From Isurus oxyrinchus (Eukaryota), in assembly GCA_026770705.1 (NCBI GenBank), contig JANJGN010000034.1, forward strand, positions 5,456,001 through 5,520,000: a DNA stretch of 64,000 bases, in the 5' to 3' direction. The translations under genes and the position numbers were made by a program. Each line of letters begins with the position of its first letter. The first letter of the stretch is position 1. Shown piece by piece: positions 1 through 64,000 of this stretch. The notes beneath the pieces were generated by a model, which was not told the origin of the DNA, searched no databases, and saw only the letters and a program-made list of their open reading frames with translations.

Positions 1-1190
1 TAATGCAAGCCCAGCAGATCAGGCCTTTCAACAAGGGGGCAGCCTATCACTCTTTTCCCTAGAAACAACTGGATTACTCATTGAACATTCAGTGGTCGAT
101 AACATAATGATTTTTTTTTTTTGGTACATATAGCGAAGGTTCGGTTGGTTCCAAAGAGTAGTCTGCTAAGTATAAGAAACATATGATGATAACTCATACA
201 CCTCACAGGTATTTCGAAGTACATTCTGTGAGAATTTATATTGTGGAGCATGCTACCTCATAGATTAATGGCTGGAGGGAGGCCGGGGGACGGGGATTTA
301 TCAAATGATAATTAAGTGTGGTAGTCAGCAAAATAGGTTACAGTTTTACTCCAAAATGGGATGATGCTTCTGTACAACATATATGCCAGTTCCCAAACTT
401 TCAGAACATGTTTTTTTTTCTCACAGTTTTGCTTGTTCTGCATGATTGGATGTGATCATATGGCACAACAAATCGTTCTATCAATTCTAATTATACACGC
501 ATGCACACTCCGGTCTGTCATCAGGCCATTTTTCATATAATTAACTCATCTTGAAAAATCGTACACTTGAAAATTAAGGCACCCAGTAAATGTCCCTTTT
601 TCATATAAGACCGAATAAGTCCACACTCGTTGTCATGTAAACATTTTGTCCTACCACCCGCAAACATAATTCATCTGTACAGGAATTGTTGGCCAGCATT
701 AAAAATAAAGTTATTGCTGCTAATACATCGATTATTTGTTTCTTTTTCCTTGTGCTCGCTGAACTGCACTGGCTACAACTATAGAAAATCAGGACTTGAT
801 GTTCCTTCCTTGACTAATCACCTCCCCATGACATCCCGCATCCTTTCCATTGCTCTAAACAGATATGATTATTCAAGACTACCTTCTTCACACCCTCGAA
901 AATTAACCAAAAGCCAAAAACCCGTGAATGTCAATTGTTAATTCTGGTACCTCACATCTGGATTTGACACTCTAAAATTGTTCGATTCTACCTCACTCGC
1001 GTTTCTTTTTAAACGCTGTTAGAACCTCCTCTCTTTCTGTCTTGGGGTCATGCTCCCTGTTCCATTACCTTCGACAGTCTCCCCACTGAGGACATCCTTG
1101 GGAATTTGAAATGAAAGGTTACACTTATGGATGTTAATGCTATTACTGTTTAAATGAAGTTAATCATATTGCTGTTCACCTCTTTTTCAG

Positions 1191-1217
1191 AAACGCAGAG
1201 ACTTCTTCAAAAGACAA
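1191..1217 (+). CDS. Gene A micro-exon (27 nt, phase 1-1), xTQRLLQKT; upstream exons lie outside the window or were not found
   Basis: ctctttttcag|AAACGCAGAGACTTCTTCAAAAGACAA|gtaagc; paralogous to 51143-51169 (GLQDLLEKT, same AAAAGACAA|gtaag end). Confidence 0.85.
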
Positions 1218-2519
1218 GTAAGCATCTTGAACTATGCACCAATAATTTTGATTGCCTGCAAAATTGTGTAATTCTGATCACTGAGACACCTCGATGTATT
1301 AGCTAAATTTTATTAGTGCTATAACCAATCAAATGTTCTAAGTAGCATTCCAGCGCTAGCACACAACGGACAACGATCGCCAGTCATGTAACCAGCCAAA
1401 TAATGAGTTGCTTGTGTTGATCCCGGATGTGACCGTAGAACGCATGGTTCAGATGAGCTCCTATCCCTATTATAGATGAGCCTTATGCAAAAACTAAAGT
1501 CATTGTTCTGGAAACACGTCTTTATAGATCTGATACAAATAATAAATCCATAAGATCTTGATGAATTAGTTATATTTTGAAAGACAGCCTTTCACTGCAG
1601 TCTAGAAAACTTTGCGTTTGTCGCATGATGAAGGCAAAAGATTTTGTTTTCATTGCAACTGTAACTTTGGGGGGTGCTGCAAAATTAAATGACAGCGAAA
1701 GGTCGCAGTGGCTTCAGCCACTCGAATTCCATTCCTATTGAGGACAATGTACTGGGAATTTGGCCATATCTTCTATTTCTGTCAGTCATTCTTACTGGTG
1801 CAAGCAATGCTAATGGGTTCGCACTTCACGTCAATAGGAAGCAACAGGCAATGGCAGCTCGGCGTTACTAAAGGTTGAAACTGACAGCAGTATCTAGAAA
1901 ATTTATTTTAGCAGCTAAGGACGGAAAGACAGACACTTTTTTTTCCACAGAGAGACATATGTTTTAAGATATTTCTCATAATCTGGAATGCTGCAGCAAA
2001 CCGAAATTGAGAGATTTAGACACGAGATCCGCACGGATGCTTTTGCATGCAGAGTTAACTGTGTTAATTATCGCTCACAACCTTAATCCATACTTCCCCC
2101 CACCCCAGCTTTATTTTGTTCTATGTACTTTGAAATAGATGATTATCACTCACTTTATCGTTTGCTTTTTCTGGTTTTAATTTGTCTTTCTCAGTGCTTC
2201 ATTTACCAAATTTGAACAATTAAAAAGCCGAGCTGCTAATTGAATTGTTCGCAGAAGCCACATGTCCCCCACTCACAGATATTACAGAGCTGCTATATTC
2301 TGCAACATTTTGAAATAGACCACAGATAAGCAGAGATTTCCAATCACAAATACTCGAAAGCCATGCTAGCATCTGTCACCACTATTAAAAAAATGTTCAA
2401 AGTTCCTTTGCTATTGTGGAATAATAAATAACTACATTTATTATTTAGAAACGCTGCATCCAATAAATTGATAGCTAGATGAAAAGTTAAATTAGAACAA
2501 TAATGCTAGTAACGAGTAT

Positions 2520-3090
2520 ACGTAGGAGAAAAATGTGAGAACACTGATTAGGAACAGGAGTTGGACATTTGAAACCTCAATTCTGCTTCGCCATTCAATG
2601 AGATCATGGCTGACCATTTGGAGCCTCAACCCTAGGCTCCACCTGCCCCATTTCCATTTTTTCTCCCTTGTTCGTCAAAACCCTATCTGCACAGTGGATA
2701 ATGTAATGGCGTTTCATTCAGCGACCTCACTGTGAAGAGTGTTCCAAAGATTCATGACTCGGAGAGGAGGAAAATGATTTCTGATCTTCATGCTAAATAT
2801 GACATCCCTAGTTCACCTCTCTACCACAACGGGAAACAAGTTCTGCCTCCATGCTGTTAAGTCCCCTCAGGATCTTACATGTTTCACTGATATCATCTTG
2901 CGTTCTTCTAAACTCCAACTAATTCAGACACAGCCTATTCAAACTTCTCCAGTCAGCTAATCAACCTCCCAGCTTCATCCCAACTCTCAGCAGAGTTAAC
3001 TTTATCTGCACTGCGTCTAACAAATGTATAGCACTTACTGAATGAAATTAGCAAAACTTTACACCGCATTCCACAAGTAGTCTTACCAAC
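2520..3090 (-). mobile_element. Degraded CR1 LINE 3' fragment
   Basis: Resembles the better-preserved minus-strand CR1 3' ends at 14962 and 39640 (aggagt..cgccattcaat..atcatggctga; agagtgttccaaagattca). Confidence 0.6.
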
Positions 3091-3258
3091 GCCTTGTGTA
3101 ATTGATACAAAAAGGAGAAAAGAACACAAGGTGTTTGTGATAGAATTTGATGGAAATTGATTGGAGCACAATAGCAGATATATTCAGCTGTGGAAAATAA
3201 CCTGAATATGCTGAGTAGCTAACATGGTATTCTACATATGTAAAACATTTTTTTTTAG

Positions 3259-3285
3259 TGGAAACACTATTTGAAAAAGAGAAAG
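3259..3285 (+). CDS. Gene A micro-exon (27 nt), METLFEKEK
   Basis: ttttttttag|TGGAAACACTATTTGAAAAAGAGAAAG|gtatgg; split codon A|TG=Met as in gene B; paralogous to 53727-53753 (MKNLFEKEK). Confidence 0.85.
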
Positions 3286-3510
3286 GTATGGAACCATAGC
3301 AACAAGAGATAATGTTAATGCATTTCCTATTTTTATCATATATAATGTAAATAAAAATGAAACATAGAGACATCAGCAGAGCTGTTATACCATTATGTAA
3401 ATGCAAATTCGAAAATGAAGCAGCAATTGGAATCAATAGCAGTGTGTTATGCTTCAAAGTGTAACGGAAAAAAGATGCCAATGTTAACCGGATCTGCCAC
3501 TTAATTGAAG

Positions 3511-3540
3511 AAGTACATGGTTACGTCGAAGGAATGAGGG
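3511..3540 (+). other. Candidate or decayed 30-nt gene A exon (EVHGYVEGMR) lacking a GT donor
   Basis: aattgaag|AAGTACATGGTTACGTCGAAGGAATGAGGG|caaatg; same position, length and V2/Y5 pattern as gene B exon 54201-54230. Confidence 0.4.
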
Positions 3541-4367
3541 CAAATGCTAAATAAAGGAAGCTGGAGTACAGCTGCAACTTTAGCCTGTATCATTTGGATA
3601 TAGCGAACTTTTCATGTTGCATGTGATTTTTCCCCTCTTTCATTAAGCACACGATGGAATGGACAACATGATTTCAATTCGTCGGCATGCAGAGCTTATC
3701 CAATTTGTACAGAGAAATATGATTATACACAGTTTTAATACAGTTGGTGCATTCGTGTCCTGAATTTTCAGTTAATTTTCCATAATATTTTAAAATGTGT
3801 GTCATTGTATCAGTAATGTGCCAGTGTGAATTGAATTATCATAAATGTAAGAAAATATATTGGGGCGAGATTCAACTTAGGTAATGTTAACACAATTCAG
3901 CATCAAACGGAGCATAAAAGTGTGCCCGATTCAATTCTAACAGTTTATCACTTACCTCCAAGTTGTTTTTTGATGGCGTTGACATTTTTTTTCTGACATG
4001 AGTTTCCTGCAGTGGTCATTTAGTCTGGGAGCTGGAGCCAACAGTGAAAACTCGCCTATTAGTTAACTTCTTAGCCTCAGCAGGAACTTGGTGGCTTTAC
4101 ACTTCGGTGAATGGGGAGATATATATTGTTTTCTTTCCCCTGTGGCAAGAATTACCCGCCACTGAGTGTGTGATAATGGTGTGTCTCCACAGCGTGCAAT
4201 AGATTGAGTGTACATCGGCAATAAATGTGAGACATTTCACTTTCTCTACTGTCATGAGAAAGCTTTGGGCGCAAAAGTAATGTCCTGTGTGTCACGTAAT
4301 GAGTAATTTGAAAATATGATGTTGTTCTCAATGTTGTTTCTGACGATTCAATGTTTAATTTTGTCAG

Positions 4368-4403
4368 ATTTGAAAAAGTGTGAACGAGAGCGGGAGGCAA
4401 ATG
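4368..4403 (+). CDS. Gene A micro-exon (36 nt), DLKKCEREREAN
   Basis: aattttgtcag|ATTTGAAAAAGTGTGAACGAGAGCGGGAGGCAAATG|gttaga; open in phase 1, in heptad register with following exons. Confidence 0.8.
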
Positions 4404-5352
4404 GTTAGAGACAATTATTTGTGCAATGTGTAAATTTGCGAATAAAAGTTATGAAACCATTATTGAATTATGACAAGGATCCGAACAGCAAATTTTTCAA
4501 CGGAGGTCACAATAGCTCGGCGCAGCACTCAACATCCCCGTTATATGGCACCATTTGCAATAGTGCATTAATATCATAAAAATGCAATCATAAAATCTTC
4601 AAGCACAGAAGGGGGACTTTTCGGCCTTTTTGCTTGTTGCAGCTCTTTTCAGCACCGTTTCAATTAGGCCTACCTCAAACTCTTCACGTTTGCTATGCGA
4701 TAATCTCGTTTCCAAGTAGATATATATTCCCATTTTTCAGTTCCCATCGAGTCTCATTCAACCATCGTGGCATGCAATGTAATCTAGATCAATACAATGA
4801 GATATGTAATATACTCCTCGTGATCTTGCGTCTGTTTACTTGCCTTAATTATTTAAACAATGTGACGTGCACATGTTTACACCCTTTCTATTAAGATGAA
4901 ACCATTCGTTGTTAGATCCAATCATTGCCTCACAATTTTGAATGCATCAGTTAATTTGTCTATTAACGTTTTGATGTCTAAACAGAAAAATCTCAGTTTC
5001 TCCTCTCTTTCAAAGGATGTGAAACCCCATAACGATTGATCCACTCAATTGTTTGTTATCAGCATGTTCCTGCATGTAATTATTTTAAAAGAATGCCTTC
5101 TGCTGCTTCGATGCTGTGTTCTGAAACAGCCATCCTAAAAGGCTTAAACAAACTCCACACCCTTAATCGTTTACCGGAATCATTAAGTCCTACTTACTTA
5201 GTCATGTTTCTCATTCATGTTAATACATGCTACCTTGAATTGATGCTTAATTATGTGTTGTCATTTTCCTGGCAAACCTTTGATATATGCACGCTGTTAA
5301 AAACGCTACAAAATGTTTTATTGACTTATCTCACTATTAATTTATTGGACAG

Positions 5353-5379
5353 AGGCAGCATTGGACAAATGTGAGAAAG
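5353..5379 (+). CDS. Gene A micro-exon (27 nt), EAALDKCEK
   Basis: tttattggacag|AGGCAGCATTGGACAAATGTGAGAAAG|gtagga; restores heptad register between the 36-nt exons at 4368 and 11487. Confidence 0.8.
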
Positions 5380-5749
5380 GTAGGATTTTATTAATTTTTC
5401 TCTACAATCTGCAATATCTGCTCCCAATTCTGAAATTTGGAGGTAATTTGAAATAATTATCGAAACCGTCGAGCTCGGAAAAAGGATATTCTCAATATTA
5501 CGAACTTTATACAATCATTGCATCTCTGTCCTCAACCCTACTTCCATTCGTCCGCTGTGTTGGAAAGGCAGTGGCACCTTTATGTTAGAAAAACTCTGCT
5601 TGTGGCCCTTGTAGCAAATGACCTTAAATGTAATTTGTATAGATTTGTACATCAATCCTTTAGTTTGACATCAAGTTGCAATGGAAAACCATCAGCTGAT
5701 TTCACAAAGGCTTTGGAAAAAAATAAAATCCATTTTTTTTTTGCTTCAG

Positions 5750-5760
5750 ATGCAGGGTAA
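5750..5760 (+). CDS. Possible alternative terminal exon of gene A (DAG*)
   Basis: Strong acceptor (T-run)gcttcag|AT GCA GGG TAA in phase 1; no nearby canonical polyA signal seen. Confidence 0.3.
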
Positions 5761-6089
5761 CACATCAAAGAACTTGTTATACATTGGTTGGTAACGACCA
5801 ATAACGTTCTCTCCAACAGGATGGTGGTACCTGAGACAATTATTTCAGAATGAAATTGAATAGCAGACGCTTTATTTGAAAAGCCTTGCTGAGATATGGG
5901 CAGAATATGTTGTTGTCTCGATCTCAATTTCTGGAATTTATTTTCCAAAGCTCTCCAACATTCTCCACCTCTTTGATTGATTGGGAGCATTCTTTAAACC
6001 CAAGTCTATTACTAAACGTTTGTACAATTGTCTGATTAACTTGTTAAAAATACTAATTTCATGGTTCACAGTAATACATTAGAAATTTT

Positions 6090-6880
6090 TATTAGTTCAG
6101 GGATGATTAAAGATAATATGCGGAAAGTGGGATAAATGCAACCAAACCAACGTGAATGTTATTACAGTTAAACTATTGGGCCCTTTTGGACTTAAGGGAA
6201 TAACAGCTAGAAAGATAGGTAAAAAAAAAACAGTAGGTGATATTAGTTCGCTGAAGAACTGGAGAGCATGTCTCGACACTTCTTGCAAAGGAATACAGCC
6301 AAGATAATTCTACTTTTCGAGAGTTCGGGACACAATTAATTTTAAAACATTTAGTCAGTAATTTGCAAAGAATTCTTGACCTCTGAATTGTTCTTGTAAC
6401 CAATCTAAGGATATGGCTGGTCCAGTTCATTTTCTGGTAAATTGTATCTGCAAGAATTGTGAGAGTCGAAGGTTCAATGACAGTAATGACATTTATTCTC
6501 AAAGGGAAAAGGTTAGATGTGTGAGGATTGTATGCGGTCATTGCCTGGAACTAGTGTGATGCGAACATTGTATGCCACTTACCAATGATTACTTGCATGT
6601 TGCCCTGGGCTTGCAGAACATGGGCACAACTTGCCTTAGTCTCTCACGAGTTGCGAATGGTGCTGAATAATATCAAATTCCAAGCGAACTACCCCACTTG
6701 TAGCATCCAAAGTATATTGCATTTATCCCCACTTCTGACATTTGGTGGAAATATAATAAATGATGAAGCAGCTGAAGCTGTTTGATCACGGGACAGTGCC
6801 CTGAGGAACTGCTACAGTGATGCCTGGAACTGAGATGATTGGCCTCCAACAATGTTATCCATCTTCCTCTCCGTTAGGTA
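6090..6880. mobile_element. Adjacent degraded non-LTR retrotransposon fragments
   Basis: CR1-like RT-region remnant near 6100-6280; minus-strand remnant of the 42520-type LINE at about 6380-6880 (gtgccctgaggaact = reverse of the PQG motif region). Confidence 0.45.
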
Positions 6881-7559
6881 TTGTAAGGGGCGTGAGAGTC
6901 CCTTGTGGAGTCTCGCTTAAGTTTGTGGTCGCACATGGAATGAAAAAGGAATGAGTCGCAATGCCAAATAATGTGTTAAAACAACATGTCTATGGTATAA
7001 TGATAATTATAATAAATACATTAAATTCTAATTGATAACACGGAACAAAAAGTAAACAGAAAGGAAGATAACATTATGGAAAGGAAAATAATTGATATGT
7101 TAAAAGAAAGGAAATAAGCCAACTCTACTCACGTACTTTAAATACCAGACTATATTGCAGATATATGCCATGCAAAAAACATTAACCCCAAATTAGTCTG
7201 TCAGGATATCTCCCCAAACTGGAAAACGCCACGAAAGGATCATGATTTGGTAAAATCCCCCTTAGAATATACTTTCCAAAGCCTCTGAATAACGATAAAA
7301 TGGGTGGACACTACAGTCAGTCACTCCAACCCAAGTACTTTCTCCTGTGGTCTCCAGTGGCAGATTCTTCCAGACCAGCTGCATCTCTGAGTCCTGGAGG
7401 CAGTGTCCCTTTCATCAAACATTCTGGCTCCATTACAGCATTTCGGAGTATGGCCCAGATCTTTTCAAAGCAAATTTCAGTCCTTATCAGTTACCCTCAT
7501 AGGCACTGCAAGGTAAGCAACCTTCACAACTTTCAAGTTGATAAGATACTTTTTTTATG

Positions 7560-7940
7560 CTCTCTTCCCATCTATCTATCATCTGTTACTTATTCCATGT
7601 TGTTCTGTCACACAGTGCAGACCTTTGTACTGCTATTGACACAATCTGTTTTCTTACCTTTATCCTCTAACAGCACCTTCTTTACCCCTTACCACTACCA
7701 CTAACACTTATTTTGACTAATGCTCATTGCATTTTTGTCAATCTCTGACCAACCTATCGCTGACCATCTATCATACTCATCCTGCCCCAACCGCCTAAAA
7801 CAGTATCATGTTAATCAAATTTCTACTTATCTTTAGCTCTGAAGAAGATTCATAACGACTCGAAACTGTAACTAAATTCCTGTGCCCACGGATGCTGCCA
7901 GAAATGTTGATTTTTTCTAGCATTTGCTGTTTTTACATTG
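7560..7940 (+). mobile_element. Penelope-like element 3'/terminal-repeat remnant with hammerhead-like motif
   Basis: CTGAAGA-agattc-ataac-gactc-GAAA at 7839-7865 followed by ggatgctgccaga..ttttttctagcattt..gttttt, the reverse-complement counterpart of the element at 52336-52515. Confidence 0.55.
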
Positions 7941-10900
7941 GAAAGAAATAGGGTTTTTTTCAGTGGTGGCGCACATACAATGTGCTGTCAAAGCAGCAAA
8001 ACATCAGCTGTGAATATGCTGAGAAAGAGGAAAATTTGATTAAAAAGTCCAATATACAGTTAACAATATTAGTGACAATCTAATTTACCAAAAGTCAAAC
8101 AGCAATAATACTAGTTTGTGTCAATGTCTACATAGAAAGATGTTGAATATTGCATAACTGTAGCAATTCTATATAGGTTCAGAAGCAAGAGCACAGCAGG
8201 ATTGAACTGCAAAAAAATAACATTGGAATAATTAGCGACTGGAAGCTTTTGGTATATGGTATGACTCTCATGATTGGAGAGCTTCGCCCCGATACATAAT
8301 TACTCCCGTTTTGCTGGGTTTGCTTCATGCCGCATTCGTTCAATGGGGCTTTGATGTCAAAGGCAGTCATTCTTGCCTCTCCTCTTGAGTTCAGCTCTAT
8401 TCTCCATGTTTGAAGTACGGCTTTAATGAGGTCAGTGGCCCTGGCACACCCAAACTAAGTGTCCCTGAGTGCTTTATTTCTGAGTAAGTGCCGATAAATA
8501 ACAATACGCATGACAAATTCGATCAATTTGATGATGATCAGGTGTAGACTGTAGGGGGGTAATTTTCCTGTTTGGTTTCGTCCTGTACTTTGCTGCCACA
8601 ATGTACGTGGGCAGCTTTGGAAAGCTGCCTACGGACATTGTGGAAACAAAACACAGCACTATTGTTGAAAATTCAGCACTATTGCTGAAAAATTGTCAGG
8701 TAACTTACTCTTTGGAATATAATGTCCCTTCATCCTTTATTGATATCATGTGCAGTGAATCGAATTGCCTGAATGGATTATTTGTGACAACTAGAAATTG
8801 AAAAAACTTGAATTCCAACTTCATGATTGGTTGTTATTTTCTTCCTCGTTCAAATTTATGTACTTCCTACAGCTCTCTTTATTTAGTTGCACTCTGTTGT
8901 TCTTACTTTTCTCTTAATGACATCTCTTCTTTCTGCATCAGCATCTGCGTTCGTTTTTCGCTGATAAACTCCGTGTTTCCTATTTGCTGACAGCAATGAA
9001 TCTCCCCGCAAAACACTTTCTTCGCCCTTTGTGATTTCAGCCCATAGCCCTATACAGCTCTGCCCCCAACAGAACTCATCCAAGTGTTGAGATGGATGGC
9101 AAAGCAGTACTTTCCACTGATTCCAACATTAATGCCATTCATGCAAAAAGGAGTAGAATTAAGGATTTTCAACTCTGATGCACTGTCAATATGTATTTCC
9201 CTCCTCACTGAAACACGTGTTACAATGATGTCACTCTTCCACTAATTTCTTATTCTGCTCCAGAAGTGTGGGTTGCTCCAATGCTTCTGGTAGGAATGTG
9301 CCCACACCTTCAATCATACCATTTTCTACATCACGTAAGGCGTGGCTTAGCAATTACGCTTCAGGTCTATTTTAATTGAAGCACTTACCTACATTTTTTA
9401 GTAAACAGTACACCGTGAAGTTTGATAATGTTGGCTGCATTGTCCCCACAAAACTACAAGAAGGACCACCCACACCGCACTCCACAGATATCAGTGTCTT
9501 TGGTAGTGCTCCACATTTGCATGCACTGTGTTCCCCGAGAAGCTATAACGCTTAGCGATATTTAAAGCTGAATGCCAGTTTATGAGCCGTTCAGTTATTA
9601 GCTGCCTTTCTGTTCCTTCTTTTCAGGGCACAAAAGTTTTTTTTTTCGAGTTTCCACAATTTGCAAATACAACAGTGTCTTCAGCGCCCTTTCCTATATT
9701 TTCCTCTCCGGGCCTGTCCTTTGATGTCATATCCAACACTGTAACAAAACTGTTGCTTCAAACCGGTGTCTAGTTCTAAGAATATGTTTCAGTTCTGTCC
9801 CCGAGGCTGGTATTCCAAGGAAATGAGGAAGAAATATCAGAGTTCAAAATTGTTAACCCTCTGTCAGGTCAGCCTTCAGTCTTCTTCAACCAAGAAAGAG
9901 CAACGACTCTGACGTGATGGATACAACATTTTATTTCCCAAAGGATGTTATTCCCAATATATGTATGAATCAAGGTTGAGATGTCATCTCCACATCTCAA
10001 TTGAAAATTGTGCTTGAGCGAAATTTCCTGTTTCGTTTAGATCAGACAGCATAAGTTTCGACAAGCTGATGCTTTGTGCGGAATGTTTGTTTGCCTGATG
10101 ACATAATGGCTGGAGATCTTCTGCCATACTAATCACAGCAGCGTTTTAACAAACACTGCACTTATTTTTTTGGAATCAAAAGGGAAAACAACAAAAAAAA
10201 ACTTAAATATGACACGTTTAAGTACATTTGCCTTTTGATCCGACTTCCCGGTGCCAGAAATCAGTTTGCCGTCAATAGAATATAGACAATTGTCTTCACA
10301 GTTTTAACTTGAGAGGAAAATGAGCTTGTTTGCGCGTAGCTGGTCCGAAAGCAAATTGGAGATTGATAAGATAATCTATTTTACCTATGCTGCTTGTTAT
10401 ATAATTAGCTACCTAACTTTTCACGACAACCTCCCTCCAACTATTGAACATGTTCATTGGAAAATTGTGGAAACCCCTGAAAATGTTGGAAAGAGAAAGA
10501 ATGACGTATCAAATCATGTTACGAGCAATAGCAACCGCAGTGCCTTTTTTCTTCAATGCTGTTCTCGGCAGCAGGCTGGCTAATATGCTCATACCTTTGG
10601 TGTGGCTTTTGAAAGAGTGACAGCTGACCTCACACTTAGATGATTTGAAGTTAATTTATTTTGCTCATTGAAACACAGAGATTTGAATTCAGTGAGAAAT
10701 AAAATTATGGCGGAGTGGGCGGATGGTATTGATCAGAAAGTAATTATATTCACGGGTACAGCTTACTCTACGCTGCACAAAGGGATAAGTTTCACTTTGG
10801 ACAATTGTACAGAAGGGCCTTTTTTATTTTGCTGCCACCAGCTTTTAAAAAAAGGAATGCAATTCAATTCTATAATAGTCAAACCGTTTCATATATCACA

Positions 10901-11486
10901 TTTCATATGGTTGCTCGAAGTTATATCTTCTCCCCAACGCAATGTGCCATAATTTGACGTGTTGAGCCGTGGCACTTGTTAACATTCTTCTATTGCATAC
11001 ACCTATTTATATCACTTATTATTAAGTTGCTAGCACATATCCATCTTCATCGGGCATCGATCGGTTTATATTCACAATGTAATGACTGCGCATAGATTCT
11101 AAAACATGCCTAACAGTGCTGCCCTCTTTAAGCATGAAACCTTAAAACGGTGCCTTGGCTGCCTCTTCATTTCGTTGTAAAATATCCCATAACTGATTTA
11201 GAATTGGAACCAAAATATTGATGTCCGGGCAGAGGGCAACGTTTATACCAAAAGGAAAAGCAGTAAAAAAAAAACTTTCTTGCCAATTGCCATAACACAG
11301 TTAGTGGGATACAACTAAGTGCACATTCGCTTCTAATTGGGCTATGTCACAACATTTACAATACTTCAACCGTCATTCATTGGCTGCAAAATGCTCTGGG
11401 ATGACGCAACTCCTAATTTAAGTAGTTTGAAGTCAGGGGTTTCTCATTCAGGCAAACATTTACCAGTGATATTAACTTTATTTCAG

Positions 11487-11522
11487 AACTGAAGGCATTG
11501 AAAACAAAGTTGAAAGATGCAG
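11487..11522 (+). CDS. Gene A micro-exon (36 nt), ELKALKTKLKDA
   Basis: ctttatttcag|AACTGAAGGCATTGAAAACAAAGTTGAAAGATGCAG|gtcagt; Leu at 2/5/9 as in EIKQLKQQLDEC (39163). Confidence 0.85.
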
Positions 11523-11966
11523 GTCAGTTAGCCAAAAACAGACAACGTTCTGGCACCGTTGACGAATTTTAATAAGATGCTGTGCAAGATAACTAAACAT
11601 ACAGAGGTGAAAAGTCATCTTCTATGACAGTTCGAAATAGGCAATATGAAGTCTTCTATTTTCAAAAAATATTTCTGCTTGATATTCTTTTGCATTAAAT
11701 TCAATGGATGATTTGTCAGGCATTGCAAAACTGATTGGCAATCAAAAATGTGCCAGCGCCCCTGTTGAATTTGACTTCTGTATTATCGATAATACGCGTA
11801 GGCCAGCTACCTGATCCCATTCCTTGTTTAGGATAGGACTTCCGTGGGTATTTTCGTGATTCAGGTAACTTGCATGAAGTAGCATTCTGGGCTCATATGT
11901 TGTTTAAAAAAACTGAACTGAAATATTCTCAGGAAATTTGTAAAAAATATTTTTGTCCTTTAACAG

Positions 11967-11993
11967 AGAAAAGGCGTGATGATGCACAAGCAG
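11967..11993 (+). CDS. Gene A micro-exon (27 nt), EKRRDDAQA
   Basis: ttttgtcctttaacag|AGAAAAGGCGTGATGATGCACAAGCAG|gtacgt. Confidence 0.85.
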
Positions 11994-12129
11994 GTACGTG
12001 GGAATGAGACGTATGACTAAAGGCGAGATTTGTTCGAAAGTCCTGTGCAGCTGCATGAATTGACGACATTTCGAGCATAAGCAATTAGCTTTTCATTCAA
12101 TGTGCGCTGTTACCCTGTCTTGTTTACAG

Positions 12130-12156
12130 AAGTCCTCGGAAAATGTAAACCGGATG
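12130..12156 (+). CDS. Gene A penultimate micro-exon (27 nt), EVLGKCKPD
   Basis: ctgtcttgtttacag|AAGTCCTCGGAAAATGTAAACCGGATG|gtgagt. Confidence 0.85.
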
Positions 12157-12367
12157 GTGAGTTAAAATTAGCAGTATGCCAATAATTCACTAAAATGCAG
12201 AATAGACTGACTGTGCATGCCTTGCAATTAATGGAAAAAAACGCAGCCATTAATCTGCAGTATAATGAGTCACACAAAAGTTAAAATGAAAGGTGAAACC
12301 ATCTCTGAGGCGAATACCATTTATATCTACACTCCATTTTTATTGTTTATATCTTTTTTTGTTGCAG

Positions 12368-12390
12368 ATTGCTGGAAATATCATGGCTAA
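12368..12390 (+). CDS. Gene A terminal coding exon, DCWKYHG*
   Basis: cttttttgttgcag|ATTGCTGGAAATATCATGGCTAA; 23 coding nt, same as gene B terminal exon; ATTAAA near 12659 and AATAAA at 13145 downstream. Confidence 0.75.
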
Positions 12391-13498
12391 GCATCCTTAC
12401 TCCAACCATACAGCAAACACTCAACAACGACTGTCACATGGCAACACCTAAATCCCCAAGGCGCATTGTCAAACGACAGGTGTCGGAAGTGATGTTACTC
12501 TGCATTATACAAAAGTAGCATTCTTGATGTCAGGCCAAGTCGCCATTTACTCACGCACAACATTATTGAAAGACAGTGTGATGACGATTTTTCCAGCAAA
12601 TTTACAGCATTTCCAATTGCAAAATATTGAGAACATGTTTTACATCTCAGTGTATTTAATTAAAAATCTCCCCACCCCAGTAATGTGCGCTACACTTGGG
12701 ACCCTAGGGCCATTAGGTGCAGCTGGAATAGTTGGCATCGTGATCCCATGTTTTGAACTTTTATCGAAAAAAAATCTATATCCCCAAGAAATCGAACTGT
12801 CTATACCCTCAGGCGAAGAGAAAGGATCCAAGTGCATTTCAGCAATTTAAATAAGACAGTGAAATGACTGTTTGTTTTATAATTGGTCGCTGATCAGATA
12901 CCATTGTGCCACTCACAATGTCAAATTTCAATTGAAAACTAGCGACATTGGCAGCAGTTGCCTACATATCGCTACTTCTTCCACTTCAATTGATTTCAAT
13001 GAAAACTATGAGTTGTTTGCAGCGGGTGGCCGCTCGTCTGCCCAACTCCATGCCCCACATGAATTGAAATTAAACCATTGTTTCCAGGATATTTTCCACC
13101 ATTGTAATCTTCCGTTGATAGATCCTGAAAGAGCCTAGCATCCAAATAAACAAGCTGTAACTTTTCCAACATTTCAAATGTTCCACAATTCTTGGCTGAA
13201 AAAATATCGTCAATTCACGAGACTCAGAACTTTGGAATTCACCCCTAAACTCCTCTGCCTCCCGTCCGCGTTTTCCTAATTTCAAGCATGTCTGAACACA
13301 AACATTATTTCACATCTTGCATCTCTTTCTGTTGGTTCCTTTCACAACGTGTGTGATCATTCCCCAGTAAGCTGAAGGGGGAATGAAACATTGCATTAAA
13401 TTTTCAGTGCGACTATGCATTCTGATTGAGTTTAAATTGGACTGAAAACGGAGAGAGCTCCTGCGCAGTCCCAATGTTATTGTGTTTTTTTTTACAAC

Positions 13499-13568
13499 AT
13501 GTTTCAATATCAATATCAGAACCAAACTCAAAGTTTTCCGTGCCTTATCTGCAATGATCCAATGCTTG
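13499..13568 (+). CDS. Candidate first coding exon of gene B (MFQYQYQNQTQSFPCLICNDPML)
   Basis: First ATG after an in-frame stop, open to phase-1 donor ATGCTTG|gtgagg, 250 nt before exon 13819; second in-frame ATG at 13562. Confidence 0.35.
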
Positions 13569-13818
13569 GTGAGGTCAAAAATCACGCTGTTGTTGCACTG
13601 GGGCTTGTAATTGGCAAATTGTGTGATTGTATAAAGTATATCGCATTGGATGCCCAATACACAGCGGACCATTGATGTCTAACACATGAAGGAATAGGTG
13701 ACATATTGAATGGCCAATATAAGATGCACAATTGAACCAGTACTTTGGCATTACTTTTCTCATTTTTGTCACGAAAGTATCAGGTAATCTGATGCATTGA
13801 ATCGTCTCTTCTTTGCAG

Positions 13819-13845
13819 AACAAAGGTTGATTGATCAACTGGCAG
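13819..13845 (+). CDS. Gene B micro-exon (27 nt), xQRLIDQLA
   Basis: gtctcttctttgcag|AACAAAGGTTGATTGATCAACTGGCAG|gtaaat. Confidence 0.8.
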
Positions 13846-13989
13846 GTAAATAATTAATGTAGTTTTTATTACTCGAATGGCTGGGAAGTTTTCATAGTTG
13901 AATGTCGGTGTTAGCAATCCTTTCAGCTTGTTCAATTGACACAGAACAAAGGTTGTGAAACACGAGGATAGCTGGATCACAAGGGGCAA

Positions 13990-14930
13990 AATTTCAGTAT
14001 GTGGCCAATGCTCTGATGTGAGTGGCCATACTTGCAGTTTAAAATATTACGCAGGTTGACCTTTTGGAACAAATAGAAACATTTTCCCTGGTCCATCCTC
14101 AAGCGTTGAAGAGTTGTGAAGATTTCCTGTAACTGGTTGAAACGGAGGGTTTCACCACAGGTATAAGCTGGCTGCATGCAGCTGGTGATATTTGCAGGCA
14201 TCCAACAATTTACCAATGAGGACGGAGTCAGATTTTGACCTCCGTATGGTGTTCCAGTGGGCTAAACAACGTTCCTGTAGGGTGTTTTTTTTTTAATGTC
14301 CATTTGAACAAGACTACTTTGTTAAATGTCAGCTTGTGTTATTCTTTGAGGAACGTGCTTACCCTGAGGACATGACATTTTTCATTGTGGGCTAGCACAG
14401 GAAGCCACCTGATCTGTGTTAGTCACAACGGCCCAGAGAAAATCCTCACGGCATCACAAGTATGCATAACTGACATGATTCTGTGCCAGCTTCTGAGCCA
14501 GATTAGGCATTAGTCCACTGCTGGTGCGTGGAGCAGGCCAAGTGAGGCACTGCATTGTTTGGTGGCCCTGATCCTCCAAGTGCTACAAGGCCCTTGCTTA
14601 TGAATACAACTCAATCGTGGCTCCGATGTTCTGGAGGCGATGATGGTCCGTCACAATAGTATAAAGACTGATGTCCTCGTGTTTTTCCATTGGATCTTGG
14701 GTTATTGTTGGTCCGCAGAACTAGATATGAATATATTCCCTCGCTTTCCAGTTACTCAGATGGAATTCTGAAACGACAGTCTGGGGCATATTCGTGAAGC
14801 AGATTTTAAGAAATGGTAAATCTGCATGGAATGATGAATCCATGCCCGGAATCTCTTTGTCCTGGCAAACCCTGTTTAAATCATCATTATCAGCAGATAG
14901 TGGCATTGTTGTTGGACAGTGATTATATCT
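13990..14930 (-). mobile_element. Degraded RTE-like LINE remnant
   Basis: Minus-strand ORF 13977-14216 has AYTCGETL..FQKVNLRNIL, resembling the RTE LLYGCETW..F...LRRIL C-terminal motifs. Confidence 0.45.
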
Positions 14931-14961
14931 TTCTAGCTGAAATTGCCTCTGAGAGTTTGAT

Positions 14962-15815
14962 CATAAGTCCATAAGACATAGGAGCAGAAATTACAAATTT
15001 CGGCCCATTGAATCTGTTACGCCATTCAATCATGGCTAATAAGTTTCTCAACCCCATTGTTCCGCCTTCTACCTGTAACTATTTATCCCCTCCCCGATCA
15101 GGAACCTATCTATCTTGGCCTTAAATACACTCAATGACCTGGCCTCCACAGCCTTCTATGGCAATGAATTCCGTAGATTCACCACTCACTGGCTAAAGAA
15201 GTTTCTCATCATCTCTGTTCTAAAAAATATCTTCCCTTTAATCTGAGGTTGTGCACTCGGGTTCAACTCTCTCCTACTAATAGAAACATCTTCTCCACGT
15301 CCACTCTATACAGGCCTTTCAGTATGCTGTAAGTTTCAATCAGATCCCCCCTCATCCTTCTCAACTCCATAGAATATAGACCCAGAGTCCTCAAACGTGC
15401 TTCCTATATTAAGCCTTTCATTCTCGTGAACCTCCTCTGGACCCTTTTATAAAGCCAAATAGCACATCCCTGCTTTTATATTTTAGTCCTCTAGAAATAA
15501 ATGCCAAATTTGCATTTACCTTCCTAACTACTGACTCAACCTACAAGTTAAACTTAAGGGAATCATGGACTAGGATTCCCAAGTGCCTTTGCACTCTAGA
15601 TTTCTGAATTTTCTCCTCATTTAGAAAATAGTATGCTTATATTCTTCCTTCCAAGTTGCATGAACTCATACTTCCCCATGGTGTATACCTTCCGCCAACT
15701 TTTTGCCCATTCTCCTAAACTGTCCAAAGCCTTCTGCGGCGTCCCCGCCTCCTCAATACTACCTGTCCCTCCACCGATCCTTGTATCATCTGCAAACTTA
15801 GCCAGGATGCCCGTA
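14962..15815 (-). mobile_element. CR1 LINE, 5'-truncated, relatively well preserved
   Basis: Reverse complement of 15781-15799 encodes KFADDT (RT core); short repeat 3' tail cataag..cataag at 14962. Confidence 0.85.
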
Positions 15816-16300
15816 GTTGCTTCTCAACCTTCACAACCTCAGTTTCCGGTAAACAAACACTTTTCAGCAACCGCTTATGATACGTCTCGCTGGATTAACG
15901 TCAACGCAGATGAATATCGTGCAGGGAGCAGAACGAGAGAGGCCTCTGATCGACATCTTCTATTCGCAAGCAATTAAATCAAATTTTATTCCATTAATAT
16001 TTCACCTTGTCATTCATGTGTTCACTTCGTGCTTTCATTAAATGCTGCTCTCTTGGTCTGTACAACTTCTGCGGGTTAATGGAGCGGATTACTGAACAGG
16101 TTATTGGCAGGAATTTTAGCAGTGTCCTCAGCAAATTGTTTTCTGGAGAACAGGGCCCAGACAAGAGTGACATTTCCCGCATCAATTACCTTGAATTGAA
16201 TGACAGTCCATAATATGAATTATTTTGAAGAAGCATACAGAGTATTTCGAAATAAGGTTGCGATCAAACACATAAAAAACGCCTCTACTTTCCTTTATAG

Positions 16301-16336
16301 ACAATCGCAGGTTGAGAGATGAGCTGAGAGATAAAG
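16301..16336 (+). CDS. Gene B micro-exon (36 nt), DNRRLRDELRDK
   Basis: ctactttcctttatag|ACAATCGCAGGTTGAGAGATGAGCTGAGAGATAAAG|gtcagt. Confidence 0.85.
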
Positions 16337-19300
16337 GTCAGTATCATGGAATTGATTTTGGTTCAGTGGAATCTAACGGATTGCTGTTCTTTATTGTCCA
16401 TTGCACTTGTGCCTGCGATTTCGCTCCACTGTAGAAACGTTTCTCTTTGAATAATAATAAAAAAACAGCAATAACTCATGTAATATATTATATAAACTGT
16501 TAGTTCGATAATCAAATATCAAGGTTTATGCAGAATGGAAAACCAAGTAAAGCATAGTTACTGGGAGTAGCTTCCAACTATTATCTGTGAGGTCATTAAT
16601 TTAGCGTCTGAGGGGTGGGGGGGGGGGGTGGTGGGGGGGAGGTTTGGCTGGCAGCGGGGAATCCACTCTAATTAATCAAATATATTTGTATTAATGTTTG
16701 AGAATATTTACTAGATTTAGAGTATATTTTGACCGTTCTAATGAGTCAAACGTTTGGATAATAAATAACAAATACAATAAGATCACAGTAGAAATTATAT
16801 TTACAGACAGACTGGTGATTACATGGAACTCTGTAGCTCAGGAATAAATAGACTCTTCATAAATAGAAGCTCGTCAGTTAAAAAAAGTAATTTACTGAAT
16901 ATGAAAATGCCTACATAGCTCGAAGAACTAGAGTGTGAGCAGCATCAAATAAACAAAAAGATACAGAAATTGGGGCAATTAACCTGTTTTTGAGTCATAA
17001 TCCTTTTCTTAATGTAATTCTAGTTTACTGCTGGTATATTATACATACGTTGAGCATTTCTCATCGTTTGAAAGTCCTTCTTGTTGTGTTTCTTAATAAC
17101 GAATCATGCATACACAAATTTAAATATTTCCATTATCCTGTAATTGCTATATAACTTGTTCAGTATTCAAAAGGCTGGTTTGATGTATTTCCAAATTTTA
17201 CTGAATAGAGCAACTAAAGAGAAATCAGTGGTTTATTGTTCATAAGAGTATAAGGAAAAAAAGCACACATTTTGGCAGTTAATACATATTAATATCACGT
17301 GGTGGATATATGCAGGCAGATGCAGTACCGAACATTTTGCATATAAACCATTTCTATTTGTACCATAGCTCCAGTACCCCCATTCCGCATTGTTCTCTTC
17401 CTTGTGGCTGACAGGAATATAAACAGATTGCACTACACCCTAGTGTTTTCACGTTGATTGAGACAACACGCCTCTAATAAATTGATAGACATCAATTGTT
17501 ATATAAGAGCAGCAGGGAAATTGATTAAATATTATGGAAAATATACAGTGATTAGATGCGAGCCTCTTCCAGGCAACTGGCAGTATATGGTGCCGCCGGG
17601 CTCCATGACACTTCCCAACAAGCCGGTAAGCAATGCTAGCCTATGGATAGCATTGCTGCCATCAATTATGCTGCACAGCAATACCGTGCTCTTCCACCTA
17701 CTAAGTCTAAGTTACATAATGGAAAGTCAACAGATTGTTCAGCGACCAGTCGCACGAAACTCAGATCAGGAGTTGCATTATCCAGCTGCCTCCATTCTGT
17801 ACATTCTCGCGAGGCAATGTGTTGGTCAGCTTTATGCAACATTGCCTTCTGTCATGCAAAAGCACTACTCTTACATGTGGTAGAGAACAGGGCAGTTGGG
17901 TAAGACGATGCACAATTTGCCTGCCTTTATTTTTTTGTTACGCCCCCACTCTACCCCGCACCCCCCGAAAATCCCTTCTTCCCAACCAGCTGGTCAGCAA
18001 ACAAAAATTAGAACCTTCGGTGAAACAACTCCATTTGTCTTTCTAACTGTCTGTCTTCTTCGTATCTAGTTCCATGTTTTCTCATGGCCGAGGCATGGAT
18101 GCCCAGCAGTTTGCTATGAATGGCCAGTTTAACACACAAAAATGTTTTGTTTAAGCACCCGGCAGCAATCGTGTATGCTGCAGAGCCAATGCAGATATCA
18201 TTGACTTAGGAATGAGTGTGTACTAATGGAATACACAGCCTTCAGGACTTGTAAACTCCAGCGCTTTTCTGGGCAAGGGATGCCAAGGGCAGGTGTGCCA
18301 CTGCAAACCAGGGGACACTTGAGACGTTTTCTCTGGCCACGCATATATTGACAAGTCTTCATCATTGTGTGGAATGCAACTGCAAGAATCCGAGTTGATG
18401 GGCTCGAAGATGTTGCTCTAATTTTCTTGCTTAAACACATTATTTTCATCAGCATGGATAAAACAGCTGAGCGTGATGATTTCTGAATCAAGTGACAGAC
18501 TGCCGTAAATTGTGAAGGTGAGTTAGCATGGGTTAATTGGATTGTTGCAGGACAGTTGGACGTCATTTATCCAATCATAGCTGCGCCAAATTTCTGAAAT
18601 ATGTGTCTCGCTTTGTGTCATTATCCACGAAAACCTACACGTTCTTTCTTTTAAAATTCCCTTTCGAATAGTGGGCCTGCCTGCACTGTAATCTGTGGTG
18701 ATGCATTCCAGATTATAACCACATGTGGCATGAAAAAAAATGCCTCATGTAGCCATTGCATCTTTGCCAATTACTTTGAAACTGTGCACTCTTATTCCTG
18801 AAACTCTTACGTGTTGTGATTGTTTCTTCAGACTATATAATCTGTCCAGGCTTCTCGTGATTTTGAATACTTCTATAAAATCACGCACGTTGTGAAAAAG
18901 GTTCACAGTCATCAAAGGATGTTAGACAGGGTAGTTTTCACCATGTATTTTCAACTTCCATATAAGAATGCTTATGGAAGGGCAATTGATACGAGGATGG
19001 CAGACACACTTTCGGGTGGTGAGTTTCAAATCTGCAATAAGATGGTGATATTACTATGCTGATTAGGTCAGGAAAGGAGTTACACGAGTTATGCATCGCT
19101 TTGATTAAGTTATTTAGAAATATATTCTCCCCATCAAAGTCGACATGACAAAGTTGTTGGATTTACAGGCAGCATTCCGATTAACAGAAATCCACATGAA
19201 CGTGTATTTTGGAGCACCACTCGCTGAAGAAGAAGAGAATACCGAAAAGATTGCTGGCATTATTTAACAAAGGCCATGATGTTAGCAGCTCATTAAACTA

Positions 19301-19799
19301 TTATGGAACAGCCACAGGACATCGATTATAATAACGGTTTGGCTTCTGCAAGCTTGTGTGTGGCGAGGATCATGCATTGATCCGAAAGCTGGACCATCGA
19401 GAAGAGTGACGAGTTACTTGAAATGAAATGCCCCGTGCAGTTAAAACGTTTGTGATGGATGGCCAAGTGTGAAAATGAATGGCCGCTCGAAAAGTAGGTT
19501 TTGAGAGGCAGCCATTTGAGGCCGTTATACCTAGGAGCCTCATATGTTTTTGTGCATGTGCTGCGAAAATTGGGGCAACGTATGCGAAATGCAAGTCAAA
19601 AGACCTGGAAACTGTGCACCAGGATCGCATGGGTGGATTTTATCCGAACGTGATCTGACCTCTCTATGAGCCAAGCAGAAAGGGTAGCGAAGAATGTTTA
19701 ACTGTAGCAGAGGAGGAACATTAATCATAGTGTGGCCAAACTTTGAACACGCACGGAGTCGAGATAAGGAAAGACAAGCCCACCACAGCTTCGGTCAGC

Positions 19800-22700
19800 C
19801 TTCTCTTCACCCATGAACAGACGGCCTATTACTGTAATCTAGTTTCCAATTAAATTTCCTCACCACTCGAACCATTCTCCTGAGTCGTTTCTGGTCTCCT
19901 TCTCAGGGCTCTGCACATTGTCTGACGTCTGGTGGCCAGAATTGAACGTCATGAATTAGTTCAGTGCAAAGCACGTGTTTTTAGAACTTTAAAAGACTTC
20001 TCTGTTACACTATGTGTAGGGTTTTTTATTGTATTTAACACCCTATAAAACTGTTTTGTAGGTTGCACCTACATTTCAAAATGCATCATTTAACATTTTT
20101 CTACATTTACTATCTTCTGGCATTGTTCTATCCAATCCAGTAAATTCCTACATCCTTTTGAAAATATATGCTATCATCCTGACATTTCATAAGGCTTCCA
20201 ATGTTACTAGAATCCATAAATTTGAAATATTGCCATGTGCACCAATGTTTAGATCATTAAGACAATTCAGGATGAGCAAGGATCCCAACGCTGCCACTGA
20301 AGACCTCATGCACAATCCTTCTCGCATTGCAAAATAAACACCGATAAGCAAACCCTGTGTTACTTACCAGTGAGCCAATTTGGTTTCCTTGTTGATATTG
20401 TTCCTCTCATTTCAATATCAACAACTTTGCTCACAAGTGTGTTTTTGCATTACTGTTTCAAATGCTTTCTGAAAGTCAGTATGTATGAATTGAATGGCAA
20501 TCACCTCATCGACGCCCAATGATGACTTCTGGGACTTAGAAAGCTACAGAAGTCAGTCAAAGACATTTTTGTGAAATGTTATTTTTTCCAAGCATTAAAT
20601 AACTCGCTACCTGGCGTGAGTCCAACTGAAAATTAATTTTGTACAAATTGTTTGTTTTAGGCCTTTCCACACTATTGAAGTAAAGCTGCCTTGCCTCCAG
20701 CTACATTGCTTATTAACAATTCTCTAATCCTCCAACATATATGCCTAAGGAAAACTGGGAACAATGGCCAGTTCCTCAGTAATATCCACTGTCACTTCCC
20801 TTCGTACACTTGGGTGCATCTCAGCTGGTCCTGGTGCCTTAACATGGTAACGTGCCGGCAGCCTTTCCAATGCCTCATCCTTGTCATCCGCATCAAGCTT
20901 AAATCATACTGGGGTATCAATTACCTTACATTTCGCCGTGAACAGGATATATTTTTTTCCGCGCTGAAGAGCGAGGTAAAGTATTCACATAATGCGTAAG
21001 CTTTCTCCCTTACCCTCAAGTTAAAACAATCTTTTCATTCCTAATCGCCCCTACTCATTCTTTTGCTACGCTTTGACTACTTATATGTTGATAGGCAGCT
21101 TTAGCATTCCTGTTGATTTTCGTCACTATTCCCTCTTCATCTCCTTCATTACCGCTTTTTGCTTCTTCTCCATTTGCCCTCTGAACCATTATACACAATT
21201 TGGTATGCCTGTCACCTGAAAACTGTGCCTGACAGCTGTCAAAAACACATTTTTTTTCTGTTCCATCTTAGCTTGACTTCCTTATGTCATTCGTTGATCG
21301 CAGGAATTAAATGCAGGATTTGTTTCTCCAACATTTTCATTTCGAAGCAATATATATTGCAAAGCCATAAAACCAGTGTCTTATTATACAAGAAGTTGTA
21401 TGACTGTATCGAAATATCGTTGACCATAATGTTGCCCTCGTTGTGCTGATGCTCGAATATTTGTTTTTCCTTCTTGCATTTGGGAATGATTCTCTCCATT
21501 TGCCCCCGATGTTTTTATTTGCAGAGGATTCTAGTCTGCTTTTCTTAGATGACAGCAACCCTCTGATGAGCATCTGGCAAACATGTGTCTTGAATCTCAG
21601 GCAGGCAAGCGTTAACTGCTGTTTGCATGAGGGAGTATTTAGCACAGGTCTTATACCATGTAGAAAAAGCTCACTGGTCCTTTCGAGCCCATGTCGTCTA
21701 TTTGAGGAGAAGAAAATCAATCCTACTCCACTGCTCATTGCACAGATTCTTGTAAGTTTATGTATTTCAATGTCTATCCAATATTCTTTAATGTCAATTG
21801 CTTTTCCTCCCTTCCAAACCCTTCTGTGGCTGCGAGTTGGACATCCTTGGGGATATTTGTGCGAGCAACTTCCTCCTTACATTTCTCCTCTATTGTTTGA
21901 GCAAAACCTTAATTCTGTGCTGTTTAGTTCATGTAGCATAACCTAAAGTAAACTGTTTTAACCACATCTCGCAAGACCTTGCACATCTCTGTCAGGATTC
22001 ATCTCCATCTCCTTTGCTGAGAGGAATAAAACGATGCCACTTCTCTAATCTACTGTTGCCACTCAAACCCGGAATTGTTGAAACATTTTGGTAAATATAT
22101 TTTGCATACTCAACAAGGATCCTCAAGAAATTCCTAAGATCTGCTGATAATAAATTATTTGGAAGTTCTTCATAGGGCCTCAACTGTGCATTATAAGGCT
22201 TCAAAACCACTGCACTGCGCCGCTCTCAATGTCTCAATTTAGGACGGCCAAGCCCCATATGAATTACGAACATAATTCTTAATATGTACTGCCCCTTTCT
22301 AAAATCGATTCATATGCAACGCCAGCTCTCTTTGGCCCTGAAAGGACTTTGGAGCTGTGCCATTAAGCCCACAGTGGTTTTCCCTATCCACCACACCCCT
22401 GCCAAAATGCATCATTTTACACTCCACTATACAATGAAAATACTGGAACTCACTCCCGACAGTATTGTGGACTTACCTACCCTAAAGGAACCCTGCGTTT
22501 ATAAGGCATTTCGGTCCAACTTCTCAACTGCTATTTGGGATAGGAAACAATATCTGGCCTTGCAAGTGACGCCCACATCCCACAAATTAACGAGAAAATA
22601 CATCTGCAACTTCCATGCTAATTCAGCTGGCCATTCTAGGGGAACTTGAATGTGGTTCGTAATATTATTTCCTTTTGCCACTCCTTCAAGCCTATATCTT

Positions 22701-24300
22701 CAAAACTACTCATTACAAATATCGCTTTCCTTCAAGATCCATAGCATTACTGTGGAGAAAAATGCAAAAAGAAAGAATGTATTGCTGGTACAAAAGATGA
22801 TCGTTGAGGGCTATACATGAGACCATTTTCAGACTTTTCCCACCGTTAAATTCTTGAAAGGTACTCTATTAAATATTCAAATTGTCAATTATATTAATGA
22901 AGCAATATCTGCCTTTCACAAGTTCAGGCTGGCTCTCATTAAGGAGTCCTTGCCCTCCAGAACTGCTTGTGGATTTACCCGTTATTAATGTTTTGAAAAT
23001 GCATGTTAAACAAACTGCCCAGTAATACCAGCGTCATCCGCACATGCTCTGTTGACTAAGCATATTGTGTTTCCCACTCTCCAATTATCTACAGCTATAT
23101 TTGCAAATATTAAAAATTCCAAGACTATGGGAAGTGTCATTTTAGCTCCAGCCTGACATGCTTCAGCAGACTAGTTTCATGCCATCCAGACAAAATGAAA
23201 TAACTACACTAAGAACACCAGATTTCCAAATACAACATTCCTTTTAATTGTTCACCTGATTCATTGCTCCTAATACCTACACGTCCACCAAAATTTTGTC
23301 AGATTCCCTCTCCTTAACAAATGCCAATACAAGATATACATACAGCTTTCTAAACTTGTTGTGAGATCAATTTTGCTTTTACGTTTCTTCATCTTCTTAT
23401 TCACATTTTTTGCCTTTTCTTAATTTGCTGTTGCAGCAGCAGTCTTTGGACACACACCCAGATACCCACTGCAGTTGGGAGCTCCCCATATATTTATAAT
23501 TTCCTTTGTCCCGCTTGAGGCACACTCCACGCCATAATGTCAGTTTCCTTTTACATGCTGTTAGAATGTTTCTGGGATCCTTTTTTATGGTCAGCATTAA
23601 CTAATTCCATTTCATTTTTCTTGCTATCGTTATTCCTTCAACTCCCCTCTGAAACAATTCTGTCTGCTCTACCTCTGCTGTGAATAATTATTCTACCGTG
23701 CATCATTCACTCACGGTTTGTTCCATCATAATCTCTATATCCCCCTTCCTGCAAGTAATCATATTTCTGATTCGATATATTTCACCCTTGTTGAAAAGTC
23801 CCCAGTTTCAACCTTATACTACCCTATCTAGGAGGCAGGTGAGCTATCGCTTCTGAGAGGGCATCTATTCTTCCATTACGGTTCGTCGAACACATTTTTG
23901 TTGCAATTTAGCCTGGCTACTGGCCTGCACAAACCATTGAGATAGCAGCACCTCCGATCCCAGATGTTTTGTTTTGTGCCTTTCCTTCCTGTCCTCCAAT
24001 GATAATCTAAAAACTTATGATCATCACTCCTGGCCAAGTATTAATCCACAGAAACAGTGTCAATTTGCGCTAGCGTGTTACCAGCACCAGGTGAAACAAT
24101 GCCTCAGTCCAAATTTGGTCAAAAAGATAATGATCAATGAAAGCTCCTGAGTATATTTCAGAAATTCCTCCGACTTTTACCGTTTACTTGCACATTATAT
24201 CAATCCATATTTCAGTATCTAAATTCACACAGTGCAACTACGGAGCATTTCTTGCAACTCTTTGTAATTTCGTAGCAGAAATGATGCTCTCTACTTTTAA
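19800..24300 (-). mobile_element. Long, old, heavily mutated CR1-like LINE remnant(s)
   Basis: Reverse-strand RT motif remnants (tcaaatgctttctgaaagtc = DFQKAF; gatcccaacgctgcc ~ GS.LG); pyrimidine-rich antisense ORF2 texture; boundaries uncertain. Confidence 0.55.
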
Positions 24301-24539
24301 CCACAGTCGTTTAGTTGGAAGTCTGTGAATAATGTCAGTTGTTTTTCGACTATGAGTTACAGCTCTCACTGGCTGGATTCACCATTGGCCACTTACTGGG
24401 CTCTCCTCTTTTCCACAATCCAAAGCTTCACAGATCAGTGCTAGCAACTCATGTCTGGTTTTCCCACTTCTTCTCCCTTTTCTCAACTGTCATTTACTTG
24501 AGAATTGAGCGCCTAATTCTCACCATTTTCAAGAAACGT

Positions 24540-25200
24540 TTCCATTATTTTTTAAATCATTGTCGGGATGTGGGCTTCGCCCGCTGTGCCCAGATGCATT
24601 TGCTATGTATAATTCCCTTTTGAGAAGGTCGTGGTTAGCTACCCTCTTGCACTGCTGCAGTGCCTCAGGCTTAGGCACAACCACAGTGCTGTTATGGATG
24701 GAGTACCAATAATTTGAACCAGCGACAATAACGGAATGGCGTTATGTTTCCAAGGCAGGCGGGTGAGTAGGTTGGAGAGGAATTTCCCGTTGGTGATTTT
24801 CCCATGTGTCTTCTGCTGTTGTTCTTCGAGGTCCGAGCGCTCCTGGGTTTGGAAGGTGCTGCCAAAGCAGCCTTTGTTTATCCAGTGCAACTTTTAAGTA
24901 GTATTCACTGTTGCCACGGTTCACCGATGGTGGAGGAAGTGAATGTTACTGGAAAGGCCACTTATCAGGCGGCTGCTTTGCCGAGGATGCTGTCAAGCTT
25001 CTTGAGTGCTGTTGCAGCTGCACTCATGCAAGCAAGGAAAGAATATTGAAACATACCCCTGACCTCTGATTTCTGGTTGCTGGACAGGCTTGGCGGAGTC
25101 AGGAACGTTCTCCAACACTGCAACAATTTGATGCACTTCTGTACATGCCAACATGTGCGGCTCTTCAACACCTCTGGCTCGTGATCCACCTAACACTCTA
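24540..25200 (-). mobile_element. 3' fragment of the 42520-type LINE
   Basis: gggatgtgggcttcgcccgctg..gcattt is the reverse of the shared 3' tail (aaatgctggcc..gcccacatcc) seen at 33630-33680 and 45400-45460. Confidence 0.7.
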
Positions 25201-27060
25201 ATCATTGATGGGGAGGCCCGTGGCATAACGGTATTCCCTCTGCAACAGCATTCCAGGGAAAAAGGCTAATGACCAACGGATGCAATTCCAAATTTCATCA
25301 CAGCACATGATGATATTTTACTTCAATAAAAAAAAACTAAAAGACTGTCGAACCAAGAAATCATTATCGATTTCCATCAACTCAGCTGGTTCGCTAATCT
25401 CATTTTAGGGAAGTGGTTCATGCTGTCCTTAATTCTTTTGCCTACAATTGATTCCAATGACGTTGTTGCTTAATTGCCCTCTGAAAAAGGCCTATGAATG
25501 TTTGGTATTAGCTGCTGAGCGAAACATCTACGCCCAAATCTCATAACTGAATAATTAAATGAAAAAATCTCGACCACCAAAATTAGGACCAACTGCCGAA
25601 ACAATAGATTCCTGGAAATTCTCATCTGCCCTGTTGCGCCACAATGATTCCAGCTGCGCCTTAGGATCGTAAATTTGGCGTTCTGCTTAAACACAACCTC
25701 TGCAAGGTCGTGTGAAAAGTATTGGAATTTGTAAATTTGAAAAAATTGAGAGCCACGTGGGACAGTGCCCATTTACGGTGCTAGTCAATCCCCTCTTCAG
25801 CAATGTATTTAGCACGTTGATTAAACTATTCACTTTATTTTTTTTGTAAAGCTCTTTGAACAAAAAAAACAAAATGCTGTGGGTGCTGGAAATTTGAAAC
25901 AGGAACAGAAAATGCTTGGAAAACTCAGCAGGTCTAATGGCATATTTGTTGATTTTCCTCCACTTCCAATTTTGATCCCCTTGGACTTCCATTGTTTCAC
26001 TTATGCTTTCATGTGCTAACACTGATAGCAATGTTTAATTTCAGATCTCCTAACCTGAACGAATGTCCGAAATTTTACAGAGAAAGGAGGAAAAGACAAA
26101 AAGACTCACCAACTGACGTTTTACCTATTTCAATATTTTGGATATCTTTCAATGTATTTTACTCTATATAACAGAGTCGATTGGCTCTGAGCCCACCTAC
26201 TTCCCCACCTCTTAGTTTTATACTGGCTGTGGTCTCGCTTTGATCCACCTCACAATGCCGTTCTTTGTCCATTCCTCTGGCCTTTTTTTTGCTGTTGTTG
26301 TTAACATTTACATTTTGTCATAATCTCTTGTGTATCAGTTATAACTTCCTCGTCTAGACCTTATATTTGTTAGGGTACTGATCTGATATTTGACAAATTA
26401 TAAAGTTGATTCCAATAAGTTTAGTGTTTCCAGTGACTGACAAAATGGTCAATTGACCTATCAAGTCTCTACATTTCATTAAAGTAGATTACCTTAAAAA
26501 AATCTAGAATCTCGCCCGAAGTGCATGCTCCAGTGGCATCACTTCGCTGTTGCCACAACCCAAACCCCCAGTGCACCTCCGTTCTATCTCATGTACAACT
26601 AAGACCTTGAGTGTTCCACTTTGACCTCATTTTATAAATTAATTCTCCAACTGTGTTGGTCTGGTTTGGATACTGTCATTGTTCAGTGTTTTCATCCTGT
26701 AGATACACTGAAGCCATATGACACCACTAAAAGGGAGATAATTCTAAACATTGAAGGCACCAGAATGAAGCCTTTATTAAAGTACTGCGTATGTCAAAGT
26801 TTTCGTGTCAGAGTTCGACATAGTTGAACTTATGCATTATACGTTTATGTAAAGGGGAGATATTAATGCGAAGTAATGATGGGAAGGCAATTTTTCCCCA
26901 CTACTTCTATAGACCAGATAAATTCAATTGATCTCCGGAGATCTATGAAGAAAATGATTAGTCGTGTGCAGCTGTCCGGCGGTGAATGGCATGCCATTTC
27001 GAGATTCTCCGTTCCTGAACCCAATCTGGGATCCAGGATAGATTCTATGGCAGCAATATC

Positions 27061-27205
27061 ATGAGCAAATGTCTTTTCTATGAGGTGCAGAGGAGAAACG
27101 GAACAATAGTTGTTGCCATCGTTGTCGTCGGTTTATTCTTATTAAGGGTCATAATCCTTCCATTATGGCTTATTCTGGATGCTTCCCAATCTTCCTCCAG
27201 ATCAG
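27061..27205 (+). CDS. Candidate alternative first exon of gene B encoding a signal-anchor/TM segment
   Basis: ATG after in-frame stop; MSKCLFYEVQRRNGT-IVVAIVVVGLFLLRVIILPLWLIL-DASQSSSRS; phase-1 donor TCAG|gtgcag in frame with exon 27602. Confidence 0.35.
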
Positions 27206-27601
27206 GTGCAGCACACCATTATTTGTGAATTCACACACTGCAGCTTCTTCACCTGGAGATTGTGCGAATAACTACTTTTTTTAAGTTGATAAAGTTTCAA
27301 AGATCCAAGGCCTGACGTGTGAAGATGCTGACAGGCACTATTGCGACTGATGTAATAATCTGTGTAATATCACGACGCACCCGCCATGACGGCAATGGAA
27401 ATGTAGATTGAGGGGCTGCAAAATCCAACATCCCCTGTTTAACACTCCGATTACACACAGAGAAAGATATTTCATTTTAAACTTGTTATGTCAAAGATAT
27501 CATAACAATGGCTTGGTTTAAATGTATTAAAATCAACAGAGATGCCTGCTTAATCCACAGTGCGCATGGCTGATATATTTACTGCTTGTTATTGATTACA
27601 G

Positions 27602-27628
27602 ACGACAAGCTGAAAGCGAAAGATGAAG
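27602..27628 (+). CDS. Gene B micro-exon (27 nt), DDKLKAKDE
   Basis: cttgttattgattacag|ACGACAAGCTGAAAGCGAAAGATGAAG|gtaaaa. Confidence 0.85.
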
Positions 27629-29909
27629 GTAAAATGAGGGTAACCAGCAGATACAAGGGCAATTGAAACAGAATCGAAGAGTGATTTCAAAATGAAATTG
27701 GCTGGGCACTTAATGGAAACAAAATTCGTTGATGACGCAATGAAGCAGTTGTACAAGAATAATGCGATTGTGCAATAGATAGATGGCAGGAGCTCTATCG
27801 GCTAAATGGCCTCTTTATCTATCCTGAAGTCAGGATAATCAATCAATCTAGGGATAAAGCAGAAAATATATTTAATTCATGCACTTGCTGAAATAACACT
27901 AGTATAATTTTTGACTGTTGGATAATACAGAAGCAATGTGGACAGGTTGTTTAAATTTGTAGCTAGTCTATGAGAGGGGAGAATGTACATTGGCTGTGGA
28001 GAAGTTGATCTAGTTGGTTAGAGATTGTGATTTGCGTGCCCGTGGCCTTGATCTACTGTTAGGAAGCACACACCATGAAAAAAAGGTGCGAGCAGAGCAA
28101 ACCAATGTCCCACAGATCAATAACTATCGCTTTTAAACCCACTTAAACTGCTAGAATTTAAATTAAAATTATATTTAAAATGTTCGATTTAAAGCAGCTA
28201 ATCTCTCAAATGGTGACGTCAAACTCTAATCGATTGCCGTTAGAACTGAGTTGCTTCACTAATATACTTCACAGAATGAACTTTGTCATCCTAACCCGAT
28301 CATGTGACTACTTGTGACTGCATCAAGTCTGAATTCTCAGACATGACTTCTGCCTTCATGAATTAATCTTCATTTTGGCATCCAGTCTGGTCATCGCTGC
28401 TTACCTGATAAGGGCTCCTGATTCAATTAGAATATATAGGATATCTGGTTACCCTTGTAATGTTAACCACCAATCATTTTGTCCTTTTACAGCTCGCATT
28501 TAGTTTATCACTTCATGTCTGTTGTTTATATGCTCAAATGTTTCTTCCGTATCTTTCCTATCCACTATCCATCATACACAAGCATTTCAAACGCCATCAT
28601 TATTCATAGTTTATTTTCATCTAGAAATGTATGGATTTTATTTGCCTAAATTCCCCTAGGCTCTCCTCCGCGCATTACCTCTGGGGCTGACGTCAATTTT
28701 TCCTCTACATGTTCGAGAGTCGATTTTAGAATCCCATTCAACCAGTTCCAGTTATGAATTTTAGCACTTTTCTTGGAAAGGAAAAGACAAACAAACGTGT
28801 TGGGATTATAACTTTCCATGTAAGGTTATACAATTGACAACATGGTTTTGCTAAATTGCTTTAGAAATGTGTTTTTCCGTAAAGCAGGAAATATTGTATC
28901 ATTGCTCAGTTAAAGAATGCGGAAAAGACCTGGGACTCAACTGTGCAAATGTGACAGGTGAACAGTGCGATTCTATCATTTTTGGCTTGTTCGACCAAAG
29001 TTTTGTCCAGAATAAACGAACGAAAGTCATGCTTTTTTTGTGACTGTGCTACAATTCGGAAGCGGCTCTTTTGCCAAAGCGAAAATTCGATTAGAAAGCC
29101 AGCTTTAAGATAATAATAAAAAGTTCCACTTGACTGTGCACTTGAAGGGAAAAGTGATACTGAACTTGGAATGAATTGTGACTGATCAGCGGTTGCTACA
29201 GAAAACGCATTAGAATTCATCCGCATTCACAGTGTCTCGGATAATGAACTTAGCAGATATAACAATCAAACGCAACAATTGGCTTTGGGAGAGGACATCA
29301 ATTCCGTTCTAAAGCGTTGTACCATCCAATACGTTCATGTTTGTATCATACAATACGTTGATACCACCGTGGCCTATATGCCTTCATTCACCGGGAGGCT
29401 AAGGCATGACCTTCGCACCCTGAATTGTCTTCAAGCATGGATCATCAACAAACTACCAGGAAAAAAAGAATTTCAAAAATTCCCAACATTTTTAGTGAAG
29501 AAATATATTCTCAACTGAGTGTTAAATGATTGGCCTCATATCCCGGGGATATGCACATTCACTCCTCCGCAATTTCCATTCTCATAATTTCTCCACTTGG
29601 GGAACCAGCTTCTTACCATCTATCGTAATAACCTGCTTTCAGGTTATTGTTCCAGGCTTCAGTGAGAGCACATCTCGTTTTTCTAAACTAGAAGCTATGA
29701 TGTTGAGCAGGAGAATCTGCTCCTCAAATAGAGAGCAAAATCTCACTGTATCGACTCTAACAAAACTTTTCATAATTTAATATTTTGCTTTTATTAATCC
29801 TTTATCAGGAATAAAAGTGAAACCAATAACTTAGTTTTTTTCCCCTGTCATCTACGTAGTTGAAAGTGTTTACAATCTACCTATCATACTTCTGAATTTG
29901 CCCCGAGAG

Positions 29910-30035
29910 TTATATTATTATTATTATCATCATCACCATCATTAATATTATTATTAACAGTAATAGTGATAGTAGTAGTTAGTAGCAGGGTAATTGTGGC
30001 AGTTGTAGTAGGAGTAGTAGTGATGGTAGCAGTAG
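29910..30035. repeat. Degenerate trinucleotide tract (TAT/CAT then TAG/CAG)
   Basis: tattattattattatcatcatcaccatc..agtagtagttagtagcagg..gtagtaggagtagtagt. Confidence 0.8.
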
Positions 30036-30809
30036 TCGGGCTACCTTGTTAAAATGTGGTGCAACTTTTAGTGACTCATGCATTCTTAAACTGAGATCAC
30101 TTTGCACCTGTACCTGAAATGCGTTGGGCATTCATTATCTACAAAAAAAAATTGAAGCTAACTCTCCATAACATTCACTGACATTTTGCCTTAGACCCCA
30201 ATATCATCGTTCTGGACATTACAATTGTCCAGAGAATGAATTGTGTCAGTCATTTGAATATTGTGGCTACTAAAGACTTTGAGCGGCAGGGGATACAGCT
30301 GAGAGTGCCTTTACAAATTCTGCCCAACATTTACAAGGTACAATTCAGTGGTGTAATGCAATATGCTGTAGGGGCTGAATCTGTGCATCTCCAACAACAT
30401 TGAGTAAACGTGGTACCAGACAGCATGTAGCAGGTGCCAAATTATACATTCACCCCCGACGTACGGTGGCAGCTGTGGGTACAATATACAGGATTCGTTG
30501 CAGCAACTCTTCAAGCTTCATTCGATAACACCTCCAAGTTCATTACCTAGAAGCAGAAGTACTCCAGGCGCTTGGAACACAATATGGCCTGCACCTTATC
30601 TTAAAAGCCATACACACTTCTGAAATGAGACGTTTTTGCCATTCCTGCTATGTCGCTGAATCAAATTTCTAAAAATCCATTCCAAAACCTGGCCCATCTG
30701 CATTAGATGCATCTTTCTGGTTCTTGAAGGCCACACCAGCCTCACGCTGTCTCAGACCAGTTAAGAATGGGAGACAAAACGTGGCCCTGGGCTGGAGCAT
30801 ACCGATTCA

Positions 30810-32900
30810 ATAAAATCAATTGTGTAAATCAGCCTTGCATCTTCTAAATAACAATGATTCGAAACAATTTACAACACTTCACATTGATCAGCATCGATCT
30901 CTATATGGCAATTGTTCGGAATCCTGGATGTTTATTACTGTTCTAAAGCAACATGCTGTACTCCTCCCAAATATTGACGATGCTCAAAGGATCGGTTTGC
31001 TCTTATCTCCACATTCAGTTACAGTGATTTTGATTTGAAAGTCCAACATTTAGATGCAAACATTAGTGGTCACAACAATTTTCCTTGTGAAACTCTTCTC
31101 TTCTTTTCCAAAAAGAATAGCTACGTCCTCCGACTCTACATCTTGAAAAAAAAATGGCACGCATCCTTTAGCTTGACTAGGGTGTCGACATCCACAGGCT
31201 TTACTCAGGATGATGTTTTGGTCTAAATTTCCAAAGGCTTTTTGAAAATGCAGATCAAGCATCTCTGTCGCATTTCCATTTACAACTCGCTCTCTGCACT
31301 GTGATAATTCAAACAAACACATTTCCCTTTTGAAACCTTTGATAGCTATTCAGTGTTACATTATTCGTTGCTAATTTATATTCCACTGTCCCTATTAAAT
31401 ATTGCTCATTTTCTTTTTGCCCTGCCATTATCTTCCTAGTGACTGCCCAATAATTCCCAGTGTATATTGACCCCGCACCCCTTTCTAAAACATTCAAATA
31501 GGTATCTGCCAGTCCTATGGCACAACTTTTTTTATTTCAAACAGTTTTTTGATTTACGTGCAGTCACGGCTCAACTGTATCTCCCTTATATCTGTATCTA
31601 GTGGATCAATACTATGCTGCTGGGCTGGATATTACTCCGACCCCCTGCCCCCCACCCCCACCCCCCACCACCCACCGAGTTCCTTTATAGAATCAACACA
31701 AATAATTTATATTTTCTTTGCTAAACTTATTTAGTTGCTTTTGTATTCATTCAATATCATATCCAGCTTTTCTACCTCCTTTCTAAATAGAGAGTGGAAT
31801 ATGTATTTAAAAATTCTGCCACCTGTCTATCGTTGCTACGATTGTTAATCTGCCGAGCCATTCACCACCTCCTTGCAAATACATCATTCAAAATAATATA
31901 ATACTGAACTTTTGTATTTGTTCTGTCTTCTAATGTATTTTCTTTAATATTAGACATTCTGTTATATCATGCATTATTGTGTTCAATATGCCTCTTTCTG
32001 AACAATAACTGGTTCTCTTATGTATTTCTTCATTAATGGTGTGTCAGTAATGTTTAAATTATTCTATCATTTAGGAAATTGTAATTCAATGTGCTCTGTT
32101 AAACATTGTTTCATCTGTTTATCAATGTTGTTCTATACCGTCCTTTGATGATGTTGCTGTTGGCGTATGTTTCTCAAATTCTATTCCAAGCCACTCAAAA
32201 TAAAGTTTTCTCACTTCCATAAACCAGGCTTTGAACGCGCTTATGAGCTTTTCAATTACAACTTTAAAGCGTTTTCTAACATGTTCACAACTGCTTGCAT
32301 CTGGAAAAGGTAGAAGCAAAATACGGACTCGAAACCTTCACACTTTTCAATCTGTTTCTCTTTCCAAAGATGCTGCCATGCTGCTGAGTTTTAATGACCT
32401 TCTCTTGTTTTCATGCCTGCAGTCGTCCAGTTTTTACCTCTCTTGACCCCACTATTACCTCCTCATTGGTAGATAGGACAATGAATCCCCCTGTGTGTGT
32501 TTGTGTGCGCTTGTTTTAAAATCTAGATGGGAAACGAGTTTGTACACATTTTAAGATCTCGACTTCTTCATTTCTTCTGAACTACTTTGTCTGCATCTCC
32601 ATTACATTTAATATCGAGAGGTGAAACATACTATACTTATTGGTCTGCATTTTTTCCCCCAATTTCTGAATTTTCCTGAATATTAATTCACCAACCTCCA
32701 TTTCATTATTAGTTGACCGGTAGACAACAAACCTTAGAGTCATCGGCATTTTTTTCAAAACATTCTCTCTCCATATGGATTTGCGTCTGTTTTGCCAATA
32801 GTTCTGTTGCTTCCTCGACTGCCATATGTAATAATACTGATGGTCTGGCTCATTGGTAGATGTCATATATTTCATCGAAAAATGTCACACACTGTAATAA
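30810..32900 (-). mobile_element. Old CR1-like LINE remnant(s)
   Basis: Minus ORF 31050-31322 contains LDLHFQKAFG, matching the CR1 RT motif YLDFQKAFD. Confidence 0.55.
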
Positions 32901-33319
32901 TTAATCCATATTTATGATGTTTCCCATGTCATGTCTCAGTAATCGATATTATGATTGGTAGTCTCCAAAGCACAGAGTTTCATCTGCTTCCACAGTTTCT
33001 TCCGAAGGCTGCATGTTCAGCCATACAAGCAATTCACTCGCTTAAGCAAATTTCCTGCCATTTTATAAACACCAGTTTTATAGCTGATTTTATTCCCATA
33101 GCATCATTTCTCTCCTTTATGTCTTGCTTTATTCCCTAATCGTTTGATATTTAGGCTTCATTTGGTCCATGTATATGCATTTCTTAATCTTACTTGATAA
33201 AATTCGTTGCCACATAAACATGTATCGCTTTTGTTAAAACTCGTGTCACATTCTGCTTCAGGACGAGTCTGGTAAATAGGCATACGTTCTCGGTGTTCCA
33301 GAAAATCCGCAGTGTTCTA

Positions 33320-33690
33320 TGGTGGTGGTACAGTGGCGTACTCACTGGGGTATATATTCCAGAGACCTTTGGGACATGGGTTTGTATCCCATCAAGGCAG
33401 ATGGTGAAATTTATCTTCAATACAAATATGGAATTAAAATTCTGAACATGACTAAGAAACCATTGTCGCTTATTGATTAAAAAAAAAAACACACACATCT
33501 GGTTCACTAATATACCGTGATGGAAATAAATCTGCTATACTCACTGGGTCTGGCCTACATGTGATTCCAGACGACGGTAATATAGTTTGCAATTAAATAT
33601 CCTCTGAACTAGCACAATTAGTGTTGGGCAATAAATGCTGGCCTAGCCAGCAGCACCTACATCTCATGAACGAATACAAAAACAAGGAAG
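33320..33690 (+). mobile_element. tRNA-derived SINE with Deu-like core (SacSINE1/DeuSINE-like)
   Basis: A-box-like ggtggtacagtgg, B-box-like gggtttgtatccc, core catctggttcactaat..ggaa..atctgc..tctggcctacatgtga, LINE-shared tail gggcaataaatgctggcctagccagc. Confidence 0.7.
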
Positions 33691-36099
33691 AACTCAGTTT
33701 GGAGGAAACCAGGATAGCACATTATCCCTTAACTGTGGAGAAAAAACTTCTCACAGTGTCCCAAGTGCGGTTTCACAAGAGATCACTGCAACTCTATTTT
33801 TGTAATTCAACACATTTTCCTTAAAGACTAAAATGTGAATTCCTTTCCTCATTGTTTGATATACTTTTTATGCTAACTAGCAACTTTCCTTGTACAAGCC
33901 AAGTTCTTCCAAAGATATAAAAAAAAGTGAAATGTACGCCTTTGCTAAATTGCATTTTTTTTATATTCTTTCTGTTAACCTTTTGGCAAAACATGGATAG
34001 GGGAAATGCTGGATACAACGACAACTAATGTGATGCATTAATATGGCATTGCACGTTTGCAGGAAATCAGTTGAAGCATGTGGGAAATTAAGGTTGGGAA
34101 AGCATAAATGGGGGCAAGTAACACATTTCTCCTGAGGCTGTCTCTTGAACAAAAGTATGGCAGAAAACCGTTATAATTTAACACCAACAGCCCTATGTTT
34201 GTTTCAGTCGTCTTAGTTTTCTTATTCAATATGAAAAAAGGCCTGTCCTAAATTGTGGCATTAGTCTGCGAGAACTGATTATCACTTTAAAGAAACTTAC
34301 CAAAAACAGGAAGAACAAAGCAACTGCGATTACAAATATGCAGACAGGGCAAGTGTCAAATGACAGTGGTGGCCCAGGTTTAGATTGCACTTTGGTGCTA
34401 GTGATGATTTGGATCGATTGACGTTTGACCTGAGACTACAAAATATTCCGTCTGAAACCTGAGTCACCTAGATAGATTACCCACATCCAAGAAGCTGATT
34501 GAGGCATTGCTTTTCTCACCTAGTCGGTATATCACAGCAAACAGGTATCTCCTACAGCGTTGCAGAAGACGATAGAAAAGGAAAGAAATGCAAGTAAAGG
34601 GGTAAGTATGGAGAGCACACGCTGTGCTCACTCGCATTTGTTGCAGTTGTGCAAATATCATTTGAGACTTTTTCCACTACCTGGTTAGTTTTCTAAATTA
34701 TTATTAAGAACTTTCATTTGACTGAAGGTTTCCACATCCAATAGAATTCTCGGGAGGCTGTACACACTTTAACAATTTTAAGAAATTACTGCATAGCAGC
34801 TGACGGGTGGCAAAACAATCAACAGTGCTAAAGTGAATTGACCCACAATATGCTAAAAAAAATAAAGCAGCAATTTGCTCTGTCTACTCAACCTAACGGG
34901 TGTTATATTTTGTTTTGGAAGCATCCTTTTTGCGTTTGAAATTTCGTTGAAATTCGTCCTCATTATTGAGATACATTGTTTGCAGTTAAGCAGATTGACA
35001 AGGATGAAAACATCAGGAGAGACAAATAGCAGCAAAATTGGATGCTGGAATGTTCCACAGTGGCAGATTTTTGTGACCACAGACATCTTGATAAACCTTC
35101 GTATCCGTGGCATTAGAGCTTGCCAGATGGATCGCTGACAATATACTAAACAATGATGTTTGCTTTGCGGAACATGGCTCACTGATGGAGTTTGGATCAG
35201 GTAACAAATACTTTTGGTCAAGTAAGTGAAATAAGAAATTTAACAACATTTTACAATAGTTCCCTTAATTGTTAATAAGACAACTGCCAGCAGGTTTCAG
35301 AAATTACGCGATGATAATCATGATCCACTCCTTTCCAAATCGAGGAAAGTCTTCCTTTGGCTGCAATCAGCATATATGGTAGTTTCTCCAAGCCGATGCG
35401 TTAACAGAAGAAGGATTTAAAAAAAAAACGTATTAGTGATATTGCACTGCATGGCCGTTTCAGGGCGGACCAACATTTATTTCCAATCCCTAGTTTCGCT
35501 TGTGAAAGTGGTGCTGAGCTGACTGCTTGAACAGTTCCAGTCCATGAGTAGCAGGAATGCTCACACTGCTGATCAGGTGGAACATACTGAATTTTGATCT
35601 AGCAACATTGACGCAAGGGCAAAATGCTTCCAAGTCAGGGTGCTCCGTGTCTGGGAAGATAACTTGAAGATGCTGCGGTTTGCATGTATCTGCGTTCCAT
35701 TTCCTTAAAGGTGCTGGATTTCGACGCTTTAGATGATGTTCCCGAAGGAGCATGCCAAGTTACTGCAGTGCAACTTGGAGCTGGTTCACATTGCTGTCAT
35801 TGTGTGCCAGAGCTGGAGGGGGGGAGTATGCAGATGGTCGATTTTTAACCCGAACCATTCAGTTTAATTTTTAGGTTGCGTCCATGGACGGGCTTATGCT
35901 ATTTGGTGATTTACGAGTTGCATTGTTGTGAACAGGAGGATAGAGGATGTGTAGTGGGCAGCTATTGAACCTGCAACAGTAACGATCAGACAATCATGCT
36001 ATATTTCTGCATGGAGTCTAATGTAAGCATCAATGTTTCTATTTGTCATCACTGAGGCAAAATAAAGGCAGATTCGACGTACTCTCTCGAAAAAATCTA

Positions 36100-37600
36100 T
36101 TGTTACCTTGCTAATTATCTTCCAGTTCTACAGAAAAACAATCACTATTGCTCCGACAAGAAGCTAGTTCTATCGCATTTTGCCAATAGCAGCAAATAAT
36201 TAGCCAAATAAATGCCACTAATAAGGAAAAGTCATGTACATTAAGATTTGTATGAGAAGTAAAAGAGCTTTTCAGTGAAAGCTTCAAGGAGTCAGCGTGA
36301 GCCAAATCATTGATCAAATCTCAGCAGAGGTGCCATCCTACATGAAATCCGTTCTGCAAAAACCAAGTGCAGACGTGGTTGGATTCGAAACCAGAAGAAA
36401 GGACAAAAAAATGATTAAGTTGATGCACATGACGTGGGCGTCCTAAGTTCCTCCATGCAAAAAGCTCCTGCCAAGAAAAAATATGTGCATTCCCTGATGA
36501 TAAACCGACAAATGCTGCTTATGCGGAAGACTAGTTATATCCATAGCTAAGTGCAGAGAAAATGTACTTATTCTCAGAACTCAGCAAGACGTTGCAAATG
36601 TGTAGTGAGGCTGAACATGAAATCTATTCTTTATATTGGGGTGAAGTCCGATGTCCCTCAAAATTCTCAAGAAACTGTGTGAAGGCCAGATAGGCCAGGC
36701 AAAAGCAGGAAGTAACTGTGTTGTTCTGCTAGTGTAACAGAATTTATTGGCAGCAGCTTTTTACTCTATTTCCTTAAGCAGCGTCATGCATAGGGAAAGG
36801 CATGCTTGACAGACGGTATACAAAATTGTGTCGGAGGAAATGGCAGTTTCCCCCAACTGTGACCACTATACAATCCAAAACCAGAGAAGGGCATTCGCTA
36901 GAACTTCTGGTTTATGACGATTCCACTCTCCTGGCCAAGGCAAACAGGGCATAAAGAACCTTTTAAATGTGTTTCCAAAGCAGCAAATGCATTTGTCCAA
37001 ACTATTATCTGAAGAGGAATGAAATGTGTCTAACAGTAGCCGGATGAAAATATGAGATAACAATAAACAGCATTGATTGTAGCAAACTTAATCCAATAGA
37101 ATAGTTCACCAATCATGGTAGAATTATGTCTAATATTAAGTGCCATCACGCAATGAAACAATTCAAGATACAAAAACAGCCCATCCATTGAGTGCATCTC
37201 AAGGCCTGCCCTATGAAAACATTTACTGCGTGTTTCTAAATTAAACAATTATGCAGAGAAGTTGTCATCACGGCCCTCTTGCATGCGCCAGAATCATGTG
37301 CTCTGCACAGAAAACAACTCAATTGCTCGAAACCCGACGTTAAATTTGCATCTGCTGCAACACAGCCAATCTCACTAGAATAGAATGCCCTATCTTATAA
37401 AAGTAACTGTATTAGCCAATAATATTTGATGCATATGAATGGTCGCAGATTGTCAAATGCATTGTTTTCTGCCGAGATATGCTTCAATGCATGTCCAAAG
37501 CGAACCAGTTACGCACTCAAGCATTTTCTGAAAAGGAAAATCCCACTAGCTGAATTTTGCCGATGATTCTGGAAGGAGGAGATTAGATCCAACGACAGCT
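36100..37600 (+). mobile_element. Very degraded RTE-like LINE remnant
   Basis: gttgtcatcacggccctcttgcatgcgccagaatcatg (VVITALLHAPES) resembles RTE VVxxxLLYgcEtW. Confidence 0.4.
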
Positions 37601-39162
37601 GATGTAAAGAAAGAAACAACACCTAAAGGAAATTACAGGTGCCAAACAAAGCGGCATGTGCTGTGAAAGGAAAGCATTGAGGAAGGAAGGATGCTGAAAA
37701 TACAGTCACCCCTTTGAAAGATGAGTTCTTGTGCCAAACCTGCCTGTAACTATGAATTGGAAGAATTGGCTCCTTCATCTCGAACAGTAATGCCAGCATG
37801 GTTTATTTGTTTACATTCACTCATGTAATTTATTTCACTTTATAAAATGATGGTCATTCATGTAAAAGTATTTCCTCACGGACAATTGGCCCACATGACA
37901 CACCTCACTCTTAATCACTTAATTAGTCCTTTTTTGATGAATTGCAAGGAACCAGATCAAGGAAGTTCACCTGGCCAAATTTCAGAATCTGCTTCTTTCT
38001 AAGCCCATAGTGTAAACCATTCAAATATATACTTGCTTGCCTCAGCTCCCCAGCGTTATTTTATTTCTGCATATCTCTACTTTCCCTGCATATTTCTCTC
38101 TATATCTCTCTACAACACCATTTCGAGGTCCACATAGCACACTTAGGACAGTAAATATACGACTGTTGACCATTTTTCTAAATAAAGTTTATCCAACGGA
38201 TTTTCTGCTCCAGCTATCATTATGTTAAGGAACGTCATCTGTGATCCTGTAAATTTTGTGAATTTTGCCATTCGGAATGACTGCCTTCAGCCAGTATATA
38301 TATTAGATCTGCCCAGCCTACATCATGTTGCAATGCATGCAAAATTTTGTTACTGTTTACTTCCTGTATTTAACTCTGTTCCCCATGCATGCTTGCACGA
38401 TATTCGTTTGGAAGCTTTATGGAGTAATACGTTCTAAATTCCAACAGCTCTCCACGTCAACAAGTCCTCACGCATTCCTTAATGTATTTAACATTGATTA
38501 GCATACGTTTATGAGCGCTGAATTCCTGCACTTCAAATTTTACCTACCTCAAATTTTTGTTGCTTTCTGTTTAATATTTAACATTCTTTAAAACAGCAGT
38601 TGGGACCCTCAGCCTTCTCTAGGGGGTGGGGGGGGGGTGTGGGGGTGGGGTGCGAAATATCAGAGCAATAATTATGTCTTGTGGGGGAGGGGCTGGTGCG
38701 TTTTCAGAATGCTGATACCTATCATCTCTTTGTTGGCATCATCGTTGTAGATTTAATTGTTCTTTCATGTTATCTATTTCTTCTCTATCGTATTTGTTTC
38801 CCACATGCTTGTACTAAGAAATCACATCGGAGTCTAACAAATGCTCCATGCAAGTTTAACATCACCTTGTTTGCTTTCGGATTCTATTTCTCATGCAATA
38901 AACTCTTGTCTGATCCAACAGTGAATTTCTTTTGTGCAGAGATTATGCTGCTCAATTTTCCTGTCTCCGAGCCAATGTGTTGCATTTTGTTAGAGAGATA
39001 GTTTCATAATCATTTTATTGAAGTGTTCGAAGACACGAGTGACGCCTGTTTAAAAGCCATGTTCACCATGGGCGCTTCAAAATTTAACTGAAAATTCGTT
39101 TTCCGGTGTATGTGTTGCAAATTAATAACCTCTGTTCATTTTATTTTACATATGAAATACAG

Positions 39163-39198
39163 AAATCAAGCAACTAAAGCAGCAATTAGACGAATGTG
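39163..39198 (+). CDS. Gene B micro-exon (36 nt), EIKQLKQQLDEC
   Basis: ttttacatatgaaatacag|AAATCAAGCAACTAAAGCAGCAATTAGACGAATGTG|gtaaga. Confidence 0.85.
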
Positions 39199-39639
39199 GT
39201 AAGAAATGAATTCATGAACTTTTTTACGATCGCTATTAGACAGGTTTTTGGAGAAAACAAAATCTAGCTGTGGAACCAGGATTTACAAAGTCACTTTGAA
39301 TAATCAATAATACCAAGATCCATCTCAGTTAATTAAAAGCAATCCCATGACTTTCCGCAAACATATGAAACCAAGTTCAATCCCTCTCTTTCCAACGGTC
39401 ACATCCAACTTAACCATATTGGATGGTGAGTCTGATTGAGGGGCAGCTGTATTCCTTCTCACAGCCACTGATATTTTGAAGCCTGACAAGGCACACAACA
39501 ATGAATGGTCTCTCCCTCCGGTCACGCAAATTCTAAATTAGTAACTGAATTAGCATTTATTGGTAGTTAAAGGAGACAGCAGACAATATTATCCCTCAGA
39601 TAATGTGTGCCGAAAATATGGGGTGCTGAATACAGGAAA

Positions 39640-40330
39640 AGATAGAAACATTGAAAATAAGAGCATGAGCAGCCAAATCAGCCCTTCGAACCTGCTTCGC
39701 CATTCATTATGGCCATGGCTGATCATCAAACTCAGTCTGTTGCTCCTACCATCTTCCCATATTCTTTGATCCACTTCGGCCCCAGAGCTTTATCCAAATC
39801 TTTCTTGAAAACACATAATATTTTGGCCTCAACTATTTCTGTGGTAGCGAATTCCACTGGCTCACCACTCTCTGGGTTAAGACTTTTCTCCTCATCTCAG
39901 TGTTAAATGATCTGCCCCGTATCATTAACATGTGACCGCTGGTTTTGGACTCCCCCAACATCGGGAATATTATTCCTGCTTCTACCCTATACTTTCCTTT
40001 TAGAAATTTGTAGCTTTCTATCAGATCACCCCTCATTCTTCTGTATTGCAGCTAATAAAATCCTCACAGACTTAATCTCTCCTCATATGTCAGTCCCACC
40101 ACCCCAGGAATCAATCTGGTAAACCTTTGCTGCACTCGCTCTATTGCAAGAATATCGTTCCTCAGATATGAAGACCAAAACTGCACACAATATTCTACGT
40201 TAGGCCTCGCCAAGGCCGCGTATAATTACAGTAAAGCATCCATTCTCCTGTACTCGAATCCTATCGCTATGAAGGCCAAAATACCATTTGACTTCTTTAC
40301 CGCCTGCTTCACCTGCATGCTTACCTTCAG
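39640..40330 (-). mobile_element. CR1 LINE 3' fragment
   Basis: Minus ORF 39833-40036 RGDLIESYKFLKG..TQRVVSQWNSLP is the typical CR1 ORF2 C-terminus. Confidence 0.9.
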
Positions 40331-41019
40331 CGGTCAAATGGTAAGTGCTGATAGAAGCTGTCAACTTCACAGGATAAAAAACAAGGATAGGCACTAAACG
40401 ACAAAGCAGAAAATAACGAATTACAGGAGAATATAGGCAACCTGATAAATTTGGCCCTCTGACGAGGACGAAATTAATCGCAGACAACCTTTGACATGGA
40501 CAAAGCCGAATCACAATTTAAGCTCAAGAGGGGAAACTTAATATAGACTGCAAAGAAGATAATTTGGCAGCAGGGGATCAAATTCCAGCGTGGCTGCTCG
40601 TGGAGTTCATGAATGCAACGTTTACATTAAACTGTCGCACTGGTAATGCACATGAAGCTACCACATTGCAAAAGTAAGTCCTTTTTTCACTGTTGTCATT
40701 TTGGGAAGATATCTTTCAATCCTATATTCCCTGCCCTATTTGCACCAGGCGATGACCAATGTGCAAGCTGAGCCTGCATTTTCTTTTGCACAATGTCCTT
40801 CACAGACCACGAGGCCAACATGGGCTTTAAAATAATCCCATCGTGGTTACCTGGTTTCCTGATGGTTAAATGATATGTTTCTAAAAATAGAATGCCACCT
40901 CAGGGTCCCATGGTCATGAACAACAAAGAGTCAATGGCAGTTAAAAAAAATAACAATTGTAATCAGGGTTGGGCCTTCCAATGATTTATTTGTGGCAGTG
41001 CAAAGCACGTTGAGGAAAT

Positions 41020-41680
41020 AACTAATGTTAAAGTTGAACGGGTGAATGTACTATCCTTAGACTATCGCAAGTCCCACACTAAAGATTATTGCGGACAATA
41101 AAAGCTCATGGTGTAGCGGGTGACATGTTGACATGGACAGAAGATTGGATCGTTAATAGGAAACAGGGAGTAACCATATGTGAACCCTTTTCGGGTTGGC
41201 AAGGTATAACGAGTGGCATTCCACAGGGATCAGTGCTGCAGCCTCAACCGTTTACAACAAATATATCTGAATGACTTGGATAGAGGGATGAATGGGATGG
41301 TTGACAAGTTCTCTTAGGACCCAAAGGTAGATCGGAAAGTAACTTAAGAAGAGGATATAAGGAAGATACAAAATGATATAGAAGGGTTAAGTAAGTAGGC
41401 AAGGAGCTGACAAATTGAGTGAAATGTATGAAAATATGAAAATGTCCATTTTGGCAGTAAAAAATGTTATGCAAGTTAATGTTATCTAAATGAGAAGAGT
41501 TTGCAGAGCTTTGAACTGCAGCGGGCCCTTGTTGCCTTAGTACATGAATCACAAAAGATTAGCATGCAGCTGCAGAGCGTAATTAGCAAAACCAACAAAA
41601 TGTCATCATTTATTGCAGGCGGAAGCTAATACGAAAGTTCACAATTAATGCTTCAGTTATACAGAGCAGTAATGAGACAA
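41020..41680 (+). mobile_element. CR1 LINE RT fragment
   Basis: ORF 41089-41274: WTEDW..NRKQGV..FSGWQGITSGIPQGSVL. Confidence 0.85.
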
Positions 41681-42519
41681 CCAAGTAACACCACTGCCCA
41701 AGTTGATGATTACTGGAGAACATTCTTGCCACTCTTGGCGTGCAGCAGTTGGTGAGGGAAGAAACAGAATGGAAATATTAAATGACCTCTTCTATCAAAA
41801 ATGTAATGCATAGATGCATATGCCCATCACAATATTGGCATTAGTGAACACATTTCACTAATTATTGAGAATAACTCTGTCTTCACATGAAGTTTATCTC
41901 CATCGTGATCTGTGGAATTATTGCAGTAATCAATTGCATACATTCAATATAAACTCAGCAGCTAAAATTCTGCAACTTAGTAGGTAGTATGGGGCATCGC
42001 CAACAGCAGAATTGCACTCAACACAAATATGTAATGCATGGCATGCTATGTCCCTCATCCTTTCTTTAACATAAAGAGCAGGTTAAAAAGACAAACCCCG
42101 TTCAATGTACATTCTGGGGAAACAAGACTGGATTAGTACCAAATGTACCTAAAATTGAAGATGCAACGTAATTAAGAAACAACACAAAACAAAACCTTGG
42201 AGAGTTTTTAACAGACAATTTAGCCGACGGCACAGCCGAATGATCAGATGAAAGCTTTGCAATCCTAGGGCATCCAATCCTAAATGGTGGTGCAGAAATA
42301 TAAAAGGAGGAGCCACAGATATCCTGGTGCTGTTTGATTCGTGCATTTCAGCGCTGCAGTGCTAATGGAAGTCCGAATACATTGCAACTGTTTAGCAGCT
42401 GATCTAACTCAGTGTCGTCCTGCATTGTCCCTATCATATATTCCTGCCTTCACTTTATGATATTCACCAAAAGCGATGCAAAGGAACACCTAAAGACAAT
42501 GGATAGAACAAAGACTATA

Positions 42520-45460
42520 CATATCTAGTGTCACGTTGTTGTCTTGTCAGTGGGATGCCAGAGATCCAGCGTTATGCCCTGGGTTTGAATCATACCGTAG
42601 CAGATGGTGGGAATTGCATTCGATTTAATTTTTTTGATAATGGTCATATTATAGATTTCCTTGAACAACAAGCATCTAGTTCGCTAATTCACTTTAGAGA
42701 AAGAATTTTGCCAACTTACATGACCTGAACTACATGTGACTCCTGGTCCGCTGTATTGTTGTTCACTCTTAAATCTAAACAAGTAATGAAACGGGGAGGC
42801 CACTCAGCATCGGCCAGACAGTGGTAACGACAGCGGAAAACCCAATGCTGCAAAGCCCGCCTTACTAACACCTGGAGACATGTGCCAAAATTGAAAAAGT
42901 TGCCTCACTGACTAGGCAAGCAAAGTCTGATCTAGTCATGCTCCTACGCATGGGCTGTGAAATCATGTCCCACAAAAGAACAGTTGGAGTGGCGCCACTA
43001 TGATATGAAGTCGGGAGGGATTTAGGAGTCATCAGCCTGGTGTCTGGTACCCAATATCGCTAATGCTGCACTAATCCGCCATTTTGAACACCAATTGGAG
43101 GAAGCACGAAGGGTGGCAAGATTTCGAGATGTAGTCTGGGTGGGGGAATTCGATGCCCATCACCACGAGGGCTTGTCAGCTCAATGGCAAACTATACTCA
43201 CCGAATCCTAAAGATCATAGCTGTCATACAGGATCTTTGGAATGTGGTTAGGGAACCAACATGTGGGGAGGAATATTGACTTAATTCTCAGCAATCTGTA
43301 TGCCACACATACCTCAATCAATTAAAGTATCGGCAGGGGTGACTATTGCAAAGTCGCTGCGGAGGCAAATTCCCGACTTTGCTTTTAGGATTATCTCGAC
43401 CATGTTATATGCCACTAATGGTGTATTCAACTAAACGTGGCAACAACAGATTGGACCAACATAAGTCGCTGTGGGCCAACAGCAGCAGCAGATTTGTACT
43501 CATCGCTTTCACTGTTGCTGTTCAGGCAGAGGATTAGCCCTGTTCAATGACGAATGCAGGAGGCTTTGCCAATAGCAGCACCAGGCATTACTTTAAATTG
43601 GGTGTTAAAGTTATGAAGCTGCAACACAGGGCTACATGCTTGCCGAACAGCATAAGCAGAAAGTGAGGACAGAGATGAATTATTACACAACCAATGGATC
43701 AGATCCAAGCTCTGTAATTTCTGCCACATTGAGCCACTAGAGGAGGAGGCTCCACAGATATCCCTATGTCTAGTGATGGAGGGGCCCAGGTAGGCAGTGC
43801 TAAAGATGAGGTTGATGCATTCGCAACAATCTTCAGCCAGAATGGCCGATTGGATGATTCACTTTAGCATCCTCCGGTGGTCCCATTCATCACAGATTCC
43901 AGTCTTCAGCCAATTGGATACATTCCACGGGATATCACGAAAAGGCTGAGGACCCTGGAGTTAGCAACGACTCTGACATTTTTCTGGAAATATTACAGAA
44001 GATGTGAGCTCCAAAACGTGCAACAACCTTTTCCAAACTATTCAAGCACACCAACAACGCTGACATGTTCCCAGCAATGCTGTAGCTTGTCAATTATTCA
44101 CTCTGGACTATAAAGGAGAACAAATCTAAGATGACAAATTAACGCTCCGTAAGTCTACTGTCCACCATCAGTAAAGTGTTGGAAGAGGTCATCAACATCA
44201 CTATCAAAGGGGCACATGCTTAGATATAACGTATTCATTGACGCTCGGTTTGCATTCCGCAAGGTTCAGACAGCTTCTGACCTCATTATAACCTTCCATG
44301 GAGCATGGTGAAAAGATCTGAACTCCAAAGGTTGGGTGAGAGTGACTGCCCTTCTCATCAAGACAGCATTTCACTCAATTTAACATCAAGGGGTTTTAGA
44401 ATACTTGTCAAATGGGAATCATGGGGAAATCTCTGCGCTGGTTGGAGTCATACCTAGCACAATGGAGGTTGATTGTGGTTAGTGGAGGTCATTCATCTCA
44501 CTTACAGAACATCGACTTAGCAGGTGCTCAGTGAAGTACCCTAGGCCCAACCACATTCAGCTTCTTCATCAATGACTTTCCTTCCATCATAACGTCAGTA
44601 AAGGGATTGGTCGCTGATGATTGCACAATGATCAACAAACCATTCAATACAATAATTAGGGTTGGACTGACAGGTGGATATTGACAGTCACACCACAAGT
44701 GCTAGGCAATGGCCTCCTCTAACAAAAAATGATCTAAACATCGTGATTTGACGTTCAATGGTGCTGCCATCACTGAATGTCCCTTTTTCAACTTTCTGCG
44801 GGCCAACACTGACCAGAAACGCAATTCAAATAGCTGAATACATGCTGTGGCTACAGGAACAAGTGAAGTGCTAGGAATCCTACGGCTAGTAGCGGACCTC
44901 CTGACACTGAAAAAACTCTCCACTGGCTACAAGCTGCAATTTATGCATGTGATGGAATACTCATCGCTTGCCAGGAAGAGTGCCGCTTCAAAAAAACTCA
45001 AGCTGCTTGATCGCATCCAGGACAAAGCCGCCCGCAAAATCTGCGCCCCTTCCACACACATTCACTCCCTGCAGCAACTACGTACGTTGGAATCAGTGTA
45101 TGCCTGTGCTAGATGTACTGCAGAATATCACCAAGGCTCCTTTGTTATTACCTTCTAAACGTACAGCTTCTACCTCCTGAAATGATAGGGGCAACAGGTG
45201 CATGGGACCACCAACACCTGACGGTTCCCCTCCAAGCCAGTCACGAATCTGTATTGGAAATATATTGCCTTTTCTTCAGTATCGCTCGGCTAAAACCTGG
45301 AACACCCTTCCTAAAACACTATAGGTGTGCATACTTCACAAGGACTGCAACCGTTCAAGAAGGCAGCTCACGACCACCTGCTCACATGCAAGTACCAATG
45401 GGCAATGTATGCTGGCCCAACCAGCAAAGCCCATATCTCGTAAATAAATTAATAAAAAAA
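42520..45460 (+). mobile_element. Near full-length degraded CR1/L2-group LINE with SINE-like 5' end
   Basis: Endonuclease remnant (gtctgggtgggggaattcgatgcccat = VWVGEFDAH), RT remnants (IKTAF, LGP..F.FFIND, ADD), 3' tail ending taaataaattaataaaaaaaa; many stops and frameshifts. Confidence 0.85.
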
Positions 45461-47324
45461 ATACTGACCACAGTGCAGCATTTCGCTGAATAATGGGTCC
45501 AAGTATTAGATTCTTCCTTAACACCTAGAAGCCAAATATCTACCCAGCCAGGTGGAAAATGCCGAAATATTCCCTGTCCAAAAAATGTGGACTTTAATTA
45601 AAAGAAACCAAGTTGGAAGGTGCCAGTAACAGTTCTATCAGTGCCACTTAAAAAAAAATAGGCTGTTGAACAATGCATACTTTGGATTCTGCCAACATTA
45701 TTTGGCTCCTGACATTGGTGCACCTTGTTTCAAAGATCCCAGCAGTACTCACGCCAAGCCATGGCGTGAGAGTGACACCCGTGATATCAACGTGGCATAA
45801 AATTTACCCTGGAAATTTGAAGCAAATTGGCTTTGTGACGCGGCGGGGGTGGGTGGGTGTCCACTTTTTGTCATTAGATCAAGCAGTAGTGGAGATGTTT
45901 GTGGTTTTTAGAATGTAATCGGATAAACCCAAAGACATTGGAGCATAAATTCTTCAGGGAAATTTTTCCCACCTAACCATTTTATTTTTCTTCATCAATG
46001 ACCTCCCTTCAATCATAAGGTCAAGCAGAATTGGGCATGTTCTGCTGATGATTGGACAGTATTCAGTCACAATTCCTCATTTGTGCTTTAAGGCAAAAAT
46101 GGCTTGAAAATACGCAGGCTTGGGCAATATTTGAATTGAAATTGTCGGCTATGCAAGGGGCAGGCAATAGGAATTTACAACAGGAGAAAATTTAATCATG
46201 TTCCATTGACAGTGAAAGGCATTGTCAACTCTGATTGCCTTACCAGATAAATGCTGGGGATGAGCTTCTTTATAGAGCTTAATTGACTAGCGATATAAAG
46301 GTTGTGGCTGTAAAATCGCGTCACACTCAGGAAACTATGCAATGAGTAATGCAAACCTAGGCTCCCAAAGCGTTTTCCCATGTCCAATGCACCGGTTAGA
46401 ATAGCGATGGACATTGCCTGCAAGGCTGCAACTCCATCATGACAGAATAAATATGACGGCATCCAGGATATAATGATGACAATAATAATAAAAACAATTA
46501 GCTCGATTCTTCAGAATCTTATGCATTCCTGGACCATGAATGCAAAATGACAGTTTGGCTTTCGGTAAAAATGATGCACTGCAGCATCTTATCACTTGAT
46601 ATTCGGCCGCAACTTCCATATCTGTATCATAAACCAGGTCGATAGGAAAACCCAGAAAGTCTACAGGAATACCAACGCACACAATGTACTCTTTAAAAAA
46701 AAACTACAGAGCATTCTGTTTTTGGGAAAAAAAATAGTTACATGCTTTTACACGTGACTGAGTCAAAATCGTGGAGGTTCTTTGCTAGCAGCACTCTAAC
46801 TGTGCATGCACCTGATGAACTGTAGTGTTTAAAGGTGGCTCACCATCACATTCTAAAGGGAAAATATGTTTGGCTGCCCTTGCCAGTGACGCTCATGTCC
46901 TGTGAAGGAACACATTTGAAACCGATAGTAAAGTTTTTCACGTAGGAAAAGCGCTTCCAATTTTATCTGCATACATCCTCCAAATTGGTTGAAAATATGT
47001 GGAAATTTTTGAGACGATTAGGCACCATGCAATCATAGATGTGTTTCTGTCGAATTACTGGTTTCTATTCCTGCAGCAAGCGTGAAGCGACCATACATTC
47101 GAGTGATTGGTCTAATTTTGCTATATGAATGATGATCGTATGAATTCCATGGAACGTGCCAGTGTCCACATCTCGCTCAAAAACACACTCAAAAATTTCT
47201 AACAAAATCAGGTCAAAGAAATGTTAATATTTCCCTTTGAAAGTCATTCGGTTAGGTCTGCATTATTCAAATGCATTTTCTGTGCTAAGTTTAAATTCTA
47301 CAATCTGTATTTATATGAACGCAG

Positions 47325-47351
47325 AAAGAAATTTGAAGAACAAACAAACAG
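47325..47351 (+). CDS. Gene B micro-exon (27 nt), ERNLKNKQT
   Basis: tatttatatgaacgcag|AAAGAAATTTGAAGAACAAACAAACAG|gtaaga. Confidence 0.8.
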
Positions 47352-49659
47352 GTAAGAAGTGAACAGGCAAATATATTTGGGAAGATCACTTAAGCTAAAC
47401 AAAATAAAATCAACAGCTCCGCCCGGTCTGACGCATGGAAATAGATGTATCACTGTTGAGGGGGCCATTTGGAAGTATGGATCTTGTTATTAATGAATAG
47501 TAAATTCGATTAAAAAAACAGACAGTTTTTGCTGAATCTCGCTATAAACCTCTGATTTGGCTACAGGTGGAGAATTGCTTCCAGCTCTGTAACCCACATC
47601 TTGTGAAGAATGTTCATGCTGTTGAGCGGGGGCAGAATTGATTTTGCGAAATGAGTCAAATAATGCGATACTTTAGCTGTAACGTTAATTACGCTAAGCT
47701 ATGCATGTGAACCTTAATTCAAGAACCGAACTTCAACGTTGTCAAACGCTATGGAACAAAGAAATTGCGTTATAAAAGTACCTTCTTGCAGTAAAGAATT
47801 ATTTCTATGTCAGCCACCTTGAGCTGTTAGCCAACATCCGTTTAGACTCCAAGATTATTCATTGCGCATGTCAACATGCTGAACAATATTTTTGCACTTG
47901 CACTCCAAATGCTTCTTTTTAACATTTATGTGACATGCAAAACATTTATAGTTCATTTTAATCATCTTTTTAACCTATGATGTTTAAAGGAGGGGGTTCG
48001 AATGGCAGTGGCACATCTCCGGAAGGTAACCACCTTTTTCAACTATATTCAATGCAGGGAATTTTCTTCAATAGGCAATATACAGCTTTTTAATTATTAC
48101 TGTCTATTTCATACTTAATTCTTCGGCTTTCTCCCTGTTTTTCCACCGGCAGAAAGTATGGCCCCACTTTTTTTATTGTCTCCAAGAATGACTGTGTGAA
48201 GGCTTTTCAAGTGGGTATAGAACAAATAGTGAAAACATATTCCACCAGTTATTTTGAAAGGACGTGGAACATGAAAAAAATTGTTGATAGCTTCCAGCCA
48301 ATTTGCGTTTGAAACCCTTCAACCATTCTACCTCCCTGACGGTCAGTGCATTTGAATTGCAATACATTATCCCTGGATGTGTAAAAAAAAAACAACTTAT
48401 TTAACCTCATGCAGCAAAATCAAATATCTCATCCAACAACTAAACTTCGTGCCCCAAGGCATTGAACCCTCCTCTCATGGGGAATGTCGCCATCGCCTGC
48501 CCCTCTATCGCATTTCCGATCAATCATCTTGGCCGCAAGATAAATATACAAGCCTGAACTCTGAGATCAAATTAATTATCGCTGCTAAGGTTTTAACATA
48601 TTTCCCCGCAACCGGACAAGGGCCATTACATCCTCCTATAAACATGAAGGCTGAACAAGATGCAATACGCTAATTTATGAATCCTTTTTGTTTTCTAAGC
48701 AGTATCTTCATATGCACTACCACTTTCAGGGATGTATGCACGTCAGCTCTCAGGATGTCTAACCATGTAATAATGGGGACATTTAACCAAACTGTTCTCT
48801 CCCTATTGCCTCTGCAGTAGTGCATCTAAATATAGCCATGGGATATCTGAAATTCTACCAGCCAATATATGTCCTCTGATAGTCGATTGTTACAACTTCC
48901 AGTGTCAGCCTCACCTGCAAATTTGAAGTCATTGCCAATTTTTGAAATCCCACTTGGTAGTCACAAACACAAGTGGTGCATCATGCCTAAACATATCACG
49001 CATGTCAGCACTGAACCTCGGCTAACACCAATGTTGAGAACATCAAATATGGGGCAAAACGACTTGCTGACATCTGCCTACAAAAAAAAAAAATTCGCTT
49101 GATATAAAACATTTTACTTAAATTGTAAAATGACCCTGACTGTCGAACAGTAACCGACTCCATTAAAAAAGACTCATGTGATATTTGCAAAAATAATGAT
49201 TTTAATCGACAGAGGAATAATCTGTCACGTTTTCTTAATCAAACTCTCTCTATTGCTTCAATGGGAACATCAATTGAAATAGTTTAATCAGGCCATGTAT
49301 GAATAATTTCGTATTTGCTGCTGTTAATTTACTCACATTTGCCAAATCTCTGACAAATTTACTCTAATCACTGTTAATAATTTTTTTCTGAAAACAAATT
49401 CTGCTGCTTCAAAACTGATCAGCTGTAGGTAGTAAGATTGTTCTTGGACACTTTTCTGATTGAGGTTCTCACATGAGCTGTTTGCAAATCCTCTTGCATG
49501 TTCTAGTATCCACACAATGTTGGAAGGTTATGGCAATTGCTTCCATTGCGGTGACCCACAGTTCTTAATCAAACTGAGATGCAAGCTATCGAGGCGGACC
49601 TCAGCATAGACAGAACTCCCACTGCACCCTCCTTGTTAGTTTTCATGCAATACATTACC

Positions 49660-49808
49660 TCAACCATCTATCTATTTGCCTGCCCATCTATCTATCTATC
49701 TAGTTACTTTTTTACCCATCACCTATCTATCCATCAATCTATGTATCTATCTATCTATTTCTCTATCTCTATGTCTACTTATCAATCTATCTATCTATCT
49801 TTCTCTTC

Positions 49809-49869
<61 letters not shown>

Positions 49870-49900
49870 ACTATCTACCTACCTATCTTCGTGTCTATCC
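49660..49900. repeat. (TCTA)n / GATA microsatellite with degenerate flanks
   Basis: Pure atct array at about 49809-49868; degenerate copies extend to about 50300. Confidence 0.95.
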
Positions 49901-51142
49901 ATCTGTATGTCTGTTTCTCTGTCAGTCCATCCGCACAGCTTTCGACATTTCCTTCTGACTATCGACCAACATTCATATAGATATCTAGCACTATTTCTCC
50001 ATCTATTTATCAATTCTATCCATGTACATATCTGCTATCTAAATGTCTATTATCAAACTGCCTCACGACTATTTATCTATCTGTTTACCAATATTTTATT
50101 GCTTAGTTTTTATCCGTATACTTTCTACCAAAATATCTCCCATCATTAACTTAACTATATATCTACTAATCTGCTATTTAGCCATCTATAACCTACATGC
50201 TTTGGGTCATTTCCTAACGCTACCAGCCCACCCAGCTTGATCTATTGATAAATTTATCCACAATTAGTGATCTGCCTATTCTCCCTATTTACCTCTATCA
50301 ATGGAGCGATCTCGCTAGAAAGTTGGTTTCATATACGTATTGATAATGACCCATATATCTAAATATCTGTCTGTATTAACCAAAGAAACAAATCAGTTTG
50401 ATTAATGGAAGGCTGAAACAGAAATCGGCAACGCTGAAATTCTGAACCAGTCTCAGAGGATCAGTGTGGAGAGAAGCAGTCTTCAAGTTTCACGTCCCGG
50501 AAATTATATTCCATTTGCAAAACAAAATCGTGAAATTTGACGTTTCTGCAATTGTATGCTGTGCGTGTATGATAGCGAAGAAGCATTTAAATGTTCACTT
50601 TCATTGATACCAATTCATCTGCCAAGCATGCAGAACATTGGCGACCAGCATAGGAGCAAACTGTAGGAAGACATAGATGGATGACTGGCAGCAGAAAAAA
50701 AATGGCAGTTTGAAAATGTGGCAGATATCTGAACGAGTCATATATTGGTAGGAAAACGCTGGTGATAAATTAAAATTTAAACGTTACTTTATAGACAAAT
50801 ATAAAAACAAGAAAGATGAACGTGGGGATGCATATACTCAAATTATTGAAAGGAGGAGAACAAGTCGATAAGTGGTTAAGAAATCAATGCAGCCTATCCA
50901 ACATTTAGCTTATTTTATTTTCTCTGAAAACTGTTCAATATAAGCACAAAAGTGAACTTCCTAATTTTTGTATATTCCACAGAAGCTGTAATCACGCTTT
51001 CTGTTACAATTCATTCATCTTCTATGGCCTAGTAATGATTGCTAACACGATGTTTGTTCATTTTTAGGTTAACTTTGAGGGGAATACTCGTTTCTTTGTC
51101 TTTGGATGTGTTTCCAAATCATTTGTGCTGGTTTAATTTCAG

Positions 51143-51169
51143 GACTTCAGGACCTCCTGGAAAAGACAA
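51143..51169 (+). CDS. Gene B micro-exon (27 nt), GLQDLLEKT
   Basis: ggtttaatttcag|GACTTCAGGACCTCCTGGAAAAGACAA|gtaagt; paralog of 1191-1217. Confidence 0.85.
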
Positions 51170-52109
51170 GTAAGTGGTAGCACTCAGTATCAAAATACGC
51201 AGCAACGAAACTCAAGGCCTTTGTTGGGTTTGGATTTAGGGAATGAAGTGAATCTTTCGCCATATGCAGAAAATTAACTGCTGTGTGACAGATGATATGT
51301 CTACTCAGTGAACTTTATTAGATAACGCCAATATGAGTTATAACTCAAGTAGTGCAACATAAATGATTACATAGATTCATACATACATAAATACACATTT
51401 ACATAGACCGCCATTATGCACTATCCAGCCAAATGTTGAAACATGGAAAAACATGTTTTGATGCTTTATCAAGCTGGTAACCTTTGAGATGAACGTTGAT
51501 GAACAGAAACATTTCGGCAGTACAAAACTTTAGGAAGCCAATAGATAGGAGTTTGGGTCTTGGCAGCTGTTGATACCATCGCCACTGGAAGAGCTACTAA
51601 TATTGCTAAAGTGCAATCATCTAGTAAATGCATGCTGGAGGAACAAGATGCGTTTTCTGGATGAAGCTGGACACCAAATTAAAAAGTCGGGGGCAAAATT
51701 AACTGATGGTTGAGTTTTTTTTTTAAATCATTACGTTGCAGTACCTGGAAGCGGGCTAGCCGACTGAACACAGTAATGGTTGGTAAGCAGTGACATCACC
51801 ACATTAGGGCGATTTCAATATTTTTTTATGGTGGTTAGATGATCGCTGATCAGTAGGAATGTTGGCGTAGACAAGGACAGAGAAAACAAAGCCATGATTA
51901 AGATTTCCAATCCGAGGGTGAGCTGCAGCAAGCGGCTGGAATGGTTTGATGAAACAACCATGATGCTCATTTTGGGGCCAAACTATATAATAGGCTTGCA
52001 CAGCACACAGTTCGGCCACACAGTTATTAGAGAAAGGAATGGAGTCCCTGCTGAGTGAATGGATTTGCTTCATGGAAAGACATCAATGGTGCTTCTCTCA
52101 AGATCTAGT

Positions 52110-53650
52110 TGAAACACATTTCTGCTTGTCCGCTACTGAAACCAAGGCAGCAACTTTGCAAATCTGAACCACTGACGTGTGAAAATGATCGTTGGTGGTG
52201 TCAGGCTGCGTGTGCTCAGCATACATATTGCATCTGCCAAGATCACCGATGAGGAGCTGGTGATGATCAACTGTAGCATGCTAAAAGCACAGATAATCCA
52301 TTTGGAAACACATGGAGCAACATTATTACACATCTTAATAAAAACAAAGAAAACTGCTGATGCTGGAAATCCAAAACAAAAACAGAATTACCTGGAAAAA
52401 CTCAGCAGGTCTGGCAGCATCGGCGGAGAAGAAAAGAGTTGACGTTTCGAGTCCTCATGACCCTTCGACAGTTCGACCTGCTGAGTTTTTCCAGGTAATT
52501 CTGTTTTTGTTTTTTATTATTACACATCTGATGTTTCAAAAGCTAAGTACTGTGAATCCTGGCTTTGTGAAATCAAAGTTGAACCAATATGAAATTCCCA
52601 GAACATGTGGCAGCATCTGTGAACATAGAAACTGAACTAACGTTTCATATCGATGGCATTCCACCGGCGTTTGAAAAATTTTGAAATATAATGGATGTTG
52701 GCACTTTTTGCGCTGGGAAACCAGATAAAGAACACATTTGATGGAGTGCACAGGAGGACAAATTGTAAGATGTTTTAGACTTGCTGGGCGTAAGGGGATG
52801 AGCATTTAACTTTATCTTAGGAAGGTAAGGCTGAACCAGTTATGGGAAATCCTAACCAACTGCACAACGAAGAAGGATTGCGTGGCCAAGCTCTGAAAAT
52901 GTTGCAGCCCAGTAGATGAATAGAGGAGATATAGTTCATCAGCGCATGCTTTGTCTTCTTTCTTTACATTTTGAGAAGTTCCGACAGGCCCTTTCCTCAA
53001 TGTAAAAGCAGCATAAAACTAATTCGAAGCATTGACGCATGAAGTTGCTCGAAAGATGGATATATATATGTGTGGTCAGAGTATTGTTAATGAATGATTT
53101 TATTCCGTGTTGTGTCCTCTGAAAATGCAATGCACTATGTGCAGCAGTTCTGAATCATAGTGTACTATATTGACTGTGAATTAGATGTAAAAAAACTACT
53201 TATGTAATTTTCAATCCAAACTCAAGGCCAACAGTTAGTTCCATAAGCCATTTGTTCTATGTCAAGTCAAACATTTCCAATCACTGGTGTAGGGCCATCG
53301 ATCTGAAACGGTAATTCAGTTTCTGTTTCCAGAGATGCTCTCAGAACTTCTGAGCATTCCTTGTTGGTTCAAATTCGATTTCACAAACCCAGGATTCACA
53401 GAATTTAGCTTTACAATCATCAGAAGTGGAATTATGTCGCTCTGTGGGTTTCCAAATGGATTATCTGTTCTATTAGCCTGCTCCAGTTCATCACCCAAAT
53501 GCAACTCGTTGGTGATCTTGGCAGATGCAATATGAACGCTAAGCACAGTCAACCCTAGGCCGCTCAGCGATCATTTCCTCCCTTTAATGCTTCTGATTTG
53601 CAAACCCGCTGCCTTAGTTACAGTAGCAGATAAGCAAAAACGTGCTTTGT
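52110..53650. repeat. Diverged long inverted repeat (arms about 52110-52670 and 53280-53650)
   Basis: e.g. catattgcatctgccaagatcacc (left) vs ggtgatcttggcagatgcaatatg (right); ORF track shows matching peptides on opposite strands (VLSIHIASAKITDE / VLSVHIASAKITNE). Confidence 0.85.
52336..52515. mobile_element. Young palindromic Penelope-terminus-derived insertion with 14-bp TSD
   Basis: Perfect 39-bp inverted arms 52373-52411 and 52475-52513; direct repeat ATTATTACACATCT at 52322-52335 and 52516-52529. Confidence 0.85.
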
Positions 53651-53726
53651 TTTAATATAACGTATCTTTTTTTTTAACAATGGTCTTACCGTGCTTAATG
53701 CATTGAACTCTGAATTGTTTTAACAG

Positions 53727-53753
53727 TGAAGAATTTGTTTGAGAAAGAGAAAG
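53727..53753 (+). CDS. Gene B micro-exon (27 nt), MKNLFEKEK
   Basis: aattgttttaacag|TGAAGAATTTGTTTGAGAAAGAGAAAG|gtaagc; paralog of 3259-3285. Confidence 0.85.
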
Positions 53754-54200
53754 GTAAGCCCGTTTGCTCATTCAGGTAGACAAACATCTTCAATATCATC
53801 AGGCATTTTGTTTATTATTTTAACTTTGTGTTATTGAAGTTGAGACCGTCATTTTAATAAATGTTGGCAGTCCAGAAAAGTTGCTGTTCACTTTCATCAA
53901 TGGAACAGATCGAAACACAAACGATAGCACAACATGCCAGGTTAACATTGAAAAAAAGAACTATATCAAACTATTCATTCCCATCAACTGAGTCATTCCA
54001 AAGCAGCCTACATTACATAGACTCTTTCCACGTGAGTACGTCTCAAAGCGCTTCATAGTCAATGTATTTTTCTTTAGTGTACATATAAAACTGGGAGACG
54101 AAATCTTGGGGAAATGGCAGGTGATATCAGCAGAATCGGCTCCCACAAAAAGGAGTCTAAGAATTACCATTTCATTTGATTACTACCCGATTTGTTTCAG

Positions 54201-54230
54201 ATGTGGACGTGTACTCTGCGAAATGTTTGG
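54201..54230 (+). CDS. Gene B micro-exon (30 nt), DVDVYSAKCL
   Basis: gatttgtttcag|ATGTGGACGTGTACTCTGCGAAATGTTTGG|gtatat; open in phase 1; donor moderate. Confidence 0.6.
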
Positions 54231-54415
54231 GTATATATCAAGCGTGCATATTGTTAGCTCCTGTTTTACCTCATAGGAGGAAGGCCCACATTGCGAGCAA
54301 CCCATATTCATTAAATTTGACTTGAAACAGTCGTTCCAAGCAGCCCCAACATTCCCTCATAGATAGGTCCGCAAACACACACGCACGCAATCATATGCAG
54401 AAGTACACGTACACC

Positions 54416-54417
<2 letters not shown>

Positions 54418-54460
<43 letters not shown>

Positions 54461-54461
54461 C
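54418..54461. repeat. (CA)n microsatellite
   Basis: acacacac.. run with one cg interruption. Confidence 0.95.
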
Positions 54462-55839
54462 TTCTCTCCGAGAACAAGCATTCAACAAGTTGCCTCGCAT
54501 TCACGAGCAACTCAAGCTGTTTCAGAGGAGGGAAATCAGGTGATGCAGTGTTGGACGTTACGTATGCGGCTTGCTGTGAAACATTGAGTTTCTTTTGAGT
54601 TTCTAATATTACACTTGCCCTATTTACATGACTGCCGGCGCACACAAGAGCGTAAACGTTTTCAGGACGACTATGCTGGCATTTTTTTTGGAAATTGTTG
54701 GCATTCAAATTTGTCGTTTAATCGCTGAACCACTTCTTCACATGGAATAGAAAATAAAGCTACAATTTATAGCGAAAATCCTGACAGATGTAAATCGTGC
54801 AGTTTACTTGTCATAAATTCCAAATAAACTTTCAACACTTTTTAGTTAAATAGCATGCAATCTAAATAATAATGATGATGATAAGATTAATAATGCAACG
54901 ATAAATATATAATAATAATATAATCTTGATAATATAATAATAATATTAATACTAAGAGCTGCCTTTACGGAGTTTCTTTTTTTCTGGGTCAAAGAACGTT
55001 CCCTAAATGCATTGAAGATGCTCAATTATTTTCGAAGCGCAGCCGAATATTCCAATGTTGCAAACACGGCACTGAACCTACAAACAATTTTGCCTCAGAA
55101 CGAGAAATTTAGTAATAACCAGGTAATCTCCTGCAGTGTTGTGAATGAGGAATAAATAAGCCAGGGCATCGAGAATGCCTGGCCTTATTATTAATATTTT
55201 TAAGGAAATCCTTAGGTACACTTGAGATCTCAGAAAGATAATCTGCTTCAGTTTTGGTGTTGTTGAATAAGAGCGTAATATCTGTGAGCACCAATGAGCC
55301 AAGCTCCACTTTCAATAAATTAGCACTGGTTGCTTGTGGCTTTAATTTCACGTTCCTGTCAGTCTCACACAAACATTGGCTCCCCAGCAGCTCATTTTTT
55401 CCCTCTATATTAGCTTTTGACTATATTTAATCACTCAGTCAGCATTACACTCTGGAGTAGAATTGTTTAATGAACAACTACTTCTTGGGAATGGATTTAC
55501 AACTCATTAGCGACTGATATGGGAAACACCTTATTTAAAAGGGTTTCCCTCTTTGGGAAATGCTGCATTCCACTTTTCAGGAAGTATCAGCAAACATTTA
55601 TAAAAATCTGATTCTCCCGAGGAAAGTCTAACACAGGCCAGATTGCCAATCAGCTACTACTTCCCATGCCATGGCGCAGCTCCGTATTTCTGGTCTGAAT
55701 TTGAAAAGGCACCATGTAAAAGATTGTTGTCCGAAGATAAGACATTGTGGTGTTGTGGTTAGCGTATTAAGAAGCATAGAGAATTGAGTTTAAGAAAAAA
55801 AAAACAGGAAACAGCATCACGTCGAAACGAGAAAATTTT

Positions 55840-56900
55840 CAAATGGTGCACTCTTTTTAGTGGTTTGCCGCAGGAATCAAGTGCTAGGGCCTCAGCTATT
55901 TACAATTTATTTCCAAGACATGGATGACGGCACAGAGTACGTTGTTGCCAAATTTCTTGGTGGTACAGTGATGCATGCGAAATCAAGATTTGCAGAGAAT
56001 GCAGACAGCCTTCAACGGACATAAAAAGTTTAAGAGTGTTGATACAATTGAGCCGATGAATTTATCTGTGGCAAAAATTGTGGTTTGCAATTAGGCAGTG
56101 ATAATAGGAATGCGAACATTATATGCCTATAGTGAAAACTGCAGACTCCTGTGGTACAGAGGAAATAGTGTTCCTTTGTACATGAATTACATTTTAGCAT
56201 GGAGTGACAGCAAGTAACTAGGAGGACAAGTTGAATTTTATTCTTTAGTGCAAGGGAAATTGAATATTATCGTAGGTTTCTTACTCCTAATGTGCAGGGT
56301 ATTGATGAGACTGGACATTTTGTAAAGTGCCCTGTTTAAATCGCCATACTTAGATAATGATGTGCTCACCTTGAAAGCAAATCATAGGGTGTTCACTTGT
56401 TACATTGCTGTGGTTAAAGGGTTCCTTCATGAGAACAGTTTGGAAATTACTCATTGGTGTTTAGAAGAAATGAGTGAAATTATTTAACCATCTGAGATTC
56501 TGGGAGTGAAGTGGAATGTGGTTAAGTGAGTTTGAAAGGATAATTGGTGAGATGAAGCTTCCTCTCTTGGGGAGTATGTCAAACTTGGGTGCCCAGTAAC
56601 TAAAATGAGTCTTCAATTTCTGAAGGAATGGAGGTGGAATTCCTTTTCTTGAAGAGTCATTAGATTTTTTTGTAATTCTCTTTAACAGGGAGCAGCCGAG
56701 GCTTAGCGATTGAATGTATCCAATTCTGTGTTGGACCATTTTCCACGATTGACAAGGGAGTCAACGTTATGTGGAGCCGGCAAGAAAGTGATATTCAGGC
56801 CACAATCGAAACCCATTACCTGATTTTCCGGTGGAACAGCCATTGAGGGGCTTATTTGTCTCTTTCTGCTCCTTTTTCTTACAGTTGTATGATCTTATGA
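55840..56900 (+). mobile_element. Degraded CR1 LINE 3' part
   Basis: gtgctagggcctcagctatttacaatt (VLGPQLFTI) and CR1-type 3' end ..tgtatgatcttatga. Confidence 0.75.
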
Positions 56901-57240
56901 CATTTGATCCGTATTCGGACACGAGTGCCAGCATACTTTCAGACGTTGAACTCTCAGGTTCCCTCAGATTATTTTATACTTGAATCAGAACACCTTTTAT
57001 TCTTCGTAATGTCTCTGTGTATGAATCCAACTTACTCAGATTTTCGTCATAACACAATCCCAAGAAACAACTGAGTGATGTTTCAATGAAGTGCTTTTGA
57101 TGCAAGGTATCCCTCCGGGAATTGGTAGGCTCATCCTGCAACAATATTATAAGTGTGCTATTGATATTTTCCTGTAACGGCACACCATGTAATACATCAT
57201 CCAAGTACATTTAACTCATCGGGTTGGTATTCATTTTTAG

Positions 57241-57264
57241 AAATAAAAGATTTGAAGGAAAAGG
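57241..57264 (+). CDS. Gene B micro-exon (24 nt), EIKDLKEK
   Basis: ttcatttttag|AAATAAAAGATTTGAAGGAAAAGG|gtgaga; matches the first 8 codons of the 36-nt exon class. Confidence 0.8.
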
Positions 57265-58079
57265 GTGAGACACAAAGGAAAAACAGAGAACTTAATTTAC
57301 AACTTGATTTTCTGAAATACATGCTTTGTATGCAACTTAGTTAATCAGTTTTGTCTGTTTGTTCAATTCAGTGAAATGCGTAAAGGAAACCTTTCTTTTG
57401 CACCGCCCCTAAAATGAGAGAGTGCTACATACAAACGATCAATCAGTCGTGAAAAAGATGACCATCTTTATTCTTTGCATCCTTGCTTTGTGTAATTACT
57501 GCCATCTCACAACAAACCTCATCGACCCATCACACCAAAACTTGCTGAGTGAATCAGACTGAAAGCAGCTTCACCTGGGACTGGATTTTTTAAAAATTCC
57601 ATTTTTCTTTTCAAATTCATCATGGGTTCTCCATTCATTAATTGAATAACTTCATCCTAGCCCACAACCATACGAGATATCTCCATGGATGGAGTGTTGC
57701 CCTCTTTAGAATGCCCGATTTTAATTGTTCTATAATTGCAGCCTTTGGCTGCCATGGGTCTATATTACCCACTAAAGGATTCCTTGATGTTTCCCACTCT
57801 TTTCTCAAAGAAAGGGGCTTCAAGACGTTTTTCACATAACTTGTTTTTTTTTGTTATTTCCTTCTTGTGTATTTTGAGGCTTGGTGAAAGAAGAATAATA
57901 ATTCAAAGCACTCTAATGAATTGCATTGGTGCATTTTCGTACTTTAAGTGTTGTAGATGCTCAATGTTTCTGTAGTTTTTGTTAATATTGTGAATTAATA
58001 TGAAATAGAGTAATGATATATTTTTGTACTATTAATTTTATAGGAAATATTCTCCTACTCACGTATGTTTATTTAATAG

Positions 58080-58106
58080 GTGCCCATGGGGCTGATTCGA
58101 CAAAAG
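58080..58106 (+). CDS. Gene B penultimate micro-exon (27 nt), GAHGADSTK
   Basis: gtttatttaatag|GTGCCCATGGGGCTGATTCGACAAAAG|gtaagg. Confidence 0.8.
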
Positions 58107-58252
58107 GTAAGGAAACTCACAATGCACAATTGGTATCCAAACTAAAGAAGAAGACCAAAGGAACATTATTTTTCTCCTGTTAAAATTGAAAACCTATGTC
58201 GCTGTCATGGCCTCCTCCAATACGATTTATTTGTTCCTTTGTCATTTTACAG

Positions 58253-58275
58253 GCAGGCAAACAATGCACAAGTAA
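58253..58275 (+). CDS. Gene B terminal coding exon, GRQTMHK*
   Basis: ctttgtcattttacag|GCAGGCAAACAATGCACAAGTAA; 23 coding nt like gene A terminal exon; ATTAAA at about 58488. Confidence 0.75.
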
Positions 58276-58909
58276 TTGATCTGCCAAGTTTTCCTTCAAA
58301 CTTTGCATAATCTATGGCAGGCATTCATCGAGTTCGCAGATCCATTTGGACGGGAACTGTTTTTGTTGTACTGCGCTCTGGATTCAGGTCCATGGGACTC
58401 AGAATCTGTCGACATAAGGCAGTCATCACCTACCATTTCATCTACATTGCTGTTATTTATACAAGCAGTTCTGAACTGGCAAATTCTATTAAATCAATAC
58501 AGAGGAAATTGAAGAGATCGTCGCTATTATGTATGAATTGCAGTAACTTCCCACAAGCAAATTTATGTCGAAAATTCTCATTGCCAATACTATTGGTATC
58601 GCCATTGACATTCCATTCAGCTCCCTACAAATGTTGTTGTTTTTTTTTCCTGTATCGTGGTTTTCGCCCACGCTAATATCCAATTTCACAATTAGTTGGT
58701 TTGTCAAGAATTCGTAATTCTGCTTCACAATGAAAAACATTGCCTTAACAGGACATTCTCTGAATTAAAGCCTTTACAATGAAACAAATGTGCATGGCTC
58801 TTTGCTAAGTGAAATTTTTAAATTATTTTACATCATTATTCAACAAAACAAATTACTGCGCCTGACATCTTCATCCATCATTTGTTTTTAAATGATGGTC
58901 TGTAACTAG

Positions 58910-60590
58910 GAGGAGAAGGAAACGGAGGCATTGTGTTCATGCCACTGGACTAGCAATGCAGCGACCCAGGCGAATGATCTGGGGGCATCATTTCAAATCC
59001 TCCACGGCAGCTATGGAATGAATATTCAACTAATTGCAAAGTTTTGGAAGTATGTTCTAGTCCAGATAATACTGATCATGAAACCATGAGCGATAATTGT
59101 AAATACCTATCTCTTTGACACATGACCTTTAGAGACAGAACTCTTTCGTCATAATGTAATGTGTCCCATGCTTTTCCCATGACCCACAAAGCTGTGGCTA
59201 ACCCTTAATGCCCTCTGAGATTGCCAATCTAGCCATCCAGTTTTATGAAACAGCCGTAAAGTGAAATTCTATATTGAGCCAGAAAGAATGACCGACATTG
59301 ACCAAATCACCGGTAACAAGGATGACAGACTCAGTTGTTCAACACTGAAAGTTCCTGCTGATGAGAAGCTGGGGTATTACGTCAAAGTTGAGATATATTT
59401 CCGACAGAGTAATCAGCAACAGCTTAGGTTATTGATACTCGATGCATTTGCCTTGAAGATAATGTCCCAGACACCATCATCATCCTCGGAATGGTAAGTC
59501 CACTGTCAGTGTTTACCTACCCAAGTTGACAGCACAATCCTAAACAAACGAGAAAGCAGTCATCAGGATTGAAGCCTCATTATATTAAACATGCACAAAC
59601 AAGTCTTATGCTGGTTGCTACCTACCACTGCAGTCAACTGATAAACCAAAGCTCCTCCTTGTTAAACACCAATGCAAGAATCACTGAGGAAATCGGATGG
59701 TGTGGTAAAACTGACATTGTTTTACTTTAAGCAAGTATTTGCTAACTGTCTGAACAAGGACCACCATGCAAACTTTCTACTGGTTGGGATCATGTTCGGA
59801 ACAAAAGAAGTTGATTGTGGTTGTTGGCAGTTAATCATCTCATGGCACAGAATATTGCTGTAGGATTTTCTCGGGTTGGAGTCGCAGGCTCAACCATTTT
59901 TAGTTGCTTCTTCAGCGACATTCTCTCAATCATAAAGCCAGAAGTATGGATGATAATTGCATAATATTTAATAATATTCTTTCAATAAAGGCTCAGTAGG
60001 TATTTGACCTGTAGGATGATGTGGTCAAGTATCAGTCTTGGGATAAAACGTAACCATCAAGATTTCGCCTCACAATTAACTGCCAGTGGCAAGGCCCAAA
60101 CAGATCACATAGCCATGTCCCTTTGACAGTTAATAGAATATACAGCGGCGAATCCCCCACTATCACCACCCTTGTTTTAACCATTGAACAGAAACTGATC
60201 TGAAACATATTTTCCATTACTGAGCCTATAAGGTCCGGTGGCAGGAAATGAAATCTGGGGCAATGAGCTCACTTGCTGAATCTCTAAATTGTTTCACCCT
60301 CTACAAGGCAGGGTACACAAGTACTATGATAAATTCTACACTTGCCTGGAAAAGTGTTGTTTCACTAATAACAAAAAAAAGACTTCAATGATATGTTAGC
60401 GTGCTTGATTGCCACAACTTTAACCTCGTTAAAAATTCTCTCCATCCACCACTGACCCATAGCAGCACCATTGTGTGCCACAAAAAGCCTATGCAGCAAG
60501 GCACCAAGACTCATTGTACAGCACCCTCTAATCCTGTGGAGTGCATAGTCTCGAAGGAAAAGTGCAGCATCAATTAAGGCAATCAAAACA
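58910..60590 (+). mobile_element. Second, older copy of the SINE-headed LINE (internally deleted)
   Basis: tRNA/Deu-like head (ggaggcattgtg..cactggactag..tttcaaatcc) running into ORF2 remnants colinear with 42850-45200. Confidence 0.6.
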
Positions 60591-60681
60591 TCTTAGGCGT
60601 TTGCAACTTCAGGTATATTTTATTTTTATCCATAGTGATTTTTCCGCTTGTTGTTGCTTTCACCTGGAGCTACCTTTTGCC

Positions 60682-60718
60682 ATGAAATTGCTGGAAAATT
60701 TAATGGGGAGAATGCAAG
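60682..60718 (+). CDS. Candidate start exon of a further gene (possibly third paralog), MKLLENLMGRMQ
   Basis: Acceptor tttttatccatag| ending 60635, gccATG context, phase-1 consensus donor CAAG|gtgagt. Confidence 0.4.
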
Positions 60719-62619
60719 GTGAGTTCTAATTTTGCATAAGATTACTTGAGTTTTTTGTACGTCTCCAGGCTTCATTCTGCATGGCAATACCAACTCCAAT
60801 TCACATATGATCCAGAATTGGAACTACATCGCCTCTGCTTAATTATTATTTGACAAATTCTTGGTTCTGCCTTTGTAATCGCTTTTCAGATATATCAACA
60901 GCGCATAAACCTCCATGTTTTTTTCAAAAAAAGAAATAAGCATTAGTGTCTGCCCCTCGTGAGAAATTATAGAATGAACACAAATTCTGACGTAGCCAGA
61001 TATGCCAACATCATGAGAAAGTATTATGAAAAAATCTCCATCCTCTATACACGAACAGGAAGTCAGTGCCCCTGACTTCACGTTTATGCACCTGGAAAGA
61101 GATGTTTGCTCACAATCTGCCAGTTGATATATAGGTGGTGCTGCTGATTTAATTAAAGTGCATCCATTTAATGCTCAATCCATTCCCCACCCCGCTCGCC
61201 TCTCCAATCACTGGCATACTTGCCGTCTCGCACGCCACACCACACGCCTATTAACAAGCCACCCACTCGCTGCCCTTCTGTCTACTTATCAAGCCGCCAC
61301 TCTGATCAGTGTATTCGCCAATTTGCATGCCACCCTTCCAGATGCCCATGTCACCGCATTGCTTGCAATCCACATCGCCACTTCTCTCGCAGTTTCACTC
61401 ACCAGCCTCCTTTGAATATGTGGCTGCTTTGCTAACTGTGGTCAGCGATGGACCAGACCGGCTACTGAGATTGAGGCAGTGTGGTATCAGGAGCGAGGTG
61501 ACGAGCGAAGCATGGGCCATGGCTGAGAGTAAATTGGAATTACGCTTCTTGGAGTTTAACTGGTCTTGTTGTGTTCTAATTCTATGAACACTTCAATCCT
61601 TAAACAAAATGTATTAATTGATGCTGCACTCGTCAAACTATCTTTGCTTTGCTTAATATTAGAATTGCCATATACTTTGTGCAAACAGCTACACGTGGCA
61701 GTGACACAAATTGCATGGTGACTGCATAGTGTTTGAATATGCATCCTGCTGTTCTGGTGGAAGGCAACAAAGCTATCAAATGGCAAGAAAACTCATCCCA
61801 GTTGATATTTCATTGCTTTGCTGCATTCCTTCCATAATCTTGTCATCGATATTATGATATGAAGTTCCCTCACTTCCAGTTCTCAAAAATTTAAGAAACA
61901 AAAAAAAATGACGTTTTGCAAAAGGTTTTACATCCTATCTTAATCAATATCGACTTTTTTCTTCCTTTTCTTGTACTTCCTCTGGCTTTGTTTGGCTTCA
62001 TGCAAAATGCAGTTAAACCTCCTGGAGAGAATGCACAGTAAATGCTTAATTTGCATTCGATGCACTTCCATGAGTTTGATCCATGCTTTATCCAACATTT
62101 GCTACAATTCAGAGGAACACCATGGAAGTTAGTGATAGTTAACTGACAAATTTACATTAGGTGTAGGGCCCTCTGGGTTATACTGAATTGTTTTTTTGTA
62201 TGGGGCCGGATTCATACTCTGTCGAAATCTAAGTGGGAAAAAATGGGCTGAGCATAGGGCCGGGAGTGCATGGAAAATATATTCCTCATTTTGTACGTGA
62301 AACTGAATGGGGAATAAGTCTAATACAATAATGGTTTCACTTTCCTCGCTTGATGGGGAACAAGCGATTGTTTGTCACCTGCTTTTGCAGTATTTATTAC
62401 GAAAGCTTTTGCATTTAGGGTGCGAAATTAAAATCATATTGAGTCAGTTCCTACAGTTGCGTTCGATGGACATAATCTCCATATTTCTGGCGATTATTTA
62501 TTGGCTGCCCACTGCCAAAATAGTGATGCAGATAGACTTTCTGTAGGATTATATTGAATTGCATTTTGTGTCCAGCGCTATCAACTACATTACTGGAAAT
62601 AAACAGCAATAAGCCGAAC

Positions 62620-64000
62620 AATGGGGATCTGCCTGAACAATCCCCATCCACCACTACTTTCCTCCGTCTGACTGAACTTGTTCTCACACTGAAAAAAATC
62701 TTCTTCAACTCCTCTCACTTCCTCCAAATGAAAGGTGTGGCTATGAGTACCCACAAGGGCCCCAGCTATGCCTGTCTCTTTATGGGGTATGTGGAACATT
62801 CCTTGTTCCAGTCCAACTCCGGCCACAAATCATTCTCCGGTAAATCGATGATTACTTTGATGCTGCTTCATGCTATGGTAGGGACTTGGCAAAACTTAAT
62901 AATTTTGCTTCCAATCTCCACCCCTCCATCATTTTCAGGTGGTCCACCTCTGACACTTCCCTTCCCTTCCTTGGCCTCTCTGTCTCAATCTCTGTCCACC
63001 ATATCCATTACAAGCCGACCAACTCCCAAAGCAACCTCGAATACATCTCCTCATACCCAGCTTCCTCTAAGAACTCCATCACATTCTCTAAGTTCCTTCG
63101 CCTCATTTGCATCTGTTCTGATGATGCTACCTTCAAAAACAGTTCCTCTGAAATGTCCTCCTTCTTGCTTCACCGAGGTTTTCCACCCACGTGTGATTGT
63201 CAGGGCCCTCAGCCATATCCGACCCATCTCCTGTGCATCCGCTCTCACGCTCCTCCCTCACAGAGAGATGATAGGGTCCCCCTTGACTTCACTTATCACC
63301 CCACCAGCCTCCGCATTCAAAGGATTATCCTCTCCCATTTCCGCCAACTCCAGCATGATGCCACCACCTAACGCATCTTCCCTTTAAATCCCCGGCTGCA
63401 ATCTGCAAGGATCGTTCCCTCTGGGACACCCTGAACCACTCCTCCATTACCCCCTACTTCTCAAGCCCTACGTATGGCACCTCCCCATGCCCACACAAAA
63501 GATGTAATAACAGCCCCTTCAATTTCTCTCCCCTCACCGTCCAAGGGCCCAAACATTCCTTTCAAGAGAGGCCGCATTTCATTGGATTTTCCCCCAACTT
63601 TGTCTAATGCATTCCTTGCTCCCAATGAGGTCTCCTCTACATTGAAGAGACCAAACATAAACTGGGTCACCGCTTTTCAGAACACCTGCCATCTATCCAC
63701 AAGAATGACCCAAACCACCCAGTTGCTTGCCATTTTAACACTCTACACTGCTCTCTTGCCCACATGCCTGTCCTAGGCTTTCTGCATTCTTCAAATGAAG
63801 CCCAATGCGAACTGGAGGAACAGCACCTCATCTTCCGACTAGACACTTTACAGCCTTCTTGACTGAATACTGAGTTCAACATCTTCAGATCTTGAACTCC
63901 TTCCTCCATCCCCACCCCTTTCTGTTTCTTCCTCCTTCCTTTTGTTTTTTTTTTCCAATAATTTATATAGATTTTTTTCCCAACACTTTTCCATTATTTT
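62620..64000 (+). mobile_element. Penelope-like retroelement, frameshifted, 5'-truncated (RT plus GIY-YIG endonuclease)
   Basis: QMKGVAMSTHKGPSYACLFMG, R*IDD, LPFLGLSVSI, YKPT..SSYP; GIY-YIG remnant LLYIEETKHKLGHRFSEH near 63631-63685. Confidence 0.9.

Follow-up and report, generated by a model that had tools for sequence, protein, structure and literature searches.

Micro-exons of an Isurus oxyrinchus contig and the large coiled-coil gene to which they likely belong

A stretch of 64,000 nucleotides from Isurus oxyrinchus (contig JANJGN010000034.1, positions 5,456,001 to 5,520,000), which we call the window, contains a series of exons of 23–36 nt. Are they small genes in their own right, or pieces of a larger one? 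The initial annotation of the window proposed the former: two tandem, stand-alone genes (A and B) for small leucine-zipper proteins. Our answer is that the 16–17 conserved micro-exons of the window come from an array at C34:4.86-6.40 Mb (C34 is the contig of the window), likely one gene, whose product is probably a secreted, disulfide-linked rod tipped with a B30.2 domain. Taken as a whole, we hold this answer with middling confidence. The array containing the window is called g1, and its paralogs g2, g0, g-1 and g-2.

Micro-exons of the window and the array around them

All 19 micro-exons described previously could be rebuilt on the + strand: 17 internal exons (AG..GT, phase 1-1) and two stop-bearing candidates of 23 nt. 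The internal exons include eleven of 27 nt, found at 1191..1217, 3259..3285, 5353..5379, 11967..11993, 12130..12156, 13819..13845, 27602..27628, 47325..47351, 51143..51169, 53727..53753 and 58080..58106; those at 51143 and 53727 are of the same type as 1191 and 3259, respectively. Five have 36 nt (4368..4403, 11487..11522, 16301..16336, 34558..34593 and 39163..39198) and one has 24 nt (57241..57264). The exon at 34558 is weak or decayed, with a model score of 4.8, and its acceptor is lost in g2. Splice sites are intact in g2 for the exons at 1191, 4368 and 58080; the exons at 3259, 11487 and 13819 are intact in both g2 and g0, and those at 12130 and 16301 have counterparts in g0. When only generic splice scores are used, 11 of the 24 candidates on the + strand of the window have a size of 27 or 36 nt, against none of the 16 on the - strand; over 464 kb, the figures are 82 of 198 and 6 of 126. 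Since these two lengths pile up on the + strand, the micro-exons are more than chance. A scan of the window agrees with the initial annotation in that it contains no Ig or B30.2 exon, and no Rfam family is found in it. Comparing the DNA with itself reveals recent copying within g1 for just one window exon, 11487, and there only faintly.

Gene A gives 76 aa and a stop, as claimed, while gene B gives 105 aa and a stop from 317 nt (103 aa from about 310 nt had been reported). Nevertheless, a division into two proteins is not borne out: joined in order, the 17 internal exons code for 167 aa without a stop, and the array extends on both sides. It reaches about 0.6 Mb upstream and about 0.88 Mb downstream of the window (the next exon after 58080..58106 is at C34:5529701), and its terminus is a B30.2/SPRY exon at C34:6395819-6396339 (+, PF00622 E 2.3e-13), with a phase-1 acceptor. 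The 5'-most exon identified, of 111 nt, is at C34:4859457-4859567 (+) and has a counterpart in g0. The window corresponds to about 4% of this single array leading to the B30.2 exon, not to a tandem of small stand-alone genes, and it is likely the middle slice of one cartilaginous-fish gene of about 1.5 Mb. We have counted 254 array exons in the 1.18 Mb read; 360 kb of the 1.54-Mb array span lie outside the DNA read. For the whole array we estimate 320–380 exons, which would code for a coiled coil of about 3,200–3,700 aa.

In 1.04 Mb, a model trained on this same DNA finds (score 8) 198 array exons on the + strand and 3 on the - strand. Held-out DNA gives the same picture: 17 and 0 in 50 kb of the unread middle, 45 and 1 in g2, 54 and 1 in g0, and, in two minus-strand genes, 0 and 21 and 0 and 15. 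The 90 kb between genes have none on either strand, eight of these nine stretches being inside the training DNA of the model. The 226 scored exons include 105 of 27 nt, 86 of 36 nt and 31 of 21 nt, the latter mostly in two blocks and absent from the window. Only one of 194 joins between successive exons gives a stop; the donor of the exon involved is weak, and the g2 copy of that exon lacks an acceptor. The earlier recognition of hidden coding micro-exons, coding for a coiled coil in a cartilaginous-fish setting, was right. Genes as large as this and built almost entirely of 21–36-nt exons escape both ORF scans and 31-mer RNA indexes, and one with several hundred micro-exons is a test case for splicing.

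The terminal B30.2 domain and its relatives

The B30.2 exons of the C34 genes group with gene models from sharks, rays, skates and chimaeras in a clade with 100/100 support. The sister B30.2 exons are on contig C21, close to MHC class I, within a cluster of TRIM type. Those models of the clade which we have scanned contain only a coiled coil and SPRY, without Ig or RING, and two of them have a signal-peptide-like start. They include skate XP_055510696 (295 aa, named "TRIM69-like"), chimaera XP_042192744 (1,697 aa, "nuclear-pore anchor-like") and XP_042191566-8, catshark XP_038668997 and bamboo shark chiPu_0007878. They are far shorter than g1, from about 180 to 1,700 aa; protein searches, weak enough to miss some known models, found none longer than 1,697 aa. 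For the skate protein, a structure model (pLDDT 75) has a pair of long helices, and its C-terminal domain is rich in strands.

The automatic names are misleading ("TRIM39/58/69-like", "A33-like"), and databases carry these genes as short misnamed fragments. A full-text literature search with six homolog accessions gave 0 papers, and no description of the family was found in literature listings and the openings of abstracts. An RNA index gives no data set for window positions 11400-13200. Four of five contig sets with the same label have no exon cover in the B30.2 exon region, although these sets may be DNA or come from the wrong tissue. Four sets have no splice joint at window positions 1-20000; the same applies to them, and the index words are longer than a 27-nt exon, so that these results speak neither for nor against expression.

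The initial annotation noted a kinship in design with the heptad exons of butyrophilins and chicken BG genes in a lineage-restricted family, and the comparison bears this out. In butyrophilins, heptads are followed by a terminal B30.2 domain, as in g1 (PMC8813856). On the other hand, no IgV/IgC or transmembrane exon has been found in the g1 DNA scanned, its rod would have thousands of residues where butyrophilins have a few heptads, and its array is not on the contig carrying MHC class I. The g1 DNA scanned has no credible D-x-G-x-Y-x-C frame for an Ig exon. No Ig family is found in 59 of the 65 open frames of at least 78 aa near the 5' end; the other 6 lie before or inside the B30.2 exon of the upstream gene, and the 10-kb locus borders may split frames. 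Chicken BG genes form a tandem cluster and have a long coil of many 21-nt exons, with alternative splicing of the tail (PMC5938342). They have IgV, a transmembrane segment and about 30-38 heptad exons, but no B30.2; g1 has about 10 times more exons, mostly of 27 and 36 nt, and B30.2 is present. The array bears on the origin of the heptad micro-exons in both families.

The rod and its probable product

The rod has a hydrophobic period of 3.52 and no transmembrane segment, with a maximum hydropathy of 0.54 over 19 aa. Core slots comprise 259 of 1,900 positions and contain 55 of the 65 cysteines, a partly circular figure, as the slots were read from the same data. The exon units would hold the coil in register: 21 nt correspond to one heptad, 36+27 nt to three, and 36+27+27+27 nt to 39 aa with one stutter. 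Gene length would change through duplication and loss of exon blocks, and probably also through exon skipping; isoforms of database homologs differ in blocks of 6-9 aa. We infer that a single transcript joins all array exons, and that the chains would pair in parallel, with inter-chain disulfides between core cysteines. The rise of a coiled coil is 0.15 nm per residue; the stalk would be roughly 0.5 micrometre long.

The beginning of the protein is less clear, as the hunts for a first exon of g1 and g0 have yielded only unconvincing candidates. One candidate lies inside an apparent decayed LINE, and both its ATG and its GT are lost in g2. A match which resembles the end of the 111-nt exon was discarded, as it is not on the expected strand and its surroundings look like a repeat; a genome search with the 111-nt exon finds only itself. 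By eye, the 111-nt exons of g1 and g0 and a 39-nt exon of g-1 open with a similar short hydrophobic stretch, with Glu directly after it. In g-1, an ATG exon of 10 codons, which ends in a strong phase-1 donor, suggests a signal peptide for this gene. A short first exon and the 111-nt exon would together code for a signal peptide. Of the six database models tested, two are hydrophobic at the N-terminus: the proteins of skate (XP_055510696) and chimaera (XP_042192744) begin with a hydrophobic 12-mer (2.66 and 2.93, respectively) which agrees with the -3/-1 rule, and the chimaera protein has two RxKR sites past it.

These sequence features suggest that the product is probably a secreted, disulfide-linked rod. 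If the N-terminal hydrophobic segment is uncleaved or absent, the same giant gene would instead code for a cytosolic rod and B30.2 domain, an Ig-less membrane tether similar to butyrophilins and BG. We consider this unlikely, even if several observations fit it: the heptads and B30.2 domain of butyrophilins are intracellular, behind a membrane segment (PMC8813856 and PMC12841164), and the closest solved structure is the B30.2 domain of BTN3A1 (E 6.8e-20), with TRIM58 barely behind. Furthermore, the hydrophobic stretch of the chimaera model is followed by a strongly basic cluster, compatible with a membrane anchor and a cytosolic rod, four of the six models have no hydrophobic start, and N-glycosylation sequons are few (6 in 1,900 aa). 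Against this, the hydrophobic stretches extend over only about 10-15 aa, in agreement with the -3/-1 rule where the homologs have them and followed by Glu in g0, g1 and g-1. Core-position cysteines are found all along the rod, while the B30.2 exons of the C34 genes have few (0, 0, 0, 0 and 1; 31 outgroup domains average 1.5, a weak difference, as 5 of the 31 have none). A secreted, disulfide-linked rod is our best reading, because of the signal-peptide-like starts of homologs and the location of most cysteines in core positions. A precedent for an extracellular B30.2 domain is found in vespryns, venom PRY-SPRY proteins of the ohanin type (PMC12730704), but ohanin has only 107 aa and no long rod, while g1 has 254 counted rod exons.

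By analogy with collectin-like stalk-and-head proteins, the B30.2 heads would cluster at the end of the stalk and bind a surface ligand with avidity. A more complete picture, which we put forward tentatively, is that of an undescribed chondrichthyan family of secreted, disulfide-stapled fibres of up to half a micrometre, tipped with B30.2, coded by 300-380 micro-exons and with headless isoforms from ends such as 58253. If true, the exon count would rival that of titin, which has 363 exons. A stalk, its length set by exon number and splicing, would then carry a normally cytosolic immune recognition domain out of the cell. Secretion would imply a new use of B30.2 and a novel type of fibre outside the cells of sharks, rays and chimaeras.

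Stop-bearing exons, paralogs and selection

Five genes of this type, alike in layout, are found in tandem on C34, where they occupy about 4.8 Mb of a small chromosome. Their B30.2 exons, all of them intact, are at 2.71(-), 3.47(-), 4.82(+), 6.40(+) and 7.50(+) Mb; none of 150 scored matches indicates a further one between 4.82 and 6.40 Mb. The proposal of a tandem family is correct in this sense, although each unit is a gene of roughly 0.5-1.5 Mb and not a small one.

The stop exon assigned to gene A, at 12368..12390 (+), is probably a chance intronic acceptor: its AG is AA in g2, where there is also a 3-nt gap, and the window has 7 strong acceptors with a stop within 10 codons downstream. That of gene B, at 58253..58275 (+), is different. 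Its acceptor, its first 19 nt and its stop position are all kept in g2, and the surrounding region (58230-58330) has 91% identity between g1 and g2, in the top 1.1% of 5,548 overlapping windows. Poly(A) hexamers near this exon are found in different places in g1 and g2. It may be a real alternative terminal exon, which would give a rod without B30.2.

This conservation would fit an array which yields not one transcript but several shorter ones with alternative ends, a wider form of the two-gene proposal, in which the full-length B30.2-tipped form is rare or never made. The lengths of the homolog models, the lack of any scored exon over stretches of 52 and 32 kb and the truncation of BG tails through alternative splicing (PMC5938342) would also fit. 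We find such an arrangement quite unlikely, given that g2 has lost the 12368 stop exon, that exon order over both proposed breaks follows the repeat unit found elsewhere in the array, and that g0, g1 and g2 have a common block order, each with a single B30.2 exon at its end. In addition, no start exon is evident by eye between 12390 and 13819, and the exon at 13819 appears as internal, not as a gene start.

The window internal exons share 452 of 501 bases (90%) with g2, compared to 79.7% of all aligned bases. Of the 226 exons, 30 match between g1 and g2 over their full flanks, and selection was tested in these. They keep 58 of 60 splice dinucleotides (background 61%), have indels in 1 of 30 exons (134 of 544 intron windows) and contain zero stops, with a dN/dS of 0.46 (Fisher p 0.004). 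The g1 exons are under purifying selection. It is very improbable that the locus is a decaying relic which has lost its expression. Decayed exons do exist (34558 and C34:5091461 among them), dN/dS is high for a conserved gene, and g2 lacks 240 kb at the 5' end, the 111-nt exon among them, and yet keeps its splice sites, which a one-gene model does not explain. Nevertheless, the conservation of splice sites, reading frame and exon lengths greatly exceeds the background, the five B30.2 exons are intact, and homologous models exist in chimaera, skate, ray and sharks.

The least probable reading, to which we give hardly any credence, is a TRIM gene whose coiled coil has expanded hugely and whose RING/B-box exon was overlooked: it would agree with the database names and the C21 cluster, but six-frame scans upstream of g1 and between g0 and g-1 contain no RING/B-box pattern, and there is no Pfam match to these domains in the same 59 frames or in the skate and chimaera models. 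TRIM-B30.2 proteins do share with g1 a coiled coil and a C-terminal PRY-SPRY; the TRIM coiled coil is an antiparallel dimer. The basic phosphoantigen pocket of BTN3A1 is formed by His/His/Lys/Arg/Arg/Arg, residues which g1 has not kept; in our own reading of the alignment, g1 has S, S, M, S, L and K at these six positions, only the last being a conservative change.

The micro-exon array and its limits

The window (G000:C34:5,456,001-5,520,000) is part of a 19.9 Mb contig in a genome of 4.98 Gb. Scanned with generic splice-site scores, the window has 24 short candidates on the plus strand versus 16 on the minus strand; lengths of 27 or 36 nt are found in 11/24 and 0/16, respectively. A model trained on the micro-exon array around the window recovers 16 internal exons, and one more, 58080, comes from the generic scan. 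All 17 have AG..GT boundaries and are phase 1-1, and together they splice into 167 stop-free amino acids. About 1.09 Mb downstream, a paralogous block aligns with the window over 56 kb. Exon bases are identical in 452 of 501 cases, versus 79.7% overall in the alignment, and both splice sites are kept by 16 of the 17 exons, the exception being 34558. The initial annotation had reported hidden plus-strand phase-1 micro-exons, and this observation was largely right. Of its two spliced proteins, the 76 aa one is reproduced with its stop candidate, while the second has 105 aa, not 103. Its interpretation as two small stand-alone genes is wrong: The window is a middle section of a far longer array, which ends in a B30.2/SPRY exon.

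In 464 kb around the window, 27 or 36 nt lengths account for 82 of 198 strict candidates on the plus strand versus 6 of 126 on the minus strand. Upstream, the exons form two 21-nt blocks and then another 27/36-nt block before a 111-nt exon (C34:4,859,457, +), the limit of the array as followed. Its downstream end is the B30.2/SPRY exon (C34:6,395,819-6,396,339, +; PF00622, E 2.3e-13). At model score 8, this gene (g1) has 195 exons in C34 4.859-5.840 Mb and 42 in 6.250-6.396 Mb, and false calls amount to 3 on the minus strand of 1.04 Mb. Five 10-kb samples of its otherwise unread middle contain 17 further exons. Extrapolation over the whole array, of which 360 kb lie outside the DNA read, predicts about 320 exons and 3,200 aa if the average density holds, or up to approximately 380 exons and 3,700 aa if the middle samples are representative. 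Only 1 of 194 exon joins produces a stop. The exon before it has a weak donor and its copy in the neighbouring gene g2 has lost the acceptor, so we take it as a presumably decayed exon.

Two stop-bearing exons had been proposed as gene ends. At the first (12368-12390), g2 reads AA in place of the acceptor AG, followed by a gap. In addition, the window contains seven strong acceptors that soon run into a stop, and this end is therefore probably due to chance. The flanking exon types (12130, then 13819) occur in an order which recurs repeatedly further down the array. The second (58253-58275) fares better: g2 has the same acceptor and stop position and preserves the first 19 nt, and for identity to g2 the 100 nt around it rank in the top 1.1% of overlapping windows, but nearby poly(A) hexamers are not aligned between both genes. 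It may be a real alternative end, giving a rod without a B30.2 head.

The window also contains an (ATCT)n array of 55 copies (49686-49904) and a high-copy repeat (~14960-15810) with summed contig depth >1,000 in two runs. Two overlapping open frames of 283 and 175 aa (62536-63387, +) have no Pfam match at 0.01; they resemble a decayed Penelope-type reverse transcriptase, and a similar element is found at C34:4,948,975. Short intronic stretches at 3315, 3787 and 12181 are matched by contigs with long unrelated flanks (in three, two and one runs, respectively, among the matches shown); these flanks have no match in the paralogs compared.

Five tandem genes, and selection between g1 and g2

The top five matches in a genome search with the B30.2 exon are all stop-free and all on C34, at 2.71(-), 3.47(-), 4.82(+), 6.40(+) and 7.50(+) Mb. 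A skate homolog used as query picks the same five. A micro-exon array on the same strand comes before each of them: Outside the training DNA, plus versus minus exon counts in the neighbours of g1 are 54 vs 1 in g0, 45 vs 1 in g2, 0 vs 21 in g-1 and 0 vs 15 in g-2. The 90 kb between genes give 0 vs 0, mostly inside the training DNA of the model.

The layout of g0 repeats that of g1, including the 111-nt exon. The g2 gene matches the upstream 22 kb of g1 and then jumps 240 kb (4,850,374-5,091,194 of g1; junction G000:C34:6455836-6455841), therefore the 111-nt exon and the first exon block are absent. Its remaining exons look constrained despite this loss. A candidate hydrophobic ATG exon lies at C34 6,421,428. 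The 5'-most candidate exons of g-1 and g0, placed head to head, are within 8 kb (G000:C34:3997772-4005537), which suggests a shared promoter region. Between g1 and g2 there is a broken GPCR-like gene with stops (G000:C34:6414031-6416900), presumably GPR139-like; the one frame scanned has no Pfam match.

Selection has been estimated on 30 of 226 g1 exons, those whose flanks match in full in the g2 DNA compared. Identity is 90.4% in exons versus 82.6% in introns, and AG/GT is kept at 58 of 60 exon sites versus 61% of intronic AG/GT. Indels are found in 1/30 exons versus 134/544 intron windows, and there are no stops in these exons. The 29 indel-free exons have dS 0.195, dN 0.089 and dN/dS 0.46 (Fisher p 0.004), beside an intron distance of 0.199. 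For the B30.2 exon, dN/dS is 0.45.

Predicted product and relatives

The joined rod contains 19% K, 16% L, 14% E, 10% D, 3.4% C and 0.5% P, and its hydrophobicity repeats with a period of 3.52. Leucine is found in 60-67% of cases at position 1 of 21-nt exons, positions 1 and 8 of 36-nt exons and position 3 of 27-nt exons. Given these positions, 21 nt code for one predicted heptad and 36+27 nt for three; the 36+27+27+27 unit (39 aa) can be read as containing one stutter. Alternate core slots, 259 of 1,900 positions, hold 55 of 65 cysteines, a partly circular figure.

Most likely, the g1 product is a stalk-and-head protein. We infer a single transcript, whose product would be exported by a signal peptide. 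Its chains would pair in parallel as a coiled coil held together by disulfides in the core, with B30.2 heads at the tip that would attach to a surface ligand with avidity. In the main rival reading, the same gene would encode an uncleaved anchor that leaves the rod in the cytosol, as in butyrophilins. Hydropathy finds no membrane-crossing segment in the joined rod, and a search for the first exon of g1 did not find it. Two homolog models, one from skate (295 aa) and the long one from chimaera (1,697 aa), have a hydrophobic start fitting the -3/-1 cleavage rule; four others lack it.

The g1 gene works with parts of known families. Butyrophilins have IgV-IgC, a membrane segment, a few heptads and B30.2; in BG proteins, IgV and a membrane segment are joined to a long tail encoded by 21-nt exons, and there is no B30.2; TRIMs have RING and B-box (PMC8813856, PMC12841164, PMC5938342). 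The B30.2 of vespryns is able to act outside cells (PMC12730704). The g1 gene shares heptads and B30.2 with butyrophilins, and a long coil built in part from 21-nt exons with BG proteins, but it has B30.2, unlike the latter, and no Ig, RING or B-box exons have been found at its 5' end. It departs from each of the four families in a defining feature, so we place it under none of them. Full-text literature searches, outside subscription journals and supplements, found no description of this family. It is an undescribed variant of the coiled-coil plus B30.2 design, and its gene size and number of exons are extreme.

Among proteins, the closest named homologs found are all from cartilaginous fishes. 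In a tree of 34 rows picked from search matches, vespryn not among them, the C34 B30.2 exons group at 100/100 with bamboo shark, catshark, basking shark, epaulette shark, skate, electric ray and chimaera models, and 17 TRIM/butyrophilin-type rows stand apart from this clade. The models in the clade have database names such as TRIM39-like, A33-like or nuclear-pore anchor-like; they contain SPRY and lack Ig and RING families, and their isoforms differ by 6-9-aa blocks. Compared with the skate coil, the g1 rod reaches E 9e-8 versus 7e-4 for a reversed control, a modest margin. Near the chimaera model, the ESM Atlas has clusters of SPRY proteins 1,277-1,802 aa long, among them one named 'isoform X51'; these are leads only.

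MHC class I matches are found on C21 (31/33) and C16, and C34 has none. At G000:C21:82-118 Mb, >100 TRIM-type B30.2 exons surround the MHC class I cluster. Two of these exons, at 89.7 and 91.3 Mb (L128, L129), belong to the sister clade of the C34 genes and may head similar micro-exon arrays.
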